From: Candidatus Omnitrophota bacterium | GTDB lineage: Bacteria; Omnitrophota; Gorgyraeia; Zapsychrales; Fredricksoniimonadaceae | NCBI GenBank assembly: GCA_903836515.1 | Contig: CAILQW010000040.1 | Span: 34,207 to 98,206, forward strand | DNA: 64,000 nucleotides | Direction of reading: 5' to 3' | Part shown: positions 1 through 64,000 of the stretch, one piece after another | Layout: every line of letters starts with the position of its first letter | How positions within the stretch are numbered: the first letter of the stretch is position 1 | Position numbers and translations under genes: made by a program | Notes under the pieces: model-generated | Seen by the model: only the letters and a program-made list of their open reading frames with translations | The model's database searches: none | What the model was told of the DNA's origin: nothing

Positions 1-298
1 CCCGATCCGTCTGAACACGCGAAGACCTTACGGCGGGACCTTTCGACGCGTTCAACTGACGAAACTGCACCGCTGTGGCATCCGCAGCACAGCCCATTTC
101 ACCACCCAGGATATCAACCTCACGCACCAACTGTCCCTTGCCGACCCCGCCGATGGCCGGATTACAACTCATCTGACCAACGGTCGTAAATGAATAATTG
201 ACCATCAAGGTGGGAACACCCATACGCGCAGGAGCCAGGGCAGCCTCGACACCGGCATGCCCGGATCCGATGATGATACAACCAAAAGAACGTCCCAT
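1..298 (-). CDS. mnmG: N-terminal ~99 aa of tRNA uridine 5-carboxymethylaminomethyl modification enzyme MnmG/GidA (FAD-binding); the gene runs off the window edge.
   Basis: Reverse-strand translation from the ATG at 296-298 reads [33 protein letters not shown]...[29 protein letters not shown]...[22 protein letters not shown]. It carries the GxGxxG FAD motif and the MSCNPAIGG / SKGPAV signatures typical of the MnmG/TrmFO family. It is absent from the ORF track because it is truncated. Confidence 0.7.
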
Positions 299-330
299 AT
301 GATGCCTGGTCTTGATGTCAGGAAGGATTG

Positions 331-1344
331 TTAACTGTGCGTTAACGGTATGCAGGAATCACGCACAACAAGTTCAGGTTGAAGGGCGGACTTGAACTTT
401 TCCTCACGCTTGCCGGTGATCAACTCGTGCAACATGTGGACGCCCTTTTCCGCCATTTCAAACAGCGGCTGACGTATCGTCGTAAGGGCGATGGGACCAT
501 AAATGGCCTGGGGATTGTCGTCGAATCCGATCACAGAAACATCTTCAGGGACGCGGATACCCATTTCATACGCCACGGCAATAACCTCAAGCGCCATGTC
601 ATCGCTCTGCGCGAAAATCGCCGTTGGCCTCGAACCCGCCTCCATGGAAAAGAAATATTCAGCGGCCTGCCGTGCGCTGCGGCGCGAATAATCTCCCCGG
701 AAAACATAGGCCTTGGGAACATCAACCCGCTGCTCGTCGAGCTCCTTCATGAATCCGTCAAAACGGTCAAACCCCGCCTGGGTATTCAAATTCCCTGTGA
801 TCGTCGCAATGCGCCTGTGGCCTAAGTTCACCAGATACTCGGCCGCCACCTTCCCGCCTTTGACATTATCAATACCGATATAACTGACATCCAGGTCATG
901 CACCACATTATTGATGATCAGGCACGGGACATTCTGCTCAAGCGCCTGCTCGACCTGTTTGCGATTCTCAATGATATCCACAAAAACGATCCCGCCCAGA
1001 CAGCTGTTATCCAACGCATTGTGCCCGTCGGTAATATGAAAAACCATGTCCAGGCGCAGTGATTCGCAGGCATGCCCGATGCCGCGGATAATCTCAATGG
1101 CAAAAAAAGAATGAAAGATCCCTGGATAACCCGGCATGACAAGCCCTATAGCATTGTTTGCGCCGCTGACCAGGCGTCTGGCGCTCATATTGGGACGGTA
1201 CTTTAGCTCTAGAACCGCTTTTTCGACACGCTTGACATTGACCGGATCAACGGAGGGGAATTTGTTGATAACACGTGAAACAGTCGTAATGGAGACTTTG
1301 GCGCGGCGGGCAACATCTTTAATACTGATGCGTTTGGATGCCAC
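331..1344 (-). CDS. LacI-family transcriptional regulator (N-terminal HTH, periplasmic-binding-protein-like sugar-binding core).
   Basis: 337-aa ORF. The N-terminus [53 protein letters not shown] is the canonical LacI HTH, and the remainder resembles a type-I PBP fold. Confidence 0.9.
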
Positions 1345-1352
1345 AGCAATCC

Positions 1353-2729
1353 TTACCTGACAATATCTCCGACAGCCAGGGCAGCGGTCTTTTGCCTGAT
1401 ATCGGCTGCGGAGATATCCTGACGAACCTGAATGACCTCGACCGCGCCGATAGGCGCGCCGTTATGATAAACCCTAAACGCATCGCCAACATTGATACCT
1501 GACTTCTCTCCAAGATTGACGATCACAAAATTATTTTCCTCGTTGACGCTGACGATGCTTCCCTGCAACTTCTTGGCCTGGGCCGATTTTGATGCCGCCT
1601 TGGCCTGTGCGGGAGCCGGTTTCGACGGCACCGTGTCGCCCTTGTTCACGACGATCGGCGCGAGTTCGACCTCGCCTGTCGACGCTTTCGCGCCGCGCCC
1701 GTCAAAACGCGTGTCGATATCTTTCTTGATCTGCCAGACCTCGTCGATACGGTTCTGGATGATGTTCTCCGTTTCCACCAATTTCTTCTCGACGGCACCT
1801 TTTTCATCCGAGAGACTGGCAATGCTCTTTTCAAGCGCCACCTTGGTCGTCGTCAACTGCTTGATGTCCAGACGAAGCTGCTGATTCTCGGCCACCAACT
1901 GTGCCGCGCGATCCAGCGACAACTTCTGCTCGTTGCGCGCACGCGCCAGTTCCACGGACAAATTATCCGCAAGGTCCTCGCCATATTTGATTTTGCGGAC
2001 GATCTCGTCACGCTCATTCTTGATGCGGCCAAGCTCCATATCCAGGTCGGTATTGCCTTTTTTAAGTTCTGCCACTTGAATGTTGGTATTGTTCAGGTCT
2101 TCCTTGGATTTCCTGAGCTCAAGCTCAAGCGCAGCCTTTTGCCGAAGAATACCCGCCCAATAAAGTTCGTTCTCACGGCTTGTCCCCGACGGCATGCCGC
2201 CATTCACGGCAGCACTCGCGCCATCATTGCCAGCCTGTCCGGCAACAGCGCCCTCGCCGGAAGCGTCACCGCTGGCCGCAGGACGATCGCGGTACACAAT
2301 TTTCTCGACGATCTTCTCCGTGACAGGGCGATTTTTCAATTCTGTCACCTGCCGGATCAGCTCATCACGTTCATGACGGAGATTGGATAATTTCCCGTCC
2401 CAATCAGCGCGCTCCTTCTGAACTTTTGTAATATCATCCATCAAACGGGACACTTCACGCCGGGCATCTTCAGACTTTTTCATCAGATCATCCCGCTCGC
2501 CATCACGCTGACCAAGATCCCGCCTCAATTTTTCAGAATCCGCCTGCAACCCAGCCAGCTTCTTTTGCAGGTCGCGTTCTTGAACTTCGTATTGGGTGAT
2601 CTGATTGGAAAGGGAGGAAACTCGGCTTTCCGCCGACTGTTTTTGAAGATAAAAAATAATGGCAAACGCGACGCTCAGGGCGACAAGAATGCCAAGTATC
2701 AGAATACTTTGCTTGATCATTTTCGACAT
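1353..2729 (-). CDS. Membrane-anchored long coiled-coil protein with a Gly/Ala-rich linker and a small C-terminal beta domain; function unknown.
   Basis: The ORF track gives 1353..2798. An internal start MSKMIKQ at 2727-2729 is preferred because GGAGA sits 5 nt upstream. The protein has an N-terminal TM helix (ILILGILVALSVAFAIIFYL) and a heptad-like charged region with repeated LxxLxxE patterns. The C-terminal ~70 aa (GSIVSVNEENNFVIVNLGEKSGINVGDAFRVYHNGAPIGAVEVIQV) looks like a SAF/beta-clip-like domain. Confidence 0.6.
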   Translation of the reverse strand: MSKMIKQSILILGILVALSVAFAIIFYLQKQSAESRVSSLSNQITQYEVQERDLQKKLAGLQADSEKLRRDLGQRDGERDDLMKKSEDARREVSRLMDDITKVQKERADWDGKLSNLRHERDELIRQVTELKNRPVTEKIVEKIVYRDRPAASGDASGEGAVAGQAGNDGASAAVNGGMPSGTSRENELYWAGILRQKAALELELRKSKEDLNNTNIQVAELKKGNTDLDMELGRIKNERDEIVRKIKYGEDLADNLSVELARARNEQKLSLDRAAQLVAENQQLRLDIKQLTTTKVALEKSIASLSDEKGAVEKKLVETENIIQNRIDEVWQIKKDIDTRFDGRGAKASTGEVELAPIVVNKGDTVPSKPAPAQAKAASKSAQAKKLQGSIVSVNEENNFVIVNLGEKSGINVGDAFRVYHNGAPIGAVEVIQVRQDISAADIRQKTAALAVGDIVR

Positions 2730-2880
2730 GATATCTCCAGATCTGCAAGGTGGCTTGTGAACATCTGAGATACTATCAAAGGAGAGGTCTGGACTCAAGA
2801 AAAAAAGAGATTATTTTTCCTTAATGCGGAGCGGCCATTACGACGAGCATAAAAACACGGCCGTAAAGACGTAACTTCAA

Positions 2881-3564
2881 TCATTCAAAACGGATATTAT
2901 CGAGGTAGAAGGTGCAGTGATGCGGGTTGGCATCCACGTTGGTGACCCACGCGAAGCCGCCGCTGATATAGGACAGGTCCTTGCCCCGCAGGTCAATGAT
3001 ATACTCTTTCCACTCCTTGGAAAGAATCACCGGGCCAATAACAGCCGTATCGCTGTCAGGGTACAGCTGGCTGGCGCCCAGGCCTCCGATGCGAAACTCT
3101 TCAATGCGCTCCCCGCCCATCTCTCCCTTGGCCCAAAAAACAAGCCTGGCCGCGCCTGTCAGATTATAACCGCCTTTTCTCGTGCCCCAATTATCAGGTG
3201 GATTCTGCCAGTAAATACCGGCCCACTTGCGACCTTCGCGCGAACACGCGATATCATAAACCACGCGGATACAGGTTTTCCCGTCCTTGACATCATGCTG
3301 CCACGCATCATCAAGGCTAAGGCAGTCGCCTGTCGGCATGTACCCGGAAGGGGTATATCTGTTCCTGGAGCTTTTATCCTGATAAACAAAAAAGGGTTCA
3401 AACGCCGGTCCCTGGCCCTGGGGCTTGACAGCTGTTGGAACCGCCGTATTCCTGGCGTCCACAGAACTCTGTTTTCCAGCCGCGGCGCCGGGCGTGTTGG
3501 AACACGCCGCGACGCTCACAGCCAGAAAAAGAACACTGATACTGTAAAAGGAACGCTTGATCAT
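2881..3564 (-). CDS. Lipoprotein with a possible carbohydrate-binding beta-sandwich domain.
   Basis: Signal peptide plus lipobox (LFLAVSVAAC). The C-terminal region is Trp/Tyr-rich and ends ...CTFYLDNIRFE, reminiscent of CBM-like modules. The start overlaps the upstream gene stop by 1 nt (TAATG). Confidence 0.55.
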   Translation of the reverse strand: MIKRSFYSISVLFLAVSVAACSNTPGAAAGKQSSVDARNTAVPTAVKPQGQGPAFEPFFVYQDKSSRNRYTPSGYMPTGDCLSLDDAWQHDVKDGKTCIRVVYDIACSREGRKWAGIYWQNPPDNWGTRKGGYNLTGAARLVFWAKGEMGGERIEEFRIGGLGASQLYPDSDTAVIGPVILSKEWKEYIIDLRGKDLSYISGGFAWVTNVDANPHHCTFYLDNIRFE

Positions 3565-4493
3565 TATTTCTTGGTTTCGACCTTGGCAGCTGCTTTGGTT
3601 TCAGCCTTCGTATCGGCCTTAACATCAGCCCCAAGTTCGATCAACTTCTGCTGAGCCGCTTCCGCAGGCTTCCAGAACCAACCGTTGGGATCCCAGCACT
3701 GTGCGTAAAAGAAATCGTTTACAACCTTCTGAAACGCAGCAATCGCTTCTTCTTTCTTACCAGCCTGACGATAGGCTTCGCCCAGGATGAAATATCCGGT
3801 GCCCACATCATTGAGCGCCCAGTAAGAATGGATCTTCTCAGGGGATTCCCAGGCATATTCGGTCATGGACGCCTGCATTTCCTTGGCCTTGGCCCCGTAA
3901 ACAGAAACCAGCTTCGCATGATACGCCATCACAAGGGTCAGGTCCTTCTTGTTGTTGGAATCCCACAAACGGTTGACCAGTGTCGCCGAAGACATGTTGC
4001 CGAAATCAAGGTCAAGCCCCTTTTCCATCATGGAAATCTTGTCCTTGGCCGCATCCACAGGCTTCCAGAACGCCTTGTTGCTGGGGTCATACGTCTGTCC
4101 GTAGGAAAATTCCTTGGTGATGCGTTCAAACGCAGCCTTGGCCTTGTCGAGCTGCTTGGCCTGGCGGTAGGCTTCGCCCTGGATATAAAGACATGTGGCC
4201 ACATCATTAAGAGCCCAGTAGGCAAAAACCTGCTGCGATTCCCCCGAAGGATAATCCTTCAAACCAGCCTGCATCTTAGCCGCTTCAGCCGCATAAAGCT
4301 CGATGCACTTGTTCGTATACACAAGCACCCCATCAAGATTTTTGTCAGCGAGGGCCTGCCAGCCCTTGGCGGCCAGTGTCTCGGACTTGAAATCACCAAA
4401 ACTGTAAACCGGTGCAGCAGCCTGTTCCGCATTCGCGATCTGGATGCCTGCTGCGGCAAGAACCAGCGCGCACATCATAACGACCTTCTTCAT
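3564..4493 (-). CDS. Secreted protein with two copies of a ~110-aa TPR-like helical repeat module.
   Basis: The true start is taken as MKKVVMMCALVLAAAGIQIANA at 4491-4493, because a perfect AGGAGG lies 8 nt upstream. The longer ORF-track start at 4592 is rejected. Internal repeats: YWALNDVATCLYIQGEAYRQAKQLDKAKAAFERITKEFSYGQTYDPSNKAFWKP and YWALNDVGTGYFILGEAYRQAGKKEEAIAAFQKVVNDFFYAQCWDPNGWFWKP. Confidence 0.7.
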   Translation of the reverse strand: MKKVVMMCALVLAAAGIQIANAEQAAAPVYSFGDFKSETLAAKGWQALADKNLDGVLVYTNKCIELYAAEAAKMQAGLKDYPSGESQQVFAYWALNDVATCLYIQGEAYRQAKQLDKAKAAFERITKEFSYGQTYDPSNKAFWKPVDAAKDKISMMEKGLDLDFGNMSSATLVNRLWDSNNKKDLTLVMAYHAKLVSVYGAKAKEMQASMTEYAWESPEKIHSYWALNDVGTGYFILGEAYRQAGKKEEAIAAFQKVVNDFFYAQCWDPNGWFWKPAEAAQQKLIELGADVKADTKAETKAAAKVETKK

Positions 4494-4616
4494 TCTACTA
4501 CCTCCTGTTTGTTTTGAACTGGCTCCTGCCAACATCATCGGCTCGCGGCCGAAAGGGCAGGTTGCTCTAGAATATGCCCATAAGTATGCCATATTTCCGG
4601 CTTCTGCGCCACAATG

Positions 4617-6935
4617 TTATTTCTTGCCAGTCCACATCTTCTGATACGTAAAATAAGCCTTTCGCGGCTGACGCAATAACGGGCTCGCGGAACCATCGCC
4701 TTGTCCCATCAACCCGAACCATTCTTCAAAATAATATCCGCCGGCAAAAGGCCCTATTACATCCGCCTTGGTGTCATGCCGGCGGGGTTCATAGTTTTTC
4801 CACCACTCATCCAGCCATTCAAAAGCAATCCCGCCCACCGCGTTGCCTTCGCCCTCAGCATATCCGGCTGAATTGGCCATGATATCCATCCAGCTGCCCT
4901 GATGGTAAAGCGCTTGTTCCTGTTCCGCTTCGTCACGATCCGCAATCTTGGAATACCCCGGTGCGCCATATTCCGTAATGAACGCAGGGCGGTCCGCCGT
5001 TTCCCGGACCTCATCCCAAAAAGCACCAAAACCATAATCCCCCCGATAAACATTCGCACCGTACGCATCAACCTCGGGGGCAAATTCCGCCATCTTGTCG
5101 ACAAAAAGAACATCGCCGTTGCAAATCGCCACAGGATGGTCCGGGTCGATCTCCTTGATCCTCTTGGCCACTGCGTTGACAAATTTGAAATAAGCCTCGG
5201 GCTTCTTGTCCGCGTTGGAAGCAACCCCGTAATTGTTCTCATTGCCCAGAAGCCACATGAGAATGAAGGGTTCATCCTTGAACTCCCGCACCATCGCCTC
5301 TACGTTCCTCATCATGCTGGCCAAATGCCACGCATTCTCATAATCGGTCCCACTCTTCCAGTCCGCCCCGGATCCCAGCGCATATTTACCCAGGAAATCC
5401 CCCATGATCACCATGATCCCGTATTTCTGATACATTTCCCGCAATAATTCAACATTGATCTTGTTGTTATTGTGATAAATACGAACTGTATTCACGCCCA
5501 TGTTTTTCATCAACTCAAGATCTCCGACGAAAACTTCGCCGGCATCCTGAACATTATTCCGGTTGACGTCAACCCAGGCCCTGTGCGGACTGTCATCCCC
5601 CTGGTACATCCAGTTTTCCAGCGTCCCGTTATCGGGGCTCTGTCCGATTTTGGTCGGTGCGTAGGTCACACCCTTGATCACAAACGGCTGGCCATTGACA
5701 AACATGCGCCAGTGCCCGTTGGCATACTGGACAAAACTTGTTTTATTGCCGCCCAGCGTACGCTTCACCTTCCCCAAAGGTTCCGTCTTAAGCGCAGAAC
5801 CGCCCTTGCCCTGGCTGAGGATCCCCGGGTCAACTTCAAAGATATCATTGGAGGTGTTCTTATCCGTTCCGTTGATCACGCGTATCTTGCCGCCGGTATA
5901 CCGCAGCCCCAATTCCGGATGCAGCCGGATAATATTCTTGATCTTCGCCACCGCCGCCTGGGCCGGGTACCATTGTGTTTGCCAATAGGTAACACCGGAA
6001 GATCTCGGAAAATGCACAATCAACGCATAATAAGCCTTGACCGCCTCCGCGTACATCTTGGCTTTTTCAAAAATAAGAGCCGTATAAAAAAGTTTGACGC
6101 CGGGATTTTCAGACGCGGTCGCCCATTTATAAAAGGCCGCCTCAAGATCGCGCGTATTCACATGATCCCAATGCGTGCCGCCCAGCCGTCCTTCCTTGAA
6201 AACTTCCCTGTAACGCGGGTCTTTGAGGGCATCGCCGGTATTCGGATAAATCCCCTCCCCGACCGCGGCCGCCAAAACCGAAGGATGGTTCATTTCAAAC
6301 TTGTAATCCCTGGTCCCCACCCCGATGAATCTGCCATATTTTTTGTAATCAACAACCTTGTCCTTGCCGGGAAAAGCAAGAACGGGTTTTGTCAGCGGCA
6401 CCACAGGCGCGGTCTCTTCCCTTTTTTCTGCCGCGCCGGTCAGCTGATCCATCACGATGCCGCTTTTTTCCGCAATCGACCAATACCCGCCGCGGCTTGC
6501 ATCCCAGGCCTGGGCATAAGGAAATTTTTCAACGATCCCTTTGGCCAGGGCAACAGCGTCCTCGGTTTTCCCCTGCGTACGCAATGATTCCAGCAGAACA
6601 AAATGGACTGTACCGACATCGTTCATCACCTGGTATTCCTTGACATGCTCGCGCGCTGGAAAATCTTTGAGGGTGCCGGCGAGGGTTGCCGCTTGGGCAC
6701 CGTATTTTTCAACCGCCGCGTCAAAAAGACGCTTCACTTCGGCATGATCGGCCCTGTTAAGCGCATCCCAGGCAAGACGGGCCAGATCATCCGACGTTAA
6801 CGCTACGGCTTCCACCGGCTTAGGGACCACCGCCTCAACTGACGCGGGCTCAGACACTGTCTGGGCATAAAGCGCGTGCGGAAGTACCGTCAAGAAAACA
6901 CCAGCAATAACGGCCTTAACAACAAAATTTTTCAT
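4617..6935 (-). CDS. Secreted clan GH-A (TIM-barrel) glycoside hydrolase with an N-terminal copy of the TPR-like module found in the neighbouring gene; GH5/GH2-like, exact family not determined.
   Basis: Start taken at MKNFVVKAVIAGVFLTVLPHALYAQ (AAGGA 8 nt upstream); the ORF track gives a GTG start at 6956. A signal peptide is present. GVNTVRIYHNN...LMWLLGNENNYG carries an NE-type acid/base catalytic motif, and FITEYGAPG is a nucleophile-Glu-type motif. The N-terminal module EYQVMNDVGTVHFVLLESLRTQGKTEDAVALAKGIVEKFPYAQAWD matches the repeats in the 3564..4493 gene. Confidence 0.7.
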   Translation of the reverse strand: MKNFVVKAVIAGVFLTVLPHALYAQTVSEPASVEAVVPKPVEAVALTSDDLARLAWDALNRADHAEVKRLFDAAVEKYGAQAATLAGTLKDFPAREHVKEYQVMNDVGTVHFVLLESLRTQGKTEDAVALAKGIVEKFPYAQAWDASRGGYWSIAEKSGIVMDQLTGAAEKREETAPVVPLTKPVLAFPGKDKVVDYKKYGRFIGVGTRDYKFEMNHPSVLAAAVGEGIYPNTGDALKDPRYREVFKEGRLGGTHWDHVNTRDLEAAFYKWATASENPGVKLFYTALIFEKAKMYAEAVKAYYALIVHFPRSSGVTYWQTQWYPAQAAVAKIKNIIRLHPELGLRYTGGKIRVINGTDKNTSNDIFEVDPGILSQGKGGSALKTEPLGKVKRTLGGNKTSFVQYANGHWRMFVNGQPFVIKGVTYAPTKIGQSPDNGTLENWMYQGDDSPHRAWVDVNRNNVQDAGEVFVGDLELMKNMGVNTVRIYHNNNKINVELLREMYQKYGIMVIMGDFLGKYALGSGADWKSGTDYENAWHLASMMRNVEAMVREFKDEPFILMWLLGNENNYGVASNADKKPEAYFKFVNAVAKRIKEIDPDHPVAICNGDVLFVDKMAEFAPEVDAYGANVYRGDYGFGAFWDEVRETADRPAFITEYGAPGYSKIADRDEAEQEQALYHQGSWMDIMANSAGYAEGEGNAVGGIAFEWLDEWWKNYEPRRHDTKADVIGPFAGGYYFEEWFGLMGQGDGSASPLLRQPRKAYFTYQKMWTGKK

Positions 6936-6967
6936 AAATTTTATCCTTTTTAACACTATCCCCTGGA

Positions 6968-7813
6968 TCAGCCGACAATTGCACCCGACGAAAGCCCCTT
7001 GATAATGTGCTTCTGCATGAATAAATACACCGCCACAATGGGGATGGCCGTCATGGTCAATCCCGCCATTAACACAGGATAATCCACCTGATACGCACCG
7101 TTGAACACCATGAGACCCCGCTGCAAGGGCATTAAATTGTTGTCGCTTAAAAGAAGTGTCGCCAGAATATATTCGTTCCAGACATTCAAGGAATTATAAA
7201 TCACAACAACCGCCAGGGCCGGCGCAGCCAAGGGAAGCGCCATGTGCCACCAGATCTGGATGCGGCTGCACCCGTCGATGCGAGCGGCATCCTCAAGATC
7301 TGAGGGCATTTTATCAAAAAACGTCTTTAGCAGAAGAATACTCAGCGAAAGGCCGACATTGATCATACACAAAATATAACCGAAACGGGTATTGACCAGG
7401 TGGAGCTTGTTCATCAGGACAAAAAGGGGGACAAATGACCCTGGCAGCGGGATCATCATCGCCGCGATGAACATATAAAACAAGGCGTCCTTGCCCGGAA
7501 ACTTGAGACGGGAGAACGCGAATGCGGCCAGTGATGAAATAATAACGATCCCCATGACCACACTGACCGTATAAATCAAGCTGTTAAAGAAATAAACGCC
7601 AAAATTGCCCTTGGTCCAGGCCACCGCATAATTATGCCAGTTCCACTCATGCGGGAGGAGCGACTGATCCACAAAGATCGTGGCATTGGACATCAAGGAC
7701 GAACGCACCATCCAGAAAATCGGAAAAAGGCAGGAGATCGTCACTGTCAGAAGAAAAATGTGCAGCAGCGTATTCTTGAAAAAGCCCTGAATCAGGTATT
7801 TGTTGGCAATCAT
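6968..7813 (-). CDS. Carbohydrate ABC transporter permease (MalG/CUT1-type).
   Basis: 281 aa and multi-TM. The EAA-loop motif DLEDAARIDGCSRIQIWWHMALPLAAPAL is typical of sugar ABC permeases. Confidence 0.85.
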   Translation of the reverse strand: MIANKYLIQGFFKNTLLHIFLLTVTISCLFPIFWMVRSSLMSNATIFVDQSLLPHEWNWHNYAVAWTKGNFGVYFFNSLIYTVSVVMGIVIISSLAAFAFSRLKFPGKDALFYMFIAAMMIPLPGSFVPLFVLMNKLHLVNTRFGYILCMINVGLSLSILLLKTFFDKMPSDLEDAARIDGCSRIQIWWHMALPLAAPALAVVVIYNSLNVWNEYILATLLLSDNNLMPLQRGLMVFNGAYQVDYPVLMAGLTMTAIPIVAVYLFMQKHIIKGLSSGAIVG

Positions 7814-7814
7814 A

Positions 7815-8738
7815 TCAGGCCTGCTTGATGCGATTGGAAAAAGATTTCAGCGTAAAAGAGACCGTTACCAGTAGTATCCCCAGGATTACTGCCTGGGCGC
7901 AGGCATAACCAAACTGATTTGTGCCCGACATGGCGCCCAAAATGCGCGTCACAGGAACTTCCGTATGATAAACAAGGCCCTGATTGACCAAAGAAAGAAT
8001 GAGGACAAACACCTGCATGGATCCCAGGATAGTTAAGATCACCACCAGCACAATGACCGGCAACATCATGGGTAGCGTGATGTTCCAAAACGTACGCCAC
8101 ATCCCCGCGCCATCAACCTTGGCTGCTTCGTAAAGCTGACGGTCAATGGTTTGCAGGCCGGCCAGCAGTATGATGAATCCCCACCCGAATCCCTTCCACG
8201 CATGAACCACGGCAATGCACGTCAGCGCGGTCTTGGGATCGGAGAGCCAATTATGAATAAGATGCGGCAGCCCGATCTGCGCCAGAAAATTATTGAAAAG
8301 CCCGATCTGCTGGCCGTTATGCATACCTGAATTCAAAATCCAGTTCCAAAGAATACCGACAACAACCTCGGAAAGTACCGGTGGAATAAAAAAAACCAGG
8401 CGATAAAAGTGTTTCAGGCGGATCTCGCGGTCGCACGCCAGGGCCAGGGCAAAAGCAAGCGCGTTCTGGAACGTAAGGGCGATCAGCGTAATATACCCCG
8501 CGTGCCCCATCGACGTCCACCACACCTTGTCAACCGCCAATTCCTGAAAATTCCTCAGCCCGATAAAAACCTTGGGGCCGATGCCCTGCCACTGATGCAG
8601 GGACAAATTGAAGAGTTCGAAAAATGGATAAATATAAAATATGCAGAAAATAGCCACAGCCGGAAAGACAAAAAGAAAATTCTTGAACGCATCCAGGGAG
8701 CGGGTTGCCGTATAGCGGTTATACGTTTTCAACAACAT
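7815..8738 (-). CDS. Carbohydrate ABC transporter permease (MalF/CUT1-type).
   Basis: 307 aa and multi-TM. EAA motif YEAAKVDGAGMWRTFWNITLPMMLPVI. It lies 1 nt from the downstream permease gene. Confidence 0.85.
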   Translation of the reverse strand: MLLKTYNRYTATRSLDAFKNFLFVFPAVAIFCIFYIYPFFELFNLSLHQWQGIGPKVFIGLRNFQELAVDKVWWTSMGHAGYITLIALTFQNALAFALALACDREIRLKHFYRLVFFIPPVLSEVVVGILWNWILNSGMHNGQQIGLFNNFLAQIGLPHLIHNWLSDPKTALTCIAVVHAWKGFGWGFIILLAGLQTIDRQLYEAAKVDGAGMWRTFWNITLPMMLPVIVLVVILTILGSMQVFVLILSLVNQGLVYHTEVPVTRILGAMSGTNQFGYACAQAVILGILLVTVSFTLKSFSNRIKQA

Positions 8739-8811
8739 GTACGTTCCTGTCCCTGCGGGTTGATGAACCCGGACCTTTTGCCTTGACTACCCCTGCCGCG
8801 CCTGCCCCGTC

Positions 8812-10104
8812 TTACGGCCGCGCCGCCCTGCCCATCTGCCGCACTTTCACGGACTGCACTTCCCCGGCAACCTGTTGTGGCGTTTCATCACCGATCATGA
8901 TCGCCTGAATGCCTTTATCAAACGCCTCCACAACCAACGGGTCCTCATTGAGAGGCCAGATATTCGGATGCGTGGTGTTCTCCATAACCTTTGAAAACCC
9001 CCCCAGAACATCTGTGAACGCCCTGTGCGCATCACGGTTGGCAGGAAGATTGTTCGTCTTCTCGGCAAGATACGTCTGCTGTTCTGCCGCCGTCAACCAC
9101 TTGAGGAACGCCACAGCCTTGTCCTTGTTGGGAGAAAGATCATTAACAACGAGAGATGATCCAGCCCCATCCCACATGCGCATGGGAAAATTGGAACTGA
9201 CAGGCGGCAGCGGCAGGACGCCATAATCCAGGCCGGGATTCATGGTTTTGTAAATATTCACGCACCATGACCCGTCAAAGGAAAATGCCGCCCGTTCCAG
9301 GGCAAAATCCTGCTCGGCATATTTGTTGCCTTTGGTAACGATGCCCTCCATAAAGACACCCTTATCCGCGAGCTTTTTGAACAGAGCAAATACCGCAATC
9401 CAATCAGGGTCCGTATAGGGCACCTCTCCGCGGAACGTTGCCATCACCTTGGCTTCACCCATAATATTAAACGCGTAATTGGAGGCAAAACAATCAACGA
9501 TCCACATCTCGCCAAATCCGGTCACAAAAGGCGGAATGCCCACACGCCTTAACGCTTGCGCATCCGCGATAAAATCATCGAATGTAGCCGGGGGCTTCAT
9601 GATCCCGGCGCGCTTAAGGAGGGCGCGGTTATACACCATCTGAATATTCGACACATCCAGAGGGACCCCGTAGATCCCCGGCTTAACCTTATCCACATTC
9701 CCTTCAACAAACCGATTATTATTGATCGCCTTGGCGAACAAGCGTTTTTCCCAGGCCCCATTATCCGCCTTGAAAGCCTCCGTCAAGTCGGCCACATACC
9801 CGGCTTTTATAAAGGAAGCCACGATTGATTTCTTGTCGAGAATACCGTAAATATCCGGCAGGACATTGGCCTGTGCCGCTGCGATCACTTTTTGTGTATA
9901 TGAATCCGACGGGGCGAAAAGGGCGATCTTGACCTTGATTCCGGTCTGCTGTTCATATCTTTCGGCAAGTGCCTGGAGGGAATCCTGGCGATCCGTCATC
10001 CAATGCCAGACCTCAATCTCATTGGCTGTCTTCTTGGCCTGCGCGCAGCCCAAGGCCATTCCTGCCAGCACCGCACAAAACATCCAGGAAACAAGCCTTC
10101 TCAC
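8812..10104 (-). CDS. Extracellular solute-binding protein of a sugar ABC transporter (family 1 SBP).
   Basis: 430 aa. Signal peptide MRRLVSWMFCAVLAGMALGCAQA. The length and composition (W/Y/D-rich, KIALFAPSDSYTQKV...) are typical of oligosaccharide SBPs, and it sits first in the operon upstream of the two permeases. Confidence 0.8.
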   Translation of the reverse strand: MRRLVSWMFCAVLAGMALGCAQAKKTANEIEVWHWMTDRQDSLQALAERYEQQTGIKVKIALFAPSDSYTQKVIAAAQANVLPDIYGILDKKSIVASFIKAGYVADLTEAFKADNGAWEKRLFAKAINNNRFVEGNVDKVKPGIYGVPLDVSNIQMVYNRALLKRAGIMKPPATFDDFIADAQALRRVGIPPFVTGFGEMWIVDCFASNYAFNIMGEAKVMATFRGEVPYTDPDWIAVFALFKKLADKGVFMEGIVTKGNKYAEQDFALERAAFSFDGSWCVNIYKTMNPGLDYGVLPLPPVSSNFPMRMWDGAGSSLVVNDLSPNKDKAVAFLKWLTAAEQQTYLAEKTNNLPANRDAHRAFTDVLGGFSKVMENTTHPNIWPLNEDPLVVEAFDKGIQAIMIGDETPQQVAGEVQSVKVRQMGRAARP

Positions 10105-10143
10105 ATGTTCTCCATCTGTTTGAGCGACTATAAAATATAATTA

Positions 10144-10166
10144 TTACAATAAAAATGATATTGTAA
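10144..10166. promoter_or_regulatory. Candidate operator: inverted repeat TTACAAT-N9-ATTGTAA in the AT-rich leader upstream of the ABC-transporter operon.
   Basis: The sequence ttacaat aaaaatgat attgtaa is seen directly at 10144-10166, inside the 113-bp AT-rich gap between the SBP gene start (10104) and the GH94-like gene end (10218). A LacI-family regulator is encoded nearby, but the spacing is atypical for LacI operators. Confidence 0.25.
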
Positions 10167-10217
10167 CACTGCCATTTTTATTTGTCAAAAAATACACGCC
10201 ATGTACAAGAATGTAAC

Positions 10218-12944
10218 TTAAACGCCCAAAACAACTTTAAACTCAATGTCTTGCCCTAAAGCCTGGATATCCCCGCGGCGGATGCGTACCGCACTCACGC
10301 CCCTGGCAGGAACCTTATGCCTGTGAAACGCAACAGCCTTGCCACCCGCTTCAACCGAACGAACCTGATACGCACCAGCCTCGCGCCGGTCCGGATTCAG
10401 GTAGGCCACCGTCACATGACTCCCGGCAAACGGCAGCCTGACCCTGGCTTCGCCCTTCCTATTAAATTCAGCAGCCGTCAGTTGCGGCGCGATCACAAGA
10501 TCCCCCGCCTCACCGCGAACACCGTAGGCCTGGGTCAAAAGCGTCAAAACATACCAGCTGGCAGACCCGGTCAAAAAATGATACATCCCGCAGCCAGCCG
10601 CATCAAAATATTCAGGGATCCCCGGATAAATCCGCGCATGAGGGGTGTCCATGCTCATCTGATACAAGGAATGCAGGACTTCATAGCCCTCGTGGGCCAT
10701 GCCTTGGGTGTACAGGGCATACGCGTACATGACGCACATATGGCTGAACACCGCGCCATTCTCCTTGGTACCGTAAGCAAAAGCAAAGGCGCGTCCGAAG
10801 GCCAGATAATGGCGCATCCCAAAATCCGTGTTAAGCCGATACCCGCCCTGCCCGGGATCTTTCAAAAATTTGCGCACCGCTTTAACAACCGCACGTGCCT
10901 CATCCGCGTCAACAACACCCTGCATGAGCGGGAACACCTGACCTGTGAGGGTCATCCGGATGATCCCGTCCTTCCTGCCCTCCACGCGTTCGCCATGATC
11001 ATCATAATACCCGTTGAACCAGGTAAAAACATCGCCGTCCGCTTCAACAGAAACTTTCTCTTGGCGGCGGATATGCGCCATCACCCATGTACCTTTCGCG
11101 CGCAAATCCTGGATGAGCTTTTCAACCTCAAGCGCAACAACCTTCCCGGAAACCACAGGCTGGACCGCCTTAAAATATCCGTCAAAAAGGCGTGCACGCT
11201 TGGCGGCGGCATCCGCGTAATCCACCCTTGTCCCCAGCGTATCAAGCAACACAAGAAGTTCCGCAGCGAGGGTCACTGTTTTCAGCCCCTTGTGGGCCGC
11301 CAGACGTTCCAGGAGGCTTGCAACCGCCAAAAGATTCCCGCCATAAAAAGCCATGAAGGTCACGCTCTCGCCACGGCGGAACGCCATGTCGAGCCCGTCG
11401 TTCCAGTCCGCACTTTCAAGGCGCGTGATATTGTGTTCACCAACATTAAAGAACTGGACCAGATTCTGGACGAGAATATGTTCCAACACCGTCCCCAAAT
11501 AGGGATTCCCGTTGTTGTCCTTGACCTGGTTCCCGCAGGAAGACGTCCAGGCCGTATTTTGCGCTAACGTGCGCGCCATCTGGGGATCGCAAAAATATGG
11601 CGCCGGCTCGAACAAAAAGGCATCATCACCTGTCTGGTCCACATAAAGCATGGTTGTCAATAACGGCCACACCCCATGGTCCATCCACACCCGCGTGATC
11701 GCATTACGGTCAGCGATGAACTCGCCGGGCTTCTGCCCGATGATGGTCGCATTCGTTCCGTCCAGGCGAATCCCGGCAAAATTGTTGAGCAGGTCCGGTC
11801 GTACGCCGGCAGGTTCAATGAGGATGAGCGACAAAAGATCCTGCCAGATATCGCGCCACCCCTTGCCGCCCTTGCCATAATCATGGTCGGGTAAAAACGA
11901 ACACCCAAAAATGCGTCGCAGCACCGGCTGGAGCGTCACCCAGCGCATCCAGCCGCTGAAAGCGGCATCTCCATTATCAAATGTGATCGCGGAGGTCTTG
12001 TCCGTCCAGAACGCCGCACAAGCTCCCAGCGCGGCGTCAAACTTCGCTGCCGTATTGAACTGATCAAAAGCGGCAATCGCTTCCTCACGGCTGGCTGCGA
12101 TCCCGATGGCCATGATAAAATCTTGTGTGGCCCCGGGGGCAAGTGCCGTATCCTGAAAACGAAGCGCACCGACGGCTTCATGGCCATGGCGCTCCACCGC
12201 CGGCAACACGCGCGGTGCGGCATCTGTCGCCACGGCGTGCGGATGATTAAAATCGTTTTCCCGTCCGTAAAAACTATCGCTCGTCGGGAAAGTCCCCGCC
12301 GGCATAGCGCCATTCCCCTGTGCCCCGAACACAAAATAAACATCGGAACAGGGCTTGTGGCCTTCCTCGTTGAAGCGCATGGTCGGTTCGACCACAACGC
12401 CCTGGGGCAATTGCGCGACACGGTTCAACAACGCGGTCACATGCTCATGATCGTGTTTATTGGCCAGGGATCGCGCAAAAATGGGGATCACCGCCGTAGG
12501 GGTAATGCCCAGCGTCTGCGCCGATATATTCCGCACACGAAACCGGGTCAACTCAAGTTTCTCGCCGGATACAGGAACAAAACTAAGCGCCTCCACTTCC
12601 AGCCCGAAGGCTGCGCGTGTCACCTTGTGCCACAACTGGCCAATCTCGACGGAAGAAACAACATCACCCTCTTTTGATGCCATGGCAAAGAGCCCTTTGC
12701 CGTTGATCCGCGCAAAAAAATTGCGTACCGGAATACGCAAATCCTCACGTGATGCCGGCTTGGTCAGATAGCGGTGTTTGTCGATCTTGATATCACCGGA
12801 AAGATACGGCGTGATGGCGGATTTGACCGACGCCCCGTCGATCCCGCACAACGGTGCATACAACAGCCGGTCCTGCGCGGCATGCGGCGGCACGCGGAAG
12901 GAAACTCCGTCGGGAAGAAAAGTGCAATGATCTTCGGCGGACAT
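10218..12944 (-). CDS. GH94-like (alpha/alpha)6-barrel glycoside phosphorylase (cellobiose/laminaribiose/chitobiose-phosphorylase-type); substrate not assignable.
   Basis: 908 aa with no signal peptide, so cytoplasmic. It contains ...RLESADWNDGLDMAF..., resembling the DWND catalytic-Asp motif recalled for GH94 phosphorylases. Its size matches the ~900-aa GH94 laminaribiose/cellobiose phosphorylases. It sits downstream of a sugar ABC importer, the usual context for disaccharide phosphorylases. RBS GGAGAGG lies upstream of the start at 12944. Confidence 0.55.
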   Translation of the reverse strand: MSAEDHCTFLPDGVSFRVPPHAAQDRLLYAPLCGIDGASVKSAITPYLSGDIKIDKHRYLTKPASREDLRIPVRNFFARINGKGLFAMASKEGDVVSSVEIGQLWHKVTRAAFGLEVEALSFVPVSGEKLELTRFRVRNISAQTLGITPTAVIPIFARSLANKHDHEHVTALLNRVAQLPQGVVVEPTMRFNEEGHKPCSDVYFVFGAQGNGAMPAGTFPTSDSFYGRENDFNHPHAVATDAAPRVLPAVERHGHEAVGALRFQDTALAPGATQDFIMAIGIAASREEAIAAFDQFNTAAKFDAALGACAAFWTDKTSAITFDNGDAAFSGWMRWVTLQPVLRRIFGCSFLPDHDYGKGGKGWRDIWQDLLSLILIEPAGVRPDLLNNFAGIRLDGTNATIIGQKPGEFIADRNAITRVWMDHGVWPLLTTMLYVDQTGDDAFLFEPAPYFCDPQMARTLAQNTAWTSSCGNQVKDNNGNPYLGTVLEHILVQNLVQFFNVGEHNITRLESADWNDGLDMAFRRGESVTFMAFYGGNLLAVASLLERLAAHKGLKTVTLAAELLVLLDTLGTRVDYADAAAKRARLFDGYFKAVQPVVSGKVVALEVEKLIQDLRAKGTWVMAHIRRQEKVSVEADGDVFTWFNGYYDDHGERVEGRKDGIIRMTLTGQVFPLMQGVVDADEARAVVKAVRKFLKDPGQGGYRLNTDFGMRHYLAFGRAFAFAYGTKENGAVFSHMCVMYAYALYTQGMAHEGYEVLHSLYQMSMDTPHARIYPGIPEYFDAAGCGMYHFLTGSASWYVLTLLTQAYGVRGEAGDLVIAPQLTAAEFNRKGEARVRLPFAGSHVTVAYLNPDRREAGAYQVRSVEAGGKAVAFHRHKVPARGVSAVRIRRGDIQALGQDIEFKVVLGV

Positions 12945-13036
12945 GGAAAACCTCTCCTGATTGAAGAAGGAACAAAAGGAAGGGTAATTTTAACTTGGAT
13001 TGAAATAAATAACAAGAAGAAAAAGGGAAGAGACGC

Positions 13037-13420
13037 CTACGCGCGAACCCCTTCTACCTTGGAAGAAAACTCGACCAGGCGGTGCAGCTTAAAAAGATTG
13101 ACCTTGTGAAATTCTATCCCGACATTCCATAACGAAGGGGCCTGGGAACTGGCCCAGCACACCCGCCCGTTGAGCGCCACAGGATCTTTACCGTCGGGAA
13201 GTTCCACCTCGATGGCAAGCATGTCATCCACAAAATAACGCTCGTGGGTATGAACCCGCACGCCGGAGCCTGAAAAATCCCTCAAAAAAACATCAACCCC
13301 ATAATCACGGGAAGAATCCTTGAACCGGGTGGGAAACTTTGCGGACAAACGTTCAAACAGGCGGCGTTCACCCGCCTCGTAACCTTGCGCATTTTCTTTT
13401 TTACTGTTTTCAAACCCCAT
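13037..13420 (-). CDS. PilZ-domain protein (c-di-GMP receptor).
   Basis: 127 aa. It has both PilZ signatures: RxxxR (RRLFER) and D/NxSxxG (DFSGSG). Confidence 0.75.
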   Translation of the reverse strand: MGFENSKKENAQGYEAGERRLFERLSAKFPTRFKDSSRDYGVDVFLRDFSGSGVRVHTHERYFVDDMLAIEVELPDGKDPVALNGRVCWASSQAPSLWNVGIEFHKVNLFKLHRLVEFSSKVEGVRA

Positions 13421-13461
13421 GGGAACGACCTTTGTGCCAACGTCTTTAAAAAATCGTATTT

Positions 13462-13815
13462 TCAGGCCGCCATTTCGCGATGCAAAAAACGTGTATTGAG
13501 CGTTGCATCTATATCTGACTGTGCTCCATCGATCACATCCTCAAAGATAAGCCCGATCCGGTATTGTTCTGTTTGCCCGATCTTGCGCACCCATTTAACC
13601 TGGCCTATAACCAGGACAGGATCTGTGTCAGGCTTAAGAACCAGTTCAATGGCCACTTTTTCATTCAATGGCACTTGATGGTTGGATATGAAACCAATAC
13701 CATCACGGCTGATATCCACTGTTTTAGTGCTGGTGAATATTGCGCCCTCTTTCCCATCTACCGGGACAGCGCAATCAAAACGTGTGGACCTTCTTTTATC
13801 AGCATTATTTTCCAT
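13462..13815 (-). CDS. PilZ-domain protein (c-di-GMP receptor), paralog of the adjacent gene.
   Basis: 117 aa. RRSTR (RxxxR) and DISRDG (DxSxxG) motifs. Confidence 0.75.
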   Translation of the reverse strand: MENNADKRRSTRFDCAVPVDGKEGAIFTSTKTVDISRDGIGFISNHQVPLNEKVAIELVLKPDTDPVLVIGQVKWVRKIGQTEQYRIGLIFEDVIDGAQSDIDATLNTRFLHREMAA

Positions 13816-14175
13816 AGTTTTATTTTAATACTCTCATGTCTGTTTGCAAGCTATTTTATTATATTTATACTTTTTTAAATGATTACCCACAAACAACTTA
13901 TGTGCACAAACCACAAAACAATGTCTAAACATCGGTAAAATCAACCCAAATACAATATTTTTACAAATAAACCGCCAGCGTCTTTTTCATTTTTCCTTAA
14001 AAATGACCAAACATCAACAATTGGCTATAGTTACGCTCCAAGTAAATACCCCGGATAAATACAAGTATGACATGAAAACGTTTTCGCGCAACCCAAAAAC
14101 CAAAAAAAGTGAAAATTTTTCTACTTTGGCGGCTTATACGGCTATAATCGAATCAATATCATAAGGATAATAAAT
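13816..14175. promoter_or_regulatory. AT-rich divergent intergenic region (promoters for the PilZ gene leftward and the small-ORF/cvpA pair rightward).
   Basis: ~360 bp of markedly AT-rich sequence between divergently oriented genes. AAGGA lies 7 nt before the ATG at 14176. Confidence 0.4.
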
Positions 14176-14364
14176 ATGCGTAAGAAACCAAAAGAAAAAA
14201 TTCCTTTCCAGGAATATCAGCGCATGAAGGCGCAGGATGCCAAACGTAAATTCAAAATCAAGTTCTACCCTTGGCCGGTCATGGCGACTATTTTGCTCCC
14301 GGCCATTCTCATGATCTTCATGCTGATTTATTATTTCTCCAGTATCCGCAATATGCCCGAATGA
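14176..14364 (+). CDS. Small (62 aa) single-pass membrane protein, translationally coupled to cvpA.
   Basis: Basic N-terminus (MRKKPKEKIP...KRKFKIKF) followed by one TM helix (WPVMATILLPAILMIFMLIYYF). Its stop TGA overlaps the downstream ATG (ATGA), and it has its own RBS. Confidence 0.55.
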   Translation: MRKKPKEKIPFQEYQRMKAQDAKRKFKIKFYPWPVMATILLPAILMIFMLIYYFSSIRNMPE

Positions 14365-15098
14365 ATATGCCTGTCACAGACACCGTTTTTCTGATCACCC
14401 TCGCACTCCTCGCTGTCAGAGGCGCTTGCCGCGGCTTTCTGCGCACCCTCGTCGGGCCAATGGCATTCCTGGCCTCCTGCGGCTTGAGCAGTGCATGGCT
14501 TGCCCTCACGCACAAAACCTTTGAAAGCCTCCTCATCCTCCTGATCGGACCGCTGGTCATCGGATGGATCCTCCATCTTTGCCTGCGAAAGAATGTTACC
14601 CCGAATAACCCGCCCAAACTTTCATTGCTCAGCCGCACCAGCGGCGCCATTATCACCATGGCCTGGGGCGGGGCCATGGCCCTTCTGGTGGTCGCCATCC
14701 TCATCATCCTGCCGCTGAAGTCCCTTGGCCTGGGGGATATCGCACGGGATGTCCAACGTTCAACCACGTATGCTTTATTCAAAAAACCTCTTCAAGCCTG
14801 GCGTATTATCCCCCCCAGCGAAGTCCAGGAATGCCTGAGTGGTCTGTGCGGCACGCCCCCTAAAACCCAGGCATCACTCGCTTCAGACCAGGATATCCAA
14901 GCCCTAATGAATGATCCACGTCTTCAAAAGCTGCTTGCCGATCCCGCCACGCAAAAAGCCATCAAGGAAGGCAACATCCCTGCCCTGATGGCCAACCCTG
15001 ATCTGCTCAAACTCGCGCAAGATCCCGCGCTCGTCACCAGAATGCTCCGCGTGTACCCCAAGATCAAGGAAGCCAGAAAACCATCACCCGCCCCCTGA
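14361..15098 (+). CDS. cvpA: CvpA-family membrane protein with a C-terminal STI1-like helical repeat tail.
   Basis: Start taken at MNMPVTDTVFLITLALLAVRGACRGFLRTLVGPMAFLAS, a typical CvpA N-terminus with ~4 TM helices. The C-terminus has repeated motifs (LMNDPRLQKLLADP / ALMANPDLLKLAQDP). The longer ORF-track start at 14271 is rejected because it overlaps the small ORF without an RBS. Confidence 0.7.
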   Translation: MNMPVTDTVFLITLALLAVRGACRGFLRTLVGPMAFLASCGLSSAWLALTHKTFESLLILLIGPLVIGWILHLCLRKNVTPNNPPKLSLLSRTSGAIITMAWGGAMALLVVAILIILPLKSLGLGDIARDVQRSTTYALFKKPLQAWRIIPPSEVQECLSGLCGTPPKTQASLASDQDIQALMNDPRLQKLLADPATQKAIKEGNIPALMANPDLLKLAQDPALVTRMLRVYPKIKEARKPSPAP

Positions 15099-15181
15099 TG
15101 ATCACCATCCCTTACGGGAATCCAGGCAAAATTTCTACATAGACTTTTTTGGGATCGAGGCTTAGTGCCGAGAGCGCACCG

Positions 15182-18100
15182 TCACAAAGTGTCCACAGCC
15201 CCGTCCTTGGACTTGGCTGGCAGGCGGGAATCCTGGAAAGAAACGGCAGGCTTCGCACTGCCGCCCATGATCCACGGGAATCTTGGCTTTAACAGCAACG
15301 GGTCATCCAGCAACACAGGCGCCCAAGCGGGTGTCTCATTCGTTTTCCATATGCTCGGAGCGCTCGGCGGAATGATCGCCGTCTTGCTGTCAGCAGGTGA
15401 CGGCCTGTCCGTCACGATCTCTCCCGGGTCATCAATCAACCTTAGTTTGCTATCTGTCTCATTCTCGAAAGTGCTGCCATTGTCTTCCGCAGCACTGACA
15501 GGGCGGTGGATAAAGACGGGTTCCGGCGGCTTGGCATCGAGCGGATTGCCCGGCTTCACCAAATCTTCGGGAACCTTGTGATCCGGATCAAGCCACCAGT
15601 AACGCGCATTAAACACCGCCTTCTCCTGGGCCGTAGGCTCAACGTCCCTGATGCTCCGGCTCAACTTCAACAGCTCGGCCTGCAGCTGCTTCACCTTGAT
15701 CTCGCGACGCCTGTACTCGCCGATCAGTTTACGGGATTCCAGCTTGATGGCCAGCGCCTCGTCATCGGGCGCAACCATACGGCGTTCACGTTCGGCCACG
15801 GCCTCGCTCTGATAAACAACCTGGCCTTTTTCATTCAGGGCATATTCCCACTTGGCGAGGTATTCCACAAACTTCTCTCGGGTCAACTTCTTGTGGCGAT
15901 ACCGGCGCAGCATGGTCTTGACCGCCGGATTCAAATGCTTGATCACAAGATCCCCGGCATTCACCACGCCATACCCGAAGGACGAATGCAGCGCGGCCAT
16001 CACCTTGGCCGCACCAGCCTTGCCCAGCGCGATCGTCAACACTTCCTGGACCACCGGCAAGCGTTCAAGGATCGACGGCACCTCTTTGATAATATCGCGC
16101 ACCAGTTTCGTCACATCATCCTCACGCCCGGCCAGTTTGGCCAGGACCGTAATAGCCTTGTCCAGATCCGCCTTCAGCGCATTTTTGACAATGGACTTCC
16201 GTGCCCCCGCCACAATAGTACCCAACAGCATCAACGGATCATTGGTGTACTTCTTCAGATAAAACGCAAACCATACCGGATCATCCATATCAACCAGCTG
16301 AATCCCGCATTTAAGCTTCTTGGCTGAAGTGGCCGACGTGCGGAAGGAGGAACCAAACTGGTCCTGGTCTTCCGGCGATGAAATATCTTCTCCCCCGAGA
16401 ACCGCCGTAAGCATCGAATAGCGTTTCAGAAGGCCAATCTGTTCCTCCGTTGGATTCTCGCTATCAAACGCTGTTTTAATATCTCTCAGGCGTTTCAACT
16501 GAAGATTGGTCAACGTTAAAAGTTGCGCCAAGCTGGCCCTGACAACCGCCTGCGCCCGCCCGGCATCCAGGCGTCCCGTATCAATGCCCCTGTTCCTTAA
16601 AAGGACATCCGCAACCTCAAAAAAACGTTGGCGCGCCTGCGGATCAGAAGGCGTATTGCTACTCAAGAAATCTTCCAGCATCTGAGGTGTCGGGATTTGT
16701 GTGATGGTGGTAATCGTGCGTATGGCCGGCTGGACAAACGGCTGTAAAGAGTACCAGGACGGCGCAACGGGTAAAGTAGGCTTGGGCACAACCGGCAGAA
16801 TCAACGCTGGCGAGGCGGCAGGTTCAGCAGAAGCTGCCGCTTTCATCGCATTACCAAGAACCCCTTTCCTGAAGAAGTTCTCAACCCATTCAAACCAAGA
16901 ATCCGTCCCAGCCTCACCATGATCCACAGCCTGGGAATGATCTGCCGCCATAAAATGACAGATCCTTTCAACAGCTTGTTGACGGATATCCGGTTGCGTG
17001 ACCACGTCTGTCGCCGCCTTGACAAGATTCTCGCGTACCGACCAAGACATCTCCTTCAGCTCGCTTTCCTGTTCCAACGACATCCACTCCACAGCGAGTT
17101 GCTGCTTGTCTTCCCCACTAACGGCCCTCTCCATTATTTCTTTACTCTTGTGCTTTCTTTTCTGCGCCAAGGTATCTGCCAATCCTTCCTGTAATATCGC
17201 CAAATAATAATAAATATCTCCCGAAACAGTCTTCCTGGATTTCTCTATCCCATCGATAAGAACCTGTTGCTCACCAATGCCATCTCTTAATAATTTCTCT
17301 CCCCCTACCGACTCTCCTGAACGTTGCTTTTCAAGCGCATCAATAACTTTATCTGTAATATTCTTGCTTTCCTCACTCCCCTTCCCCGCCCCAAAATTAA
17401 ATTTTGTCAGCAGTTTTCTCCCTTTGGACAGAGGGAATAACTCGCCAGCCTTGGCATCAGCAGGCACAGCCCCGGCAAAAGCGGCCACAGCGGCCATTTG
17501 AACACGAATTCTTTCTTCATCTTCCAATGCCACAGGAAGGATTTTTTCTTTATAAGTTAACAAGCTGATCGTTCCTTCGGCAGAAATCTTGACGCTATTT
17601 TCCGGTACTTTATCTTTTTTCTTGTCTGTATAAATAAATGTTCCATCACTGTTTTCCTGGGGCCGCTGATCCGTTTCGGCAAAAATCAATCCGAGCGCTT
17701 TCAGCTTCAAAGGATCATCCCAATATTCCGGACGATCCATAGCATTCTTTGCAGCCGCGTGCACACGAGGATCCGTTAAATTTTGACCTGCCTGAATCAC
17801 AAGCGTCTGCCGTGCAAACTCAAGACACGCACGTTCAATCACCGGAACAAGTGCGGCCGTCAAAAAAGCATCCACAGGCGTTTTTTGTGTGAACTCATCC
17901 GGCAGAGGAACAAAAATATCTTCATCCGGCAAATGAATACGGGCCATAAAGGGACCCTGCTTGCCATCACCGACCACCGCAACCACTTGTTTCAGGTGCT
18001 CGGCGGATGCGCCCGCCACAGCAAGCTTGGCCAATGTATTAAGCACTTCTTGCAGACGTTCTCCCTGCCGGGTAAGCCACCGCGATTCGGCCTGCCCCTC

Positions 18101-21100
18101 GGTGATATTATCCATCGCTTTTTCAAGAACCTCGGCATTTGAATTCTTCACGACCTCTTGATACGCGATCATTGAAGCGCCACCCTTGGCTGCAAATAAC
18201 GGGAGGGTAACAACAACAGCCCCAGGTAAATACCTGGTGTTGTTGTCGGTCTGTACTTTCCACTGCGCCACAACTGCCTTAAGGGCTTCCTGCGCCTTGT
18301 AACTGTCCGCTTCAAAGTGCGCCACCGCCAGGGTGCCTTCTTTCCCTGACTGGCTGGCCGCCAGATAGCCAACGATATCCCCTTTGGCATCACGGACCAC
18401 AAGGTTCAACGCATCACTGCTGGACAAGAGATCTCTGATCTCGTCGGCCTTCTTCGTGTCCGGATTCTTCTTCTGATACCGGGCCACAAGATCCTTGATC
18501 AAATCCCCATCCTGATGACCCACCGGCGTCACCGTGTAACCCTTGGGAACATGCGGGGCAATATTCTTGACAAACTTGTCCTTGTTATCGACGAACTGCA
18601 TCGCAGGGGTTGTCCAGGTAGCCGTCGTCCCGTTCAGCGACGCACCGATCCTGGACTGTACCGCATTGAACCTGATCCAGTCAATGGACACCTCCTCGGC
18701 CTTCTTCTCATCCGGCAAATTGATCTTCCAGGTCCTGTCCGGTTGTAATGCAATGTTACCCACCTCACGCAATTCTTTCTCAATATCATCTTTCTTTTCT
18801 TCCGGATAATCTTTCTGACGCTGCGCTACAATCTTCGGATCAATATAGGCTGTTCTTGCAACCACCCTTTTCATCACATCGCCTTCTTTTTCAACGTCAA
18901 TCACCGCACAGCCCATGACCTTCATTAACCTGTCGGCACGTTCAATATACGCTGCATCCGTCAGCCCACTTAAATACTGATCCACCATCTGTGTGAGCTG
19001 TACCGTCTCGGCAGGATGTTTCTGGGATATCATCCCCAGAAGCGCCGAACGCCTCGACATCTTGGCAGACTGTTGAGCCGATGACTTCAATATTTTCAGC
19101 ACCTCCGCCTTACGTTCCGCCGCCGGAATATCGGCAGAAATATAAACTTCCTGGGTATTCTTTTCACCTTGCACCGTATAAGGGATCGTCACCACGACAT
19201 TCTTGGTATTTTCGGTCACAAAACTGGCAATGTCTTGCGTACTCTCAACCACCTTGATCGCCTGTCGGAAAGAGAATTCGGACGCCTGCGCAAAACGGGT
19301 CATGCGCGCAATGGTTTCCGTAATGGCCCGGGCATGATCCCTGGCCTCACGGATATCACCCGCCTCGTACGCTTCATGCAAAAACTGCATTTTACCCTTA
19401 AAAACAAACCCGGGGAGAACCTTGTTGGCCTTCTCCAAAAATTCAGTAAAATCCTTATGAAGAACATCTTTAAGAAATTCCGGGATTTCCGGCTTACCAT
19501 CGGGCTTGAATTTCATACCGAACATTTCCAGGTAATGCGCAAAGATCTCTTCATTGGAGAATTGCTCCCAATAAATATCTTCCCCCTGCCCCAACAGTCG
19601 TCCGATAAGGTCGTAACGCGTCAGGCGTGACTGGACAAACGCACCGCCTTGCCCTCGCCCCTTCATGACTTTGTTATATTCATGGAACAGTTCGTGCAGG
19701 AAAACACCCGCTTCATCGAACTTGACCAGCCCCTTGATCAGCGACAGCCCCAGCGCCGATCCCAATTTGAAGTGATCCTCTGTCGACTGGGCCGCTGATT
19801 TAGCCGCATCCAGCGCTGGATCAAGAAGCAGGTCTTTATTGAATTCCTTTTTTATAAATCCAACGATTTGCCCAAAACTGGCGGCTCTTTTTCCCAACGG
19901 CACGCCCTCCGGCGTTTCTGGTGTCTCATCCATCGATTCCAATTGAACCGCATAGCGCATGCCGGACTGATGCGCGATCTGGCCAAGCGTTGCATCCTTG
20001 TTGACCGGAGTACCTTTTTCAGTCATGGGGATAACACTCGCTTTAACGCGGAACAAATTTGCATATTGATTCACTGACGCAGCGTAATCCATAGCCTGTT
20101 GACGCGACGCCCCTTGAGTGGCCAAGAACGACTGGTAATCACGCGTTAATTTCTCCCCGACCCTGACCTGCTCGGCCATAGCGCTTTCAAACTCTTCGGC
20201 GGCCACAGAATAACCGTAGGCGTGCTTAACCAGTGTCATGTTCAGGCTCTCGGCCTTGTCCTTGATCGCTGCATTATCCTCAAAATTGTAATAGTAACCA
20301 TTTTTGGCCGCATCCCACTGCCGGACGAAAATACGGTCATCCCAGAACCAGCCGATACGGGACATGTTCCGGCTGACCATCTCGCCGGTGGTGTTATCGA
20401 TCGTGGCTCCCTTAAGATCGAGGCCAGCCCCAGCCTCGGCCCCTTCCGGCACGCCACCCATGATCTTGAACAGGCCCCGTTGGTACCCCTCTTCCAGTGA
20501 CGCGAACTTCATGCTCTCCTGGCCAAAAGCCCGCGCGACCTTGATCTTGCCATCCTCCCCTTTATAAGCAACCTTGACATTGGCAATATCGGTGGCCACG
20601 ACGCCGTCTTGGGCAATATACGAATGCCCATCCCGGATCACAACGCCTTTGCCGTGCACCACGAACATTTTCTTGCCACCTTCTTCATTATAATAACCGA
20701 CCTTGTCGCCCTTGGCGATCTCCCTGCCGTTAAGAAGAATCGGCGCCTCATTGGCCACCTCGGCATCGGCCATCACAAGCTCGGGGCCTTGCATCTTCAT
20801 TTTTAATTTCAGACGCAGTTCATCGCGACGCATATCCGCATGCTCGATCTTCTCGCTGACCAGTGCTTCAAATTCAAACAAATTATTGTTCTTCAAAGCG
20901 CTTTCTTTCATCTCTTCTTTAATAGAATTCTGGTACAAAACCCCTTCGAACAAAACCCCGCGAACATTCTGCTGGGCATCATAGAATGCCTGATACTTAT
21001 AACCTTGTTTTGTCCCGCTGACCGGCGTCACCAGTTCTAAGCTCTCTGCTTTGCCCAAGCCAAGTGCCGCTCCAATACGTACAAGATCCTCTTTTTCTAT

Positions 21101-24100
21101 GCGCTTGAACTGATCCATTCCTTTATACAGATCATTCTTGAAATAACGCGTAACCTGGGGCACCTTAACTTTGTTGCCGTCAGCAACCACAACCATCATG
21201 TCCGTGGTGACCTTGACCTCGACATCCTCTCCGTTGACAACCTGTTCGGCCGGGACCCATGTCCGGACCATGGGCGGCTTGTCGCTGGCCGTATCAGGAT
21301 TAACCCTGTAGTCCATGACAAGCCACTGCTGTGTTGGCTGTTCAATCGCCTCGCCCCTGTTCAAACGATCCATGATCGTCTGCTGGGACATATCCGTTGT
21401 CGGCGTGTAAACCCGCATCGTCTCCCCGCTGCCGCCGGTGGGCACCCCAATCTGCCCCGGCGCTAACTTGATATATCCAAACTCATCTTTAATGCCTTGG
21501 CCATTCTGCAAAGTAAAATCATACAGATGCATCACATTTTTGCCATCCTGACTCATCCGCAAAGCCTGCCCGCCAGCCCCATTCACACCATCCCAGATCC
21601 TCGCGATCCCGTTCTCCTGAGCAAATTCTCTGACCATATCCGCCCGCCAGTCTTCATACATCCGCTGGAGATGCTGCCCCATGGCATCACGGTTAAGCCC
21701 TTTATCCACAGAAACGCTCTGCACAAAGCTTTGCTGACTCTCCTCCTGTTGCAGCCTCTTCATGATCTGAACAAGCACTTTGAATTCTTCTGCTGTGCCT
21801 TGCACGCTTCTTAAACGATCTCTGTCCGGGTCAATCAACCGCGGATCACGGTATGCCCCGATATTCACAAAAAGCTTATAGTCGCTGGAAGTTCTGTTCG
21901 CGTTGTCTTTGATCTCGGTATACTCGCTCTTGATCGAATCACCGCGTAACATTGACTGCAGGGCTCCATACAGCGCGCGTACATTAAAATCGTAATGCGT
22001 CAAGTGCCCGTCGAATTCAAACGAAGCTCCTTCCTGGCCAGCGGACAGAAAGATGATCTTTTTACCGTCCAGACCACCTTCAACTTTACGACCAAAAGCA
22101 TCGGTCATCTCCACCCGGTTCACATCATAGTAATTCCCCTTGATATCTTTGCCGACCTTCCGTTTGAGCGCCTCAACTCCCTGGTTAAAGTTATTCGCGT
22201 CATAATGCAGAACCACAACATTTTTATCATTCTTCAACGCCTGAATATCCTGATGATCAATCGCGGCCTTGCGATCCTCCGTCAACCCTTGATTAATATA
22301 TAATACCTCAGTACTTGCCGGTCTATTAGGATCCCTAGGGGCCCTCAACCATGCCCTCACCTGCGTAGCAATATCCTCCCCCGGTGCACCCTTAACCAAC
22401 TCATGCGTCCAGTTCACATGCTCGAGCGTGATCGCCGTCCCAAATTCATGCATGTAAATGCCATACGCCTTGGCCAGATCATGCACCGGCTCCGCGGTTC
22501 CGGTCACCCCGAGCCAGCTGCCCATCAGCCCCAGGGTTTCCATCGCGGTCACCTGAACATGGTTATTGCGATCCGTCAGCCGAATAAACTCTGGCAATGA
22601 AACCGTCTTGTTTGTCTTGGCTTCATGCAAGCCCACGATCATGCGCATAAATGAATTCAAGCCGGTTTTGTCTGTGAAAACACGGTCATACGCCTCGGTT
22701 CCAGAAAGGATGTGCTGGATCGTGACCAGATCAAACGTTCCGTCAGCTTTAAAAGCCGCTCTGAACTTGTCCTTCCACAGCTCATTCTTCAGCGCCGTCG
22801 CCGCCGCATCCATAAAGATATCCCAGCGCCCATCGGCCAGTTCCGCGAATGCTTTCGCGTCATTCTTCATTTTATTCCTGAATTGTTCCTTGAAAATGTC
22901 CTGGATGCCGCTGGCTTTAGACATCTCTTCCGAAGAAACCTCACGATCCATCAAGACTATCTTGCCGTCTTTAACTTCAAAAAGTTTATCACCTGATTCA
23001 ACATTCTTAACATCAATCACCTCGCCATCCCGCATCCAGATAAACTTCTTCTCCTCGGAAGTGCGGAACTTGATATCTCCTGATCTTTCTTCCTTAATAA
23101 AGGCATCAATGACAAGAGCCATAGCGTCAGACTTTTTCCCGGCGAAAGCGTTGGCGACTTCCAGGATGGTCTGCCCCAACATCCGTCCTGTAATCTGTTC
23201 CCGCGCGCGCTCCATTAATTTTTCCGTGGTCATCTTCCGCGCCACGGCAAAGGAATCAGTGGCATCAGAGGTAATCATGGGCACCGACAATAGAATCTGA
23301 TGGATCTCATCCACCACGCCAAGATAATCCTTAAGCGGATTCACCTTGTCAGGATCACGGCTATTCTGATAATCAAGTGAAATCTTTTGCAGTTCCTGAA
23401 AAGCCAAAACAGGAACCTTGCCTTTATTCTCCGGCAATGTCAAATCTCCGGGCACTTTATATCGAAAGAATCCTTCCCGGTTACCCGCTGCTTCCGCCAG
23501 GGTGACATTGGGTTTGATATTCATCACCTCTACCCCATGCTCCCGGGCATACGGCGTAATGAGGTTGATGATATACGGCTCCATCTTCGTTTTACCGCCA
23601 GCCATGGCCAGCGACAACAAAACCCCGTCAATGCCCCAGACCACCCCATTGGCTTTCTTCTCTTCTATTCTGTCAATCAGATAAAAAATATAATTCAATT
23701 GATGAAAAACATATTTGATCTGATCCGGTCGGCGATCCCAATTTTCCTTCTCTTTCAAACCTCTCAATATCGTATCTGTATAGTCATAAAGTTTCTGATG
23801 CCTGCCTTGCAATTGAGGCGCAGGCGTCTTCCCCCTCTCTTTGTCCACAGCTTCAGCATTGTCTATCAAAATAGCCAGACTGGACGCGTCTTTCTCATTC
23901 AATTCCTTGCGTTGCACCTTGGCGTCATGATCAACGCCGGAAAGCATGGATTCCTGCCGCGTCCTGTCCGTCAGCCGGGCCGCAAAAAGACCGGCCTGAT
24001 CTTGCCCTAACGTTTTATGCAAGCTTGTCAGGATCTCCCGGGCTTTTTCCCGCATTTCTTTCTGCTCGTTAGGCTTTTCATCATATCCAAACTTCTTAGC

Positions 24101-27100
24101 TTGATCTTTAATGCCATCCCAACGTGTGCTCCCGATACCTGCCGGATTCTGAATAATCTGAACCGCATCCCTGGCCAAAGCCAGCAACTTCTGACAATCT
24201 TCTTTTTCCATGATCACCACATCACTCCCGGGATCCAATGACTCCAGTCGTTGATACAAACTTTGTAAACGTTCCGATATCTTTTCTATTCTTTTAGCCG
24301 CCCTCTCCTCATTGTCCAGTGGGCTGGACAAAACAGAATTAATGGAATTTTGAAGCTCTTGCCGGATCCTGAATATATCAACAGCCGCCTGCTCCCGAAT
24401 ACCCTCTGTTACCATTCCCTGTAACGCCGCCCGCTGATCCCGATATGTTGTCGCCTGCTGAAACTTGGCCATATACCCATCCAAGGGCTGATCTGCAAGT
24501 TCTCGCATGGCCTCCAATCTAACCGCATACGATGATTCTTGTTTAGCACGTTCCAGATGCTCCACTGCGCTGTCCCGATGTTTATCAGCTGTATCAGGTT
24601 CCCTCTGAAAATCATATTCTTGTCCCACAAGCCTTTCCAAAATACCACTATATAAGGACAACAATCCTGTTGGATCTTTGTACTTATTAATGTCTGTCTT
24701 GATAGCCTCAATATTCTGCTTTAACAACTCAATACGCCCTTTACTCACATCCTTCCTGGCACCCTCATTATCCAACTTCTTTTCTTCAAGCTTAATATCA
24801 TTCTGGTGCATGGCGGAGCCATTGCGCTCCATCTGCGCTGCCATAAAAAGACTTCGGACAACTTCCTGCTGGCCGGGATCCTTCACCAACGCTACCATGT
24901 CATCGATCAGTGTCTTTGAAGAATCTTCTGTCTTTGCAGAATTCTCGGTCTTTTTTTGTTCGGACAAATCCTTTTGAGCCCACAAATTCTCAAGCTGCTT
25001 GACCCCACTCCTGACAAACCATTCCGTTGCCGCAATCTGGTCCCGGGTCAATTGCTTCCCAACTTCCACCATCAATGCTTTTTCTGCCTCATGGATACGC
25101 TGGTCGATTAACGACGCATTAGCATCCTTCTCTTTTTCTCGTTCTTCTTTCAACGCTTTCCATTCAGCCACTTGTTTGGGAAACTGCTGTAAAATCGTGT
25201 TCATTAAAATTTCATCAGCTCCAAAATGCAGCGTCGCCCTGTCTTCTTTTGATAATTGGGAATACTCTTTCTTTAAATAATTTTCTACCAATCCAGACCA
25301 CCGGGTATTATCTAAATTAGCTGTTGCAACATCAACCTTGGCTTGCAGATCACTTATTCTGTTTAATTGCGCCTCTTCCTGTTTGGCCTTGGCCTCCAGG
25401 CTCGACACAAACTCCCCATACGCCCTCTCTCCCAATAATTCTCTGGCCTTTGCTTTGGCTTTCGGAGATGCCTTCATTTGCTCCTGCATTTTTACATAAG
25501 ATTCATTCTTTAAAATTTCCTGCAGTGTATATAAAATGGCATCTTCAGGAGAAACAGCCTTCTTGATATTCTTAGTACTATCTTTGTCAGTATTCTCCTC
25601 GGATGAAACGCTATCTTTTGTGTTCTGGCTCTTTGAATTCTTTTTGCCTTCCACCTCTCTGGCTGTTGTCACTTTTTCTTCAAGTGACGTCTTTACCGGA
25701 ACACTCTGCCGGATCTCCCCCAAATCATTCTTCGCCGCATCAAGCTCAGCCTTCGCCTGACGCTCAGGAGCCTTAAGCCGAACCACCTTCGCCGCATTCC
25801 CATATTTATTAACTACCAAATCCATCATATCCTCTGCCAGCTCAGCCCGTCTTTGAGATATCTGAGTGATCGAAGAGGATAATTCTTTTAAAAATGATTG
25901 GGTTTCAGTTGGGGAAAAATCAGACGTCTCGGAAGAAATTCTCATGCGCGAGGAAGATTCATTGGCGCTGCCGGTATCCTGCGTTTTGGGCGGCGCCTGG
26001 GCAGCATGTTCTTGCCCAACCTGAGGACGCACCTGATCAAAAGCAGAATCCAAAAGGGGTGTCAGTTCTTTAATGACACCCTCGATCATAGTACTCTCTT
26101 CAGCACCCACCCCTTTGGATTTCACATACTGTTGAGCAAGATCCCGCAATACTTTTGTATTCTGAATTTCTTTCCAATCCCTGGCCATCTCGCGCGTTAT
26201 ATTGTTCTTTCCCTCTGATGCGCCTCCGGCAAGATCATGCGAAACAGATTCTTGAACCAATTGAGTAAACCAGCGCAGGACTTTTTCTTTGCCTGTAATT
26301 TCAACATCAAGATCATTTATTGCCTTTAATTCCACATCGGTTTTCTTATTCTTGCTCTCCAGGGTGTTACGTTTTGCTTGAAGTTGCACGATCTGCGCGC
26401 TGTCGGCCTGTATCTTCCGCTCTGCGAGCGCACGGCCTTGATAATGTTCAGCCCGGGCAACAGCATCACCCTTCTCTTGCTCCAAACGCTCAACGTTCCG
26501 CTGAGCCCGCACTACCTCTTCGTACTCAGGCCCTGCCTGCCGTGACACATCCTTATTTCCTGGAGCAGAAATTTTTTCTACGTCTATCCCGGCTTGCTTG
26601 GCTTTTTCAACTTTTGCATTCAATTCATGCAAGGCCAAGATGCGTTCCGCATCCACGCGTTTGAGATCCGCATCCGCTTTGGCCGCTTGATAATCCTTGA
26701 TCGCCAGTGTTTTTTGATCGGGCGTCTTTGCGGCAGCACGCGCGATCTGTGCCTGACGCGTCAACACCAAACTTTCATTGACTTCAACCAGCCTTGCCTG
26801 CTTAGCGCTCAACTCCTTCGCCAGATCAACAGGATCCTTGCTAATTTTTTGCAAACCATCCAGTAATCCATTAACGGTGGGTTGCTCCGACACAACCTGC
26901 GGCGATTTTTTCGAAACATCGGAATTCGGCGCCTCAATTCTCACAACAGCTTTAAAATTGATAAGATCCATCAATAACTGTGCCCGTTCTGCAATCAAAT
27001 CCGTTAATTCTTTATTAACCGGCGCATCTTTCTTGCTGGATATGGCTTCCATATTCTTGACCAACTTCTGCGCGGTATCAATGGAAGCATTTAATCGTGT

Positions 27101-30100
27101 GATATTTTCAGGCAATAAAGCTGTAAGCACACCCTTGCGCGCCTCAAGCTTACTTAATATTTCCCCTATTTTAGGAGCTTTAACCGGATCATTCGAAACA
27201 GAATCAAACCTTTGTTGAAACTTATCGATCAGATTATCTATCTTGTCAATTCTTTCCCGAATGATCGGCTCCGCCATGTGTGCCCCGGCTTCATTGATCC
27301 TGGCGTCCAAGACAGAGCTTTTCGCCTCGAGTTTCGCGTAGACTGGCGATTCTTTTGCATCTGAAAAACTGGCCATCTGCTGCTTGACCTCTCGATGTTC
27401 TTGCTGCAGCAACCCCATTTGTTGCTTTTGCAAATCGAAAATCTTGGGATCACTCTGATCCCTGCCTTCCCGCCAGGCAATTTCCTTTTCAATATTTTTA
27501 TGCTGGGCATCACGCGCCGCCCCAGGATTGGCGCCAGGGAAAAAAGCCAGCGAATAAAATGCTATTGCATCGGCTGTGTCGCGATCAACTCCCAGGCTCG
27601 TAAGCCCTGCCTTAACCACAGCCAGTTTCGAGGCCGTCGTGGGGATGGTATGCGCCCAAGGGTGGGACAACACCATTTCCAGCGGCCCGCCGCCGGAAAT
27701 GCCAAACGGGCGCGATGTCACGCCCAGCATGGGCCCCAGGGTCATGCCCATCTTAAAGCCGCTGGCCATGCTGGCAATGGACGCATTCCAAAGGCCTTCC
27801 TTACCCGTAGGCCCAAACACCGCTTTACGCGCCTCACTCCAATTTTCCTTATCCGGCTTACCACCTACTATCCCTAAAGAATACTTTGCTTTATTGAGAA
27901 GGTACTCTATGCCTGCCGTAGCACCATTGAACGCCGGCATGGTCCAAGCAAAATCAGCACCGCTGATCAACCCGGTCTTCCAGATAAGATCAGGATTCCT
28001 GGCGAAGGCTTGAAGTGATACGCGTTCTTCGGAAATTCCCAGCACTGCCCTGGCCTTAAGCATGCCGACATCCCGCCAGCCCTTCATAGCCAAAGCGTTC
28101 GCTGCGCCAAAAAGAGCATATCCGCCAGCTTTTTCCCAATTAATATCACGACCGGTCATCACATCATCAAACATGGAAAAACCGCCTCCGATCGACCCGC
28201 CAACCAACGCGTGTCTGACATAGGCCGCACGAGGTGCCCCCGACCACCATTGTGCTAAAGATGACGGCCGAACACCTGCAACTTGCAATGGGCCAGGTCT
28301 CAACAAAGCACCCTCTTCCCTTAAAACCTTCCATTCATTGCCAAGAGACTTGACTGTCTCAAAATTCTTTATTTTTTCTCCCAATTTCACGGTCATCTTT
28401 TCCGTAGAATTCAAAACAGGTGTCAACTCCACTTTATTCTCGGCAACTATAAAATTCAGCCATTTCCCGCTGGTGGCGAACATGCTCCCGCCCAACGCGC
28501 CAGCGGTAACACGTAGAATGGTTTTCTGAAGCCCGTTATTGTCAACATGCTGTGATGATTGACCATAATAATCGCGGAACTGCCCCCCCATCAAAGATCC
28601 CCCAGTATAAGCAATCGCATTACTGATGCGATGGGCAACAACATTTTCCGGGTTCAAAACGAACTCGTGATACGCCTTATTCATTCCTTTAAACTCACCC
28701 CCATTGATCTTTAACCCCTTCAGGCCACCATAAACACTACCGATCACATCACCCACCACAAAATCCACTATGCCACGACGCCATGTCCAGGCCTTCTCCC
28801 CAGGCATTGTGCTTTCCAAATAGCCATTAAACGTATTAATTATCCCCATCTGCACACCCGAGATCTTGGCAGGATTAAGCATTAGCCTGGCCCCGAATGC
28901 TTTTGCTCCGGTTCCTTCAGCGGTCTTGGCTAATGCCGCACCCCACCGTTCCATGCCCAACGCCGTAGCTCCCATAGCTGTGGCGCCAAAAGCCAACTGA
29001 AATTGCCCCCCAGTTCTCCCCCAGGAGAGCCCATTCGCTACGGCCCGATCGTAACTGACGGGATTTCCAGTTAAAAGATCCTGCCCCACAGAAACGACCG
29101 TCCCTGCAGCGAAATCAGCAGCTATAGCTCGCCCGACGGGAACCAGCCATTTGGTCATGGCTCCGGCCCCACTAATAGACCGCGTTCCCATGGAGACCGC
29201 TTTAGTGGCTGCCAGAAACAGGAATGGTGTTGAAACAACATCGAACGTGGTCCATCGTCCTGGATCAACAACACCTGCAATGGCACTCATTTGATTGTCT
29301 TTCAACCAACGGCCAACACCTGTGGTTTGTCCCAACACAGCTGTTGTAAACGGTGTATTAAGTTCTCCCTCTTTTTTTAAATTTAAATCTTTATTATTTA
29401 CTTGATAATAATAACCATCTGGCATTTTTATTGTTGAACCATTGGCTACAGATTGCATTGTTCCGGTAGAATAATCTAAAGACCAAACGGCTTGAGTTCT
29501 AGCGCTCATACGATTTTGTAAATTCATCGCCAATGTTGTGTATTCAATAGGTTTAAAAACCTGATCGTATGGCACTGTGTTTTTTAATGACGCACCGAAA
29601 TCAATTGTTCCGTTCTTATTGAGAAAAATTTTAGTGCTAATATTTTCTAAATTAGATGGTATGGCTCGTGTATTATCAGCAGAAAATACACGGTTTCTTG
29701 ATAACCCTGAGACACCCTCAACTCTTTTAAATATCCCTCCTATTTTTAACACTTTTTCGAACGGCACAATAAATCCTGCAATGCCTTCTTTTATACCCTG
29801 AAAATCTGTCGCCTCTTTAGGCCTTAATGTCTTAATATCTAATTGCCGTACTTGTACAACCTGCGGTCGCCCTGTATTCGGATCATATTTCCCAAACTCA
29901 ACGCTACCTGCCTGAACAATCTTTCCTGTCGTATCTTTCTTTTTAAGAATAACTTCTGTTGATACTTCTTCATTAAATATTAACTTATTTACAATCTTTT
30001 CTCCCAAGACATATGGATTCAAATACATGGAGAAATTCGTGACCGGATTTGAAAAAAGAGACAAAACATCTCCGAAATCAAATTTCTTTGAAATCTTGGT

Positions 30101-33100
30101 TCTGGATGTCGCATCAAATTCTTTTCCTGTAAAATCATTTGAATTCAGCGTTACTTCTTCAAAATTTCTGACAGATCGCACATTCTTTGTATTATACAAA
30201 TCAATAATTTTTAATTCCCAACCATCTTTCTTGACTAAATACCGCCCAGCGATCGGTTCAGCCGTGAGACTGTCTTCCTGCTTCCATTGCTTCCCGTTCA
30301 CTTTGACAATATTATATTTATCCTCTCCGTCCTTCCCTGCAGTAACATCATACGTCACATTCCCGTCAAAATAATGCGTTGTAACCCGCTTACTACCCGT
30401 CCCGGATTCTGTTAACGTCAACGGCTGTAACAACGACCAGAACTGGCCAACTCCCTGATAAACCAGCGGCATTTTAGTGGCATTCACCAGCATAACATCC
30501 TCTTTCATGCTGGCAACATTGCCGCGGGCAAGAACCTCTCCTTTGCCGCTCCCAGTGATCTTATCATTCGCCGGTACAACAATTTGCCCATCGATCATCA
30601 TGGACGCGCCGCCCAGTGAATTCATTCCCCATCCATTAACTTGAGCATTGTACAGTTTTCGTTGAAAAGCCGTTTGAATGTTCCCGGTAACCACAAGGCC
30701 CGTCAACCCTTGAGGAAGATCGCCTCCAAACACAACTGAACCATCCTTATTGACCCGACTCCACCCTGTCATGTTCAGGTTATAATGCATCCAAATACCA
30801 GTAAAAGGTGTTTGTTGCGCAGGGAATGCGCCCGAAATAGAGGCTCCGCCCCCTATATTCATCAGCGTTGACCCTGATTGTTTATTGTTTATATTGTTCA
30901 CGATCATATGATCCAGCCCAAAGAACGACCTCGAACCATTGGGCATATTAATAACCCCCATGAACGCACCCGGCATATCAGAACCAAACTTCTGGAAAGA
31001 ATCCAGCGTCACAACCCCACCACCCGGAGTCTGGATGTGTGAAGTCTGTCGTGAATTCACAAGATTTGTCGTAGAAAGCCCGTCCATAACAACGACACTG
31101 GCAGCATTGGGATTAAAATGCATAAAAGGGTCATTCGCAGATTTTGTGAACTCAAAATAAGAATTATTAAGGGCTTGCTGATATGTATTCAATTGACCCT
31201 CAGGATCTACGCCCCCCTCATTATAAAGCCCCTTAATATGTTTTGTCTGATATGCATACCCCTTTTCCCCTTCAAGAAATGTGTTCCCATAAATATAATG
31301 TGAGATCGCTGCATCAAACTTTTTCCCTTCCGTTAAAACACCTTCTCTAAAACCGGTTGTGGCTAGAATGATCTGCTGATTCATGCCTAGTCGATCAAGT
31401 TCTTGTGATGTATATGTCCTTATCCCTTGTGGACTAAAGGCCCAAATGTTCGGTTCAGTAGCCGTTCCACTACCAGCACCATCTTTCTTGTTCAAAGGTG
31501 AATTATCCCTGGGATCCCAAGTCAAAGATTCCTTTGGCTTGTTTTCCGTTCTAAGCTTAAGATCCAGCCCTTTTCCAATCCAGGTAAAGCTGGCCATGTT
31601 GATCCAGGCCCCGTTTGCCTGACGGATCTTGCCGCTCACACTGATGTATTTATCAAGTCCATTGCGACTATTAACATCCATGTAAAGCCCGCGTTTCACC
31701 GCAGCCGGGCTCAACATGATCTTCACGGCCTGCTCCTTACCGATCTCTCCATCTTTACCTGGATCCCCGTTATACCCCTGGGACAACTCCGCGGCCAGGC
31801 GCTGAATGCCGCCCCAATACTGGCCTGTCCTGAAAATCGAAGCGTGGGTGAGCTTGTTGCCCGTCGTCAAATTCTGCTCATACCACGTCCTGTCGCCCAC
31901 ATAAAGCGAGCCCGTATCCGTGATATGGAGATGAATATCCTTGGCCCCAAAGCCGCGATAAAGCTTGGGTGAAAAAACAAGATTGGTTGTGGGATCAAGA
32001 TGATAGGGTGTCTTGTTAAACTGCTGCGTTTTTTCATTAAACTCGCCGGAATAAATATAGTGAACGCTGGTGAGCAACGGCGTCATCTGGCCGCTAAAAG
32101 GGTCGTCGGCCGTGAACGCGACCTGGCCGTTAAATTCTGTGGAACCATGACCGGATTTCTTGTACAAGAAAACCTTGCGCACAGGATTATTCTGGTCGCC
32201 TTCCGTCCCGTAACTTTTCTGATCATACAACTTAAGGGTTGATTGCGGATCTTTGATCGACCCCATGGTCCCGCTTTTTTTGCTATCGGATTTGGCACCC
32301 AGAAGAGATTCCGAATAGAATGTAATATCCTCCGATTTATCCTTGGCTGTGAACAAAAGCTCCAACCCGGGAAGATAAACACCGTCCTTCTGCCGCACCT
32401 TGAAGGCAACATTAAGTTCTTTCGTACTCAGCTCGACTGGTTTGCCATCAAAATCCCATTTTTCCCCCTTCACCCCCTCGATCGTGCCATTACCCCTGCC
32501 CTCGACCAGCGGCGACATGGTCCAGCCGGAATTCTCATTAAAATAAGATTTACTGATATCTGTCCCGACGGAATTGACCGCGCCAAAGGAAACATCCCCC
32601 CGCGCAACACCTTCGCCCTTAAAACCGTTGTGCTCATCTTGATATATTTCTTCAATCTTTGCCCCATCAAGATATCCCATGACCGGCTGACCGGATTGAA
32701 TATTCCCATGCGACGCGTCTGCCACCTTAAAAGGACGGGTATAGACTTCAGGTTTGCCATTGGTTGTGTCGAGGATCAGATTCCGGGCAAAGCGCTCATC
32801 CCCCACGCGCCCGGCTGTATCCAAATATTCAAATACGCCCTTGGTGGCCTGGATATTGGACTCTGCCAGGAAAGCAAGCTGGCCTTTTTCCTGAAACTTT
32901 TGCGTTCCATCATTATTGTACCCAACAAGGTCCTTGGCCGCAAAAGCCTCAACCAGCGGATTCCCATTCTTGGCATACGACAAATTAACGTACGATGCGC
33001 CCGCCCCGGCTGTCTGGCCATTAAGGCTCCAGCGCCCATCTGTATCAAGACCAAGAACCCCTGGATTAAGTTGCGCATACCCGTAAAGAGCGCCAAAAGA

Positions 33101-36100
33101 ATCCGGCATCAACTGCCGTTGCGCCACGGTATTATTTAAAACAGGTTCGCCCTCCCCATTAGGAAGTAACGGCGAAGCGAATTGTTTCGGCAATGCCTGG
33201 ATTTCACGCGAATCCCCCATGGTGTAAAGCTCGCCGCGGGCATACTCCAGCTCTGGCGTTTTAATATAATTGCCTTTTAAAGAATCATTTAAATGCTGTT
33301 GCCATGAATTGGCCACTGTAATCGAAGACCCTGTGTTTTGGTCTTGCGCTGTTCCCGTATTCCACAACGGGGAACCCGACGAAGTGTCCCCTAGCACTGT
33401 GCCGTAGGCTAAAGGTGACCCAAGTCCCGTTTTACGATCTGCCGATGTGCCTAAATGAAAATCTTCGAAAGACGTTGTCTCGGGATTTGTAACCAATACA
33501 TTGGATGAACTGCGCGGAACCCAGGTCGTTGTGGTTACTTCTTTCCCACCCAAGACAATCCCTGTTTTTGCGTACGTCGCTTCACCTATAACCGGAGCCC
33601 TGCCGCGGCTAAAACCATAAAAAGATGTGTTCAGACCATCCAACAACAAAACATCCTTTTTACCCTCAGGAGTCATCGCGACAATCTGACCACGATCCAA
33701 CGTTTTTCCCGTAAAATCCTTGGTATACGATAGATTGAAATCCCCCACATCTTCCGCCAGACCCACAATCCGCGCCAGGCCGGAAACGCCTCCGGTGCGG
33801 CCGCCACTGACTTGAAACTGCGTGGCATGACCAGCGGCATCCCGTTGCCAAGAGCCCTGGTATTGAACATTCGTAACGGGATTCTGCGCGGTAAATGCCG
33901 TACCGCCGCCAACATTGTCGTCGGTGAGCGTCACAAGATAATATGGATTGCCGGAATTCAGCGAGCGGAACCTGTTGCGTGTTATGGCCTTGGTATCAAG
34001 AACGCCTTGACCATCCTGATTCATCAAGCCGCTCACATTATCAACCTGAACGGGGCGATTAGCCTCAGGCAAAGCCTCCAGTTGCGCAAAAGCCCGGTAG
34101 GTAAAACCAAGATTCGTGTAAATCTTGCGTGCAAGGCTGTCGCTCTGAACCGAAGCCAGGTAACCCGACGCCACATTTTCAAACCCGCGCTGCGTATTGC
34201 TCACAATGCCTTTCTGCGCCATCGAAGCAATGTAACTGCTGCTGATCATGCCGGGATCGATCGAATCAAAAGTTGTCGCCAGCAATTGCGCATATAACAC
34301 ATCCCCGGCCAGCGCCCCGGGCTGCAGGGGATCCTTAGCATGGGTGACAGCCATTTTCGCATTGTCTACCTGCAAGGTATCCCATTGTTTCTTCATTGAT
34401 AACGCCCATTCCGGCGTAAACCCGGTGATTTGATCCAACGTTGAGATCGCCAAACTCGCCGCCGCCATGCGTTCAGGCGCTTCCCGCCTGGTATCGGCAA
34501 AAGTACTCATGGCACTGGTTCCCCAGAAATCCGCCTGAAACTTCTGATTACTATCCCAAAATTCCTGTGTAGTCGCATTCATAAACCGGCTCAAAGGGCT
34601 GAGGCTGATACCGACATTAGGATCGTAGGCATCACTGGTATTGGCTATCCCATAAGCACTCGAACGCCCGGTGTTGGTATCGTTAAAATTAAAACTGGGT
34701 TGTGCAGGATCTTGCCCTGAAAAATTGGAACTATACCCCACAAAGCCCCGCGCCTTGGCGCTTTCCTCAATATCCTTGCCAGGGCTGAACAACGCATCCG
34801 CACCTGCCAAAAGGGCCCCCGAAAGAATCGCTGATGCTTCAAACACAATCATGTTCCGCTGGGCCTGCGCCGCCTGCTCATTATGGGACAAATTCTTCTG
34901 ATCAGATGTCACGGCCAACGTAATCAAGGTTGTCACCGCGGCCTGGCCAACCGTTTTAAAGAAAGGAGCAGCTTCATTTTCTTGTTTTTGCACCAGCGCT
35001 CCCAGCGTGCGCGCATCCTCGGAACTTAAATTTATTAATAAATTTTTCTGTTCTGGCGTTGCGTTTTCACCAGCCTTCAAGGCAGCAGCCGCCTTGAGGT
35101 TCGCCTGCATAAATTTTTCCTCAGCCTGTGAAAACGGAGACACCCCCACCCAATTCCCCACCATGCCCCCCATCTGCTTGCCAAACAGCCCAAGGACCTG
35201 CGATCTGGCATTGGCGTCTTTATCATTTTCTTCTCTGAACCCGTTGGCCGCGTAACGCACCACCGCAGAAATGGCATCGCCGATCACCGCTTTACGAAAA
35301 CCCGCGCTTGTAAATGCATCCTTGGGAGATAACGCTTTACCCTCGGGATTCAATATGGTCTTGGGATTCATAAACTCGGAAAAAGACATGGCCGGCCTTT
35401 TCTCCGCAGAAGATGAACTATCCTTTATGGAAGAACGACTATTCGTTGTAGAAGGCGAACTCAGCGCCGCGACAATCTGGCTCGCCGCCACATTCGTTCC
35501 ATAATCAATGACAGATGACGCAACCGCGTAACAAAAGCTCTTGGCAATAGCCTGGTTATCACCCCACACATGATCCAGCCACTTGGAAACCTCATACATG
35601 GCCAACCCTCTGACCGCGCCGACGATCGCGCCGGTCGCCGCGGCTTTGGCTATTTCACCCACGCTTAACGCCACGGTCTGCGTGGCGGCGTTCTCAAGTG
35701 CCGTTTGCAGTCCTGCACTAGTTAGATCTTCACCCAGGGCTGTAGCAGTACTCTTAATCTCATCCATTGCTGGATTCTGTCCCGCCTTGGCGGCTCCTTG
35801 GGCATAATTGTACCCGTACGTCAATGCCGCATTTAACGCCGTGGTTAAAATAAAAGCTGTCTTGGCACTGCAATTCCCGGTAACGTAACACGCAGACCCA
35901 ACAGCTTGGGAAAACTGCGATGCTCCAAGGGCAAACGCGGCATCAAAACAGTTTCCGCCCAGCAAGAGCGTCGCTCCTATTTGAATACCAACCTGAAGCG
36001 CAATCTGCCCCAATGTCACCAGGCCCGGCAAATCACTGGATCTGTTACGCCAGTGGTCACCCCAAACAAAGGCCTGCATGGCCTCAGGCACACGCGTGAA

Positions 36101-36994
36101 GGCTGCCGTGTCAAAGGCCTCAAGCCCCTGGGCCAGCACAAACCCCGTGGCCCTCTGTTCAAACTGCGCGCGCGGCATGGCCGCGGGCGTACCGATATCC
36201 ATGACACGCACCATGCCGCCATCCACCGCGATGACGGTTACAAAATGCTCCCCGGCCAGACTGGCGATAAAAGGCGGGGGGAGTTTCAGCACATCTGAAG
36301 GCTTCAATTTGGCAGCCGCATACTTCAAATCAAACGCCTTAGCCACCCTGGAAAGAGCTGCCAGCGATGTTTTAAGTGTTTTGTCTCCTGGTTTGACAAT
36401 GCCGCTGATAATGTCCACGGTCACTGTCATCAGAGAAACTTCTTCTGGTGTCTTGTGAATACCCTGGGCCGCAAGAATATCATTTAACGCATAAACACCG
36501 CAATTAAGGTGATGAAGGGATGGCTTTGCAAGCCAGGCAACAGTTTGACGGATCTGTGCCGGCGTGAAATTGACATGAGAATCAACGGCAAGGACATATT
36601 CCCGGTGCTTGTTTCCGGATAAAAGATTCTTGCCATCATCGATCTTGAGGTCAATGCGGCTTGAAGGCTGGCCCGCCACCTGCGTCAGAAGATGCTCCAT
36701 ACTGCTGGACACAAGCATGGCGGTCTGTTGCGCTGGCTGCAGCTGCACCTGGACTACAGGCGTGCCATAAAGGATCGCCGGATTATAATTGAATGCCCAA
36801 CTGACCTGATCGGGAATAAAAATGCAGATAACAACAAATGCGATGGCACGCGTCCATGCATGAAATCGTGTGGGTATTGACGGTTGACGGAGAGATATGG
36901 CTTCAATAGGGCGGGGCAAAGAAACAGAGCTTCTCCTATTATATATAAGAAAAGCAAAGAACTCCTTTAACTGTTCTTTGAACTTCATGATCAT
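15182..36994 (-). CDS. Giant 7270-aa multidomain protein (21.8-kb single ORF) of unknown function.
   Basis: A continuous reading frame of 7270 codons with no stop; chance ORFs in ~55% GC DNA rarely exceed a few hundred codons. GAGG lies 6 nt upstream of the ATG at 36994. Domain order (N to C): TM anchor, C39-like peptidase, Gly/Ala-rich glycine-zipper-like segments, beta-rich region, long helical/coiled-coil region, P-loop ATPase (SF2/SecA-like), HEXXH motif, C-terminal tail. Sub-features below carry the individual motif evidence. Confidence 0.9.
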   Translation of the reverse strand: MIMKFKEQLKEFFAFLIYNRRSSVSLPRPIEAISLRQPSIPTRFHAWTRAIAFVVICIFIPDQVSWAFNYNPAILYGTPVVQVQLQPAQQTAMLVSSSMEHLLTQVAGQPSSRIDLKIDDGKNLLSGNKHREYVLAVDSHVNFTPAQIRQTVAWLAKPSLHHLNCGVYALNDILAAQGIHKTPEEVSLMTVTVDIISGIVKPGDKTLKTSLAALSRVAKAFDLKYAAAKLKPSDVLKLPPPFIASLAGEHFVTVIAVDGGMVRVMDIGTPAAMPRAQFEQRATGFVLAQGLEAFDTAAFTRVPEAMQAFVWGDHWRNRSSDLPGLVTLGQIALQVGIQIGATLLLGGNCFDAAFALGASQFSQAVGSACYVTGNCSAKTAFILTTALNAALTYGYNYAQGAAKAGQNPAMDEIKSTATALGEDLTSAGLQTALENAATQTVALSVGEIAKAAATGAIVGAVRGLAMYEVSKWLDHVWGDNQAIAKSFCYAVASSVIDYGTNVAASQIVAALSSPSTTNSRSSIKDSSSSAEKRPAMSFSEFMNPKTILNPEGKALSPKDAFTSAGFRKAVIGDAISAVVRYAANGFREENDKDANARSQVLGLFGKQMGGMVGNWVGVSPFSQAEEKFMQANLKAAAALKAGENATPEQKNLLINLSSEDARTLGALVQKQENEAAPFFKTVGQAAVTTLITLAVTSDQKNLSHNEQAAQAQRNMIVFEASAILSGALLAGADALFSPGKDIEESAKARGFVGYSSNFSGQDPAQPSFNFNDTNTGRSSAYGIANTSDAYDPNVGISLSPLSRFMNATTQEFWDSNQKFQADFWGTSAMSTFADTRREAPERMAAASLAISTLDQITGFTPEWALSMKKQWDTLQVDNAKMAVTHAKDPLQPGALAGDVLYAQLLATTFDSIDPGMISSSYIASMAQKGIVSNTQRGFENVASGYLASVQSDSLARKIYTNLGFTYRAFAQLEALPEANRPVQVDNVSGLMNQDGQGVLDTKAITRNRFRSLNSGNPYYLVTLTDDNVGGGTAFTAQNPVTNVQYQGSWQRDAAGHATQFQVSGGRTGGVSGLARIVGLAEDVGDFNLSYTKDFTGKTLDRGQIVAMTPEGKKDVLLLDGLNTSFYGFSRGRAPVIGEATYAKTGIVLGGKEVTTTTWVPRSSSNVLVTNPETTSFEDFHLGTSADRKTGLGSPLAYGTVLGDTSSGSPLWNTGTAQDQNTGSSITVANSWQQHLNDSLKGNYIKTPELEYARGELYTMGDSREIQALPKQFASPLLPNGEGEPVLNNTVAQRQLMPDSFGALYGYAQLNPGVLGLDTDGRWSLNGQTAGAGASYVNLSYAKNGNPLVEAFAAKDLVGYNNDGTQKFQEKGQLAFLAESNIQATKGVFEYLDTAGRVGDERFARNLILDTTNGKPEVYTRPFKVADASHGNIQSGQPVMGYLDGAKIEEIYQDEHNGFKGEGVARGDVSFGAVNSVGTDISKSYFNENSGWTMSPLVEGRGNGTIEGVKGEKWDFDGKPVELSTKELNVAFKVRQKDGVYLPGLELLFTAKDKSEDITFYSESLLGAKSDSKKSGTMGSIKDPQSTLKLYDQKSYGTEGDQNNPVRKVFLYKKSGHGSTEFNGQVAFTADDPFSGQMTPLLTSVHYIYSGEFNEKTQQFNKTPYHLDPTTNLVFSPKLYRGFGAKDIHLHITDTGSLYVGDRTWYEQNLTTGNKLTHASIFRTGQYWGGIQRLAAELSQGYNGDPGKDGEIGKEQAVKIMLSPAAVKRGLYMDVNSRNGLDKYISVSGKIRQANGAWINMASFTWIGKGLDLKLRTENKPKESLTWDPRDNSPLNKKDGAGSGTATEPNIWAFSPQGIRTYTSQELDRLGMNQQIILATTGFREGVLTEGKKFDAAISHYIYGNTFLEGEKGYAYQTKHIKGLYNEGGVDPEGQLNTYQQALNNSYFEFTKSANDPFMHFNPNAASVVVMDGLSTTNLVNSRQTSHIQTPGGGVVTLDSFQKFGSDMPGAFMGVINMPNGSRSFFGLDHMIVNNINNKQSGSTLMNIGGGASISGAFPAQQTPFTGIWMHYNLNMTGWSRVNKDGSVVFGGDLPQGLTGLVVTGNIQTAFQRKLYNAQVNGWGMNSLGGASMMIDGQIVVPANDKITGSGKGEVLARGNVASMKEDVMLVNATKMPLVYQGVGQFWSLLQPLTLTESGTGSKRVTTHYFDGNVTYDVTAGKDGEDKYNIVKVNGKQWKQEDSLTAEPIAGRYLVKKDGWELKIIDLYNTKNVRSVRNFEEVTLNSNDFTGKEFDATSRTKISKKFDFGDVLSLFSNPVTNFSMYLNPYVLGEKIVNKLIFNEEVSTEVILKKKDTTGKIVQAGSVEFGKYDPNTGRPQVVQVRQLDIKTLRPKEATDFQGIKEGIAGFIVPFEKVLKIGGIFKRVEGVSGLSRNRVFSADNTRAIPSNLENISTKIFLNKNGTIDFGASLKNTVPYDQVFKPIEYTTLAMNLQNRMSARTQAVWSLDYSTGTMQSVANGSTIKMPDGYYYQVNNKDLNLKKEGELNTPFTTAVLGQTTGVGRWLKDNQMSAIAGVVDPGRWTTFDVVSTPFLFLAATKAVSMGTRSISGAGAMTKWLVPVGRAIAADFAAGTVVSVGQDLLTGNPVSYDRAVANGLSWGRTGGQFQLAFGATAMGATALGMERWGAALAKTAEGTGAKAFGARLMLNPAKISGVQMGIINTFNGYLESTMPGEKAWTWRRGIVDFVVGDVIGSVYGGLKGLKINGGEFKGMNKAYHEFVLNPENVVAHRISNAIAYTGGSLMGGQFRDYYGQSSQHVDNNGLQKTILRVTAGALGGSMFATSGKWLNFIVAENKVELTPVLNSTEKMTVKLGEKIKNFETVKSLGNEWKVLREEGALLRPGPLQVAGVRPSSLAQWWSGAPRAAYVRHALVGGSIGGGFSMFDDVMTGRDINWEKAGGYALFGAANALAMKGWRDVGMLKARAVLGISEERVSLQAFARNPDLIWKTGLISGADFAWTMPAFNGATAGIEYLLNKAKYSLGIVGGKPDKENWSEARKAVFGPTGKEGLWNASIASMASGFKMGMTLGPMLGVTSRPFGISGGGPLEMVLSHPWAHTIPTTASKLAVVKAGLTSLGVDRDTADAIAFYSLAFFPGANPGAARDAQHKNIEKEIAWREGRDQSDPKIFDLQKQQMGLLQQEHREVKQQMASFSDAKESPVYAKLEAKSSVLDARINEAGAHMAEPIIRERIDKIDNLIDKFQQRFDSVSNDPVKAPKIGEILSKLEARKGVLTALLPENITRLNASIDTAQKLVKNMEAISSKKDAPVNKELTDLIAERAQLLMDLINFKAVVRIEAPNSDVSKKSPQVVSEQPTVNGLLDGLQKISKDPVDLAKELSAKQARLVEVNESLVLTRQAQIARAAAKTPDQKTLAIKDYQAAKADADLKRVDAERILALHELNAKVEKAKQAGIDVEKISAPGNKDVSRQAGPEYEEVVRAQRNVERLEQEKGDAVARAEHYQGRALAERKIQADSAQIVQLQAKRNTLESKNKKTDVELKAINDLDVEITGKEKVLRWFTQLVQESVSHDLAGGASEGKNNITREMARDWKEIQNTKVLRDLAQQYVKSKGVGAEESTMIEGVIKELTPLLDSAFDQVRPQVGQEHAAQAPPKTQDTGSANESSSRMRISSETSDFSPTETQSFLKELSSSITQISQRRAELAEDMMDLVVNKYGNAAKVVRLKAPERQAKAELDAAKNDLGEIRQSVPVKTSLEEKVTTAREVEGKKNSKSQNTKDSVSSEENTDKDSTKNIKKAVSPEDAILYTLQEILKNESYVKMQEQMKASPKAKAKARELLGERAYGEFVSSLEAKAKQEEAQLNRISDLQAKVDVATANLDNTRWSGLVENYLKKEYSQLSKEDRATLHFGADEILMNTILQQFPKQVAEWKALKEEREKEKDANASLIDQRIHEAEKALMVEVGKQLTRDQIAATEWFVRSGVKQLENLWAQKDLSEQKKTENSAKTEDSSKTLIDDMVALVKDPGQQEVVRSLFMAAQMERNGSAMHQNDIKLEEKKLDNEGARKDVSKGRIELLKQNIEAIKTDINKYKDPTGLLSLYSGILERLVGQEYDFQREPDTADKHRDSAVEHLERAKQESSYAVRLEAMRELADQPLDGYMAKFQQATTYRDQRAALQGMVTEGIREQAAVDIFRIRQELQNSINSVLSSPLDNEERAAKRIEKISERLQSLYQRLESLDPGSDVVIMEKEDCQKLLALARDAVQIIQNPAGIGSTRWDGIKDQAKKFGYDEKPNEQKEMREKAREILTSLHKTLGQDQAGLFAARLTDRTRQESMLSGVDHDAKVQRKELNEKDASSLAILIDNAEAVDKERGKTPAPQLQGRHQKLYDYTDTILRGLKEKENWDRRPDQIKYVFHQLNYIFYLIDRIEEKKANGVVWGIDGVLLSLAMAGGKTKMEPYIINLITPYAREHGVEVMNIKPNVTLAEAAGNREGFFRYKVPGDLTLPENKGKVPVLAFQELQKISLDYQNSRDPDKVNPLKDYLGVVDEIHQILLSVPMITSDATDSFAVARKMTTEKLMERAREQITGRMLGQTILEVANAFAGKKSDAMALVIDAFIKEERSGDIKFRTSEEKKFIWMRDGEVIDVKNVESGDKLFEVKDGKIVLMDREVSSEEMSKASGIQDIFKEQFRNKMKNDAKAFAELADGRWDIFMDAAATALKNELWKDKFRAAFKADGTFDLVTIQHILSGTEAYDRVFTDKTGLNSFMRMIVGLHEAKTNKTVSLPEFIRLTDRNNHVQVTAMETLGLMGSWLGVTGTAEPVHDLAKAYGIYMHEFGTAITLEHVNWTHELVKGAPGEDIATQVRAWLRAPRDPNRPASTEVLYINQGLTEDRKAAIDHQDIQALKNDKNVVVLHYDANNFNQGVEALKRKVGKDIKGNYYDVNRVEMTDAFGRKVEGGLDGKKIIFLSAGQEGASFEFDGHLTHYDFNVRALYGALQSMLRGDSIKSEYTEIKDNANRTSSDYKLFVNIGAYRDPRLIDPDRDRLRSVQGTAEEFKVLVQIMKRLQQEESQQSFVQSVSVDKGLNRDAMGQHLQRMYEDWRADMVREFAQENGIARIWDGVNGAGGQALRMSQDGKNVMHLYDFTLQNGQGIKDEFGYIKLAPGQIGVPTGGSGETMRVYTPTTDMSQQTIMDRLNRGEAIEQPTQQWLVMDYRVNPDTASDKPPMVRTWVPAEQVVNGEDVEVKVTTDMMVVVADGNKVKVPQVTRYFKNDLYKGMDQFKRIEKEDLVRIGAALGLGKAESLELVTPVSGTKQGYKYQAFYDAQQNVRGVLFEGVLYQNSIKEEMKESALKNNNLFEFEALVSEKIEHADMRRDELRLKLKMKMQGPELVMADAEVANEAPILLNGREIAKGDKVGYYNEEGGKKMFVVHGKGVVIRDGHSYIAQDGVVATDIANVKVAYKGEDGKIKVARAFGQESMKFASLEEGYQRGLFKIMGGVPEGAEAGAGLDLKGATIDNTTGEMVSRNMSRIGWFWDDRIFVRQWDAAKNGYYYNFEDNAAIKDKAESLNMTLVKHAYGYSVAAEEFESAMAEQVRVGEKLTRDYQSFLATQGASRQQAMDYAASVNQYANLFRVKASVIPMTEKGTPVNKDATLGQIAHQSGMRYAVQLESMDETPETPEGVPLGKRAASFGQIVGFIKKEFNKDLLLDPALDAAKSAAQSTEDHFKLGSALGLSLIKGLVKFDEAGVFLHELFHEYNKVMKGRGQGGAFVQSRLTRYDLIGRLLGQGEDIYWEQFSNEEIFAHYLEMFGMKFKPDGKPEIPEFLKDVLHKDFTEFLEKANKVLPGFVFKGKMQFLHEAYEAGDIREARDHARAITETIARMTRFAQASEFSFRQAIKVVESTQDIASFVTENTKNVVVTIPYTVQGEKNTQEVYISADIPAAERKAEVLKILKSSAQQSAKMSRRSALLGMISQKHPAETVQLTQMVDQYLSGLTDAAYIERADRLMKVMGCAVIDVEKEGDVMKRVVARTAYIDPKIVAQRQKDYPEEKKDDIEKELREVGNIALQPDRTWKINLPDEKKAEEVSIDWIRFNAVQSRIGASLNGTTATWTTPAMQFVDNKDKFVKNIAPHVPKGYTVTPVGHQDGDLIKDLVARYQKKNPDTKKADEIRDLLSSSDALNLVVRDAKGDIVGYLAASQSGKEGTLAVAHFEADSYKAQEALKAVVAQWKVQTDNNTRYLPGAVVVTLPLFAAKGGASMIAYQEVVKNSNAEVLEKAMDNITEGQAESRWLTRQGERLQEVLNTLAKLAVAGASAEHLKQVVAVVGDGKQGPFMARIHLPDEDIFVPLPDEFTQKTPVDAFLTAALVPVIERACLEFARQTLVIQAGQNLTDPRVHAAAKNAMDRPEYWDDPLKLKALGLIFAETDQRPQENSDGTFIYTDKKKDKVPENSVKISAEGTISLLTYKEKILPVALEDEERIRVQMAAVAAFAGAVPADAKAGELFPLSKGRKLLTKFNFGAGKGSEESKNITDKVIDALEKQRSGESVGGEKLLRDGIGEQQVLIDGIEKSRKTVSGDIYYYLAILQEGLADTLAQKRKHKSKEIMERAVSGEDKQQLAVEWMSLEQESELKEMSWSVRENLVKAATDVVTQPDIRQQAVERICHFMAADHSQAVDHGEAGTDSWFEWVENFFRKGVLGNAMKAAASAEPAASPALILPVVPKPTLPVAPSWYSLQPFVQPAIRTITTITQIPTPQMLEDFLSSNTPSDPQARQRFFEVADVLLRNRGIDTGRLDAGRAQAVVRASLAQLLTLTNLQLKRLRDIKTAFDSENPTEEQIGLLKRYSMLTAVLGGEDISSPEDQDQFGSSFRTSATSAKKLKCGIQLVDMDDPVWFAFYLKKYTNDPLMLLGTIVAGARKSIVKNALKADLDKAITVLAKLAGREDDVTKLVRDIIKEVPSILERLPVVQEVLTIALGKAGAAKVMAALHSSFGYGVVNAGDLVIKHLNPAVKTMLRRYRHKKLTREKFVEYLAKWEYALNEKGQVVYQSEAVAERERRMVAPDDEALAIKLESRKLIGEYRRREIKVKQLQAELLKLSRSIRDVEPTAQEKAVFNARYWWLDPDHKVPEDLVKPGNPLDAKPPEPVFIHRPVSAAEDNGSTFENETDSKLRLIDDPGEIVTDRPSPADSKTAIIPPSAPSIWKTNETPAWAPVLLDDPLLLKPRFPWIMGGSAKPAVSFQDSRLPAKSKDGAVDTL
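19682..19696 (-). other. Isolated HEXXH zincin-like motif (FLHELFHEY) in the giant protein.
   Basis: GVFLHELFHEYN is seen directly (encoded at ~19676-19700). No additional metalloprotease landmarks were recognised, so this may be fortuitous. Confidence 0.2.
22600..23700 (-). other. P-loop NTPase core resembling SF2 helicase / SecA motor domain (Walker A and DExH Walker B) inside the giant protein.
   Basis: Walker A LAMAGGKTKM is encoded at 23582-23605. Walker B/motif II GVVDEIHQILLSVPMITSD is encoded at 23296-23320, ~98 aa downstream, the normal motif I-II spacing. The local pattern (EPYIINLITPYA after the P-loop; VDExxxILxxxPxIxS) resembles SecA (GEGKTLVATLPAYLNAL / VDEVDSILIDEARTPLIIS). 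DEIH is a classical DExH helicase variant. A further ~300-aa region downstream is compatible with a second RecA-like domain. Confidence 0.45.
23700..27490 (-). other. ~1200-aa charged helical / coiled-coil region of the giant protein.
   Basis: It starts at KEIAWREGRDQSDPKIFDLQKQQMGLLQQEHREVKQQ... (encoded at ~27425-27490). It continues with K/E/Q/L/A-rich low-proline sequence and recurrent heptad-like hydrophobic spacing, ending just before the ATPase core. Confidence 0.5.
27500..29200 (-). other. Gly/Ala-rich amphipathic glycine-zipper-like segments within the giant protein (possible membrane-interacting region).
   Basis: Stretches such as GAGAMTKWLVPVGRAIAADFAAGTVVSVGQ, GGQFQLAFGATAMGATALGMERWGAALAKTAEGTGAKAFGARLM and GGSLMGGQF...GALGGSMFATSG show repeated small-xxx-small (GxxxG/AxxxA) spacing. 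This is seen directly in the translation. Confidence 0.35.
36139..36607 (-). other. C39-like papain-fold cysteine peptidase domain at the N-terminus of the giant protein (residues ~130-285).
   Basis: HLNCGVYALNDIL (Cys165) ... TSLAALSRVAKAFDLKYAAAKL ... LPPPFIASLAGEHFVTVIAVDGGMVRVMDIGTPAAMPRAQFEQRATGFVLA (His250, Asp266). This follows the C39 family pattern: a CGxxAL nucleophile region, the HFVV(L) His block and a downstream Asp with correct spacing. It is preceded by a TM helix (AIAFVVICIFI, residues ~50-60). Confidence 0.55.
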
Positions 36995-37415
36995 GTTGGC
37001 CTCGATTTATGAAACTATTTCAAGAACCCCATCAAAGTTCAATGACAGTAAAAAGTATAGCATGGAAGCTTCGTCAAGCAAATTTTTAAAAATTTTTCTA
37101 CATTAATAAATCTTTTGTTTTAAACAACTTAAGTCTCTTTTTAAATCTGTTCTTGAATAAATGAATAATTCATTTCTTAAATCAATTTTTTTGATTATAA
37201 ATTGATAAAATTGTTCATTTTTATAACCCAGATGCAGTAGCACGATCTTCTCGACGCGTCCCTGCGAACAAAACGGTGCGGCTACAAATGTGTTTGGACA
37301 TTAACAAGACCTGTTTCCATCATTTAATTCGGATTTAATTGTCCAAACTGAAAGAAAAAGCCCACGCACGGAAATCTGGGCATGGGCCATGTGATACTTT
37401 TGATTATATAAGACG
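36995..37415. promoter_or_regulatory. AT-rich 420-bp upstream region of the giant gene (likely promoter/leader).
   Basis: The composition drops sharply to AT-rich sequence (ttttaaaaatttttctacattaataaatcttttgttttaaac...) between the upstream gene stop (37416) and the giant-gene start (36994). Confidence 0.35.
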
Positions 37416-39662
37416 CTACGCTGCTGAAGCTGCCAACCCTCCTGCCTCAGTGAACAATGGCACACCCACAGCAGATTGAATATTCAAAATGACTGGCACA
37501 AGCCCATCAATACGGATATTATCCAGATTCTGCTGGCTGACCGGCAAAGGAACGCCCTTGCCATCACGCCTGATCTGCATATTAAGGTTGGCCTGGGCGA
37601 AGTCAATACCGCCTGTAGCATTATCAACTTTTTGATATACAGCATTCGCAGACAATCCAGTAACAATCTCTCCAAGTTGAGCCTGAATCCAAGGATTTTG
37701 AACCCATTGATCTCCTATAAAAAACAATAACCCTTGCTCACTATTTTGAACAAATGAATCATTCAATGCTGTTAACCCCTTATCATCCTTGGCAAATAAC
37801 ACTTTTAACATTTGTTTCGCTTGGAAAGCATTCCACACGAGATCTCCCTCTCTCAATAAACCCGTCATAATCGGTTCCAACAAACTGCTTTTTTCCGGAT
37901 GAGCGTACATTTGAAGACGTGTAAATAATAACAACCCGGCCCGGCTCTGCATATTCGGATCTTGTAATTCATTTAGCGCCTGTTCATTCCCCAAAAACAA
38001 CTCCTTTAGTATCATCTTCGCATCTGCCAGGGATAACTGATACTCTGTCTGTGAAATAGTAGTTTCGGGAACCTCAGGATTGGCGAGAATCTTAGTAGCA
38101 ACCATCATCCCAAAGGGAAGCTTGGCATGATCTGGTTGCAAAAATGCGGCGCTATAAAACACCCCTGACTCATAAACCAAAAGTAATAGTCCTAAAGAAA
38201 TAGTCTTTACTGACCTTTTAATCTTATTACGCCAATCAAACAAATTGTTCCCTTGTGCATTATCTAAGAATAAAACCGCATTATCTATTCCTTTTTGAAG
38301 GAAAAAAGTATCACTAATATCAGAATTTATAAGAACTTCCGTAACAACCATCATTCCCAAAGGAAGTTTAGAATGGTCTGGTTGTAAGAACGCCGCGCTG
38401 TATGAAACCGCCGACTCATAGGCCAAAAGCAACACACCTAACGAGGTTGTTAAAATTGACCTTTTAATCTTATTGCGCCAATCAAATGAATTATTCCCTT
38501 GTGAATTGTCCGCGACATTATTAAAAGAAGTTTCAACAACATCAGCCTTTAAGAAAACTTTGACCACATTTTCTGCGGTTTCCTTAGAGCTCTTGACTTT
38601 GATCACAAGGTGCGCATTATCATAAACCAGCCCCATGGCCATATCACCACCGGAAAAATATTTGCGCGGGATGACTTCCTGGGAAAATCGGCTCACATCT
38701 TCCCTGATCATGTTAAAGGCACCCTTGCGAAATGCGGTGGTGTACTTTTCGTAAATTTCCTGGTTGGCTTGAGGATCCTGATCAATACCTTTGACCTTGG
38801 ACTTGTCGCCGTAAACTTTATTCAGGATCGATTCTTTAAGCGCGCGCTTATACCAGGCGGCCAACAACATGCTGTTATGGATCTGACGCAAGGGAGCAAA
38901 ATTCCGGCCCTCGTTGACTTCCTTTTCAATGGCCGGAAGGATCACCTCACGCATTACATCTTTGGATATCCGGGCAGCTTTGGTATCGTTCTCTGTCTCT
39001 CCAACGCCGAGGCCATTCTCTTGCATGGCACGGTAATCACTCTCGAGCATGACCTTTAAATGATGCTCCAGCACAACTACGGCAGACCCTTTCTCAAATA
39101 TGACAGCCCTGTCGGGCATGATCCAGACCTTGTTAAAGGTGTCGCTGGGAATATCCGTTGTGCCAAATTTCTGGTAGGATTTCGCGTAAACAGCATCCCA
39201 GAATTTCTTGCCGAGATCCGTATCCGGATTCGTCAACGAGGCAGAGATCTGCTTCAGCATGTAATCCTGGGCCAAAACATCCCGCCCCATTTCCGTCAAA
39301 CCATAATCATCCGGAATAATGCGATCTTTTTCATACGGCGAAAGGTTAACCCACTGATCCTTGTCAGGAATAGCCAGGGCGGCGAGAAAATATTTGATCA
39401 GTTTGGAATATTCTTCCTGCTTTTGTGCGCTGGTCATCAGCTCATCGCCGCGATGAACGATGAAATCAAACTTGAAGGGATCATTGGGATAAATGACCAT
39501 GCCGCGCAAATGAGCTGGCGTGAAGGCCGGTGTCAAGGTTGCCATCGTACCTGGCAAAGGCATAAGCCCTACGGCTGAAATGCTTTGCGCAAACCCCTGC
39601 GGAGGCATGATGCAGCTAAAAATAAAGCTGATCAGCACGAAAAATGATATGATCTTTTTCAT
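37416..39662 (-). CDS. Secreted 748-aa protein of unknown function containing an internal tandem duplication (two hydrophobic-helix-containing ~55-80-aa repeats).
   Basis: Signal peptide MKKIISFFVLISFIFSCIMPPQGFAQ. Repeats: NNSFDWRNKIKRSILTTSLGVLLLAYESAVSYSAAFLQPDHSKLPLGMMVVTEVL and NNLFDWRNKIKRSVKTISLGLLLLVYESGVFYSAAFLQPDHAKLPFGMMVATKIL. It lies between the giant gene and tadC on the same strand. Confidence 0.7.
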   Translation of the reverse strand: MKKIISFFVLISFIFSCIMPPQGFAQSISAVGLMPLPGTMATLTPAFTPAHLRGMVIYPNDPFKFDFIVHRGDELMTSAQKQEEYSKLIKYFLAALAIPDKDQWVNLSPYEKDRIIPDDYGLTEMGRDVLAQDYMLKQISASLTNPDTDLGKKFWDAVYAKSYQKFGTTDIPSDTFNKVWIMPDRAVIFEKGSAVVVLEHHLKVMLESDYRAMQENGLGVGETENDTKAARISKDVMREVILPAIEKEVNEGRNFAPLRQIHNSMLLAAWYKRALKESILNKVYGDKSKVKGIDQDPQANQEIYEKYTTAFRKGAFNMIREDVSRFSQEVIPRKYFSGGDMAMGLVYDNAHLVIKVKSSKETAENVVKVFLKADVVETSFNNVADNSQGNNSFDWRNKIKRSILTTSLGVLLLAYESAVSYSAAFLQPDHSKLPLGMMVVTEVLINSDISDTFFLQKGIDNAVLFLDNAQGNNLFDWRNKIKRSVKTISLGLLLLVYESGVFYSAAFLQPDHAKLPFGMMVATKILANPEVPETTISQTEYQLSLADAKMILKELFLGNEQALNELQDPNMQSRAGLLLFTRLQMYAHPEKSSLLEPIMTGLLREGDLVWNAFQAKQMLKVLFAKDDKGLTALNDSFVQNSEQGLLFFIGDQWVQNPWIQAQLGEIVTGLSANAVYQKVDNATGGIDFAQANLNMQIRRDGKGVPLPVSQQNLDNIRIDGLVPVILNIQSAVGVPLFTEAGGLAASAA
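38095..38510. repeat. In-gene tandem direct repeat: two ~160-bp copies at ~38101-38258 and ~38347-38505, period ~246 bp, roughly 75-80% identical.
   Basis: Seen directly: accatcatcccaaagggaagcttggcatgatctggttgcaaaaatgcggcgctataaaacac... versus accatcattcccaaaggaagtttagaatggtctggttgtaagaacgccgcgctgtatgaaaccgc... Both end with cttttaatcttatt(a/g)cgccaatcaaa. Confidence 0.7.
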
Positions 39663-39881
39663 CTCTTAGACCTCTTGGGATTTAAAATCACAATGAAAAT
39701 AGAAACAATGGTGAGTATCAACGATTTTCACCTTGTGTAACTATACAACATACTTTATACAAAAAACAAGTATAAATGTCATCAAACACCATTTTACAGC
39801 GTTATGACAAAAAGGCGCTATTCAACTATTAATTGAATAGCGCCTTCACAAAGAACCAAAATGCTGCCTGCAGGGTATCCC

Positions 39882-40787
39882 TTAAGACCCACCTGCCATA
39901 TTTTTCAACGGATTATTGTACATAAAATCAAGGAAGATCGGCGCGCCGACCAAGATACCAACTACTGGAAAAATACAAAAAAGGAGCGGCATTAACATCT
40001 TTAGCGGCGCCTTAAGGGCCATGGCCTCACCCCTGCGATAACGCGCCATACGCATGTCTTCGGAAAGAATGTTCAGGGCCTCACTTACAGACGTCCCCAT
40101 TTTATCAGCCTGGATCAAGGTCCTGGAAAATGTCGAAAGGTCGGGGATCTCGTACTTTTTCGCCAGATCGCGCAGGGCATCACGCCGCGGCTTACCTACG
40201 TTGATCTCCTGCAGGACGTTATTCATTTCGCTCAAAAGAAACGACGGACTTGATTTTTCGACCACCCACTTGAGCGCCATCATGAAGTCGAGCCCCGCAT
40301 TTACGCAAAGGCCCAACAGGTCCACCGTATCGGGTAACTGTTTAACAATGCTTTCCTTCGCCTTCTTGATCTTGCCGCGCAGCCAGAATTCCGGCAGAAA
40401 ATACGCCCCCCCGATCGATACCAGAAACCCAAACATCAACAGATCCTTGTTCAAAAAAGTAAAAGCTGTGTAAAAAAGAAAAATAAACAGGATTTCTTTG
40501 ATCAGCAGGAATTCTTCGGGAGAAATGCCTGTATGCGATACCGATATATTTTTCAGCATGTTCCGGCGCATGTCCTGGTTAATCAAGGGCTTGTTTAAAA
40601 CCGACATTCCCCGCAAAAAGGAAGAAACCAGGGATTTGCGCTCTGTCTTTTTTTTGGTCTGCTCGGAAGAAACGACCCCAAAATCATGCATTTTCAATGT
40701 CGGCCTGGCATCAAGGACATCCATCTTGACACCCATCACCACAAGCATCCCGCAGGCCACAATAAAAATAAACGCGATCGTCAGCAT
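39882..40787 (-). CDS. tadC: Flp pilus assembly inner-membrane platform protein TadC (GspF/T2SF family).
   Basis: 301 aa and multi-TM with the T2SF-like architecture. It lies immediately downstream of its paralog tadB (10-nt gap). Confidence 0.75.
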   Translation of the reverse strand: MLTIAFIFIVACGMLVVMGVKMDVLDARPTLKMHDFGVVSSEQTKKKTERKSLVSSFLRGMSVLNKPLINQDMRRNMLKNISVSHTGISPEEFLLIKEILFIFLFYTAFTFLNKDLLMFGFLVSIGGAYFLPEFWLRGKIKKAKESIVKQLPDTVDLLGLCVNAGLDFMMALKWVVEKSSPSFLLSEMNNVLQEINVGKPRRDALRDLAKKYEIPDLSTFSRTLIQADKMGTSVSEALNILSEDMRMARYRRGEAMALKAPLKMLMPLLFCIFPVVGILVGAPIFLDFMYNNPLKNMAGGS

Positions 40788-40796
40788 GGGATCCCC

Positions 40797-41654
40797 CTAA
40801 TCATTGAACGAACTGATCTTGATGATCAAAAATGTGCCCAGCAGCCACAGCCCGATAGAAACCATCATGAGCATCCGGCCAAGCTCGGTGGTGATCATGA
40901 CCTGAAAATATTTGGGATTGGTGGCATTGACCATAACAAAGAATGCCACCGGAAGACCGCTCATGACCGCCGCCTGCAATTTTCCCTGCACCGTCAATAC
41001 CATCAGATTTTCCTCAATTTTGCGCCGCTCGCGAATGGTCCCGACGATCCTTGAAAAAATAAGGGGAAGATTGCCGCCCGTTTCACGCGAAAGAAGGATG
41101 GCGCTGACCATCTGCTGCATGGCCGCGGAAGCCATTCTCTTGTACAAACGGTTCAACGCCTCATCAAAAGAGACACCCATTTTATTTTCACCCAGCACGA
41201 TCCCGAATTCATGACGGATGGGATCGGGCATTTCTTCAACCACCGCTTCCATGGACTGCACCAGGCTCATGCCGCCCCGCAGGGAACTGGACATGATCAT
41301 GAGCGCGTCAACAAGCTGGACATCAAATTGCTGTTTACGTTTTTTAAGAAGGCTCCCGGCATAAAGCCTGGGCAGGATCAGCCCTACCACGAATCCGCCC
41401 AAAAGCCCCGCGAAACGAAATTGCGTATCAGAAAAAAACATAAAACCCAGCACGGCGCAAATGAACGGGGCGATAATATACAAACGCTGGACAGCCTGGA
41501 TGTCTTCGGCGATCATGGAGCGGTCCATTTCGCGCGCAAAGTCCCTGGCGCGCTTCTGGTTCATTTCATGAACGCCTCTGACCGTGACAGGGATCACAAA
41601 ATAAACGCACAAGACCGCACATACAAAGATCAGGATAAAAATGACAGGAAGCAT
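40797..41654 (-). CDS. tadB: Flp pilus assembly inner-membrane platform protein TadB (GspF/T2SF family).
   Basis: 285 aa. An N-terminal TM precedes a cytoplasmic helical domain (ALMIMSSSLRGGMSLVQSMEAVVEEMPDP...GENKMGVSFDEALNRLYKRM) and C-terminal TMs. Confidence 0.75.
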   Translation of the reverse strand: MLPVIFILIFVCAVLCVYFVIPVTVRGVHEMNQKRARDFAREMDRSMIAEDIQAVQRLYIIAPFICAVLGFMFFSDTQFRFAGLLGGFVVGLILPRLYAGSLLKKRKQQFDVQLVDALMIMSSSLRGGMSLVQSMEAVVEEMPDPIRHEFGIVLGENKMGVSFDEALNRLYKRMASAAMQQMVSAILLSRETGGNLPLIFSRIVGTIRERRKIEENLMVLTVQGKLQAAVMSGLPVAFFVMVNATNPKYFQVMITTELGRMLMMVSIGLWLLGTFLIIKISSFND

Positions 41655-41669
41655 AGGATCATTTCTGGC

Positions 41670-42005
41670 TTATGGTTGGTTGCTGCAGGCTGCCTGACAG
41701 CCTGTCTTTACCCCGTCAACACACGCCCGATAGTCGGCCGCTCGCTTGCACGGCAGGACTGCGTTATTATAACAGGCCTGCGCGTACCACACATTCAATT
41801 GATCATCATACGCGCACTCAATGGTCGCATCGGGATTATACTGCCGTAAAAACCCGAAAGTCTCCGACACCTTGCGGTACTGCCCCTGCAATCCCCGCTG
41901 GATATAACTGCGAAAAGAAAAAACAACCGCCAATACAATAATGATCAGCACCACATACTCAAGCATGGCGAACGCTTTCTCTTGTTTCCAACAGGCCCCT
42001 GGCAT
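41670..42005 (-). CDS. Flp-type (class III signal peptide) pilin paralog with a Cys-rich C-terminal extension.
   Basis: Start taken at MMGAAMPGACWKQEKAFAMLEYVVLIIIVLAVVF. AFAMLEY fits the [GAS]-x4-E-[YF] Flp processing motif followed by a hydrophobic helix. The C-terminal half has 8 Cys (ECAYDD...QACYNNAVLPCKRAADYRACVDGVKTGCQAACSNQP). The longer ORF-track start at 42143 is rejected. Confidence 0.55.
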   Translation of the reverse strand: MPGACWKQEKAFAMLEYVVLIIIVLAVVFSFRSYIQRGLQGQYRKVSETFGFLRQYNPDATIECAYDDQLNVWYAQACYNNAVLPCKRAADYRACVDGVKTGCQAACSNQP

Positions 42006-42016
42006 AGCGGCTCCCA

Positions 42017-45000
42017 TCATTGGCTGCAGCATTCGGAACAACGACGAAATGTCATTTGCATCTTGTTGCCGGATATAAAATATCTGGCGCAGGTTTCCGA
42101 AACAACCCCCTTGCTCAACAAAGCCTCCGCCGCATTGTAACATTCGATCAACGGCCCTGGCATGGAAGACTCCAGGGGTAAATTGATCATGAAAGCTTCA
42201 TTCAGATTGTCCTGTGTCATGATGGCCGCGCTGGTATCTTCCAAACGGACATAACTGTTGGTCACATTCCCCGCGGCATCCCGTTCCGATTTACGGCTGT
42301 AATGGTTCTCGATGCAATTGCGGTAAATATCCGATACATTATAACCCACATCGGTATTCCTGTTGTGCGGATTACGGTAAAGAATTTGCCAGATAGGTAA
42401 TCCGCTTAACAACTTCAAAACCCCGCCCTGCGCTGGATCATGATCCTCGTCATATCGGATCACCCGGGTGCCCACACAACCATCCGCATCCGAAATCTCA
42501 TAACAACGCGTCATGCTCAAAATGCCTTCCGTATACGTTCTGATCCACGGGAATGTATTGGTACAGGTATTAAAACCCGCCCCTCCGTGTTTGGGGATAG
42601 CCGCTTCCACCTTGACCAGATGCAAATAACCCTTTCGCGTCGCCGCATTCGATGTGTTCCACGCGCCTGGCCGCGGGGAAAGCCAGCCATAAATGACCTG
42701 GTTGCCCAAATGAGGCGCCGCCGCGATCACGGCATCAATGGAATTGACCAGCCCGATGATCTGTTGGCCTTTACCCGCAATATCATCATGCGCTTTCTGC
42801 AACACAGGCAGAAAATCTTTCATGTGCTGGAGAAGATCTCTCAAATAAGCCGCACGGGCCTTCATTTTGATGCTTTGATTGACCGCCAACGTGGCACTGT
42901 TGGAAATTTTCTTGATGTAATCCGCTGAACACGTGCCCGCGGCAACGTTACGGCCCAAATCATTATTAGGATCAAATCCAGGAACAAGCGACCGGGGAAG
43001 ATCCTTGCACGCGGCCGCGGCAACACAGGCCGTTGGGTTGGCGCTCAAAGCGCCCGCACACGCCGCAAAAGCCTGATTCAAATTGCTGTTGTAATCCAGA
43101 CAACGCAGGACGCTGTCCACAGACCCCCAGGGCGATGGGGTCGCCAGGATATAATTCTTTTCTTTCGCGGTCATGGTGGTCAAGTCCGTCGGTAAACACC
43201 ACGCATTGGCATCTGTATACGGCCCCTTCAACCACGTGTTGATCTCATCGATCCAGCGCTGCATGCGCGCTTCCATCTTGCCCAGCTCCATCCCCTGGGC
43301 AATGACCGCAGCTTTCCAGGCCGCCACAGAATACGCCAATTGCGCCTGTGTGGCCGGATTTGTCGTCAATAACGGCGTTACCGTCTGCAAGAAATACGCC
43401 ATGCCGGTTGACATGGCATCAAAACCATCGTCATACCAGAGATCCTTGTGATCCACATTGGGACACATGCAATTGGCCGCAATAGCAGCCGGAGCACCCG
43501 CCGCATTGCAAACGCCAACGGGCTGGGATGAAGACCCCTGCTCCATTTTCACCGGATAAACAATATTGCTTGAGGGGTCCTGGAACGTATCCGAATAACG
43601 GTCAGCGCCCTTTTTCCATAACAGTTTCGTTCCTGCCTCTACCGCCGGATCCCGTGCACAGTCGCTATCTGCCACAGGCCTGAATGATTCAATGTCCGGG
43701 ACCACATCCAGTTTAAAATTGGAATAACTTAACGAACTGCTCACATTGTTATTGAAGGTATTCACACAACAATCTTCACCCACACAGGTTGGCAATGACA
43801 GCTGATCATATGCCGTCGTCCCCGCAGGACGGAAAAGGAGGCGTGTCGGGGTGGGCGGCGGTGAAAAAGGCGGCGTTGTCAGCGAACAGGGCGTGACGCG
43901 CTTGTCACACCAGTGACAACCCGGCGCTTCGGCACGCATGTCTGCGGCATTGATATCCTTTAACATCGGCGCCGTATCCGCCAACAGCCACAAGAACGGG
44001 AATATCTTGCCCGTGCTGTCCGCGCCGCGGAATATCGGCATCCAGGGATCCGGTATTTCCGCACCGGCAGAAAAATATTTTTTCTTGTTGGCATCATCCA
44101 TGCCCATCACGCTCAGGAAAGACGTGCTGACGTTCTTTTGAACATAAAGTGGATCATACGCATAACAAGCGGTCAACTGGTTCGCAGAAGGCGCACAGCC
44201 GGGAGCGCTCAAGCACTCCTGAGGTACCAACTCCGGCTTTTTAGGATCCAGGGAACAGGCCGCAGGCCGCATCGTCGGATCCGTACAACACGGATTGCAT
44301 TGCGGCCTTAACTGCGGACCAGTGCCCAGGTCAACATAACATACCGCCGGATTGCCGCCAGAAAGCCCCAGCGCATCCACAACGCCCTGTAACGTCTGGC
44401 GCAAGGTATCGATCGCCGTGGTGGGCGGTAACGGTATCCCCCGCATCCGGTCTGTGTAATAAAAGGCGAACCGCGAAACCTTGGCGGCAGGATCCCCCTT
44501 CTGAGGGTACTCCCGGATATACCAATGCGTGTTCCCATCAAGATCCCAACGGTCTGTCACCAGCACCGGATCCCCTGTTGCCAGATTCAAGGCGGTGCTG
44601 ATCCCGTTCTCCAGATACTTATCTTCAATGGTGGGCAGGTTCTTCTGCCATTTATTCCACATCTTTGTCAGGCCCGGCTGAACCACGGTTACCTGCAACA
44701 CAATGGCGGCAACGGCCAGTCCAATGGAAATAGCCGCCACCGTCCCTGCAGAAAGCCCCATGGCACTACCAGCGACCTCCCCAGCCCCAGGAATCACACA
44801 CGTAAGAACAACAATCGCCACCAAGGCAATGATGGCCGCCAAAACACCCGTAAACCCGCATTTTTTAGCTTCTCCACCCAACTGTGTCTGGATCAGATTC
44901 TCGCCATAACCAGCCATGAGCGAAACAAGCGCTGCCGCAGCACTGTTGGAGGCAATGGTCACCGTTGTCTTCGTTGACGCGATCCTGGACCAGTTGATGG

Positions 45001-45079
45001 TCACGGCGTACAAAACAAAGGCGACAGCAACCATCAGGATCACAACAAGGGACATTTGTCCTTTACGGGACAGTGGCAT
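42017..45079 (-). CDS. TadG-like pilus-associated protein, 1020 aa, with a very large Cys-rich extracellular domain (candidate tip adhesin).
   Basis: N-terminus GQMSLVVILMVAVAFVLYAV...SNSAAAALVSLMAGYG resembles the TadE/TadG N-terminal (Tad) domain. Additional TM/Gly-Ala helices follow, then ~800 aa with >40 Cys (e.g. CNPCCTDPTMRPAACSLDPKKPELVPQECLSAPGCAPSANQLTACYAYDP) ending in RRCSECCSQ. It is embedded in the tad operon. Confidence 0.55.
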   Translation of the reverse strand: MPLSRKGQMSLVVILMVAVAFVLYAVTINWSRIASTKTTVTIASNSAAAALVSLMAGYGENLIQTQLGGEAKKCGFTGVLAAIIALVAIVVLTCVIPGAGEVAGSAMGLSAGTVAAISIGLAVAAIVLQVTVVQPGLTKMWNKWQKNLPTIEDKYLENGISTALNLATGDPVLVTDRWDLDGNTHWYIREYPQKGDPAAKVSRFAFYYTDRMRGIPLPPTTAIDTLRQTLQGVVDALGLSGGNPAVCYVDLGTGPQLRPQCNPCCTDPTMRPAACSLDPKKPELVPQECLSAPGCAPSANQLTACYAYDPLYVQKNVSTSFLSVMGMDDANKKKYFSAGAEIPDPWMPIFRGADSTGKIFPFLWLLADTAPMLKDINAADMRAEAPGCHWCDKRVTPCSLTTPPFSPPPTPTRLLFRPAGTTAYDQLSLPTCVGEDCCVNTFNNNVSSSLSYSNFKLDVVPDIESFRPVADSDCARDPAVEAGTKLLWKKGADRYSDTFQDPSSNIVYPVKMEQGSSSQPVGVCNAAGAPAAIAANCMCPNVDHKDLWYDDGFDAMSTGMAYFLQTVTPLLTTNPATQAQLAYSVAAWKAAVIAQGMELGKMEARMQRWIDEINTWLKGPYTDANAWCLPTDLTTMTAKEKNYILATPSPWGSVDSVLRCLDYNSNLNQAFAACAGALSANPTACVAAAACKDLPRSLVPGFDPNNDLGRNVAAGTCSADYIKKISNSATLAVNQSIKMKARAAYLRDLLQHMKDFLPVLQKAHDDIAGKGQQIIGLVNSIDAVIAAAPHLGNQVIYGWLSPRPGAWNTSNAATRKGYLHLVKVEAAIPKHGGAGFNTCTNTFPWIRTYTEGILSMTRCYEISDADGCVGTRVIRYDEDHDPAQGGVLKLLSGLPIWQILYRNPHNRNTDVGYNVSDIYRNCIENHYSRKSERDAAGNVTNSYVRLEDTSAAIMTQDNLNEAFMINLPLESSMPGPLIECYNAAEALLSKGVVSETCARYFISGNKMQMTFRRCSECCSQ

Positions 45080-45093
45080 AGAAAAATCCTTGT

Positions 45094-45342
45094 TTATTTC
45101 TTATATAGCAATGTATCCATTGTCCGAACCTCGTGAAAATTCGGATTCACCTGCTGTTCTGTGGTCAAATTCTTGTTGCTCAAGATCGCATCATGATCAT
45201 ACCGCCGTTCCGCCATATCCATCATGCCCCAGCGAAAAACCTCGATCATGCCATAAACGATCAACGACAGGGCGATCATGCCTGCCGTAAATTCGAGGAT
45301 GCTCTGGGCTTTGTTTCTTTTATTAAAAAACACCATGCTCAT
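45094..45342 (-). CDS. TadE-like minor pseudopilin (82 aa).
   Basis: KRNKAQSILEFTAGMIALSLIVYGMIEVFRW matches the TadE-like N-terminal hydrophobic domain. Its start overlaps the upstream gene stop by 4 nt. Confidence 0.6.
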   Translation of the reverse strand: MSMVFFNKRNKAQSILEFTAGMIALSLIVYGMIEVFRWGMMDMAERRYDHDAILSNKNLTTEQQVNPNFHEVRTMDTLLYKK

Positions 45343-47129
45343 TTTGCCCCCAGGCTCTGCTGCCAGTCCTCATCGGTGGCCGTTACCCATTTGCGCCCGC
45401 GTTTGTCACTGATACGGCTTCGAATAAAAAGGGTCTTGGCATCCTTGTCAAAACATGTCTGCGCCGACCCCATGCAACAGCCGCCACCAATACCAATATA
45501 GGAATACCCCGTGGGCGTTGTCGCGGCGCCACCGCTGCATGACGTCTCGATGCTTTTATTCCTCGCCAGCAACGCGTCAGGATCGATCATGTTCACATTC
45601 AACTGCAAAATGCGCTCCACAACGTCATACTGGCTTTTTTTGACCGTGCTGATATTAAGCGGGGTCCCGTCCGATGAGTATTCCTTGCCCTCTCTCACAT
45701 CAAAATAAGTATACCCCCCGTCATTGGTCCGCGTATAGATCCGCATATCGGCGCGCATCCCCGGGCGCCGGTTAGGATCCACAAAATCCTCCGCACCCTT
45801 GGTCGTATCATAATCAGCAACAGCCGTATCCATGACGGACACAATGTAACCCTTGTACGCCCCGCACACCGTTGTCTTTCGGGGTGGCGTTTGCGCCGGA
45901 AAATTAGCTTCAATGAGAAGCCTGTTCAATTGCTGCAATTCCAGAACACTTAACACTTCTCCCGCCTTCAAACGATCAATGAACGCCGTGGTTGTGGCAG
46001 GCTGAACGGACATGGCTTGATACACGTTCGGGTCCACCAACAAACTGTTCAAGCGGTCGATCTCCGTTGCCCCGGCGGGAACCGTAATACCGCTGGCCTC
46101 AATAGCATCTATCAAGGCGGCCGGGGTCAGGGGCGCTGCAAATTCACTGATAGAAAAGATATACGGTGATTCCAGCTTTTCCAGATCATAAACCGTCTCT
46201 TCGGATAAATCACCATTGGTATCGTATGTTGGAAAATTCCCGTTATCCTTGTCGATCTTGCCGACCACCGTATCGATCGAATCCCACCGCCATTGCCACA
46301 TCGCATAATCATAATTGGGAAGGTCATCATCATAAAAGCCATTGCGCGTGTAATCAAACCGCCGCTGCGTATCCGCCGTCAGGCTGTAATCCGTATCATT
46401 GCTGACGATCGCCTGATAAAACGGCGGGTACCCGCCCTCGGGGTGATTGGTCCATTCATACACAAGCCGCTGACGCTGAACCTTGTTCTCAGCGCTGTTC
46501 AAATTGATAACACACGGGTCACCGGGACAGCTCTGCCGCCATCCGATCTTCCAGTTGATGTTCGGGTCCGTGGATGAGGAATTCAGGATCGGTGCCGGAC
46601 ATGCGCCCCCCTCAGGTTTATACATCATAATGACAACATCATCCGGGTTGGCATCTTCCAAACGCGCAGGAACGGCCGCCCCTTCTCTAAGAAGGATCTT
46701 GTAATGGACAAACGCGCTCGTGGTGAATTCAAACTCCTGCCCGTTCACCTTGACATCCATCATGGGCAGATCCTGGGGCTCGTTCCAGTCCACAGGCATG
46801 AAGACATTTTTGCTCAGCATGCCCGCCCCGGAAGCCGTGACCGGCTGGCGATCCTGGGATCCATAGCGACCGAAATCTCCATTCAAACGATCTTCGTAAT
46901 ATAAATATGAGGCACTGACCCGTGAATGTGTCCCGGCCTGAGACGACTGATAGGATTTCAGCATGGCGATGCGCATGGCCTGGAGCCGCGAGTTTTGCTG
47001 GAGAGAACCGGAAACGGCATTGAGAGCCATCCCCCCGATCAGGAAAAAAAGCACAGCGCCAAAAACCGCCAATTCAATGATGGATTGCGCGTTCTTTGAC
47101 GCCTTGACAGGGTCCTGATCGTTTTTCAT
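45339..47129 (-). CDS. Large (596 aa) TadE-like pseudopilin with an extended extracellular domain.
   Basis: The N-terminus KASKNAQSIIELAVFGAVLFFLIGGMALNAV is a TadE-type prepilin-like segment. It is followed by ~540 aa of W/Y/D/N-rich secreted-type sequence with 6+ Cys. Confidence 0.55.
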   Translation of the reverse strand: MKNDQDPVKASKNAQSIIELAVFGAVLFFLIGGMALNAVSGSLQQNSRLQAMRIAMLKSYQSSQAGTHSRVSASYLYYEDRLNGDFGRYGSQDRQPVTASGAGMLSKNVFMPVDWNEPQDLPMMDVKVNGQEFEFTTSAFVHYKILLREGAAVPARLEDANPDDVVIMMYKPEGGACPAPILNSSSTDPNINWKIGWRQSCPGDPCVINLNSAENKVQRQRLVYEWTNHPEGGYPPFYQAIVSNDTDYSLTADTQRRFDYTRNGFYDDDLPNYDYAMWQWRWDSIDTVVGKIDKDNGNFPTYDTNGDLSEETVYDLEKLESPYIFSISEFAAPLTPAALIDAIEASGITVPAGATEIDRLNSLLVDPNVYQAMSVQPATTTAFIDRLKAGEVLSVLELQQLNRLLIEANFPAQTPPRKTTVCGAYKGYIVSVMDTAVADYDTTKGAEDFVDPNRRPGMRADMRIYTRTNDGGYTYFDVREGKEYSSDGTPLNISTVKKSQYDVVERILQLNVNMIDPDALLARNKSIETSCSGGAATTPTGYSYIGIGGGCCMGSAQTCFDKDAKTLFIRSRISDKRGRKWVTATDEDWQQSLGAK

Positions 47130-47131
47130 GC

Positions 47132-47455
47132 CTACAGACCTGCGGGTTCCATTAATGTTGAACTTGTTTTTGCTTCAACAGAACTTGATGTGTCTTTCCT
47201 ATATGTAAAAGAACCATTGGAGCCGTTGACAATCCCCGGAACAACATAAAGTCGAGATTCGGATGTTGTGTCCGTCATATAATGTGTATTGCCATGAAAA
47301 CCCTGGGCATCATATTGCTCCCCGAGATCATCGACAGATTGTTTCCAGCGCCCCTGAAAACCACGCTTAATATAAACCTGCATGGTTAAAAAGGCGGCAA
47401 TAATGATCATGAGCAGGATCGAATACTCTAATAGACTTTGAGATTTCTTCATCAT
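47132..47455 (-). CDS. Flp-type pilin paralog.
   Basis: Start MMKKSQSLLEYSILLMIIIAAFLTMQVYIKRG. It has the [GAS]-x4-EY motif plus a hydrophobic helix and a Gly/Ser/Thr-rich tail. The ORF-track start at 47596 is rejected because it has no RBS and overlaps the upstream pilin gene. Confidence 0.7.
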   Translation of the reverse strand: MMKKSQSLLEYSILLMIIIAAFLTMQVYIKRGFQGRWKQSVDDLGEQYDAQGFHGNTHYMTDTTSESRLYVVPGIVNGSNGSFTYRKDTSSSVEAKTSSTLMEPAGL

Positions 47456-47456
47456 A

Positions 47457-47786
47457 TCAATCCTTGGTGAAACCCATATTGGTCTGCGAATTTGTGGACG
47501 TTTCCGTCCGCTCAAGAACCGCTGACGTGATCGTTCCGCCGTTATCGCCGCGCGTATTATCCACAGCGCCATGCGTTGACGTATTCGAAAATTCAAGATA
47601 GCCGCTGGTCCCGCTTGTCAGGTCCTGTTCAGCGTTCTTCTGATCGCCGATCTGATCTGCCGCCACCTTGATCATGCTCTGGGTTGTCCGCTTGACCCGC
47701 GGGAACATGTAAACAACCGCAGCCACCACCATGGATACCAGCAGGGCATATTCCATCAACGATTGCGCGCGGCGAGAAAAAAACAT
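47457..47786 (-). CDS. Flp-type pilin paralog.
   Basis: MFFSRRAQSLMEYALLVSMVVAAVVYMF... Confidence 0.7.
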   Translation of the reverse strand: MFFSRRAQSLMEYALLVSMVVAAVVYMFPRVKRTTQSMIKVAADQIGDQKNAEQDLTSGTSGYLEFSNTSTHGAVDNTRGDNGGTITSAVLERTETSTNSQTNMGFTKD

Positions 47787-47795
47787 GGCTCACCT

Positions 47796-48143
47796 CTACA
47801 TGGCATCCTTGGGCGCCAATTGTTCGCTGTTCGCATTAACACGGCGATCCGTGTTGATATCTTTTTGACGGCCAGCCGTTACTGTTTTTTCTTCTTCTTT
47901 AACACCGGCTTGTACGGCTGTAACAGAATTCACATAATATGGCTCATACTCAATCTGGACCGCATTACCGGATGCCCCTGCCGCCCGCATCACCATCAGC
48001 ATGTCAGCATCCCGGATACGCCCTTGAATAGTCCGGCGCACATACGTCGTCATGGTGATGATCGCGGCAATCACCACAAAAATCATAAGCACATATTCAG
48101 CGCTGATGCCCTGGGCTTTGGCAGTGCGGGAAATCTTCACCAT
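47796..48143 (-). CDS. Flp-type pilin paralog.
   Basis: MVKISRTAKAQGISAEYVLMIFVVIAAIITMTTYVRRTIQGR... Confidence 0.7.
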   Translation of the reverse strand: MVKISRTAKAQGISAEYVLMIFVVIAAIITMTTYVRRTIQGRIRDADMLMVMRAAGASGNAVQIEYEPYYVNSVTAVQAGVKEEEKTVTAGRQKDINTDRRVNANSEQLAPKDAM

Positions 48144-48213
48144 AAACTTCCCTTATTGAAAAATAAAACCAGGAAGGGCGCATGAAGACCCTTCCTGGTT
48201 CATCATTGACCCA

Positions 48214-48528
48214 TTAATTCCCCCAATACTCCCCATACGCATTCGTTCCGATCCTGCGGTATGAATTCGTGATCGTATCTGCCATCAAGTTGGTGCTGGC
48301 AACCCCCTGGACATTGTTGTCCCTGATCGAGGAATTCGTCGTCACAACTTTATAAAAATTGGCAGCCTTCGCATCCGAATACTGATCACCGATATCATCC
48401 GTCGCACTTTGTAAACGGCCCTGTATACCACGTTTGATATAAGTCTGCAAGGTCAGCAGCGCGGCGATGATAATGACCATCAAAATCGCATATTCCAGCA
48501 CGCTCTGACCGCTTTTTGTTTTTAACAT
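48214..48528 (-). CDS. Flp-type pilin paralog.
   Basis: Start MLKTKSGQSVLEYAILMVIIIAALLTLQTYIKRGIQGR. The ORF-track start at 48666 is rejected. Confidence 0.7.
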   Translation of the reverse strand: MLKTKSGQSVLEYAILMVIIIAALLTLQTYIKRGIQGRLQSATDDIGDQYSDAKAANFYKVVTTNSSIRDNNVQGVASTNLMADTITNSYRRIGTNAYGEYWGN

Positions 48529-48547
48529 AATAAATACCTTCCTTTCA

Positions 48548-48925
48548 TTAGTAACCACTGGCGGCTTCACCACTGAGCGCGCTATTGGATGCACTAACAG
48601 TATTCTTGTTGTAATTTGTCGTATCGACATAGCCCGCGGCCCTCTTGGTGCTGATGGTCGTATCAAGCTGTTGGTCTATGGTCTGCTCTTTCTTTGAGCC
48701 TTTGTCTGTCTGTGCGCTTGTATTGGTATAATACGGCTCATACTGCAGGGTATTGCCGATCTCCGTGGTGCTGTCACGGAACATCACGCTCGCATCACGC
48801 AAGCGGCCCTGCAACGTGCGCTGAGCATACGTCTGCATGGCGATAACACCGCCAACAACCAACGCGATCAAAATCGCATATTCGGCGGTATTTTGAGCCT
48901 TTTTGTTTTTAAATAATTTTAACAT
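48548..48925 (-). CDS. Flp-type pilin paralog.
   Basis: Start MLKLFKNKKAQNTAEYAILIALVVGGVIAMQTYAQRTLQGR. Confidence 0.7.
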   Translation of the reverse strand: MLKLFKNKKAQNTAEYAILIALVVGGVIAMQTYAQRTLQGRLRDASVMFRDSTTEIGNTLQYEPYYTNTSAQTDKGSKKEQTIDQQLDTTISTKRAAGYVDTTNYNKNTVSASNSALSGEAASGY

Positions 48926-49006
48926 TCTGTCCTCCTCCAATTAAAACTTTTAAGATCATCGTAAACACGATAAAATGCCTTTTAACTTCAGAACGACCGC
49001 ACACTC

Positions 49007-49195
49007 TTAATGCGAATTTGACAAACGATCCGAGAATTTAGCCATTGTATCAACACCGTCTCCCAGTGTCGCATTCAATGTCTTGCGAAACGGCGAATCC
49101 GGTTTTACAACAAGACCAATAATAATGACGATAACCGCGGTGACCAAAAGCACATATTCCAGCGTGCTTTGACCCTTTCGATGACATCTTGACAT
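49007..49195 (-). CDS. Flp-type pilin paralog (62 aa).
   Basis: MSRCHRKGQSTLEYVLLVTAVIVIIIGLVV... GAGGAGG RBS lies 5-6 nt upstream. Confidence 0.7.
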   Translation of the reverse strand: MSRCHRKGQSTLEYVLLVTAVIVIIIGLVVKPDSPFRKTLNATLGDGVDTMAKFSDRLSNSH

Positions 49196-49220
49196 AGTAT
49201 CCTCCTCATTATAAGAACGC

Positions 49221-49379
49221 TTATTCTGCCTTGAATTCCTCGGTCATTTCTTTTTGCTTCGACTGGACAGCACGATACACATAAGTACTCATCGCAACAG
49301 CTGCTGCCGAGATGATGGCAACGACAAGGGCGTATTCCACCACGTTTTGACCTTTGTTACGAAACTTCAATAACCCCAT
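49221..49379 (-). CDS. Flp-type pilin (52 aa); below the ORF-track length cut-off.
   Basis: The reverse-strand translation reads MGLLKFRNKGQNVVEYALVVAIISAAAVAMSTYVYRAVQSKQKEMTEEFKAE. AAGGA lies 7 nt upstream of the ATG (complement of 49377-49379). It is first in the pilin array and nearest the upstream promoter region, so it is a candidate major pilin. Confidence 0.65.
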   Translation of the reverse strand: MGLLKFRNKGQNVVEYALVVAIISAAAVAMSTYVYRAVQSKQKEMTEEFKAE

Positions 49380-49683
49380 CGCTGTTCCTTATGTATTTTA
49401 AAGAAACGCCGCCCGGGACCCTGTGAAAAAATATAATATCAGGGTGGGAATTCATCCCGAGCCTCTATGTTGACTGTGGTCACCCACGTCAACCCGGTCC
49501 AGTCCATGCCATCCCCTGGTTCCGGTGATATTCCGTTATAAAAACGGAACTATGAGACCTCCTGTGTAAGCATTTTTAAGCACACGCAAAATCTGTAAGA
49601 GTATAACATGTATAAAGATGCTGTCAATGTTAGGTCCAGGGGTTTTAATGCATATTTCCATGGATGAGGGGCAAAGAATAGGC

Positions 49684-51525
49684 CTAAAGGGATGCTTTTT
49701 CAATTGAAAAATGCCATCTTTTGTTGTGGTGCTCTTCAAATATATTGCTATTTATTCTATTAATTAGGGTTTCGACCTGTTGTGTATAAGAAAACCCTTC
49801 AGGAAGGATCAACCGGATGAGAGCAAGACCTTGCCGTTGCTGAAAATAACCGGAAAGACAATAGAGCGACTGTAAAATGCCGTGATCTTCTATATCTAAA
49901 AATTTATATTTAATATATTCTTCAAAAATATGTACTAATTTTTGTAATGTAAACTTTTTAGTTCCATCCTCTTCATTATGAATTGATTTATTCAGTGTTT
50001 CTTGAATGTATTTTTTTGTTTTATTATCATTATCTTCTATTTTAAAATTTAATAACTTTGCTAAATTATCATTTATTATGCTAGTTACTGTGTGATTTTC
50101 ACTCTCTATATTTGTCAAAAAAATAATTTTCTTTTCTTTTCCCTGTAGAGAAACAACAACAGCGCGTAAAACATCAGCCTCTCCATCCATCGGCGTGAAA
50201 CGATAGGAGCCCCCTAAAATGTTATATTTCTTATCTAATATTGAATTGTATATGGATTGAGGATTTTTTATCACTTCAAATTCTATGTTTTCAAGCGAAA
50301 ATTGCTCCTCATCAAAACCTGCTATAAAACAAATCTTCCGCCCCGCCTTGATATCAGATTCCCATATTAAATTATTGTTTTTCCCCCACAAAGAAATTTT
50401 TTCCGGGTTTTCAGCTCCAGAACCATTTAAAACAGAGATCATTTTTCTGACGGCGGGAACAAGACCTTGCGGGCAATTGAAAACAAGCGGTTTTATGGGG
50501 AAAACCACACGATCAACCGCGTCATCTATAGCCTTAATCATCGGGAAAGAGGATCCCGTTGGTGCTGTCTCAAATATCTGGGTAAGATCATCACTCAAAA
50601 AATAATTATGGCCGCCATTGGTCTTAATACAAAAATATCCATTCTTAAGAAAAACGAGCTCTAGCTCTGCTTCAATCGCTGCCCTGAAAACTATAGATGT
50701 AAAATCTTTCTCTAAAAATTGTTCTAGCGACGCCTGGCCTTTCTTACGATCAAGATCAAGCAAGGTCCACACAACATCAGAACTTACGGCATGGGCATCA
50801 ACCATCCCGCCTCGGCCCAACGCTGTGAACAAAATAACAGCTTCCAGCATTCTAGCGTTCGCTACCGTCTGACGACCATCCTGAGACAAAAAGGTCGAAA
50901 CCATCGGCCGCCGTAAACTATCTGACAAAACCGCTTCAAGAAACGCGATTCCCATATTTTCAAATATTGGCCCTTTTTCACCCGACCAGAAAAATTCATC
51001 TTTTAACGGGACAAAATCTATAGGGCGTTCCTGGGTGAACTGGCCTATTGACAAGCTGTTCCTCAACCGATCTGGTCCAAGTTTTAATAGTTCGGGGATA
51101 TCTTCAAAAAAATCATCGGATTCATCAGGATTTAACATATCGGCTTGCGTTATAACCTGATGGCCTTCTGTTTGCACTTCTGCCGGCAACTCAATTCCCT
51201 TCCCATTTTCAGAAAGATCCCCCTCAGTGGTACTACAGGGCACTGGCTGAACAATGTTAGCATCCGGAAGAAACGGAATAACTTGGGCTAATAATTGATC
51301 TTTTTTATCTTTGGGAATATAAAAATTCTGGGAAGGTTTGCGACCGACTGGACTGCTAAGCTTATACTCTTTGATAACCGCATTAATCGAAGATTTTGAA
51401 ACTTCTATGTGAAATACTTCTTTTAATAGTGCTGCAATTTTACGACAGCTTAACGATGGGTCATTTTTTTTCTTTTCTACAATGACTTGAACAACTTCTT
51501 TTTTTAATTTGTATATCACGCCCAT
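49684..51525 (-). CDS. 613-aa protein with an N-terminal HTH, encoded by a compositionally distinct (low-GC) segment; unknown function, possibly a horizontally acquired regulator or mobile-element protein.
   Basis: N-terminus LSCRKIAALLKEVFHIEVSKSSINAVIKEY is HTH-like. The 3' half (forward coordinates ~49700-50400) is strongly AT-rich and Lys/Asn/Ile-rich, unlike all flanking genes. It interrupts the tad locus between the tadZA-DUF192 genes and the flp array. Confidence 0.5.
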   Translation of the reverse strand: MGVIYKLKKEVVQVIVEKKKNDPSLSCRKIAALLKEVFHIEVSKSSINAVIKEYKLSSPVGRKPSQNFYIPKDKKDQLLAQVIPFLPDANIVQPVPCSTTEGDLSENGKGIELPAEVQTEGHQVITQADMLNPDESDDFFEDIPELLKLGPDRLRNSLSIGQFTQERPIDFVPLKDEFFWSGEKGPIFENMGIAFLEAVLSDSLRRPMVSTFLSQDGRQTVANARMLEAVILFTALGRGGMVDAHAVSSDVVWTLLDLDRKKGQASLEQFLEKDFTSIVFRAAIEAELELVFLKNGYFCIKTNGGHNYFLSDDLTQIFETAPTGSSFPMIKAIDDAVDRVVFPIKPLVFNCPQGLVPAVRKMISVLNGSGAENPEKISLWGKNNNLIWESDIKAGRKICFIAGFDEEQFSLENIEFEVIKNPQSIYNSILDKKYNILGGSYRFTPMDGEADVLRAVVVSLQGKEKKIIFLTNIESENHTVTSIINDNLAKLLNFKIEDNDNKTKKYIQETLNKSIHNEEDGTKKFTLQKLVHIFEEYIKYKFLDIEDHGILQSLYCLSGYFQQRQGLALIRLILPEGFSYTQQVETLINRINSNIFEEHHNKRWHFSIEKASL

Positions 51526-51622
51526 AGTTTTTTGTCCATTCTGGACATTTCCACTATACCATGAAGAACAAAGATATCAATCAAGGATTGCGAAAAATTA
51601 ACCTTTTATTCATTATAACTTT

Positions 51623-51967
51623 TTAAGAAACAATCTGCATTTGATCGCCCAACGATGTTTTAGTCCGCTCAATGGTGCCGGTGGGAAGCTCTAAGACCTT
51701 GTCTGCTTTCCAAAAAATAGGGCTGAGTTGATTGGGCTTAATATGCCTCACCAACCCAACAACGTGACTATTGCGGTCAAGGAATACAGCATCAATCGCA
51801 AATTTCATAAAAAACATATGGATTGAATTGCAGTGCGTAATAATGAGACATTGTCCGTCCTTAAATGATGGTACTCCCAAAAGACCACGTGCACGCGTGA
51901 AAAAAGTATCCGCAAGCCATGCCTCCAGAGAAAGGACATTGTTATTCGTAAGATTTTTTATGATCAC
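51623..51967 (-). CDS. DUF192 (COG1430) family protein.
   Basis: 114 aa. Conserved-looking blocks ARGLLGVPSFKDGQCLIITHCNSIHMFFMKFAIDAVFLD are typical of DUF192. It overlaps the upstream tadZ-tadA stop (coupled). Confidence 0.5.
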   Translation of the reverse strand: MIIKNLTNNNVLSLEAWLADTFFTRARGLLGVPSFKDGQCLIITHCNSIHMFFMKFAIDAVFLDRNSHVVGLVRHIKPNQLSPIFWKADKVLELPTGTIERTKTSLGDQMQIVS

Positions 51968-54141
51968 TGGGCAGGAACACTCTTGTGCGGCAGGAACATT
52001 TCTTCTTTAAGCTCAACCCCGCGCTTGACAATATCTTCAAAACATTGGGGGATATAACCGGTTGGTCGGAATTCACCTAAAACACGTCCAGATTTATCAA
52101 GTCCCTGATGTTCGAAAACAAAAATATCTTTAAGTTCAGGTAAACCATCCACAAGATTTCCGGTTACTTCCGTTATGGCCGTAATTTTGCGTGTCCCATC
52201 GGAAAAACGCGAAACCTGAACGACAATATCGATCGAAGAAGCAACCATTTCATAGACCGCACGCAACGGAAGTTCTATCCCGCTTAAAAGCATCATGGAA
52301 TTCAAGCGCGTGATGGCGTCACGCGTTGAATTGGCGTGCAACGTGGTCAATGAACCATCATGGCCCGTGTTCATGGCCTGTAACATATCCAAAACCTCGG
52401 CACCACGACACTCACCGATAATGATGCGGTCAGGACGCATACGCAGGGTGTTCATGAAAAGATCCCTGATCAGTATCCCTCCTTTGCCCTCGACGTTAGG
52501 CGGGCGGGACTCAAGCCTGGCCCAATGGGACTTGTTAAGCTTTAACTCAGCCGCATCCTCAATAGAAATGATACGTTCTCCGTCGGGGATATACTCGGAA
52601 ATAATGTTAAGGAGTGTCGTCTTGCCGGAACCTGTCCCTCCGGAAACGATCATGTTCTTGCGCACAACGACTGCGGCCCGGATGAATTCAGCCATGGCCG
52701 GCGCCAAACTCTTGAATCGCCGCAAAAGATCGTCCATCCCATAACGGTCCTGGCCAAACTTCCTGATGGTGATCATGGGTCCGCGCAAAGAAAGCGGAGG
52801 GATGATCGCATTAATACGCGACCCGTCAGGAAGACGCGCATCCACCATGGGCACAGATTCATCGATACGCCGGCCCAGCGGCGCAATGATGCGGTCAATC
52901 ACAGAACGTACCTGCTGATTTGACACAAACCGTTTATTGGTATGAATAATCTTGCCGCTCTTTTCAACGTAAATTTCATCCTTGTTATTGACCATGATAT
53001 CTGTCACGTCCGGGTCAGCCAGCAATTCCTCAAGGGGCCCGAGGCCAAGGGCCTCGTTCACAATATCTGTAACAAGTTTCGCACGCTCCTGATGCGAAGA
53101 AACAAGGGCCCCGGACTCTTCTGCCAACAAATTAACAATGATCCGTTCCGCCTGTTTCTTGATCTGCGCCGACTGCTCAGGATCTGACAAGGCTTCGGGG
53201 GTGATGGCCTGAAGGTTCATCCGCTCAATCAGTTTTTCATGGACCCTCTTTTTAAGAAGGATGGCCTCATCTTCATCTTTTTTGACTGTATACTTGGCCT
53301 GGACCGCGGCCATTTTTTCATTAATGCCGAACTTTTCCCAGAAATTATCAGCCGTGGCTTCCTCGGTGGCACGGACCCGGATGACTTCCGTGGTATTGAC
53401 ATAAATACTTTCGTTCTCAAGATCCTTGGTCAGCTGCATGAACGCCAGGGAAACCTTGGCTTTGGGATTATCCACAACAACCGGAATACCCCTGTTAAGG
53501 GCCATCCCGACGACTTTACCGTCAGAGGGCACACGTGAAATGATGTCGCATGTCAGGGCGTCTTTCACTTCCTGCCAGGCGACACCCCCGTGACTTTCAG
53601 CGCGATTAAGCACAAGCTTGATCATCTTCAACGGAAAGTGTTCGCTTTGGAGAATTTCCATGCCCCACTTGATCTGATACACCGAAAGGATGTCCGGTGT
53701 GGCAACCAGAAGAATAAGGTTGGAGATATCCAGGATCGACATCAGCGTTTCTGTAAATGTCTTTCCCACGTCGACAATAATATAATCGTAATGCGGGGAA
53801 ACTCTTTTGAAGAAAAGCTTCACGTTATCCGGCGTAATATGGCCCATCTGGCGGATATTGGTGACAGCCGTGATAAAATCAAGGCCCGACGAATGGGTGA
53901 TCATGAATTTCCTGACATCAACAGCCTCTGTTGATTTTTCCATCTCAGGAAGGACTTCAACAATAGATTGATCCGGCGCCAGATTCAGCATCCGCGCCAT
54001 ATCCTGTCCGGACTGAAAATCAAGATCAACAACCAGTGTTCTTTTGCCCGATAAAGACAACGCAACGGCTGTATTGACACAAACAAATGTTTTGCCAACA
54101 CCGCCTTTATTGCTGAAAACCGTGATTATTCTTGCTGACAT
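51964..54141 (-). CDS. tadA: Fused TadZ(CpaE)-like MinD/ParA ATPase domain + TadA/CpaF secretion ATPase (725 aa).
   Basis: The first ~260 aa, ARIITVFSNKGGVGKTFVCVNTAVALSLSGKRTLVVDLDFQSG...DYIIVDVGKTF, form a deviant-Walker-A ParA/MinD fold as in CpaE/TadZ. The C-terminal ~450 aa carry the CpaF/TadA VirB11-like core (IVSGGTGSGKTTLLN...ISIEDAAEL...RMRPDRIIIGECRGAEVLDMLQAMNTGHDGSLTTLHANS). Confidence 0.8.
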   Translation of the reverse strand: MSARIITVFSNKGGVGKTFVCVNTAVALSLSGKRTLVVDLDFQSGQDMARMLNLAPDQSIVEVLPEMEKSTEAVDVRKFMITHSSGLDFITAVTNIRQMGHITPDNVKLFFKRVSPHYDYIIVDVGKTFTETLMSILDISNLILLVATPDILSVYQIKWGMEILQSEHFPLKMIKLVLNRAESHGGVAWQEVKDALTCDIISRVPSDGKVVGMALNRGIPVVVDNPKAKVSLAFMQLTKDLENESIYVNTTEVIRVRATEEATADNFWEKFGINEKMAAVQAKYTVKKDEDEAILLKKRVHEKLIERMNLQAITPEALSDPEQSAQIKKQAERIIVNLLAEESGALVSSHQERAKLVTDIVNEALGLGPLEELLADPDVTDIMVNNKDEIYVEKSGKIIHTNKRFVSNQQVRSVIDRIIAPLGRRIDESVPMVDARLPDGSRINAIIPPLSLRGPMITIRKFGQDRYGMDDLLRRFKSLAPAMAEFIRAAVVVRKNMIVSGGTGSGKTTLLNIISEYIPDGERIISIEDAAELKLNKSHWARLESRPPNVEGKGGILIRDLFMNTLRMRPDRIIIGECRGAEVLDMLQAMNTGHDGSLTTLHANSTRDAITRLNSMMLLSGIELPLRAVYEMVASSIDIVVQVSRFSDGTRKITAITEVTGNLVDGLPELKDIFVFEHQGLDKSGRVLGEFRPTGYIPQCFEDIVKRGVELKEEMFLPHKSVPAQ

Positions 54142-54150
54142 GCAGCCTTC

Positions 54151-55884
54151 TCAATTATGTGTTGCGACATTCTTAAGGAATGAATCCAAACTGTACACAA
54201 TAGAAACAACGATCTGCGTCTTATCTGACTGAGCAGACTGGGGCGGCGCTGAATAAGGCGCAAGGATTTGTGCGGTATTGACCGCATCCTGATCAAACAC
54301 CTTATACCCTGAAGATTCCTTGACCTTTACATCCTTAAGCGTGCCTTCTTTATCAAGGGTCAGGGCAAGTTTGACCGTTCCCTGCCAATTCTTTTCCTGA
54401 GCTTCGTACGGATACGCGATGGCAGACGCAATTTTGTTCTGGATCGTTAACGCATAATTTTCAAGCGCGGTCGCACCGGCCACAACCGGCGGCTTGACGG
54501 CCTCAATGGGCTTTGACGCAACGCCAGTTGCGGATGCAGGCGCCACCACAGCAGCCTTGACCGGAAGCCTGGCTTCAATTTTTTGTTCGGGCAGCTTGGT
54601 CTCTGAAGTTATATCCGCACTTTTCCCTGAACGTAAAATCGTGGGTGTAATGGAAATTACAACTTCTGTTTCCTCATTGGCCACCGGTGTCTTGGTGCTT
54701 CGAAAAAGCATCCCGACCACCGGGATACGGCTCATGAACGGAACACGCCGGACCAATTCATTGTCCCGGCGCTTGATCATCCCGGCCAAAACAATCGTTT
54801 GCTTATCTTCCAGCAAAAGCTGGGTATTAGCAGAACGTGTCAAGAACGCCACATCCGTTCCTGTGGGTTTAGAGGTATCAATTTCACTGATCTCGGCATG
54901 CAAAAGGATATTGACCAAATGGCCCGCCTGAATGGACGGCGTGATCGCCATGCTGACGCCATACTCTTTAAATTCCACGTTTTGCTGGGTCGAACCGCCG
55001 CTGGCACTGGTTGTTGTGGTCTTGATGGGGATTTCACCGCCCACCAGGAATGTGGCCTCTTTGCCGCTGATGACAACAAGGCGCGGCTTGGAAAGGACTT
55101 TCGCCTTCCCTTCCTGGATCATGGCATTGATCGCCGCAATCAGGGCATTCGTGCGGCTAAAATCACCAACTTTCCAGAGGTCCTTGAAAGAACCGTTGCC
55201 CTTGGGAATAGATATTGACGATGGCAGGTTTTCCTGATAATTGGCGGTCAAATCGCTGGTCGCAGTCCCCGTCCCCCAATCCACACCCATAGCTTTTGTG
55301 AGTGTTGTTGAAAGTTCGGTGATCTGCATGTCAATCTGGATCAAATCCTCGATCTTTTCTTTTTGAACAAGATTAATAACACGGTCGGAAAAAGGCTCTA
55401 TCACTTTAGTCAGCACATCCATCTTCTCTTCGGTCAGACTGCCTGTGATAACAACCTTGCCTTCATCCGCATTTTCATTGAGCGTCACCCCGAGCACGCC
55501 CGCCCCTGTCAGCAAGCTTTGGACTCTTTTTTTGACAAGCCCGGTGTCCTCCTGAACAACACGGATGACAACCGTGCGCTTACCGCCGTCATCCCAGATA
55601 AACAGGATTGTTTGTCCTGCCTCAATGCCGATCACGTCGACGGCGTCGGCACGGGCATCATTGATATCCGCCACCACAGGATCGGTGATGGAAACACGTT
55701 TCAAATTTTTGGCAGGAATGCTTTGAATGTCTCCCTTTAAAACCTGAATCTCTTCATAGGCGCGCGTCGAAGGAACAACGGGCGCCGCCCAAAGAGCGGC
55801 CGGCGTCCCGCCCAAAAGAAAAGCGGCAACACCCAGCAGCATCAACGGGGTTTTCATGATTTTAAACAAAAAAAACGTGCCCAT
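54151..55884 (-). CDS. cpaC: CpaC/RcpA-type secretin with an appended C-terminal TonB_C-like domain.
   Basis: Signal peptide MKTPLMLLGVAAFLLGGTPAALWA. N-terminal pilus-formation (BON-like) domain. The secretin core is VVISGKEATFLVGGEIPI...VLAGMIKRRDNELVRRVPFMSRIPVVGMLFRSTKTPVANEETEVVISITPTILR. The last ~100 aa (AIAYPYEAQEKNWQGTVKLALTLDKEGTLKDVKVKESSGYKVFDQDAVNTAQILAPYSAPP) match the TonB C-terminal domain pattern (YP..A...eGtV.l.f.i...G.v.dv.v..SSG...lD.aA). Its start overlaps the cpaB stop by 1 nt. Confidence 0.8.
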   Translation of the reverse strand: MGTFFLFKIMKTPLMLLGVAAFLLGGTPAALWAAPVVPSTRAYEEIQVLKGDIQSIPAKNLKRVSITDPVVADINDARADAVDVIGIEAGQTILFIWDDGGKRTVVIRVVQEDTGLVKKRVQSLLTGAGVLGVTLNENADEGKVVITGSLTEEKMDVLTKVIEPFSDRVINLVQKEKIEDLIQIDMQITELSTTLTKAMGVDWGTGTATSDLTANYQENLPSSISIPKGNGSFKDLWKVGDFSRTNALIAAINAMIQEGKAKVLSKPRLVVISGKEATFLVGGEIPIKTTTTSASGGSTQQNVEFKEYGVSMAITPSIQAGHLVNILLHAEISEIDTSKPTGTDVAFLTRSANTQLLLEDKQTIVLAGMIKRRDNELVRRVPFMSRIPVVGMLFRSTKTPVANEETEVVISITPTILRSGKSADITSETKLPEQKIEARLPVKAAVVAPASATGVASKPIEAVKPPVVAGATALENYALTIQNKIASAIAYPYEAQEKNWQGTVKLALTLDKEGTLKDVKVKESSGYKVFDQDAVNTAQILAPYSAPPQSAQSDKTQIVVSIVYSLDSFLKNVATHN

Positions 55885-56732
55885 TAATTGGCCCCCCTTC
55901 CACTTTTATAAATCTGAATCGCGGGTCCCGACGGGGAAGGTTCGGCTTCAGAATCCTTCTTGGAGCTGTCTGACACATTAAGATCAGCACCCGTATTTTG
56001 TAAAACATATTCCGCCAGGGTTGACCAGGTGGCGGCGGAAATCATGGCCGGCTTCTTCTCATTGGGCGAGCGCAGGGCCAGTTCAATTTTTCCGTTCTTT
56101 TCCGCGAATGACAAAAGACTTGCCTCTTCCGGCGTCACCGCAAAGGTGATCTTCAGGGAACGATCCTTTTGCTGTTCATCATACACACCGGGCTGATCAA
56201 TGTTTGTATTAATAGCGAGGATCTGAAGATTCTGAAAAATCATCGCGGTAACCGCTTCTTTTTTCTCTTTTTCCTTACCGGCAAAAGCCTCTGTCTTTGG
56301 CATGCTCAACTGGGCAATAACATCCACATAATCGCCAGGGTTAAGAAGACCGCCAACAGCCCCCAACGACTCGATCATGACGGTGATCGCACGCTTCCCG
56401 GCCGGCATCCGCAATGCCAGGGACACAGCCTTGCGTTCCTTCTTGGCATCCTGCCCAAGACGGGCCTGCTCTGTAGCGGCCTTGGCCGCATCCTGGGCCG
56501 CCTGCTGTGCGCGCTGCTCGACCTGGGAGATCTTTTGATTCAGCGCGCCCAGATCCTGTTTATACATCTCGTCCCGTTGTTTTTGCTCTTTCTGGAACTT
56601 GCGGGCGATCTTGTCCGTCTGCTCATTGATCGAACTTTGCACAAAATTACTGACCAAAAAAGCGGCAACAAGACCCGTACCTACGGCTGCAATCAGTACA
56701 AAGAATTGTTTCTTATTTTCCATCAATGCCAT
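55884..56732 (-). CDS. cpaB: Flp pilus assembly protein CpaB/RcpC.
   Basis: 282 aa. N-terminal TM (FFVLIAAVGTGLVAAFLVSNFV), a coiled-coil linker and a SAF/CpaB-type beta domain (RAITVMIESLGAVGGLLNPGDYVDVIAQL). Confidence 0.75.
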   Translation of the reverse strand: MALMENKKQFFVLIAAVGTGLVAAFLVSNFVQSSINEQTDKIARKFQKEQKQRDEMYKQDLGALNQKISQVEQRAQQAAQDAAKAATEQARLGQDAKKERKAVSLALRMPAGKRAITVMIESLGAVGGLLNPGDYVDVIAQLSMPKTEAFAGKEKEKKEAVTAMIFQNLQILAINTNIDQPGVYDEQQKDRSLKITFAVTPEEASLLSFAEKNGKIELALRSPNEKKPAMISAATWSTLAEYVLQNTGADLNVSDSSKKDSEAEPSPSGPAIQIYKSGRGAN

Positions 56733-56747
56733 AGATCATTCTCCCTT

Positions 56748-57698
56748 TTATTCTTTTAAGAGGTCCTCATTAACCTGGACCTTGATCTCCCGCTGGATGT
56801 CCTTAACCTTCGCGGCAAGAAGTTCCTGCTGTTTACGAAGTTTCAGGAAATTTGAAAGATCTGCCTTAACCTCATCAAAAGGAACCTGCTCACCGCCAAG
56901 AACTTCTTCGACCTTGGCAATATAAAAGCCGTCCGGCCCCTCAAACACCGATGAAACACCGCCTCTCTTCAAATTGGCAACAGCGGTTGCCATGGCCGCG
57001 AAAGGCGCTTCGGTCTTAAAGCCAAGATCGCCGCCATTCGATGCTGTCTTGCCTTTCGATTTATCCTTGGCGATCTGAGCAAAATCACCGCCCTGCAGGA
57101 CCTGGACAAGAATATCATTCGCTTCAGACTGTGACGCGACAACAATTTCACGAAGGCGCTTCTCAAGGGGCTTCTTAAACTCGTTGGGATTGTCGGTATA
57201 ATATTTCTTAATTTCTTCGTCACTGATAACGACATCTTTTGTCAACCGTGTCACGGTTTCCTGCACCAGCAGAGTATTTTCAAATTCCTTCATCGCCGCC
57301 TTGATATCGGAAGAATCCTGCGCACGATCTTTCCGTGCCTGTTGAATCAAAAGTTGTTGACGGACGAGTTCATTAAGAAGCATGGCCTTGGCACCGGCTT
57401 CTTTCTCATTGAAATCCTTCACCGTTTCCTTGACCGCCTTGATGCGATCATTGAATTCATCGCGTGTGATGGCCCAATCGCCGACTTTGGCAAGGACTCC
57501 GGCAGGCAAAGGCGTTTTGTCATTGACGCTGGACGGATTTTCAGCCACGGGCGCAGCCGCCTTGTCAACGGACACTTTTTCGGATTTTTTTACCTTTTCT
57601 GATTTCTTGGGAGCAAGAAGATCGCAACCCGCCATGGCCAACAAAGAGCTGCACACAACAAACATGATCAGTTTATTTACCTTCATACATCCCTCCAC
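56748..57698 (-). CDS. PpiC/parvulin-type peptidyl-prolyl cis-trans isomerase lipoprotein (SurA/PrsA-like).
   Basis: Lipoprotein signal MKVNKLIMFVVCSSLLAMAGC. The parvulin domain is FAQIAKDKSKGKTASNGGDLGFKTEAPFAAMATAVANLKRGGVSSVFEGPDGFYIAKVEE. Confidence 0.75.
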   Translation of the reverse strand: MEGCMKVNKLIMFVVCSSLLAMAGCDLLAPKKSEKVKKSEKVSVDKAAAPVAENPSSVNDKTPLPAGVLAKVGDWAITRDEFNDRIKAVKETVKDFNEKEAGAKAMLLNELVRQQLLIQQARKDRAQDSSDIKAAMKEFENTLLVQETVTRLTKDVVISDEEIKKYYTDNPNEFKKPLEKRLREIVVASQSEANDILVQVLQGGDFAQIAKDKSKGKTASNGGDLGFKTEAPFAAMATAVANLKRGGVSSVFEGPDGFYIAKVEEVLGGEQVPFDEVKADLSNFLKLRKQQELLAAKVKDIQREIKVQVNEDLLKE

Positions 57699-57807
57699 GC
57701 TTTCGTTTGATATTAAATTATACGCGCTATTTTTCCAAACACAAGACTGCTCTGCGCTACCTTAATTCATGCGCAATTTATTATACAGCCTGCCGCACCG
57801 CGGCTTC

Positions 57808-58782
57808 TCAAATTAACAATGTCCGAATCTGTTCTTTTTCTTCCAAAAGTTCTTTGAGCGTCACGGCGATTTTTTCTTGGGCAAAAACATCATGCTTGAT
57901 GCCCTGAACAATCTGGTATTGCTTGCCGTCCGAACAAACAGGAAACCCGAAAACAAGCCCTAGCGGGATCCCGTAACTGCCGTCAGAAACAACCGCGGCT
58001 GAAAAAAACATCCCTGGTGGTGTTGGCGTTCGCAAGGCCCGCACTGTATCAATGATCGCATTCGCCGCAGAGCCAGCCGACGAAAATCCGCGTGCCTTGA
58101 TGATTTCGGTCCCACGCTGCTGGACTTTCTCCAGAAAAACACCTTTGAACCAGCCGGGATCCTTAACAAAAACTTCTGCCGGCACGCCTCGGATGAACGC
58201 ATGGCAGAAATCCGGAAATTGCGTGGAGGAATGATTCCCCCAAATGGCAACAGGCGACACTTCGTTACAACGCACGCCCGCTTTAAGGGCCAGCTGTGCG
58301 ACAGCCCGATTTTGGTCCAGCATGGTCATCGCAGCAAAATTGGCCGGATTTAATTTTATAGCACACTCTTTGGCAATGAACGCATTTGTGTTGCACGGAT
58401 TTCCAACAACAAGAACCTTGCATTCAGGCTTTGCACTTTCTGACAAGGCCTTTCCTTGTGTCAGGAAACACCGGGCATTGACCTTTAAAAGCTCCCCGCG
58501 TTCCATCCCCGCTTTCCGCGGCACACTGCCGATCAACAACGCCCAATCGCAGTCACGGAAGGCTTCAACCGGATCGGAAAAAAGGCTTACCTTCCTTAAA
58601 AGCGGAAAGGCACCGTCTTCCAGCTCCATGGCAACGCCCCCTAACGCAGGCAGGGCGGCATCAAGCTCAAGCAGAGAAAGCTCAACAGGTGTATCCGCGC
58701 CAAACATTTCCCCGGCAGCAATGCGAAAAAGCAAAGCATAGCCAATCTGCCCCGCCGCACCGGTAACGGCAACTTTGATCAT
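57808..58782 (-). CDS. mdh: NAD-dependent malate dehydrogenase.
   Basis: [28 protein letters not shown]...[26 protein letters not shown] matches the N-terminal Rossmann region of type-2 (cytosolic-like) MDH. Length 324 aa. Confidence 0.85.
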
Positions 58783-59140
58783 ATCTTCCTTTTCTCCCGA
58801 AACTATTCTAATGATTCTCGAAGATTTATGAATATTTTTTTAATTTTTTTTAACTGTTTGATTTCTTATGCTTAGATAAATTTAACCGCCCGATCCCCAA
58901 CACATCAGCACGCTGTTTAAAAATTCGGCTTTATCCTGTATTTTTCAATAAACAGAAGTTCTCTGCGGCGATCTCGGTCAGATCTTGTATAACGCAACGG
59001 CGAAAATCAAATTCACGAGGGAATAGGTGTTTGTGTACGAAAACTGTCGTCGGCAAACAACGCCTGTGGCTTTACCTGGGGCTATGCCGATAATGGTGGG
59101 CTTTGAAATGAAAAATCCTTCGTTCCAATAATATATTTAA

Positions 59141-59214
59141 TGACCCCAGCGGGATTTGAACCCGCGTTCCAAGCTTGAAAAGCTTGTGTCCTGACCAGGC
59201 TAGACGATGGGGTC
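59141..59214 (-). tRNA. tRNA-Glu (anticodon UUC).
   Basis: The reverse complement GACCCCATCGTCTAGCCTGGTCAGGACACAAGCTTTTCAAGCTTGGAACGCGGGTTCAAATCCCGCTGGGGTCA folds as a cloverleaf. The 7-bp acceptor stem is GACCCCA/TGGGGTC. The anticodon stem CAAGC/GCTTG carries the loop TTTTCAA (anticodon TTC). The T-stem GCGGG/CCCGC carries a TTCAAAT loop. CCA is not encoded. Confidence 0.85.
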
Positions 59215-59283
59215 AAATCTTAAAAGTGTCCCCTATTATATTTTTTCATTCCCCAGCGTCAAGGGAAATATATGTACAGCCAT

Positions 59284-61749
59284 CTATTCCTCCACCACAT
59301 CATCCTCACGGGCCACAACATTGGCGATGGATGCGACTGAATCTCCGACCTCAAGCATCACAAGACGAACGCCCACAGCACTGCGTCCTGTCAGACGCAC
59401 ATCTGCAGGATTGCATCGAATCATCATCCCCTGCTTCGTCATCGTCATCAATTCCCCGTCCTCATGAACGACCAGCACCCCGACCACCTGCCCGTTCTTG
59501 GGGGTACACTTCAAATTGATAATCCCCTTGCCGCCGCGGGACTGTATCCGGTAATCTTCGAACTTCGAACGCTTGGCATACCCCAGCGAGGACACGGTCA
59601 AAAGCGTATTGCCCGTCTTGTCAGCATCCTGATCGAACACGATCAGTCCGACCACCGCATCATGGGGCGACAAATTAATGCCGCGCACCCCCCTGGCCCC
59701 TCGGCCGATCTCGCGCAGCTGTTTTTCCTGGAACCGCAGCGATTTCCCGAGCCGGGTCGCCAACAGGACGTCTTTTTTCCCATCGGCAATCTCAACGCCG
59801 ATAAGGACATCATCTTTGTCCAGAGTGATCCCGATGATCCCGCCCTTGCGCGGATTGCTGAAAGCGGCAAGACTCGTTTTCTTCACAACACCGTGAGCCG
59901 TGGCCATAAGAAGGAAATGATCATCCTTGAACTCTTTGACAGCCACGATCGCGCTAATATATTCATCCGTGGAAAACGACAACAAGTTAACAATAGCCTT
60001 GCCCTTGGACTGACGCGACGCCACCGGAATCTCATAAACCTTGAGCCAGCGGATAACGCCCTTGTTGGAAAAAATCAAGAGGTAATCTTTCGATGAGGCG
60101 ACAAAGAGCCTTTCCACAAAATCTTCTTCCTTCGTCGTCATGCCCGTAACGCCCTTCCCGCCGCGTTTTTGTTTGCGGTATGTTTGGACAGGGATCCGCT
60201 TGACGTAGCCGGTGTTGGAAATCGTGATGGCCATATCTTCCTCGGCGATCAGGTCTTCCATTTCGATCTCTTCAGCCTTTCCTGCTATCTCGGTGCGGCG
60301 CTCATCGGCAAACTTCGCTTTCAGATCCGCTAATTCCTTCTTGATGATCGCATCGACCCGCAGAGGATCGGCCAGGATCGCGCGATAATCATCGATCGAC
60401 TTAAGCAGCTCTTCGTACTCGGCATCGATCTTGTCTCGCTCAAGACCGGTCAATTTCTGCAGCTGCATTTCCAGAATCGCCTGGGCCTGGATCTCCGTAA
60501 AACCAAAGATCTTCATCAAGGAAGCCTTGGCTTCCGGTGTGGAAGCGGCCTTGCGGATAGTCTGAATGATCTCTTCAATATTCTTCAGCGCAATGCGCAA
60601 CCCTTCAAGAATATGCGCGCGGCGCAGGGCTTTATCGAGATCAAACTGTGTGCGCCGACGGATAACAATACGACGGTGCTCGATATAATAGGCCATCAGC
60701 TGCTTAAGATTCAACACGCGCGGACTATTATTGACAAGCGCGAGGTTGATGATCCCGAAGGTGGTCTCAAGCTGTGTGTGCTTGAACAAATAATTGAGGA
60801 CAATCTGCGCCTCAACGTCGCGCCGGAGTTCAATCACAATGCGAACGCCGTCCTTATCCGACTCATCGCGCAAGTCCGTGATGCCGTCCACGCTCTTATT
60901 CTGCACAAGCGAGGCAATGCTTGAAACCAGATTCGACTTATTGACTTGATACGGAATCTCCGTGATAATGATAAAATCTTTGCCGTTCTTCTGCTGCTCA
61001 ATGGCCGCCTTGGCCCTGAGGTTGATCTTGCCGCGGCCTGTCATATACGCATCCTTGATGCCCTCACGTCCGCAGATAATGCCTGCGGTCGGAAAATCAG
61101 GCCCCTTGACAAACCGCATCAAATCTTTGATCTCTGCTTCGGGATGATCGATCAGATGCACAATACCGTCAACAACTTCGGTCAGGTTGTGCGGCGGCAT
61201 ATTTGTGGCCATACCCACCGCGATGCCGCTGGAACCGTTCACCAGCAGATTGGGGACGCCGGAAGGAAGGATCGTCGGCTCTTCAAGTGTCGCGTCAAAA
61301 TTCGGCGCAAAATTTACCGTTTCCTTATCGATGTCTGAAAGCATGCTCTCGGCAATAGCCGCCATGCGGGCCTCGGTGTAGCGCATCGCGGCGGCGGCGT
61401 CACCGTCAATGGATCCGAAGTTTCCCTGGCCGTCGATCAATGGATAACGCAAGGAAAACTCCTGCACCATGCGAACCATGGTGTCATACACCGCAGAATC
61501 GCCGTGCGGATGGTATTTACCCAGCACTTCACCGACGATACGTGCGCTTTTCTTGTACGACTTATTGTGCTCCAGATGAAGCTCTTTCATCGCATACAAG
61601 ATCCTGCGATGTACCGGCTTGAGACCGTCACGGACATCCGGCAGGGCGCGCCCCACGATGACGCTCATGGAATACGCAAGATAAGAGGTCTTCATTTCCT
61701 CTTCGATAGGAACCGGGACAATCTTTTCTTTTTTAGTAAAATCTTTCAT
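59284..61749 (-). CDS. gyrA: DNA gyrase subunit A.
   Basis: 821 aa. The N-terminus [40 protein letters not shown] and [20 protein letters not shown] are hallmark GyrA blocks (active-site Tyr region). Confidence 0.95.
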
Positions 61750-61803
61750 GTCTGTTTGCCTTTTTAAACCATGCGGAAGGGCTTAACGCCCACCCCTGCA
61801 CTT

Positions 61804-64000
<2,197 letters not shown>

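Follow-up and report, generated by a model that had tools for sequence, protein, structure and literature searches.

On the minus strand of the window (the whole 64,000-nucleotide stretch of DNA that was analysed, to which all positions refer), positions 37416-56732 encode first CpaB, the CpaC secretin, a TadZ-TadA fusion, a DUF192 protein and a 613-aa helix-turn-helix (HTH) protein, then 11 proteins with prepilin signals, TadB, TadC and a 748-aa protein; the gene that comes next encodes 7,270 aa. The host of the Tad locus is an Omnitrophota bacterium. The locus is indeed a Tad-type pilus gene cluster, an enlarged one, and lies directly upstream of the 7,270-residue gene; both the gene order and the coordinates given in a preliminary description of this DNA were borne out. 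The core machine genes, with the genes beside them, are:

56748..57686, minus strand: PpiC/SurA-like peptidyl-prolyl isomerase (Rotamase_2 PF13145, E 5.9e-23; lipoprotein-type signal LAMAGC)
55884..56732, minus strand: CpaB/RcpC (PF16976, E 2.3e-24; TIGR03177, 98.6 bits, cut-off 71)
54151..55884, minus strand: CpaC/RcpA-type secretin (PF00263, E 6.5e-42; PF13629), with a C-terminal TonB_C domain (aa 489-566, PF03544)
51964..54141, minus strand: TadZ-TadA/CpaF fusion (ParA/MinD-like aa 3-247; TadA/CpaF ATPase aa 330-704; T2SSE aa 365-642)
51623..51967, minus strand: DUF192 protein (PF02643, E 7.2e-18), with a 4-nt overlap between its start and the tadZA stop
51553..51580, minus strand: sigma-70-like promoter match upstream of the HTH gene (10/12, extended -10 TG; a consensus match only)
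49684..51525, minus strand: 613-aa HTH protein (weak HTH_32 and Tc3 matches; conserved N-terminal HTH region of ~90 aa)
40797..41654, minus strand: TadB (one T2SSF domain, PF00482, E 9.4e-16)
39882..40787, minus strand: TadC (one T2SSF domain, PF00482, E 2.4e-14)

The TadZ-TadA fusion matches solved CpaF with E 1.3e-114 (387 bits) and archaeal FlaI with 1e-35 (126 bits). It finds one full-length match, at 50-76% identity, in ~25 related loci, so the fusion is conserved; the TonB_C part of the secretin is likewise covered by matches in ~25 related loci. TadC homologues across the Omnitrophota are 53-75% identical, and several bear the name TadC at source. The isomerase gene adjoins cpaB on its upstream side in ~20 related loci, and the conserved locus begins with it; West-Roberts et al. 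2023 (bioRxiv 10.1101/2023.11.21.568195) also name the isomerase among the conserved parts. The DUF192 gene directly follows tadZA in all long related loci. The HTH gene is, as previously described, low in GC (0.376 against ~0.50 in its neighbours), and its GC is below that of tadZA in 20/20 loci. Homologues hold this position in 7 genome loci and ~20 metagenome loci; the gene is a conserved member of the locus, and its product is a candidate regulator.

Prepilin-type signals, with the motif [K/R/N][G/A/S]↓Q-x-x-x-E-[Y/F], were recognised on 11 proteins, an unusually large set:

49600..49627, minus strand: sigma-70-like promoter match, the best of the region (TTGACA-16-TATACT, 11/12, TG; a consensus match only)
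49221..49379, minus strand: Flp-type pilin 1, 52 aa (leader MGLLKFRNKG↓QNVVEY; Flp_Fap 20 bits, below cut-off)
49007..49195, minus strand: Flp-type pilin 2, 62 aa (HRKG↓QSTLEY; Class_IIIsignal PF04021, 23.1 bits, cut-off 23.7)
48548..48925, minus strand: Flp-type pilin 3, 125 aa (NKKA↓QNTAEY; homologues in 35/36 loci)
48214..48528, minus strand: Flp-type pilin 4, 104 aa (KSG↓QSVLEY; homologues in 36/36 loci)
48166..48201, minus strand: 14-bp hairpin and T-run between pilin genes 4 and 5, the top terminator-like site of the scan
47796..48143, minus strand: Flp-type pilin 5, 115 aa (TAKA↓QGISAEY motif)
47457..47786, minus strand: Flp-type pilin 6, 109 aa (SRRA↓QSLMEY motif)
47132..47455, minus strand: Flp-type pilin 7, 107 aa (MMKKS↓QSLLEY motif)
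45339..47129, minus strand: minor-pilin-like protein, 596 aa, 8 Cys (SKNA↓QSIIEL; no family match; 36/36 loci)
45094..45342, minus strand: minor-pilin-like protein, 82 aa (RNKA↓QSILEF; 33/36 loci)
42017..45079, minus strand: pilin-like protein, 1020 aa, 35 Cys (SRKG↓QMSLVV, without Glu+5; no family match; 36/36 loci)
41670..42005, minus strand: Cys-rich Flp-like protein, 111 aa, 7 Cys (QEKA↓FAMLEY motif; 36/36 loci)

Eight flp genes and a further Cys-rich one had been counted originally; there are seven small Flp-type genes (starting at 49379, 49195, 48925, 48528, 48143, 47786 and 47455) and one Cys-rich gene, which makes eight rather than nine, and independent gene calls in relatives likewise give seven small Flp genes. 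The gaps from 49379 down to 39882, put at 0-15 nt, are 25, 81, 19, 70, 9, 1, 2, -4, 14, 11, 15 and 9 nt, short for the most part but with the first four beyond that range. The best promoter match sits in the 304-nt gap preceding pilin gene 1, and the hairpin between pilin genes 4 and 5 is a possible attenuator. Of the TadE- and TadG-like labels given to the larger proteins, the N-terminal prepilin motif stands, but the TadE, TadF and TadG models of Pfam and NCBIfam gave no match to the 596-, 82- or 1020-aa proteins, which are here termed pilin-like from that motif. Conservation of the 596-aa protein lies mostly in its N-terminal 140-320 aa, and Glu+5 is retained in 30/37 homologues. The 1020-aa protein has I, V, L or M at +5 in ~35/40 homologues and is a candidate fibre-tip subunit.

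The machine had been called complete. All large ORFs of the window were scanned, with a motif search in addition, and both an A24 prepilin peptidase and a TadD-type pilotin are missing from it, as the preliminary description had already noted for TadV/CpaA. Nor was an A24 peptidase found in the 17.7 kb beyond the window's edges, in 1.8 Mb of related loci, or in or near ~140 related loci. Pilin maturation therefore depends on a gene outside the DNA searched, and the pilins would be processed by a peptidase, perhaps a PilD, from another part of the genome.

Beyond tadC, the features are:

39806..39844, minus strand: terminator-like hairpin after tadC (14-bp stem, -19.6 kcal/mol, TTTTTGT), 37 nt past the tadC stop
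37416..39662, minus strand: 748-aa protein with a signal peptide, a member of a very large Omnitrophota paralogous family
37350..37388, minus strand: terminator-like hairpin after the 748-aa gene (-15.8 kcal/mol, with TTTCTTTC)
15182..36994, minus strand: giant gene, 7,270 aa, no internal repeats
36035..36877, minus strand: conserved N-terminal module of the giant, aa 40-320 (membrane helix, invariant motif and C39 peptidase)
13462..13815, minus strand: PilZ-domain protein downstream of the giant (PF07238, E 1.7e-12)
13037..13420, minus strand: second PilZ-domain protein (PF07238, E 1.3e-11)

Broad conservation of the giant is limited to aa 40-400, and the giants are otherwise hypervariable. 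The N-terminal module combines a membrane anchor with a C39 cysteine peptidase: the helix at aa 48-68 is the giant's one strong N-terminal helix, the F-x-P-x-Q-x-SWAFNYNP motif is invariant, and in the peptidase (aa 150-295) the Cys-His-Asp triad of C165, H250 and D266 is conserved. Unlike the C39 domains of PCAT/ComA-type ABC exporters, this one has no ABC transporter attached: it stands behind a single N-terminal membrane helix at the head of a protein of 7,270 aa, and no double-glycine substrate was identified for it. Family profile scans detected no adhesin or hydrolase domains in the giant or the large pilins. Downstream of the giant lie the two PilZ genes, a GH94 gene, an ABC sugar transporter and a GH2 gene.

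The preliminary description took the coupling of the pilus genes to the giant to suggest a functional unit, and the comparison with related genomes suggested there returned linkage rather than separated genes, the support being one of conserved synteny. In 36/41 Omnitrophota loci (88%), tadC is followed in the same orientation by a homologue of the giant's N-terminal module, at a median distance of ~0.9 kb; the 41 are species-representative loci with the full 10 kb downstream of tadC, and the other 5/41 have no giant within 10 kb of tadC. In the reverse direction, 3/3 N-module proteins directly follow tadB-tadC. The same linkage appears in published work (West-Roberts et al. 2023; Nielsen & Lui 2026). 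Furthermore, the whole order ppiC-cpaB-cpaC-tadZA-DUF192-HTH-flps-large pilins-tadB-tadC-giant N-module is kept in ~22 long metagenome loci and 36 genome loci, a recurrence across dozens of related loci that is far beyond chance. The 748-aa gene occupies the position between tadC and the giant in 4/80 loci and is a variable insert outside the conserved unit. A terminator-like site lies within 200 nt after tadC in 36/77 related loci, compared with 10-22% of coding control segments. The hairpins after tadC and the 748-aa gene, together with a 421-nt AT-rich region upstream of the giant gene, suggest separate transcription, so that the giant and pilus genes are probably separate transcription units and co-expression is not implied.

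These ultra-small bacteria, the subject of recent papers, are probably predatory, and the Tad locus and giant may serve in contact with, and attack on, host or prey cells. We consider it fairly probable that the locus is the Omnitrophota form of a Tad (type IVc, Flp) pilus machine, that throughout the phylum this machine and the giant envelope protein encoded downstream are passed on together as a single syntenic block, and that both are used in host or prey contact. The CpaF-type ATPase, fused to its TadZ partner, would polymerise Flp-type subunits with the TadB/TadC platform, and the subunits would leave by the outer-membrane channel of CpaB and CpaC. The fibre would consist of the seven small Flp paralogues and the Cys-rich one, and the three larger prepilin-like proteins would be minor pilins, of which the Cys-rich 1020-aa protein without Glu+5 may form the contact surface at the tip. 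The fibre would tie a very small cell to its host or prey cell. Meanwhile the giant, anchored through its conserved N-terminal helix and C39 module, may be surface-exposed, deployed at the same envelope site as the fibre, and bind or attack the partner's surface. The downstream PilZ proteins, glycoside hydrolases and sugar ABC transporter could regulate the process and collect its products.

A possible but unlikely alternative is that the Tad-like machine mainly secretes or displays the giant in the manner of a type II secretion system (T2SS), with the pilins as a short piston, the N-terminal module docking on TadB/TadC and the peptidase freeing the giant for passage through the secretin. That the N-terminal module is the giants' only broadly conserved part, in a gene adjoining tadC, would fit, as would the intact catalytic triad and the unusually large set of eleven pilin-like proteins; West-Roberts et al. 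2023 call the locus a secretion system, and toxin secretion by the Tad-like Kil system was left open by its authors (PMC8460266). However, the ATPase, CpaB and the split platform belong to the Tad type and not to the T2SS type (the GspE model scores 40 bits on the ATPase, against a cut-off of 630), equivalents of GspC, GspL and GspM were not found, products of at least 7,000 residues would be implausible as folded secretin cargo, and the giant gene has its own upstream region behind terminator-like sites.

Less probable still is an adjacency that merely reflects a shared favoured position on the leading strand just downstream of the replication origin, which would suit a very long gene. The gene order here is dnaA-dnaN-gyrB-gyrA-tRNA-mdh-ppiC-tad-giant, the GC skew of the window is negative throughout, several relatives have gyrA or mdh upstream of the locus, the Tad locus of V. 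archaeovorus lies at 12-30 kb in its genome record, and terminator-like sites separate the units. Against this, the downstream flank of PilZ and sugar-uptake genes is conserved too, according to West-Roberts et al. The adjacency is also tight (median 0.9 kb, 88% of species) despite TadC being only 52-75% identical, and the pairing persists while the intervening genes vary.

That the C39 peptidase heading the giant substitutes for the missing A24 enzyme and matures the Flp-type pilins is highly improbable: an apparently active cysteine peptidase is encoded beside tadC and the ~140 related loci show no A24 gene, but basic residues before the aa 48-68 helix would place C39 outside the cytoplasm (positive-inside rule), prepilin leaders are cleaved on the cytoplasmic face, C39 enzymes cleave after Gly-Gly whereas P2 of these pilins is Lys, Arg, Asn or Ser, and a promiscuous prepilin peptidase encoded elsewhere is the simpler answer.

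As a Tad-type pilus machine, the locus shares with Aggregatibacter tad and Caulobacter cpa a CpaF/TadA ATPase, a TadZ-like ATPase, split TadB/TadC, CpaB, a CpaC secretin and short Flp pilins with Glu+5-Tyr+6. It differs in the fusion of TadZ to TadA, the TonB_C domain of the secretin, Gln at +1, eight Flp paralogues rather than one to three, very large and Cys-rich minor pilins, the lack of TadV/CpaA and TadD, another gene order and the attached giant gene. The pilins resemble archaeal class III signal peptides (PF04021) in the [K/R][G/A]↓Q leader end and acidic +5, and archaeal pilins that EppA processes typically have Gln at +1. The differences are the clearly bacterial CpaF-type ATPase (387 bits against 126 for FlaI) and the outer-membrane secretin.

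The Kil system of Myxococcus (Seef et al. 2021, PMC8460266) is similarly a predator's Tad-derived machine without TadD; it has numerous additional genes that lack an assigned function, and its ATPase bears an extra N-terminal domain. It is needed for contact-dependent killing of prey but can do without its prepilin peptidase, and its effector is yet to be identified. Unlike the present locus, Kil has two clusters, an ATPase fused to FHA rather than TadZ, a short secretin and no reported adjoining giant gene.

The association of Tad locus and giant gene is real, ordinary within the phylum and previously known, having been reported by West-Roberts et al. 2023, Seymour et al. 2023 and Nielsen & Lui 2026. 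The locus of West-Roberts et al. has the same parts in the same order, with no essential difference: a Rotamase_2 isomerase, rcpC, a gspD-type secretin, a gspE-type ATPase, two gspF-type proteins, many small class III signal peptide genes, and then a giant with an N-terminal C39 peptidase, followed, as here, by PilZ genes, solute-binding-protein transporters and glycoside hydrolases. Nielsen & Lui (bioRxiv 10.64898/2026.06.07.730766) confirm that locus. The present analysis adds that the machine is Tad-type and not T2SS-type, the TadZ-TadA fusion, the secretin's TonB_C domain, the conserved 613-aa HTH and DUF192 proteins, the lack of a prepilin peptidase and the paralogous-family 748-aa insert before the giant. 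Velamenicoccus archaeovorus LiM (Seymour et al. 2023, PMC10066038), of the same phylum, has a TXSScan-called Tad complex, origin-proximal as here (12382-29832 of CP019384.1), and a giant ORF; the complex is expressed in co-culture, and giant-ORF peptides are up 3-fold in cells attached to the archaeal host. The product of that ORF has 39,678 aa and 42 predicted membrane helices, compared with 7,270 aa and one strong N-terminal helix here.

Along the minus strand, which holds every gene within 15182-63972 with one exception, the pilus genes lead into the giant gene in the order listed here. This is the order given in the preliminary description of the window, with the Tad genes, the gene for a 748-aa protein and the giant all on the minus strand.

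Genes of the Tad locus and the giant gene, in order along the minus strand
56748-57686, minus: PpiC-type (Rotamase_2) isomerase, a lipoprotein; heads the locus
55884-56732, minus: CpaB/RcpC (PF16976; TIGR03177 above cut-off)
54151-55884, minus: CpaC/RcpA-type secretin with a C-terminal TonB_C domain (PF00263, PF13629)
51964-54141, minus: TadZ-TadA fusion, 725 aa (Pfam, NCBIfam and solved CpaF match)
51623-51967, minus: DUF192
49684-51525, minus: low-GC gene for a 613-aa protein with a weak HTH match (the HTH gene)
47132-49379, minus: run of small pilin genes
Between the small pilins and the Cys-rich gene, minus: three larger prepilin-like genes (596, 82 and 1020 aa)
41670-42005, minus: Cys-rich Flp-like gene
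After the Cys-rich gene, minus: TadB, then TadC, with one T2SSF domain each
37416-39662, minus: gene for the 748-aa protein
15182-36994, minus: giant gene, 7,270 aa

The proposal that the Tad locus and the giant gene form a functional unit passes its own linkage test, judged by gene order in relatives. Unlinked copies were looked for with a TadC alignment run against one genome per species, which gave 80 loci, each taken with as much as 10 kb of flank either side. Of these, 41 have a full 10 kb downstream, and in 36 of them a reading frame homologous to residues 1-400 of the giant lies past tadC in the same orientation, starting 0.3-5.8 kb on (median 0.9 kb); only ordinary genes follow tadC in the other five. 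Among all 80 loci, 47 of 49 such reading frames run off the retrieved sequence without meeting a stop codon, reaching up to 3,250 codons. In the reverse test, proteins carrying the conserved N-terminal module of the giant were encoded directly after tadB-tadC in all three cases. A second scan was anchored on the HTH gene and covered about 22 long metagenome loci with the whole upstream order, which is common to them: mdh-ppiC-cpaB-cpaC-tadZA-DUF192-HTH-pilins-large pilins-tadB-tadC. Some genomes may carry tandem giants with C39-headed proteins of about 6-8 thousand residues as the first member, for example one protein of the reverse test, a 7,820-aa C39-headed protein after tadC in another species, followed less than 70 nt on by a gene for 17,588 aa (JBFWOS010000003.1, 10001-43461).

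The core of the locus is predicted to encode a true Tad-type machine, with a TadA/CpaF ATPase, a TadZ partner, a TadB and TadC platform, an RcpA/CpaC secretin and RcpC/CpaB, and both Pfam and NCBIfam back these core assignments. The ATPase half matches T2SSE in Pfam (E 1.8e-58) and solved CpaF (E 1.3e-114, 387 bits, versus 1e-35 for archaeal FlaI), and its best NCBIfam match is a TadA-family model; the ParA/MinD-type domains of the TadZ/CpaE partner occupy aa 3-247 of the same polypeptide. Homologues of TadB and TadC bear those names in their source records. A type II secretion system (T2SS) was ruled out in favour of Tad: GspE models scored 40-49 bits against cut-offs of 617-630, and neither Pfam nor NCBIfam gave a GspC, GspL or GspM match among the locus proteins. 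Furthermore, a T2SS has a two-domain GspF, whereas the platform here consists of two single-domain proteins. Two domain fusions, TadZ with TadA and the secretin with its TonB_C tail, are kept in about 25 related loci, and neither is mentioned in the available portions of the published accounts of the locus.

The machine had been described as complete, a term that has to be withdrawn because both a prepilin peptidase and a pilotin are absent. The absence of the peptidase from the window was itself correctly described: ORF scans and a GxGDxK motif search were negative, with no A24 prepilin peptidase (TadV/CpaA) among the window ORFs or in 17.7 kb past the window edges, and no GxGDxK-type membrane ORF in 1.8 Mb comprising the window and 140 loci. 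Nor does the conserved gene order have room for such a peptidase gene in the locus. No TadD-type TPR lipoprotein pilotin is encoded within 37416-57698, and the PpiC-type lipoprotein isomerase stands at the head of the locus instead.

Motif inspection identified eleven proteins in which a hydrophobic helix comes after a prepilin signal, [K/R/N][G/A/S]|Q-x-x-x-E-[Y/F]. The +1 residue is Gln in ten of them and Phe in the Cys-rich one, and eight small Flp-type proteins have Glu-Tyr at +5/+6 within a G|XXXXEY-type motif. Flp_Fap gives 20 bits against a cut-off of 32.2 for pilin 1 only, and pilin 2 narrowly misses the threshold of the class III signal peptide model. Eight small Flp genes and a Cys-rich one had been counted; the Cys-rich gene is present and the small ones number seven, as is also the case in the gene calls of two relatives. 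Similarly, the labels TadE-like and TadG-like are justified by an N-terminal prepilin signal that is common to pilins, but not by any family model, since Pfam and NCBIfam gave no TadE/TadF pseudopilin or TadG match for the 596-, 82- and 1020-aa proteins. These three may do the job of TadE, TadF and TadG without belonging to the families. The 1020-aa protein contains 35 Cys and has Val in place of Glu at +5, a position that is hydrophobic in about 35 of 40 homologues, while the 596-aa and Cys-rich proteins retain Glu+5. GspK, the tip pseudopilin of the T2SS, also lacks Glu5, and by analogy we infer that the 1020-aa protein would sit at the tip of the fibre.

Broad conservation of the giant is limited to residues 40-400, the N-terminal module, which consists of a strongly hydrophobic helix (aa 48-68), an invariant F-x-P-x-Q-x-SWAFNYNP motif and a predicted C39 peptidase. 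The C39 Pfam model is above cut-off, the match is to the papain-like C39 fold with catalytic Cys, His and Asp, and these residues (Cys165, His250 and Asp266) are retained in 96-100% of 50 sequences. The giant has no ABC domain, so that a fusion of the PCAT/ComA type is not seen, and no double-glycine substrate was found for it. A word-indexed homologue search with the N-terminus returned 11 truncated proteins, and an exhaustive profile search was used instead; it found 188 clusters at E<=1e-30, in proteins of up to 7,820 aa, and the module was always N-terminal. Beyond this module the giant showed no family matches and no internal repeats. Its composition is Gly/Ser/Thr/Asn-rich over aa 760-2580 and Glu/Lys/Gln-rich over aa 3250-4400, and a P-loop-like pair lies near aa 4463-4565, with a Walker A-like AMAGGKTK at aa 4463-4470 and DEIH at aa 4562. 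A SecA-DEAD-like domain is reported for most giants in the available text of West-Roberts (2023, bioRxiv 10.1101/2023.11.21.568195); no Pfam or PDB sequence match ties the AMAGGKTK...DEIH pair to SecA.

An operon had been proposed on the strength of gaps of 0-15 nt from 49379 down to 39882. The measured gaps are 25, 81, 19, 70, 9, 1, 2, -4, 14, 11, 15 and 9 nt, and the proposal survives in part: going by consensus signals, the stretch from the pilins to tadC looks like an operon, and the giant gene is probably a separate transcription unit. The two larger gaps, one preceding the HTH gene and one preceding pilin 1, contain the best promoter-like sites by consensus match. The tadC gene is followed after 37 nt by a 14-bp hairpin with a T-run (39806-39844), a further terminator-like hairpin follows the 748-aa gene (37350-37388), and the region upstream of the giant is 421 nt long and AT-rich. 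In relatives, a terminator-like site occurs less than 200 nt past tadC in 36 of 77 loci, versus 10-22% of coding control segments, and the spacing from tadC to the giant is always at least 290 nt. No riboswitch or other known RNA was found ahead of the giant, and intergenic similarity there is limited to the two closest species. Within the pilin run, a strong 14-bp GC-rich hairpin with a T-run separates pilins 4 and 5 (48166-48201, minus strand), which could give the first four pilins a higher transcript level than the rest of the operon.

The Tad-giant architecture has already been published for the Omnitrophota; the central observation is real and not new. The available portions of West-Roberts (2023) describe a giant-associated locus of gspD, gspE, gspF, rcpC, a Rotamase_2 isomerase and many small class III signal peptide genes, often a C39 peptidase at the start of the giants, and pilZ genes, binding-protein-dependent sugar transporters and glycoside hydrolases after them. 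As far as that description goes, the window agrees with it item by item, from the upstream isomerase, rcpC, gsp-type and class III genes through the C39-headed giant to the PilZ, transporter and glycoside hydrolase genes downstream. The accessible parts of two other studies report secretion or pilus genes beside 13 of 14 giants of at least 80,000 residues, together with a C39 architecture cluster (Nielsen & Lui 2026, bioRxiv 10.64898/2026.06.07.730766), and Tad complexes and giant ORFs throughout the phylum (Seymour 2023, PMC10066038). What this analysis adds is useful but incremental: a Tad machine and not a T2SS, conserved fusions, conserved HTH and DUF192 members, an absent peptidase, a giant pilin without Glu+5, a variable 748-aa insert, terminators and an origin-proximal position.

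The most economical reading is that the Tad fibre would act as a contact device for attachment to host or prey, with the giant envelope protein deployed alongside it; the genes that follow the giant would supply c-di-GMP-binding PilZ proteins and sugar harvesting. This reading draws on the conserved synteny and, by analogy, on two other systems. In V. archaeovorus, the portions of Seymour (2023) consulted report expression of the Tad complex in co-culture and an increase of giant-ORF peptides in attached cells. In Myxococcus, contact killing requires the Tad-like Kil machine, which can do without its own prepilin peptidase and whose effector is unknown (Seef 2021, PMC8460266).

That the Tad machine is instead a dedicated export machine for the giant is unlikely. 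Its fullest form, for which the odds are poorer still, would make the Tad-derived machine more than an adhesion pilus and dedicate it to assembly or export of giant proteins, with the N-terminal helix, SWAFNYNP motif and C39 domain as a docking and release device at TadB/TadC and the eleven-pilin fibre as a piston or carrier. If export were true, it would add a new way to bring to a cell surface proteins that range from thousands to more than 100,000 residues.

Mere co-location at a favoured origin-proximal, leading-strand site is distinctly improbable. The position is as it would have it: the flanking origin region has rpmH-yidC-jag-parA-parB on one strand and dnaA-dnaN-gyrB-gyrA-tRNA-Glu-mdh-ppiC-tad-giant on the other, and the pilus and giant genes begin about 9.5 kb from dnaA, co-directional with replication. 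Several relatives have gyrA or mdh upstream of the locus, and the Tad coordinates of 12-30 kb given for V. archaeovorus in the available part of Seymour (2023) suggest that its locus is likewise origin-proximal. Against this stand the 36 of 41 linked loci. That the C39 domain serves as the missing prepilin peptidase has very little probability, and it was rejected on inferred topology and cleavage specificity.

Omnitrophota are abundant, uncultured and ultra-small, are thought to be predators or parasites and have the longest known predicted proteins; among genomic clues to their attachment to and attack on other cells, the linkage of a Tad-type machine to a giant gene is the foremost. The window is a clean, complete example of the published architecture, and its details offer concrete experimental targets: the constant parts are the fused TadZ-TadA, the TonB_C secretin, DUF192, the HTH protein, the pilin set and the C39-headed N-terminus of the giant, and the variable parts are the 748-aa insert and the remainder of the giant.

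About 27 related loci carry a homologue of the HTH gene in the corresponding place, and its seat between DUF192 and the pilin genes is phylum-wide. Its GC content is below that of tadZA in 20 of 20 loci and, because both position and low GC are constant, a recent mobile insertion is ruled out. A highly conserved, transposase-HTH-like N-terminal region of 90 aa is followed by a fast-evolving remainder, and the product may act as a regulator specific to the locus, or be a transposase fragment that has been domesticated. The 748-aa gene, meanwhile, is found between tadC and the giant in only 4 of 80 loci. Its family has over 3,000 matches and several copies per genome; the members share N- and C-terminal modules that are conserved, with a variable stretch between them, and no known fold was detected in the N-domain. 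In the closest species the giant directly follows tadC, and the region upstream of the giant is common to both. The 748-aa protein was accordingly rejected as a conserved link between pilus and giant on its occupancy, its large paralogous family and this direct order.

The 748-aa protein and TadC have homologues labelled Candidatus Omnitrophota or Omnitrophica. Many MAG records with an Omnitrophota-type locus are titled 'uncultured Planctomycetales', 'Lysobacterales', 'Gammaproteobacteria' or 'Elusimicrobia', which probably reflects labelling or binning errors and not spread of the locus to other phyla. Downstream of the giant are two PilZ genes (13037-13815) and, farther on, GH94, an ABC sugar transporter (SBP_bac_1 and two BPD_transp_1), GH2 and LacI. 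The only convincing plus-strand gene in the window, 14271-15098, lies between the giant and the PilZ genes and encodes a CvpA-like membrane protein (Colicin_V 26.5 bits, slightly below cut-off) with an STI1-like C-terminal repeat.

Follow-up and report, generated by a model that had tools for sequence, protein, structure and literature searches.

Eight small Flp-like pilin classes and three larger pilin-like proteins encoded in a conserved order within one Tad-type operon of a Candidatus Omnitrophota bacterium

Why would a single Tad-type operon encode so many different pilins, and would their products be built into one fibre, used in place of each other, or serve another purpose? The question is raised by a 64,000-nt stretch of DNA from a Candidatus Omnitrophota bacterium (GCA_903836515.1, contig CAILQW010000040.1, positions 34,207-98,206 of the forward strand), here called the window. 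We scanned the whole window in six frames for the prepilin pattern [GAS]-x4-E-[YFL] followed by an uncharged hydrophobic 14-mer and found nine matches. They lie on the minus strand from 41975 to 49352, within the pilin operon, and there are none elsewhere; Markov shuffles gave a mean of 0.13 matches and a maximum of one. Every gene of the cluster is preceded by a Shine-Dalgarno sequence, the intergenic gaps are 1-81 nt, public gene callers give the identical gene set, and conserved homologues were found for all three of the pilin genes searched. An earlier sequence-only reading had described at least nine small Flp-type pilin paralogs. The dense same-strand cluster that it described is real, but the count of small pilins is eight: the region 47132-49379 contains seven genes (52, 62, 125, 104, 115, 109 and 107 aa) instead of the eight proposed, among them the 52-aa gene that it rightly added to the open reading frame track, and the further pilin at 41670-42005 (111 aa, Cys-rich) was confirmed. 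Three more proteins with the same N-terminal pattern (45339-47129, 45094-45342 and 42017-45079) had been overlooked, so that the operon holds 11 pilin-like genes, eight small and three larger (596, 82 and 1020 aa), all on the minus strand.

The array is flanked by a TadZ-TadA fusion and by TadB/TadC, with RcpC and a secretin upstream (all coordinates below refer to the minus strand). RcpC/CpaB (55884..56732; PF16976, 86 bits) is followed by an RcpA/CpaC-type secretin with a C-terminal TonB_C domain (54151..55884; domain search), an architecture also present in the related loci L083 and L085, and by the fusion of a ParA/MinD-like domain to a T2SSE ATPase (51964..54141; domain search), which is 62% identical to a protein from an Omnitrophota MAG and about 40% identical over its full length to that of Bdellovibrio. 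A conserved partner of the locus is the DUF192 protein (51623..51967; PF02643, 65 bits), also present in L083; in L003, a 113-aa ORF directly upstream of the pilins resembles its counterpart, as judged by eye. Between DUF192 and the pilins lies a conserved protein of 613 aa whose N-terminus gives a weak HTH match (49684..51525; domain search), and L083 has a 629-aa protein at the equivalent position. On the other side of the array are the TadB-like (40797..41654; PF00482, 58 bits) and TadC-like (39882..40787; PF00482, 54 bits) platform proteins with T2SSF domains. The locus also includes a Rotamase_2 PPIase, and the operon is followed by a 748-aa protein, a giant ORF (7270 aa), two PilZ genes, and then GH94, ABC sugar uptake and GH2 genes. 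Its nearest relatives are in Candidatus Omnitrophota MAGs. So many pilins are indeed out of the ordinary. We compared 84 loci, namely the window, three others of the Omnitrophota type and 80 neighbourhoods of TadZ-TadA relatives. As a rule these contain 0-4 small class-III ORFs, and counts of six or more are confined to Omnitrophota-type loci and one other MAG.

We assigned the small pilins to classes A to H. Class A (p1, 52 aa, KG/QNVVEY, 49221..49379) has a mature form of about 42 aa and matches Flp_Fap with 20 bits, and 13 of 18 orthologues match that family at E<=0.01; its homologues are 63-100% identical and some are named Flp. It is canonical Flp-like and a candidate major pilin. Together with the surrounding Tad genes, this supports the proposal that the pilins are Flp-like and belong to a Tad system. 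Class B (p2, 62 aa, KG/QSTLEY, 49007..49195) scores 23.1 bits against Class_IIIsignal, just under the cut-off of 23.7, and its orthologues in L083, L084 and L085 give weak PF04021 matches. Class C (p3, 125 aa, KA/QNTAEY, 48548..48925) has a C-terminal domain with a QYEPYY motif and is 53-56% identical to its positional orthologues. Class D (p4, 104 aa, SG/QSVLEY, 48214..48528), with a DDIGDQY motif and an EYWG C-terminus, has 188 homologues conserved over their full length, mostly in Omnitrophota, and matches 4017 cluster representatives at E<=1e-3. Class E (p5, 115 aa, 47796..48143) is a paralog of class C with a YEPYY motif, class F (p6, 109 aa, RA/QSLMEY, 47457..47786) has a tail rich in Thr, Ser, Gly and Asn, and class G (p7, 107 aa, KS/QSLLEY, 47132..47455) is a paralog of class D with a DDLGEQY motif. 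Class H (111 aa, KA/FAMLEY, 41670..42005) is the Cys-rich member; eight Cys had been counted in its tail, but the ORF has seven. [quoted passage not shown]

The alpha-1 region is of a compatible kind in all eight pilins, with Glu5 and Tyr6, a hydrophobic helix and the motif Y-x-x-R, and the C-terminal domains are very different between classes and conserved within each. The [GAS]-x4-E spacing once ascribed to all of them holds for most, but class E (KA/QGISAEY) has five residues between the small residue and the Glu, which is therefore at +6. The L084 orthologue shares the extra residue, and those of L083 and L085 lack the Glu. The C-terminal extensions, given previously as up to about 100 aa, are about 55-75 aa beyond a canonical mature Flp of about 45 aa, counted from the assumed cleavage sites. 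None of the eight reaches a Pfam gathering threshold, and no match to N_methyl was found. AF2 models, of low to moderate confidence (pLDDT 64 and 69) and with no match to a solved fold, predict for class D a helix (10-44) and four beta strands (pLDDT 64), and for the class H C-terminal domain (60-107) a beta hairpin and two helices (pLDDT 73-88).

The larger proteins are also positionally conserved. The 596-aa protein (NA/QSIIEL and a hydrophobic helix, 45339..47129), whose sole Pfam signal is a weak PF13400 Tad match (12 bits), has orthologues of 512-514 aa in L083 and L084 and is a candidate tip or minor pilin. The 82-aa protein (KA/QSILEF, 45094..45342) gave no match in a Pfam search, has orthologues of 96-103 aa in the same two loci, and may be TadE-like, as judged from its position and N-terminus. 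The Cys-rich 1020-aa protein (KG/QMSLVV, without Glu5, 42017..45079) belongs to no Pfam family found, has counterparts of 1396-1602 aa in both loci, and is TadG-like by position and a candidate tip component. Domain searches recognised no TadE, TadF or TadG domain in the three proteins. Tip-most subunits such as GspK typically lack Glu5, and we counted the displaced or missing Glu of class E in favour of a tip or minor role.

We then compared the arrays between genomes. The pilin classes recur in identical order in L003, L083, L084 and L085, and the best between-locus match of each paralog is its positional orthologue, with 45-56% identity to L083/L084 for the better conserved classes A-D and 30-42% for classes E-H. 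The same classes in the same order across Omnitrophota MAGs imply that these are old, fixed paralogs. A sigma-70-like promoter (TTGACA-16-TATACT with a TG extension, 11/12; 49600..49627) lies about 220 nt upstream of p1, and an equivalent of conserved sequence is found 270-350 nt upstream of class A in L083, L084 and L085. Between p4 and p5 is an intrinsic-terminator-like hairpin (48166..48201; z = -3.5), with a 14-bp stem (7 GC pairs) followed by UUUUAUUUUU. A strong hairpin and U-run are present 3′ of class D in all four loci with an intergenic gap there (the window, L083, L084 and L085). Since the start codon of p5 follows the hairpin by just 22 nt, p5 and the later genes must rely on read-through. 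The class D gene of L003 overlaps that of class E, so no hairpin is present there, and hence the attenuator is not universal. Individual promoters were not detected for most pilin genes.

The absence of any TadV-type peptidase from the genome had been named as an observation that would refute the reading. No prepilin peptidase is encoded in the 64-kb window, but this does not count as a refutation by itself, since the related Omnitrophota-type loci have no linked A24 peptidase either and the similar TadZA system of B. bacteriovorus, which lacks TadV, has its Flp1 processed by the unlinked T4aP peptidase PilD (bioRxiv 10.64898/2026.07.08.737194).

In summary, the locus is probably the pilin repertoire of an Omnitrophota Tad-type (type IVc) pilus machine, with eleven prepilin-like proteins encoded in one operon; the conserved order, the common alpha-1 features and the operon structure fit the heteropolymeric or multi-subunit use suggested before. 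The reality of the genes, their motif, operon membership, conservation and order, and the promoter and terminator motifs are shown by the present analysis. For cleavage, stoichiometry, fibre and tip roles, and biological role, we infer the following. Each prepilin would be inserted in the inner membrane and cut after Gly, Ala or Ser by an unlinked A24 enzyme, so that the mature protein begins with Gln (or Phe) and carries Glu at +5. The subunits would then be joined through their common N-terminal helix by the TadZ-TadA ATPase and the TadB/TadC platform, and the fibre would leave through the secretin. The eight old, fixed small classes and the three large proteins, kept in order across genomes, would not be interchangeable. 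Gene order and analogy suggest that p1-p4, encoded between the conserved promoter and the hairpin, are probably the pilins produced in excess, and that the body of the fibre consists of them: the short canonical Flp A, the short B, and C and D with their small beta-rich C-terminal domains. Classes E, F and G, the 596-, 82- and 1020-aa proteins and class H, expressed at a lower level by read-through, may act as a minor-pilin/tip complex that initiates the fibre or caps it. Predatory Tad systems and the neighbouring giant gene suggest, by analogy, that such a fibre could attach to host or prey cells or help to attack them.

It is unlikely that the machine is instead a type II secretion-like exporter, in which a short periplasmic pseudopilus built from the small pilins, one of them major and several minor, would push substrates through the secretin, in place of a long surface pilus. 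Its substrates could be the 7270-aa protein, glycoside hydrolases or the 596- and 1020-aa proteins. In favour of this reading are the layout of the window, from the operon through the giant ORF and PilZ genes to GH2, and the fact that multiple distinct pseudopilins are the T2SS norm. However, the components are Tad-type (RcpC, TadZ fused to TadA, split TadB/TadC), the motif is the Flp-type G/QxxxEY and not the T2SS/T4aP G/FTLIE with N_methyl, and class A is a canonical short Flp. Fibre and secretion functions are compatible with each other.

Quite unlikely, in our view, is that the paralogs are alternative major pilins, from which a single machine would assemble one homopolymeric fibre or another, or fibres that differ in their heads, according to condition or host. 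Adhesion would then be redundant or specialised, as with the six PilA pilins of Haloferax volcanii or the exchangeable tips of Kil. The compatible alpha-1 of all eight and their strongly divergent, class-specific C-terminal domains would allow it, and Kil tip efficiency does depend on the prey (PMC12075869). Against this, the genes are co-transcribed in a tight operon, no promoter of its own was detected for most of them, and the fixed order and single attenuator favour a fixed stoichiometry over subunit choice. Phase or antigenic variation, in which paralogs would recombine or be switched on and off, as the sequence-only reading had also proposed, would suit many paralogs in tandem but is highly improbable, because they match each other with only 20-67 bits (14-35% identity to p1 among the eight small pilins and the 82-aa protein), their sole DNA repeat is a stretch of about 30 nt coding for GQSxLEY (67-83% identity), the array contains no flanking or promoter-flanking inverted repeats, tandem repeats, homopolymer or short-repeat tracts, no long repeats or invertible elements were found, and each paralog has its positional orthologue in distant genomes.

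We finally compared the proposed multi-subunit Tad fibre with known systems. Archaeal type IV adhesion pilins with class III signal peptides, such as M. maripaludis EpdA-E and H. volcanii PilA1-6, also come as several paralogs per system. They share with the array the KG/Q cleavage context with Gln at +1, a family to which p2 is marginal (PF04021), and the alpha-1 helix with a small beta-rich head predicted for class D, several homologues of which carry the JGI name 'UPF0333 family'. The machinery here is nevertheless bacterial and Tad-type (secretin, RcpC, split TadB/TadC), as opposed to a single archaeal PilC-like platform, and no archaeal homologues were retrieved. Like the Flp/Tad systems of Aggregatibacter (Flp1) and Caulobacter (PilA), the locus combines a G/XXXXEY-type prepilin motif and hydrophobic helix, an operon with secretin, RcpC, TadZ, TadA, TadB and TadC genes, and a first pilin that is an all-helical Flp of about 42 aa when mature. 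It differs in the number of small pilins (eight, compared with 1-3), of which six are 104-125 aa long and have an extra 55-75-aa C-terminal domain. Further differences are Gln at +1, TadZ fused to TadA, a secretin with TonB_C and no TadV in the locus, and none of its pilins reaches the PF04964 gathering score.

The Kil system of M. xanthus has one major Flp, two adapter Flps and 12 tip minor pilins (PMC12075869). Judged by gene set, both have one Tad-type machine with a large repertoire, in which a major Flp is accompanied by short Flps as adapters and by large minor pilins, rich in Cys, that would form a tip; a predatory context and a dispensable or shared peptidase are further common features. 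Kil pilins, however, are spread over several loci with four paralogous KilLMN triplets, whereas here the large proteins form a single set of three, encoded in one operon with the seven small pilins in tandem and the Cys-rich pilin. The Tad system of B. bacteriovorus (flp1-4, in loci without TadV; bioRxiv 10.64898/2026.07.08.737194) shares the hybrid TadZ-TadA ATPase and several flp genes, but its genes are dispersed over several loci and encode short Flp pilins; no more than 1-2 class-III ORFs were found near TadZA in the Bdellovibrio loci that we compared. Tad systems are known in Omnitrophota, and their TadB/TadC group with those of Bdellovibrionales (PMC10066038). In a conserved locus upstream of Omnitrophota giant genes, "many small genes with class III signal peptides" were noted by West-Roberts et al. 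(2023 preprint). That locus is of the same type, with Rotamase_2 PPIase, RcpC, secretin, ATPase, GspF-like platform proteins and small class-III genes, followed by the giant gene, PilZ genes and sugar-uptake and glycoside-hydrolase genes. The pilin array is real, but it documents in detail a type of locus that had been described next to Omnitrophota giant genes before. In the part of that preprint considered here, the small genes receive one sentence and are not split into classes; to this, the present analysis adds the division into eight classes that keep a fixed order, the member rich in Cys, the partition by promoter and terminator, and the assignment to Tad rather than T2SS.

In a listing of ORFs of at least 30 aa, the genes between 40000 and 51000 form a run on the minus strand without interruption, and this run holds seven tandem pilin genes (p1 to p7) and a Cys-rich pilin gene further downstream (pH). 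The products begin with a short basic leader and a small residue; Gln, three more residues, Glu-Tyr and a hydrophobic helix follow. Their mature lengths were counted from assumed cleavage sites (marked by slashes). The tandem genes, all on the minus strand, are p1 (49221-49379, 52 aa, MGLLKFRNKG/QNVVEY, mature 42), p2 (49007-49195, 62 aa, MSRCHRKG/QSTLEY, mature 54), p3 (48548-48925, 125 aa, ...KNKKA/QNTAEY, mature 115), p4 (48214-48528, 104 aa, MLKTKSG/QSVLEY, mature 97), p5 (47796-48143, 115 aa, ...RTAKA/QGISAEY with Glu at +6, mature 105), p6 (47457-47786, 109 aa, MFFSRRA/QSLMEY, mature 102) and p7 (47132-47455, 107 aa, MMKKS/QSLLEY, mature 102). On the same strand follow genes for a 596-aa protein (45339-47129, ...ASKNA/QSIIEL, mature 582), an 82-aa protein (45094-45342, ...KRNKA/QSILEF, mature 70), a 1020-aa protein (42017-45079, MPLSRKG/QMSLVV without Glu, mature 1013) and pH (41670-42005, 111 aa, ...KQEKA/FAMLEY, mature 100).

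A six-frame pattern scan of the whole window found nine matches to the prepilin motif, all on the minus strand at 41975-49352, compared to a mean of 0.13 in shuffled sequence; the strict pattern misses p5, which has one extra residue, and the 1020-aa protein, which lacks the Glu. Every gene of the array has a Shine-Dalgarno sequence, with gaps of 1-81 nt or overlaps between genes, and the public gene calls for identical contigs give the very same products (52, 62, 125, 104, 115, 109, 107, 596, 82, 1020 and 111 aa). The ORF listing, the motif scan and the matching gene calls therefore give seven tandem pilins and not eight. Hence, the array described in the sequence-only reading stands, as do its small pilins, but the stretch at 47132-49379, to which eight pilins had been ascribed, holds seven by the ORF listing, making eight small pilins overall with pH; the pilin-like 596-, 82- and 1020-aa proteins had been overlooked, and the mature part of pH carries six conserved Cys rather than the eight counted then.

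The G/XXXXEY motif (small residue, four residues, Glu-Tyr/Phe) fits seven of the eight small pilins, p5 having five intervening residues, and all eight have about 20 uncharged hydrophobic residues right behind it. None of the pilins reaches a Pfam gathering score: for Flp_Fap (PF04964, threshold 32.2 bits), p1 scored 20 bits, p4 13 bits and the others gave no score, and for Class_IIIsignal (PF04021, threshold 23.7 bits), p2 (23.1) and p5 (15.2) were both below. Orthologues of p1 matched Flp_Fap at E<=0.01 in 13 of 18 cases (best 2.4e-6), those of p2 have 'weak' precomputed PF04021 matches, and pH matches Flp1_like in Pfam with 18 bits. The short first pilin is thus consistently Flp-like when judged across its family. 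The size of a short prepilin (about 50-80 aa, no globular head) fits p1 and p2; p3-p7 and pH, with 104-125 aa and a conserved C-terminal domain, lie outside it. As for type II secretion pseudopilins (GspG-K), Pfam gave no match to N_methyl or to a T2SS pseudopilin family among the pilins, the motif is G/QxxxEY and not G/F(M)TLIE, and NCBIfam offered XpsH at E=0.13 only, with no meaningful family for any pilin.

The structural predictions were in keeping with a headed pilin. The AF2 model of the p4 class (class D; 51 sequences, pLDDT 64) has an N-terminal helix at 10-44 and four beta strands at 59-92, and that of the pH class (class H; 10 sequences) has a helix and a compact C-terminal domain (pLDDT 73-88), made of a beta hairpin and two helices, which holds the six conserved Cys. 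Foldseek searches of the PDB with these models, of low to moderate confidence, gave no match at E<=0.001, and PDB sequence searches with p1 and with the class D profile were no more informative, a Geopilin domain at E=1.1 being the sole match. The two models thus fit a helix-plus-small-head pilin architecture, a fit too weak to bear more weight.

The machinery around the pilins is that of a Tad (type IVc) system, with the exception of a linked TadV. The gene at 51964-54141 encodes a TadA-type T2SSE ATPase (PF00437, 198 bits) whose N-terminal half is a TadZ/CpaE ParA-like part (AAA_31, CbiA and ParA matches); TadB and TadC are two separate platform proteins with one T2SSF domain (PF00482) each (40797-41654 and 39882-40787), and a secretin (PF00263 and PF13629, RcpA/CpaC; 54151-55884) and RcpC/CpaB (PF16976; 55884-56732) are present. 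The 596-, 82- and 1020-aa proteins fit TadE/TadF/TadG by position and N-terminus; with the profiles for these (PF07811, PF13400), the 596-aa protein gave a weak 12-bit PF13400 match and the other two no match. The secretin also has a C-terminal TonB_C domain (63 bits; minus strand), a fusion kept in two related loci (L083 and L085), which may anchor it to peptidoglycan or the periplasm.

No A24 peptidase was found in the window, either by Pfam on the larger ORFs or by a GxGDxK scan of ORFs of at least 100 aa, and the same scan found no A24-motif ORF in the Omnitrophota-type loci; elsewhere, it gave a hydrophobic ORF in 30 of 86 sequences, about 28 of them TadV-like (170-300 aa, GxGDVK). The locus thus appears to have no dedicated TadV; the sequence-only reading had made its pilin assignment depend on a TadV-type peptidase somewhere in the genome. 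However, the fusion of TadZ (ParA/MinD-like) to TadA resembles the TadZA hybrid of B. bacteriovorus, which is also without TadV and whose prepilin peptidase is PilD, and type IVa pilus genes are common in Omnitrophota (PMC10066038). That no peptidase gene lies in the locus is thus to be expected, and the pilin assignment is not refuted by it.

We compared the number of small class-III ORFs in 84 loci scanned alike: the whole window, three more loci of the Omnitrophota type, and 80 neighbourhoods that reach about 10 kb to either side of TadZ-TadA relatives in many phyla. None was found in 28 loci, one in 24, two in 15, three in eight, four in three, and six or more in six. These last are the window, four Omnitrophota-type loci (L003, L083, L084 and L085) and a locus from an unclassified MAG, L025. 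The earlier statement that most Tad systems have one to three flp genes is upheld by this count. In L025, six tandem short Flp genes (749-2099; mature products of 44-54 aa), without C-terminal domains, lie beside a TadZ-TadA homologue and are an independent case of an Flp array.

The same pilin series was found in the same order in L003, which came from the genome scan, and in L083, L084 and L085, which came from look-ups of p4 homologues. Its classes A to G correspond to p1 to p7: A (about 52 aa) is Flp-like; B (62-71 aa) is a marginal Class_IIIsignal match; C (about 120 aa) carries QYEPYY; D (about 105 aa) DDIGDQY...EYWG; E (115-123 aa) YEPYY, with the Glu at +6 or absent; F (about 110 aa) VKRTxQxMIKV; and G (about 105 aa) RGIQGRWR...DDLGDQYDP. 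Then come a large protein (512-596 aa) and a small one (82-103 aa), both with a pilin-like N-terminus, a second large protein (1020-1602 aa) whose pilin-like N-terminus lacks the Glu, and the Cys-rich class H (111-170 aa), with TadB and TadC next. For classes A-D, F, G and H, the best inter-locus BLASTP matches in L083 and L084 are the positional orthologues, and for class E this holds in L084 only; identities to these two loci are 45-56% for A-D and 30-42% for E-H. Inside the window, C/E and D/G are most alike (66-67 bits), and the remaining pairs score 20-48 bits. The classes are therefore ancient and fixed paralogs whose roles differ.

The full-length conservation of class D extends to 188 proteins, in which residues 1-55 hardly vary and the C-terminal half varies more. 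With E<=1e-3 as the limit, its profile picked out 4017 cluster representatives from among 1.84 billion. The 21 'repeats' of its C-terminal profile in P0252 (3148 aa) were set aside, since this Thr/Gly/Ser/Ala-rich repeat protein matches by composition. The named p4 homologues are all from Omnitrophota except for one MAG labelled Phycisphaerae, that of L085; since this locus is otherwise of the Omnitrophota type, the bin label may be wrong. Its class E pilin is apparently split into ORFs of 52 and 72 aa (10555-10945), which could reflect a frameshift, a pseudogene or an assembly error.

Phase variation of the pili and recombination between the paralogs, both raised in the sequence-only reading, found no support. 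The sole repeated DNA is a stretch of about 30 nt encoding GQSxLEY (67-83% identity), and the repeat searches gave no inverted repeats around the promoter, no tandem repeats and no recombination substrate.

The promoter itself, at 49627-49600, is near-consensus (TTGACA-N16-TATACT with a TG extension), and L083, L084 and L085 keep both its sequence and its place 220-350 nt ahead of class A. The 5' leader between promoter and first pilin is likewise 220-350 nt long (window, 49380-49600, minus strand; L083, 8724-9075; L084, 172-440; L085, 8729-9067), and its sequence is poorly conserved beyond the promoter; across 41000-52000, Rfam matched no RNA family at E<=1, and this long 5'-UTR thus has neither a riboswitch nor a leader of a known kind. 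Directly 3' of class D, all four of these loci have a long perfect hairpin with a U-run behind it; the one in the window, at 48201-48166, has a stem of 14 bp and scores z = -3.5. The p5 start codon follows it there after no more than 22 nt, so the downstream genes need read-through. We infer a candidate attenuator, which would set A-D high and the remaining genes low; it would not be universal because L003 has no gap after class D. Such control of expression is known for the major pilin genes of other Tad operons.

Every gene of the window lies on the minus strand, and their order is gyrB, gyrA, mdh, a Rotamase_2 PPIase, RcpC, the secretin and the TadZ-TadA fusion; then DUF192, a 613-aa protein, the seven pilins, the 596-, 82- and 1020-aa proteins, pH, TadB and TadC; and then a 748-aa protein, a 7270-aa giant ORF, two PilZ genes, GH94, an ABC sugar importer and a GH2/TPR protein. 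The TadZ-TadA fusion shares 62% and 50% identity with proteins from Candidatus Omnitrophota MAGs, and its full-length identity to those from Bdellovibrio and many other phyla is about 40%. Together with the names of the p4 homologues, this marks the window as part of an Omnitrophota contig. The DUF192 gene (51623-51967, minus strand) lies directly behind it with a stop/start overlap, a neighbourhood also seen in L083 (6081-6425), and a 113-aa ORF beside the pilins of L003 (10645-10986) resembles it by eye and may be its counterpart. The 613-aa protein (49684-51525, minus strand) has a weak N-terminal HTH only and lies where the GC of the window is lowest (0.39-0.43). A transposase insertion, suggested at first by this low GC and by weak HTH_Tnp matches, was dropped; since L083 has a 629-aa protein at the same position, the 613-aa protein is, by size and position, probably a component of the locus, and possibly a regulator.

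Between TadC and the giant ORF, a secreted-looking 748-aa protein (37416-39662, minus strand) matches no Pfam family and contains an internal duplication, NAQGNNxFDWRNKIKRS...AAFLQPDHxKLPxGMMV occurring twice. The giant ORF (15182-36994, minus strand) follows directly downstream of the Tad-like operon; Pfam matches nothing in it but a weak Peptidase_C39 near the N-terminus (22.4 bits), and it corresponds to the Omnitrophota 'giant gene' loci described in the literature. Two PilZ-domain genes (13037-13420 and 13462-13815, minus strand; 45 and 48 bits) come immediately after it, with GH94, the ABC sugar importer and the GH2/TPR protein behind them (4617-12944).

Omnitrophota are widespread, uncultured and ultra-small bacteria, thought to be predators or parasites, for which V. 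archaeovorus is the sole available enrichment culture. The Tad-like locus beside their giant genes is among the few conserved loci that are candidates for host contact. Tad complexes and giant ORFs have been described across the phylum (Seymour et al. 2023, PMC10066038), and a 2026 preprint reports the same association of giant genes with secretion and pilus flanks. In the locus described by West-Roberts et al., PilZ, solute-binding/ABC transporter and glycoside-hydrolase genes follow the giant gene; the layout behind the giant ORF here is the downstream layout given there, and the window agrees with their locus description gene for gene.

In summary, the pilin array, once corrected, is real and well defined; it exemplifies a known system, in a lineage where this locus had been noticed before. 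What had been 'many small genes' resolves into eight conserved pilin classes and three large pilin-like proteins, which follow one fixed order. The additions made here are the sorting into classes, the fixed order, the Glu-shifted class E and the six-Cys class H, as well as the partition by promoter and terminator and the evidence against phase variation. The pilin classes, a likely break in expression after the fourth pilin and the absence of a linked peptidase offer concrete targets for proteomics, cryo-ET and AlphaFold-multimer.

A bolder proposal, which we regard as improbable, is that the four co-transcribed pilins, two bare Flp helices and two Flp-derived with small beta-rich heads, would build a composite fibre with a large Cys-rich tip, mechanistically coupled to the display or delivery of the giant protein in host attack; if true, this would be a Tad lineage that evolved headed pilins anew and took on export of a T2SS-like kind. 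A large pilin repertoire for a single Tad machine is established in the Kil system of M. xanthus, where 15 pilins serve one machine (PMC12075869). The locus represents no new kind of system; it makes Omnitrophota a second lineage, besides Myxococcus with Kil, whose Tad machine employs more than 10 pilins.

Follow-up and report, generated by a model that had tools for sequence, protein, structure and literature searches.

A probable natural fusion of TadZ and TadA as the predicted motor ATPase of the Omnitrophota Tad pilus

We find that a single gene of an Omnitrophota genome, here called tadZA, encodes, within one conserved frame, two ATPase modules that are both intact and are joined through some 33 disordered residues. 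The gene is real and conserved in Omnitrophota, and it is very probably a natural TadZ-TadA ('TadZA') fusion, predicted to act as the motor ATPase of the Omnitrophota Tad (Flp) pilus. In most bacteria TadZ/CpaE, the ATPase that positions this adhesion pilus, is a protein separate from the motor ATPase TadA/CpaF. The features of the locus are given below with their positions in the window, by which we mean the whole 64-kb stretch of DNA that was analysed; ARD stands for atypical receiver domain, the N-terminal receiver-like domain of canonical TadZ.

55884..56732, minus strand: rcpC/cpaB (Pfam RcpC, E 2e-24; TIGR03177, 98.6 bits against a cut-off of 71)
54151..55884, minus strand: rcpA/cpaC, secretin with a C-terminal TonB_C domain (Secretin, E 7e-42; TonB_C, E 3e-17, aa 489-566)
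51964..54141, minus strand: tadZA, one 725-aa ORF consisting of an ARD-less TadZ/CpaE domain, a linker and TadA/CpaF
53392..54133, minus strand: TadZ/CpaE-like ParA/MinD ATPase domain of tadZA, aa 3-250 (Pfam, NCBIfam, PDB 3EA0, Foldseek, motifs)
53272..53370, minus strand: flexible linker of tadZA, aa 258-290 (AF2 pLDDT below 50; the most variable stretch among orthologues)
51994..53268, minus strand: TadA/CpaF motor of tadZA, aa 292-716 (T2SSE, 198 bits; TIGR03819, 321 bits; 8RJF; motifs)
51623..51967, minus strand: DUF192 gene, whose GTG start overlaps the TGA stop of tadZA by 4 nt (GTGA)
47132..49379, minus strand: tandem array of about seven Flp-type pilin genes (N-terminal Flp-like motifs; weak Flp_Fap match)
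40797..41654, minus strand: tadB, T2SSF platform protein (T2SSF, E 9e-16)
39882..40787, minus strand: tadC, T2SSF platform protein (T2SSF, E 2e-14)

The genes follow one another in the order rcpC, rcpA secretin, tadZA, DUF192, Flp pilins, tadB and tadC, and tadZA stands where tadZ and tadA canonically lie in a tad locus, which here is complete. The 64-kb window showed neither a separate tadZ nor a second ParA-like gene. The frame of tadZA runs from an ATG to a TGA over 725 aa with zero internal stops in the ORF translation; a plus-strand reading of 51964..54141 was rejected, its translation being full of stops. A sequence-only reading of this DNA had described the fused 725-aa ORF and left its strand unstated; the fusion stands, and the strand is minus.

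The N-terminal module combines the ParA/MinD fold and a Walker-like A box of the form KGGxGx[ST] with the position expected of TadZ/CpaE, after rcpA and immediately before tadA, to which it is here joined in frame. Three Pfam profiles, AAA_31, CbiA and ParA, match aa 4-250 (E 7e-17 to 7e-14). The deviant Walker A box (KGGVGKT, 12-18) retains its two lysines, and switch I (VVDLD, 37-41, with D39/D41) and Walker B (IIVD, 121-124, with D124) are likewise intact. The AF2 model, with a pTM of 0.55 for the whole chain, is confident for residues 1-257, and the top Foldseek match of the N-domain is PDB 3EA0 (TM 0.89, rmsd 2.4 A), which is also its best solved relative in sequence (E 8e-16). 3EA0 is a ParA-family ATPase whose Walker A box reads KGGDGGS in the alignment; we take it to be a TadZ homologue and this motif to be of the TadZ type. 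The ParA-like domain of about 260 aa with KGGVGKT that the sequence-only reading had proposed is thus upheld by the Pfam and NCBIfam profiles, the predicted fold and the match to 3EA0, and the module is a ParA/MinD fold rather than a canonical N-terminal extension of the CpaF family. Its nearest relatives in sequence are tad-locus CpaE proteins encoded directly upstream of CpaF, and these comparisons support its assignment to TadZ/CpaE, tad-locus CpaE being nearer to it than MinD, FlhG or ParA.

The C-terminal part of the protein comprises a helical bundle, an N-terminal domain and a RecA-like C-terminal domain. Pfam T2SSE matches aa 365-642 (E 2e-58; 198 bits, cut-off 24.9). The protein has the full set of four ATPase boxes, without variation across 100 orthologues: Walker A (GGTGSGKTT, 501-509), the Asp box (528-533), Walker B (RPDRIIIGE, 569-577) and the His box (592-602). 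The best Foldseek matches are 8RJF, a CpaF structure, 9E24 and 8RKD (44% identity, TM 0.80), with FlaI, VirB11 and PilU ranking below the CpaF structures, so that the full CpaF core claimed from the sequence is indeed there. The surrounding tad locus, with tadB, tadC, rcpA, rcpC and flp, is that of a TadA/CpaF. The NCBIfam model TIGR03819, which describes a conjugal-transfer-associated TadA subfamily, matches aa 329-657 below its cut-off (320.9 against 373 bits), and by these profile scores the motor is classed as a TadA-family protein outside that subfamily.

Because cpaE and cpaF are neighbours in most other phyla, in many cases sharing a frame with just 3-45 nt between them, one wrong base could pass for a fusion, and the long frame might be an assembly or sequencing artefact in which the two genes were merged through a lost stop or a collapsed frameshift. 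This reading is already refuted in practice. At least 17 contigs, drawn from several independent samples and assemblies (among them ERZ1426688, ERZ27313058, SRR5754711 and ERZ1426625), encode the identical 725-aa product, and at least 114 Omnitrophota orthologues share its length and architecture at 64-81% identity; 114 of the 120 best homologues are 714-739 aa long and carry KGGVGKT within their first 60 residues. In effect, these data supply the resequencing that had been proposed as a check. Among the orthologues, the catalytic residues are invariant in the N-terminal half (K12, G13-G16, K17, T18, D39 and D124) as well as in the C-terminal half (G506, K507, T508, E528, E577, H594 and H602). 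The junction itself is not gap-rich, the linker holding invariant or near-invariant residues (R257, F267, W268 and K270-G272), and a canonical cpaE merged by error would carry an ARD, which tadZA lacks. A genuine frame could still yield two products, the full-length fusion and a free TadA started within the linker, in which case the fusion would be only partly relevant to function. In-frame ATG codons do occur near the domain boundary (M276 and M308), but no Shine-Dalgarno sequence can be recognised ahead of either, and M276 falls inside the least conserved block of 15 aa in the alignment of orthologues (aa 271-285). Moreover, full-length TadZA-msfGFP accumulates in Bdellovibrio (bioRxiv 10.64898/2026.07.08.737194). 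We rejected an internal start in the linker, the Shine-Dalgarno sequences being unconvincing, and consider a second product very unlikely.

It is similarly improbable that the N-terminal module is some other ParA/MinD-family ATPase (MinD, FlhG/FleN or ParA) that was recruited to TadA independently. The best named NCBIfam models for aa 3-251 are those of MinD (82-93 bits), JGI labels many of the orthologues 'septum site-determining protein MinD', and the Walker A box has the form KGGxGKT that is canonical for MinD, including a P-loop lysine absent from many TadZ proteins. However, the MinD models stay far under their cut-offs (TIGR01968, 81.6 against 212.9 bits; TIGR01969, 93.1 against 201.75 bits), the solved structure nearest to the module is 3EA0 with its presumed TadZ-type box, and KGGxGKT occurs also in CpaE of Firmicutes and Actinobacteria. 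The ATPase domains of CpaE proteins score up to 162 bits in tblastn (36.6% identity, for a Firmicutes protein), far above the 56 bits or less that solved MinD and FleN structures reach in phmmer. MinD, FlhG and FleN do share with the module the ParA/MinD fold (TM 0.72-0.85, behind 3EA0 in Foldseek) and a deviant Walker A box with the signature lysine, which in these proteins mediates ATP-dependent dimerisation. They differ from it in carrying a C-terminal amphipathic membrane-targeting helix and in having MinC/MinE or flagellar partners, whereas the chain of tadZA has no such helix and runs on into the linker and the secretion ATPase. The module also lies in the exact position that tadZ has in tad loci, and we found neither minC, minE nor other min genes in the 64-kb window. 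We therefore retain TadZ/CpaE as the identity of the N-terminal module.

The TadZ portion had been described as lacking its usual N-terminal receiver-like domain, and this is so: Walker A begins at residue 12, and therefore there is no space for a domain of about 130 aa. The same absence was observed in 70 of 70 fused proteins examined. By comparison, about 45 split CpaE proteins that are complete retain some 130 or more extra N-terminal residues, with Walker A at aa 132 or beyond (mostly 132-212). Among the scanned ORFs of the 64-kb window, none was seen to encode a receiver-domain or RomR-like protein. Since the ARD is missing from tadZA, its function may be outsourced to a partner or may be dispensable.

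The rarity of the fusion, which the sequence-only reading had implied, did not survive the survey of relatives that it had suggested: the fusion is the rule in Omnitrophota and frequent in metagenomes, and there is already a published case from Bdellovibrio. Beyond the Omnitrophota orthologues, the fused architecture is found in at least 57 further clusters at 50% identity and in genome loci labelled Elusimicrobiales; two of ten metagenomic fused clusters carry organism labels, one 'Atribacterota' and one 'bacterium'. Among 80 genome loci matching query residues 3-716, an ORF check identified 12 single-ORF fusions; we rejected a fusion at most of these loci, where tblastn had joined adjacent split cpaE and cpaF genes. 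Matches of 820-1600 aa were likewise rejected as candidate ARD-TadZ-TadA fusions, since Pfam finds in them two or three TadA units in tandem (TadA-TadA(-TadA)) and no ParA domain. Of 70 fused proteins elsewhere, 40 have lost at least one of the two Walker A lysines, so ATP turnover by the TadZ module is not universally required in fusions.

In the function that we propose, the CpaF part would form a hexameric motor under the TadB/TadC platform and would drive polymerisation, and possibly retraction, of Flp pilins. A hexamer of this kind would therefore hold one TadZ module per protomer, in a 1:1 ratio, at the periphery of the motor. By analogy with MinD and ParA, the TadZ modules probably pair as sandwich dimers in an ATP-dependent manner, and such dimers could couple assembly or activity of the motor to a positional or regulatory partner in trans. 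The conserved fusion argues that the two ATPases are in direct physical contact at 1:1 stoichiometry, and that a tethered module no longer needs the receiver domain. Cryo-ET of Caulobacter could not assign TadZ/CpaE within the Tad machine (PMC12637624).

More tentatively, and with the balance somewhat against it, we suggest that ARD-less TadZ-TadA fusions make up a widespread and possibly ancient Tad subtype in which losing the ARD and being covalently joined to the motor strictly go together. Were this true, the subtype would range over Omnitrophota, Bdellovibrionota, MAGs labelled Elusimicrobiales or Atribacterota and dozens of metagenomic lineages. The gene would then be a 'Rosetta-stone' fusion, implying that the ATPase module of TadZ/CpaE acts directly on the TadA hexamer and might correspond, for example, to the outer cytoplasmic ring in the Caulobacter cryo-ET, and tethering would elsewhere be the task of the ARD. 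A natural 1:1 tethered complex from Omnitrophota would lend itself well to structure determination of the TadZ-TadA interface. Annotation pipelines mislabel tadZA as 'MinD' or plain 'CpaF'.

Among known systems, the split TadZ/CpaE and TadA/CpaF pairs of Aggregatibacter actinomycetemcomitans, Caulobacter and about 45 retrieved loci have the same two ATPase modules in the same order, locus position and neighbourhood (rcpC, rcpA, tadB, tadC and flp), but encode them in two genes; in split CpaE of Proteobacteria and Acidobacteria, moreover, another residue usually stands in place of the P-loop lysine (KGGxG[TA]T). The archaeal protein ArlH (FlaH) is a separate polypeptide with a KaiC/RecA-like fold, not that of ParA/MinD. 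CpaE has been likened to the accessory ATP-binding protein on the archaellum motor, in the pair ArlH(FlaH)-ArlI(FlaI) (PMC12637624). ArlH is an accessory nucleotide-binding protein on a CpaF-like hexameric motor, an analogy of function only.

The closest counterpart is the 'TadZA' of Bdellovibrio bacteriovorus, an ARD-less TadZ followed by a flexible linker and TadA, in which the TadZ and linker region binds RomR, a receiver-domain polarity hub (bioRxiv 10.64898/2026.07.08.737194). This architecture has been noted across predatory Bdellovibrionota (bioRxiv 10.64898/2026.07.08.737194; PMC13147790); the Omnitrophota gene is a new example of it, and the gain is incremental because the architecture was already published. 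The TadZ modules of Omnitrophota and Bdellovibrionota are only 23-29% identical, so transfer of function from the Bdellovibrio protein is not secure. The loci also differ: the secretin carries TonB_C in Omnitrophota and BON in Bdellovibrio, and tadZA is followed by a coupled DUF192 gene in the former and directly by tadB in the latter. In the neighbour-joining tree of the N-domain, Omnitrophota and Bdellovibrionota each form a clade with 100% bootstrap support, the two group together at 35% and all fused proteins at 20%, and in the CpaF-domain tree the bootstrap values of the deep nodes are near 0. Neither in Omnitrophota nor in Bdellovibrio was a tadV prepilin peptidase seen close to the tad locus. 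In both groups one chain, encoded after rcpC-rcpA, runs from a ParA/MinD-like TadZ without ARD through a flexible linker into TadA, and both Walker A lysines are intact (KGGVGKS in Bdellovibrio, KGGVGKT in Omnitrophota). The fusion of Bdellovibrio sp. HCB288, whose locus reads rcpC-rcpA-tadZA-tadB, aligns collinearly with tadZA over 684 aa at 39% identity (E 2e-166). Tad loci of Omnitrophota have already been proposed to serve in attachment to hosts or prey (PMC10066038), and tadZA is a further feature common to Omnitrophota and Bdellovibrio-like predators.

The gene at 51964..54141, tadZA, is a single ORF of 725 codons on the minus strand, running from ATG to TGA; a plus-strand reading of the same interval was ruled out, its translation being riddled with stops. 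A Shine-Dalgarno-like motif (GAAGG) lies about 5 nt 5' of the ATG, and 9 nt separate the end of the secretin gene from this start. Pfam profiles of the ParA type (AAA_31, CbiA and ParA, E 7e-17 to 7e-14) match aa 4-250 of the product and T2SSE matches aa 365-642 (E 2e-58), and among the NCBIfam models a TadA-family model scores 321 bits over aa 329-657 and MinD models score 82-93 bits over aa 3-251, far under their own cut-offs. The sequence-only reading had proposed an in-frame fusion of a ParA-like domain to CpaF and a domain search as a check; the uninterrupted ORF and the matches to both kinds of profile confirm it. Every catalytic motif of both modules is found in the sequence:

aa 12-18, TadZ module: deviant Walker A, KGGVGKT
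aa 37-41, TadZ module: switch I, VVDLD
aa 121-124, TadZ module: Walker B, IIVD
aa 501-509, CpaF module: Walker A, GGTGSGKTT
aa 528-533, CpaF module: Asp box
aa 569-577, CpaF module: Walker B, RPDRIIIGE
aa 592-602, CpaF module: His box

Because the P-loop already starts at residue 12, there is no room for the receiver-like domain (ARD, ~130 aa) of canonical TadZ/CpaE, and its absence, also noted from the sequence alone, is borne out.

The concern that a collapsed stop or frameshift had joined two genes is answered by independent assemblies and orthologues, which stand in for resequencing. At least 17 contigs, drawn from independent samples and assemblies, encode the identical 725-aa protein, each time with the same genes around it. 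A search of 5.8 billion proteins found over 110 clusters with 64-81% identity to it and lengths of 714-739 aa, which have the two-domain Pfam signature in common and of which the named ones are Candidatus Omnitrophota/Omnitrophica. KGGVGKT falls within the first 60 residues in 114 of 120 homologues. An alignment of 100 sequences shows no variation at the catalytic residues of either half and a mean column identity of 73%, with aa 271-285 as the least conserved stretch. The AlphaFold2 model built on this alignment (mean pLDDT 75.9) has residues 1-257 as a confidently modelled alpha/beta N-domain and 258-290 as a disordered linker (pLDDT 28-36); a helical bundle comes next (292-365), and then two CpaF domains up to residue 716. 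In Foldseek searches against the PDB, the ~430 C-terminal residues align to the TadA/CpaF structures 8RJF, 8RKD and 9E24 (44% identity, TM 0.80).

The N-terminal half could instead have been a canonical N-terminal extension of CpaF, but it has a ParA fold: its ~245 residues have their closest structural match in a ParA-family ATPase from Chlorobium tepidum, 3EA0 (TM 0.89, rmsd 2.4 A), with FlhG, FleN and MinD ranking after it, and 3EA0 is the top PDB match by sequence as well (E 8e-16). The aligned Walker A of 3EA0 is KGGDGGS, a TadZ-type motif. Across phyla such as Firmicutes, Actinomycetota, Chloroflexota, Acidobacteriota and Proteobacteria, ~45 loci have a bona fide tad-locus cpaE of ~390-460 aa located 3-140 nt upstream of cpaF, and it is the ATPase half of this gene that the N-domain matches. 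It scores up to 162 bits against CpaE (36.6% identity, in a split Firmicutes locus, L004) and at most 56 bits against solved MinD and FleN. These scores and the locus position place the N-domain in the TadZ/CpaE lineage, in support of the original TadZ(CpaE) assignment, and it lacks the ARD by which the canonical family is recognised.

Along the minus strand the order is gyrB, gyrA, mdh, a PpiC-type PPIase and then the tad genes among which tadZA lies:

55884-56732, minus: rcpC/cpaB, after the PPIase
54151-55884, minus: secretin (RcpA/CpaC) with C-terminal TonB_C (aa 489-566, E 3e-17)
51623-51967, minus: DUF192 (COG1430) gene, directly after tadZA
49684-51525, minus: 613-aa ORF, between DUF192 and the pilin array
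47132-49379, minus: seven or so Flp-type pilin paralogues in tandem, with ORFs of 52-154 aa
45094-47129, 42017-45079 and 41670-42143, minus: three further pilin-like proteins (596, 82 and 1020 aa) and a 157-aa ORF
40797-41654, minus: tadB
39882-40787, minus: tadC
after tadC, minus: a 748-aa protein, then a 7270-aa giant ORF (15182-36994)

A 4-nt overlap (GTGA) between the GTG start of the DUF192 gene and the TGA stop of tadZA suggests that their translation is coupled. The 613-aa ORF, which has no significant family match except a weak N-terminal HTH and is found at this position in every contig bearing the identical tadZA, could be a partner or regulator specific to the locus. The 596-, 82- and 1020-aa pilin-like proteins have hydrophobic N-termini and no Pfam match, and the 157-aa ORF has a weak Flp1-like match; the pilin repertoire is unusually large for a single locus. 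Giant ORFs adjoining pilus or secretion genes have been published for Omnitrophota (PMC10066038; bioRxiv 10.64898/2026.06.07.730766). GH2 and GH94 glycoside hydrolases and a sugar ABC transporter are also present in the window (4617-12944). No second ParA-like or CpaF-like gene occurs within the 64 kb, and a scan of the window ORFs of at least 150 aa turned up no prepilin peptidase (TadV/CpaA); TadV is reported absent from Bdellovibrio tad loci too (10.64898/2026.07.08.737194). The order PPIase-rcpC-secretin(TonB_C)-tadZA-DUF192 is repeated in another Omnitrophota genome (L001), and rcpC-secretin(TonB_C)-tadZA in a third (L003). With the secretin-TonB_C fusion, found in both (L001 8146-9969, L003 696-2366), the Tad machine that has TadZA contains another fused component; the secretin of Bdellovibrio sp. 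HCB288 has a BON domain in place of TonB_C. DUF192 directly follows tadZA in L001 (12174-12524); in L003 its position is farther downstream.

The survey of relatives took in 80 species-representative genome loci, each checked for one ORF or two, and 12 proved to be true single-ORF fusions. Three are Omnitrophota-type loci, including L002 (CAYZPQ010000129.1), labelled 'uncultured Planctomycetales', whose tadZA gene shares 62% identity with the query and whose label is probably due to mis-binning or mislabelled taxonomy. Six are Bdellovibrionota/Oligoflexia, with Bdellovibrio sp. HCB288 among them and L005 ('Deltaproteobacteria bacterium') so counted by its position in the N-domain tree; the others are one Elusimicrobiales MAG and two other MAGs. 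A 1.84-billion-protein representative library clustered at 50% identity was also searched: of its 150 best-matching clusters, at least 57 are full-length fusions that share 37-54% identity with the query, and one of these is labelled Atribacterota. Each of the 70 fused proteins examined has its P-loop start at residue 6-35, and in complete split CpaE proteins the start is never before residue 132 and mostly at 132-212, so that fusion and ARD loss coincide without exception in this sample. Both Walker A lysines are kept in only 30 of the 70, and always in the window's Omnitrophota lineage. Top matches of 820-1600 aa were rejected as ARD-TadZ-TadA proteins: P0031, P0121, P0123, P0124, P0125, P0127 and P0136 carry TadA/CpaF (T2SSE) domains repeated two or three times in tandem, and none has a ParA domain. 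Such covalently linked TadA repeats lie outside the window.

tadZA encodes a single chain with two intact ATPase modules and a disordered tether between them, and the gene fills the tadZ-tadA slot of a complete tad locus. Going by what is established for CpaF and for MinD/ParA ATPases, and by the Bdellovibrio work, the CpaF part would be a hexameric motor acting on TadB/TadC, which six tethered TadZ modules would decorate. When ATP-bound, these modules probably dimerise via the signature lysine, and they may connect motor assembly or activity to a putative partner substituting for the lost ARD; no receiver-domain protein was seen among the window ORFs scanned. Three by-products of this analysis are the most useful: the strict coupling of fusion with ARD loss, the wide spread of the fused subtype across metagenomes, and the resulting argument for direct TadZ-TadA contact.

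The fusions may have one origin or several. The window protein and the HCB288 fusion are collinear, with 39% identity over 684 aa, and in HCB288 the fusion follows rcpC-rcpA, as in the window. However, the TadZ modules of Bdellovibrionota are only 23-29% identical to that of the window, below its identity to split Firmicutes CpaE. In the N-domain NJ tree the Omnitrophota and Bdellovibrionota clades each receive 100%, their union 35% and all fusions together 20%; the CpaF NJ tree gives no resolution. In split loci among L004-L080, cpaE and cpaF are typically 3-45 nt apart, often in the same frame with one to three stops between, a frame bias that is partly selection and probably inflated, as tblastn joins same-frame matches and ranks them higher. 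Because the two genes are so close and often in frame, loss of a single stop codon could create fusions repeatedly.

The fused TadZ-TadA architecture is already known. TadZA of Bdellovibrio bacteriovorus, a fusion shared by other predatory Bdellovibrionota (10.64898/2026.07.08.737194; PMC13147790), has a flexible linker and no ARD. Its TadZ plus linker suffices, and is required, for binding to the polarity hub RomR, and the protein relocates dynamically from pole to pole (10.64898/2026.07.08.737194). In the main paper on Omnitrophota, Tad loci are described together with their affinity to the TadB/TadC of Bdellovibrionales, and the fusion is not mentioned (PMC10066038); as far as the searchable literature shows, its being the standard Omnitrophota form has not been pointed out before. 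The tadZA of the window is real, and is one more member of a widespread fusion type already known from Bdellovibrio.

Follow-up and report, generated by a model that had tools for sequence, protein, structure and literature searches.

A Tad secretin of the Omnitrophota with a TonB/TolA-type C-terminal domain

The ways in which secretins are targeted, inserted and anchored vary by system, with pilotins, AMIN domains, LysM partners and CpaD among the solutions, and for Tad pili the installation of the secretin is only now being worked out. The locus described here raises the question of what a domain of the kind found at the C-terminus of TonB and TolA is doing at the end of such a pore. It lies in a 64,000-nucleotide stretch of DNA, referred to below as the 64-kb window, from a member of the Omnitrophota, a phylum of ultra-small bacteria that are probably predatory or parasitic. 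Tad pili are believed to play a central part in host attachment, the way of life of the phylum, so that an unusual pore bears on the manner in which its cells attack others. An initial annotation had described the gene as a CpaC secretin with a C-terminal TonB_C-like domain, and this description agrees with the profile matches (Pfam Secretin and TonB_C, TIGR01352) and with the predicted fold (AF2, Foldseek).

The gene occupies positions 54151-55884 of the window on the minus strand, as do all parts of it given below, and comprises 577 codons and a stop (ORF list, translation, Pfam). Its product is a Tad secretin of the CpaC/RcpA type, encoded within a Tad locus. A cleavable Sec signal peptide is predicted by reading the sequence, at about residues 1-33 (55786-55884; MGTFFLFKIMKTPLMLLGVAAFLLGGTPAALWA followed by AP, with the cut after ALWA). 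Because this signal peptide has no lipobox Cys, the secretin is not a lipoprotein. AF2 models the N-terminus as a helix (residues 4-25) followed by disorder (27-40). The N-terminal β-sandwich that comes next (residues 45-109, 55558-55752) matches Pfam T2SS-T3SS_pil_N (PF13629; 30.9 bits, cutoff 23), a domain typical of CpaC/RcpA; it is modelled as all-β with pLDDT >90, and its mean pairwise identity within the secretin family is 52%. AF2 also predicts a second periplasmic α/β domain, N1-like, at residues 113-176 (55357-55548), with the secondary structure H-E-E-H-E, pLDDT >90 and a faint Pfam match to Yop-YscD_ppl_3rd. There is no Pfam match in the secretin to STN or Secretin_N, N0/STN being a trait of T2SS and T4aP secretins. 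The pore itself is matched by the Secretin domain (PF00263; residues 254-418, 54631-55125) at 143.4 bits and E 6.5e-42, and at the level of the family it spans approximately residues 180-420. Sequence matches of the protein in the PDB are secretins, RcpA (8odn) among them.

Beyond the Pfam Secretin domain the protein continues for 159 residues, and not for the roughly 110 first estimated, although the folded part begins and ends about where it had been placed (473-577, against an estimate of 470-577). The tail is composed of a linker of ~55 residues and a folded domain of ~105. The linker (residues 419-472, 54469-54630) is disordered by AF2, with pLDDT <50 over residues 422-470, and is rich in Ala, Val, Pro and Lys (A12 V7 K6 P6 in 55 residues); among related loci its length ranges from ~27 to ~227 residues between species. 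The TonB/TolA-type domain (residues 473-565, 54190-54468; Pfam, TIGR01352, AF2, Foldseek) runs in the order helix, short helix with a YP motif, β1, β2, helix, β3 (residues 555-564), and contains the TonB/TolA signature that had been quoted for it (YPYEAQEKNWQGTVKLALTLDKEGTLKDVKVKESSGYKVFDQDAVNTAQ). A Pfam search, which had been suggested as a check, places both Secretin and TonB_C above cutoff: TonB_C (PF03544) matches residues 489-566 at 63.2 bits (cutoff 24.6, E 3.3e-17), with a weak additional match to TonB_2. TIGR01352 (tonB_Cterm, NCBIfam; cutoff 27.1 bits) gives 57-60 bits. When a TonB_C family profile is compared with the PDB, the alignment with the H. pylori TonB-CTD covers the entire domain (E 3e-12) and takes in both its N-terminal helix and the β3 strand IPI.YSL. 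Structure prediction of the isolated C-terminal domain likewise gave a TonB_C fold (AF2, pLDDT 87.5, pTM 0.77), a three-stranded sheet on helices with a β-β-α-β core as in solved TonB CTDs, for which the best 26 PDB fold matches are exclusively TonB, TolA, HasB or FusB CTDs (Foldseek probability 1.00, TM 0.55-0.79). Among 70 homologues, 90% keep Y491 and 100% keep P492 in the YP motif before β1. A C-terminal amphipathic helix (residues 566-577, 54154-54189, DSFLKNVATHN), modelled by AF2 at 566-576 with lower confidence, is found in about half of the homologues; the remainder stop just past β3. Profiles and predicted fold both identify the secretin tail as a true C-terminal domain of the TonB/TolA type.

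The fusion is a clade-wide trait that defines the Omnitrophota branch of Tad secretins. At least 18 contigs, drawn from several samples, encode the identical secretin protein, and PF03544 accompanies PF00263 in 120 of 120 homologues among the matches listed, down to 41% identity. In a set of species-level GTDB loci, the domain is found in 78 of 80; in the two that seemingly lack it the gene is interrupted by stretches of N (scaffolding gaps), and all 79 loci counted as assessable have the domain. The comparison with related secretins that had been recommended thus finds an extension common to the Omnitrophota clade, not one peculiar to a single genome. Seven loci of this set carry two tandem TonB_C copies. 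The domain is under strong purifying selection, with a mean pairwise identity in the family of 58%, close to the 56% of the secretin domain and well above the 18% of the linker, and with a β3 strand (PIVYS) that is close to invariant in the alignment of homologues. With a divergent protein of the fused group as query, a search returned 55 fused proteins at E ≤1.6e-96, and next after these came ordinary CpaC without TonB_C, at E 3.4e-31; the identity of fused secretins to ordinary CpaC is 25-32%. The existence of these ordinary CpaC secretins bears out the remark that TonB_C is not standard in Tad secretins. The acquisition of a complete TonB/TolA-type C-terminal domain by the Omnitrophota secretin lineage is the best explanation of this pattern.

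A word-indexed protein search with the C-terminal 150 residues alone gave eight short fragments, all of the same secretin family, and thereby no clue to the origin of the domain. In an exhaustive HMM search with the TonB_C alignment, proteins with three to six tandem weak TonB_C repeats also appeared; we judged them unrelated, their high rank coming only from summed repeats. Per domain, these tandem-repeat proteins score 15-70 bits and most secretin fusions at least 100, with divergent two-copy members at about 50-80. One member of a cluster of divergent fusions is labelled 'Hydrothermarchaeota archaeon', which we treat as mis-binning because its locus keeps the PPIase-RcpC-secretin-CpaEF order. 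The titles 'uncultured Planctomycetales' and 'Elusimicrobia' among the GTDB loci, which have the same synteny, are probably labelling issues. The NCBI name for these secretins is 'TonB family protein', and we found no publication describing a secretin-TonB_C fusion.

The genes around the secretin, also on the minus strand, are those of a Tad locus whose order recurs in about 80 related loci. Immediately upstream, overlapping the secretin start by 1 nt, is the gene for the alignment-complex protein CpaB/RcpC (55884-56732; Pfam RcpC, E 2.3e-24), which adjoins the secretin in 78 of 80 related loci. Upstream of cpaB, as in 68 of 80 loci, is a SurA/PrsA-like parvulin PPIase (56748-57698; Pfam Rotamase_2 and SurA_N) with a predicted lipobox, LAMAGC, which makes it the sole predicted lipoprotein of the Tad locus in a lipobox scan. 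On the other side, 9 nt downstream of the secretin and with nothing between where ordinary loci have cpaD, a single 725-residue ORF encodes a CpaE(TadZ)-CpaF(TadA) fusion ATPase (51964-54141; Pfam AAA_31/ParA and T2SSE); it adjoins the secretin in 77 of 80 loci. The remainder of the Tad locus (39882-48940; ORFs, Flp-type N-terminal motif, T2SSF matches) encodes five tandem Flp-like pilins, TadE/TadG-like proteins of 596 and 1020 residues, another Flp-like ORF, TadB and TadC, with T2SSF matches at 40797-41654 and 39882-40787 and a weak Flp1_like match. A DUF192 protein and a protein of 748 residues are also among the products of the Tad locus.

In the three comparator Tad loci on which the positional analogy with cpaD is based, the secretin gene is followed directly by CpaD (as in locus L085) or by another small lipoprotein, and a TPR lipoprotein is present as well. 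Here there is no TadD or CpaD lipoprotein within the 64-kb window, and domain and lipobox scans show no TPR lipoprotein at 37-58 kb; a TPR protein and a lipoprotein occur at 2881-4592, ~50 kb from the secretin. The window also contains no ExbB, ExbD, TolQ/TolR or TBDT, and no second TonB_C domain or other Ton/Tol component.

We propose, with a confidence somewhat better than even, that the TonB_C tail is a built-in docking or anchoring module that works by strand capture in place of helper lipoproteins, and that it is not a PMF transducer. Known secretin topology suggests that the C-terminus lies in the periplasm. A secretin ring of 12-14 subunits would have as many TonB_C modules hanging from the periplasmic face of the barrel, at the site where, in other secretins, a pilotin lipoprotein is bound by the short tail of the S-domain. 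A β-strand of the partner would be added to the edge of the TonB_C sheet as in TonB and TolA, for whose CTDs β-strand addition is the mode of target binding (PMC12204202). The candidate partner would be close to the outer membrane, namely a strand of a periplasmic or outer-membrane protein, or possibly the cell wall. The module may replace both the TadD pilotin and the CpaD anchor that are absent from the locus, and more generally the tail probably replaces the separate lipoproteins that install or anchor the pore elsewhere. Where the linker is only ~27-35 residues long, as it is in some species, the domain should stay near the outer membrane; linkers of up to ~227 residues could span the periplasm, making an inner-membrane-proximal partner possible in the species that have them. 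A signal peptide in place of a TonB anchor, the absence of ExbB, ExbD and TBDTs from the window and the short linkers all argue against a transducer. On the same grounds, of the functions suggested in the initial annotation, the anchoring of the secretin to peptidoglycan or a partner is plausible, whereas a direct reach to the inner membrane or coupling to an energised system is disfavored.

Other readings of the tail must be weighed against this one. That it is an artefact or relic, either a mis-joined ORF (frameshift or chimera) or a decaying neutral fusion with a neighboring tonB, is scarcely credible. The NCBI name hints at annotation confusion and two of the 80 loci at first seemed to be without the domain, but the contigs that carry the identical ORF are independent, the two exceptions are N-gaps, and the domain equals the pore in conservation and has been duplicated in several lineages; together these observations effectively refute the idea. 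It is also very improbable that the secretin is energised, with an ExbBD/TolQR-type motor or another force driving gating, retraction or substrate passage. Such a role would fit TonB_C as the canonical force-receiving and force-transmitting module, and the linkers of some species are long enough to cross the periplasm. TonB2 is linked to natural transformation in A. baumannii in the title of PMC8811193. PocAB-TonB3 is genetically needed for P. aeruginosa type IV pili, and TonB3 has been proposed to touch the N0 domain of PilQ (PMC5285504). Nevertheless, the secretin shows neither the N-terminal TM helix of TonB nor an SHLS motif, motor genes are absent from the Tad locus, the linker measures only ~27-35 residues in some species, and the domain sits on the outer-membrane side, the opposite of all known transducers.

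Direct binding of the TonB_C modules to the sacculus, by which the ring would be fastened to the cell wall, is unlikely, though less so. The locus is without a CpaD-type or other peptidoglycan-binding accessory where a comparator has CpaD after cpaC, the short linkers would hold the domain at outer-membrane/peptidoglycan distance, and Kaserer and colleagues are said to have found, in 2008, that the TonB C-terminus has affinity for peptidoglycan. In Caulobacter, cryo-ET shows density joining the secretin base to peptidoglycan (PMC13170226). However, peptidoglycan binding is no established general property of TonB_C domains, and the contact with experimental support in the Ton system is that of ExbD (PMC10771500), to which a review assigns a LysM-like peptidoglycan motif; we down-weight the reading for this reason. 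In addition, Pfam and NCBIfam give no LysM, OmpA_C, AMIN or SPOR match in the secretin, and the near-invariant β3 edge strand is better suited to the capture of a protein strand. A peptidoglycan-anchoring role would parallel those of the OmpA-like CpaD of Caulobacter and, in type IVa pili, of the AMIN domains of PilQ and the LysM domain of TsaP. As a specific sub-case of docking, TonB_C could instead capture a C-terminal strand of CpaB, forming an 'inverted' TonB/TonB-box pair that joins the outer- and inner-membrane halves of the machine, which we consider improbable. The extreme C-terminus of CpaB carries a motif, KP[YF]IQIF[RK]GG[KR]EL (here ...PAIQIYKSGRGAN), that 78 loci conserve and that follows a charged linker of variable sequence; hydrophobic residues alternate in it much as they do in TonB boxes. 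In the fused clade the RcpC hairpin, usually of two strands, is reduced to one strand and a GG turn, the non-fused comparators having two strands. Against this, the P. aeruginosa RcpC hairpin pairs with the RcpA N-domain and completes its sheet (PMC12307814). This N-domain is present and well conserved in the secretin, so that it, rather than TonB_C, is the parsimonious receptor for CpaB; the CpaB motif is unchanged in species with two TonB_C copies, and since its strand corresponds by homology to strand one of the RcpC hairpin, it provides no specific evidence for binding to TonB_C. A further-reaching arrangement would be a full inverted TonB system, in which a component anchored in the inner membrane, such as CpaB with its C-terminal strand or a protein linked to a motor, offers a TonB-box-like strand for capture by the ring of secretin TonB_C domains. 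If this highly improbable arrangement were true, force or conformational change at the inner membrane would gate the pore or brace it against retraction during host attack, a new means by which the machine of a type IV filament is coupled mechanically from one membrane to the other.

The fusion does not amount to a novel type of system, and strand addition and a role in assembly or anchoring are what we infer for the tail. If docking by strand capture is what the tail does, a TonB/TolA-type domain joined onto the pore may be the Omnitrophota answer to the problem of pore installation. The fusion provides a compact test case for roles of TonB_C beyond energy transduction and a sequence marker of the Omnitrophota Tad secretin clade, and its recognition corrects the routine mis-annotation of these pores as 'TonB family protein'. 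In a recent preprint, genes for a 'TonB C-terminal domain' beside giant ORFs were reportedly counted as TonB content; these may well be Tad secretins of the Omnitrophota type.

Among the closest known systems are those of RcpA-TadD (8ODN) and CpaC-CpaD, with which this locus shares T2SS-T3SS_pil_N, the Secretin pore, CpaB/RcpC, TadZ/CpaE, TadA/CpaF, TadB, TadC and Flp, as well as the placing of accessory interactions at the C-terminal end of the secretin. In P. aeruginosa the RcpA chain finishes with an S-domain, short and unstructured, and its final four residues are the binding site for the pilotin TadD (PMC10499894), whereas the secretin described here has a 55-residue linker and a folded TonB_C in a locus without TadD; dependence on a TadD-type pilotin is not universal among Tad systems (PMC13170226). 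Caulobacter CpaC uses a separate lipoprotein, CpaD, which is encoded just downstream of cpaC and is the proposed secretin-peptidoglycan anchor (PMC13170226), and for which the Omnitrophota locus has no counterpart. The tail itself resembles the CTDs of TonB, TolA, HasB and FusB, for instance the H. pylori TonB-CTD (6SLY, 5LW8), in fold, YP motif, SSG motif and IPI.YSL-type β3, a likeness that reaches as far as the additional helix at the N-terminus of the long construct from H. pylori. TonB and TolA CTDs, however, hang from a helix in the inner membrane that engages ExbBD or TolQR, while here the N-terminal side joins an outer-membrane pore. Whole TonB proteins have this N-terminal helix and an SHLS-type motif, and the secretin has a signal peptide and no His-containing anchor; where TonB has a Pro-rich spacer that spans the periplasm, the secretins have the disordered linker, which may be long enough for this in some species and measures ~27-35 residues in others. 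Unlike TonB, TolA, HasB and FusB, the domain has no motor genes nearby, and it is tandemly duplicated in some species.

TonB-related periplasmic modules with a functional tie to secretins of the type IV filament family, in their assembly or localisation, are also found in ExeB/GspB-ExeA (T2SS) and PocAB-TonB3 (T4aP). ExeB, which binds the N0N1 domains of ExeD (PMC4098917), and TonB3 are proteins in their own right, anchored in the inner membrane and partnered by a motor or an ATPase, whereas in the Omnitrophota the module is in cis at the C-terminus of a Tad secretin without an N0/STN domain. The AMIN domains of PilQ, the LysM domains of TsaP and FimV and the OmpA-like CpaD are likewise extra periplasmic modules that fix or position a secretin; the TonB_C tail differs from them in fold and in position (AMIN is N-terminal), and for it peptidoglycan binding is only hypothesised. 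Finally, TonB_C is also fused to an outer-membrane β-barrel, facing the periplasm, in the TBDTs of NF038079 (MxcH type), a model that matches the secretin tail weakly. Those proteins combine an N-terminal TonB_C with a TBDT barrel; the Omnitrophota proteins combine a C-terminal TonB_C with a secretin.

The Tad secretin of the window is encoded by a single long ORF on the minus strand (54151-55884, 577 aa), which translates cleanly in that orientation, whereas the plus strand is riddled with stops. Behind a predicted N-terminal signal peptide, which is not a TonB anchor, Pfam places T2SS-T3SS_pil_N at residues 45-109 (above threshold), Secretin at 254-418 (E 6.5e-42) and TonB_C at 489-566 (63.2 bits against a gathering score of 24.6, E 3.3e-17), and NCBIfam tonB_Cterm is concordant (57-60 bits, cutoff 27.1). 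The reading of this gene in the initial annotation, a CpaC secretin with a C-terminal TonB_C-like domain, is thus borne out, and the TonB_C motif quoted there is literally found in the sequence. The extension is present as described except in its length, the sole correction: the tail past the Secretin domain measures 159 aa rather than ~110 aa, with a linker of ~55 aa followed by a domain of ~105 aa. Its pore domain, its N-domain and the setting of its gene all place the protein in the CpaC/RcpA secretin family, and the tail belongs to the TonB_C family by profile, fold and YP motif. The protein itself is not a TonB protein, as it has no TonB-type anchor.

An AlphaFold2 model of the whole protein, based on a 70-sequence family alignment (A1), has a mean pLDDT of 80.6. 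Confidence is high for the secretin domain and both N-terminal domains, and residues 422-470 fall below a pLDDT of 50. The C-terminal domain is predicted to comprise helices at 473-488 and 493-498, strands at 502-511 and 516-523, a helix at 528-540, a strand at 555-564 and a final helix at 566-576. Modelled by itself (alignment A2), it reaches a pLDDT of 87.5 and a pTM of 0.77. In a Foldseek search of the PDB, the first 26 matches of this model are all TonB, TolA, HasB or FusB C-terminal domains, the best being the H. pylori TonB-CTD (TM 0.71/0.73). A profile of the family's C-terminal domain also aligns with the H. pylori TonB-CTD sequence over the whole domain (E 3e-12), including the N-terminal helix and the last strand 'IPI.YSL'. 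The TonB_C assignment of the tail therefore stands on both points that could have overturned it, a missing profile match and a different predicted fold.

The architecture is widely shared. At least 18 contigs, drawn from several samples and assemblers, encode the exact 577-aa protein, and all 120 best homologues listed from a collection of 5.8 billion proteins combine Secretin with TonB_C, even at identities as low as 41%; the organism names attached to them are all Omnitrophota/Omnitrophica. With each GTDB species represented by one genome, scanning yielded 145 relatives, and family HMMs were run on the best 80 of these 145 loci. The secretin ORF ends in TonB_C in 78 of the 80; the remaining two have runs of N within the secretin gene, and in one of them TonB_C persists after the gap in another frame. 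Seven of the 80 loci have two tandem TonB_C copies. Within the family, sequences share on average 58% pairwise identity in TonB_C, 56% in the pore domain, 52% in the N-domain and 18% in the linker, whose length ranges from ~27 to ~227 aa, and the edge strand beta3 (PIVYS) of TonB_C is near-invariant. This pattern marks a functional domain held on a flexible tether. The fusion is clean, phylum-wide and under strong selection.

The fusion also appears sharply bounded. When 1.84 billion representatives were searched exhaustively with an HMM of the TonB_C alignment, 88 clusters came up at E<=1e-30, with per-domain scores of at least 100 bits confined to secretin fusions or their fragments. A query with P0172, among the most divergent fused members, retrieved 55 fused proteins at E<=1.6e-96 before a sharp fall to ordinary CpaC secretins (E 3.4e-31; 25-32% identity, 470-570 aa), none of which carries TonB_C. 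Gene order is unchanged around a divergent fused secretin with two TonB_C copies (locus L081), and the PilQ-type secretin encoded farther along the same contig lacks TonB_C, which makes the fusion a feature of the Tad secretin specifically. That PilQ-type protein, with STN and Secretin_N, belongs to a type IVa pilus cluster after the Tad module (L081 9627-14721; PilM, PilO, PilQ-type secretin and MshE-type ATPase). One member of the L081 secretin's protein cluster is labelled an archaeon, probably through mis-binning. A separate signal-peptide family (P0129, P0140, P0148, P0161 and others; one member annotated Omnitrophota) has 3-6 tandem divergent TonB_C repeats and no secretin domain.

The secretin gene sits in a complete Tad locus, wholly on the minus strand, in which the block gyrA-mdh-PPIase-CpaB-secretin-CpaEF-DUF192-HTH-flp is kept in nearly all related loci. 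The cpaE-F start lies 9 nt past the secretin stop codon and opens a 725-aa fusion of CpaE/TadZ (ParA/MinD-type) with the CpaF/TadA T2SSE ATPase (51964-54141), which adjoins the secretin in 77 of 80 related loci. Between the ATPase and pilin genes are a DUF192 protein (51623-51967; 63/80 loci) and a 613-aa protein with an N-terminal HTH (49684-51525; 53/80), neither a standard Tad component. Five tandem Flp-like pilin genes (47132-48940) and an additional one (41670-42143) each have a C-terminal part unusually long for Flp pilins (~110-150 aa as called). TadE/TadG-like large proteins, TadB, TadC and a 748-aa protein are also members; the window ORFs scanned include no prepilin peptidase (Peptidase_A24). 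A giant ORF of 7270 aa directly downstream (15182-36994, minus strand) has a single, sub-threshold Pfam match, Peptidase_C39 at aa 209-287 (21.5 bits, cutoff 22), and no other Pfam domain across its length; it fits the poorly annotated giant ORFs reported in Omnitrophota (PMC10066038).

A lipobox scan of the Tad locus found no lipoprotein besides the SurA/PrsA-like parvulin PPIase (56748-57698, minus strand; predicted lipobox LAMAGC|D), and hence neither a TadD-type TPR pilotin nor CpaD is present there. Three ordinary, non-fused Tad loci served for comparison. In one, cpaC is directly followed by the gene for the lipoprotein CpaD (PF09476), and a TPR protein lies upstream; in another, a 121-aa lipoprotein follows the secretin gene and the locus ends with a TPR lipoprotein. 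In the third (L086), the secretin is followed merely by a 67-aa ORF. CpaE and CpaF are separate genes in two of the three; L086 encodes a 687-aa protein with a faint ParA match and T2SSE. The PPIase, directly upstream of cpaB in 68 of 80 loci, may serve the secretin as a chaperone or in place of a pilotin, or its position could be mere conserved synteny, given that mdh and gyrA are syntenic as well. A 227-aa lipoprotein, a 342-aa TPR protein and a 779-aa TPR-GH2 fusion (2881-6956, minus strand) lie ~50 kb from the secretin and adjoin a sugar ABC transporter and a GH94 phosphorylase; it is conceivable that the TPR protein acts as a remote pilotin.

Secretin C-termini are periplasmic, on the outer side of the barrel. 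Putting known secretin and TonB/TolA biology together with the anatomy of the fusion, we propose as the most likely reading that the Omnitrophota Tad secretin bears its own docking and anchoring module, in which the tethered domains would together form a ring that captures strands. Beta-strand addition is how the C-domains of TonB and TolA engage their targets (PMC12204202). Canonical energy transduction by the fused TonB_C is unlikely: the protein has a signal peptide and no TonB anchor, its TonB_C is anchored on the outer-membrane side, and linkers in some species are too short to exit the outer membrane/peptidoglycan zone. Motor genes are likewise absent nearby, with no ExbB, ExbD, TolQ/R, TonB-dependent receptor or second TonB_C within the 64-kb window.

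As the target of the proposed ring we favor a protein strand over peptidoglycan, both because of the near-invariance of beta3 and because TonB_C domains are not established peptidoglycan binders. Contact of TonB itself with peptidoglycan has reportedly been described in one study. The peptidoglycan contact that is supported in the Ton system is via ExbD (PMC10771500). A candidate ligand is the C-terminus of CpaB (55884-55925, minus strand), a single strand, KP[YF]IQIF[RK]GG[KR]EL, strongly conserved behind a variable charged linker in the window and among the related loci L001-L080. In its place, Tad systems that lack the fusion carry a hairpin of two strands, which appears truncated in the fusion clade. 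The strand is only a lead: it corresponds by homology to the first strand of the RcpC hairpin, and that hairpin binds the secretin N-domain in P. aeruginosa (PMC12307814).

We found no description of a Tad secretin-TonB_C fusion in the literature searched. The main paper on Omnitrophota covers Tad and RcpA without any mention of TonB (PMC10066038), a 2026 preprint notes 'TonB C-terminal domain' genes beside giant ORFs and leaves the secretin unmentioned (10.64898/2026.06.07.730766), and neither Tad structural papers nor a TonB/TolA evolution paper mentions the fusion. Databases record both Pfam domains under the names 'TonB family protein' or 'CpaC'; the architecture is therefore catalogued but not interpreted. 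The organisms bearing it are hard to work with. The fusion suggests that a secretin can be installed or anchored in another way, by a mechanism that we infer. TonB-like links to secretins are known in trans: during assembly, ExeB binds ExeD at its N0N1 domains (PMC4098917), and type IVa pili require PocAB-TonB3 (PMC5285504). RcpA of P. aeruginosa binds the pilotin TadD through its last four residues, an interaction essential for assembly (PMC10499894), and in Caulobacter the essential lipoprotein CpaD, encoded just downstream of cpaC, is modelled as a peptidoglycan-anchoring belt round the secretin (PMC13170226). In Omnitrophota, the built-in ring would take on the task that falls to such separate outer-membrane lipoproteins elsewhere.
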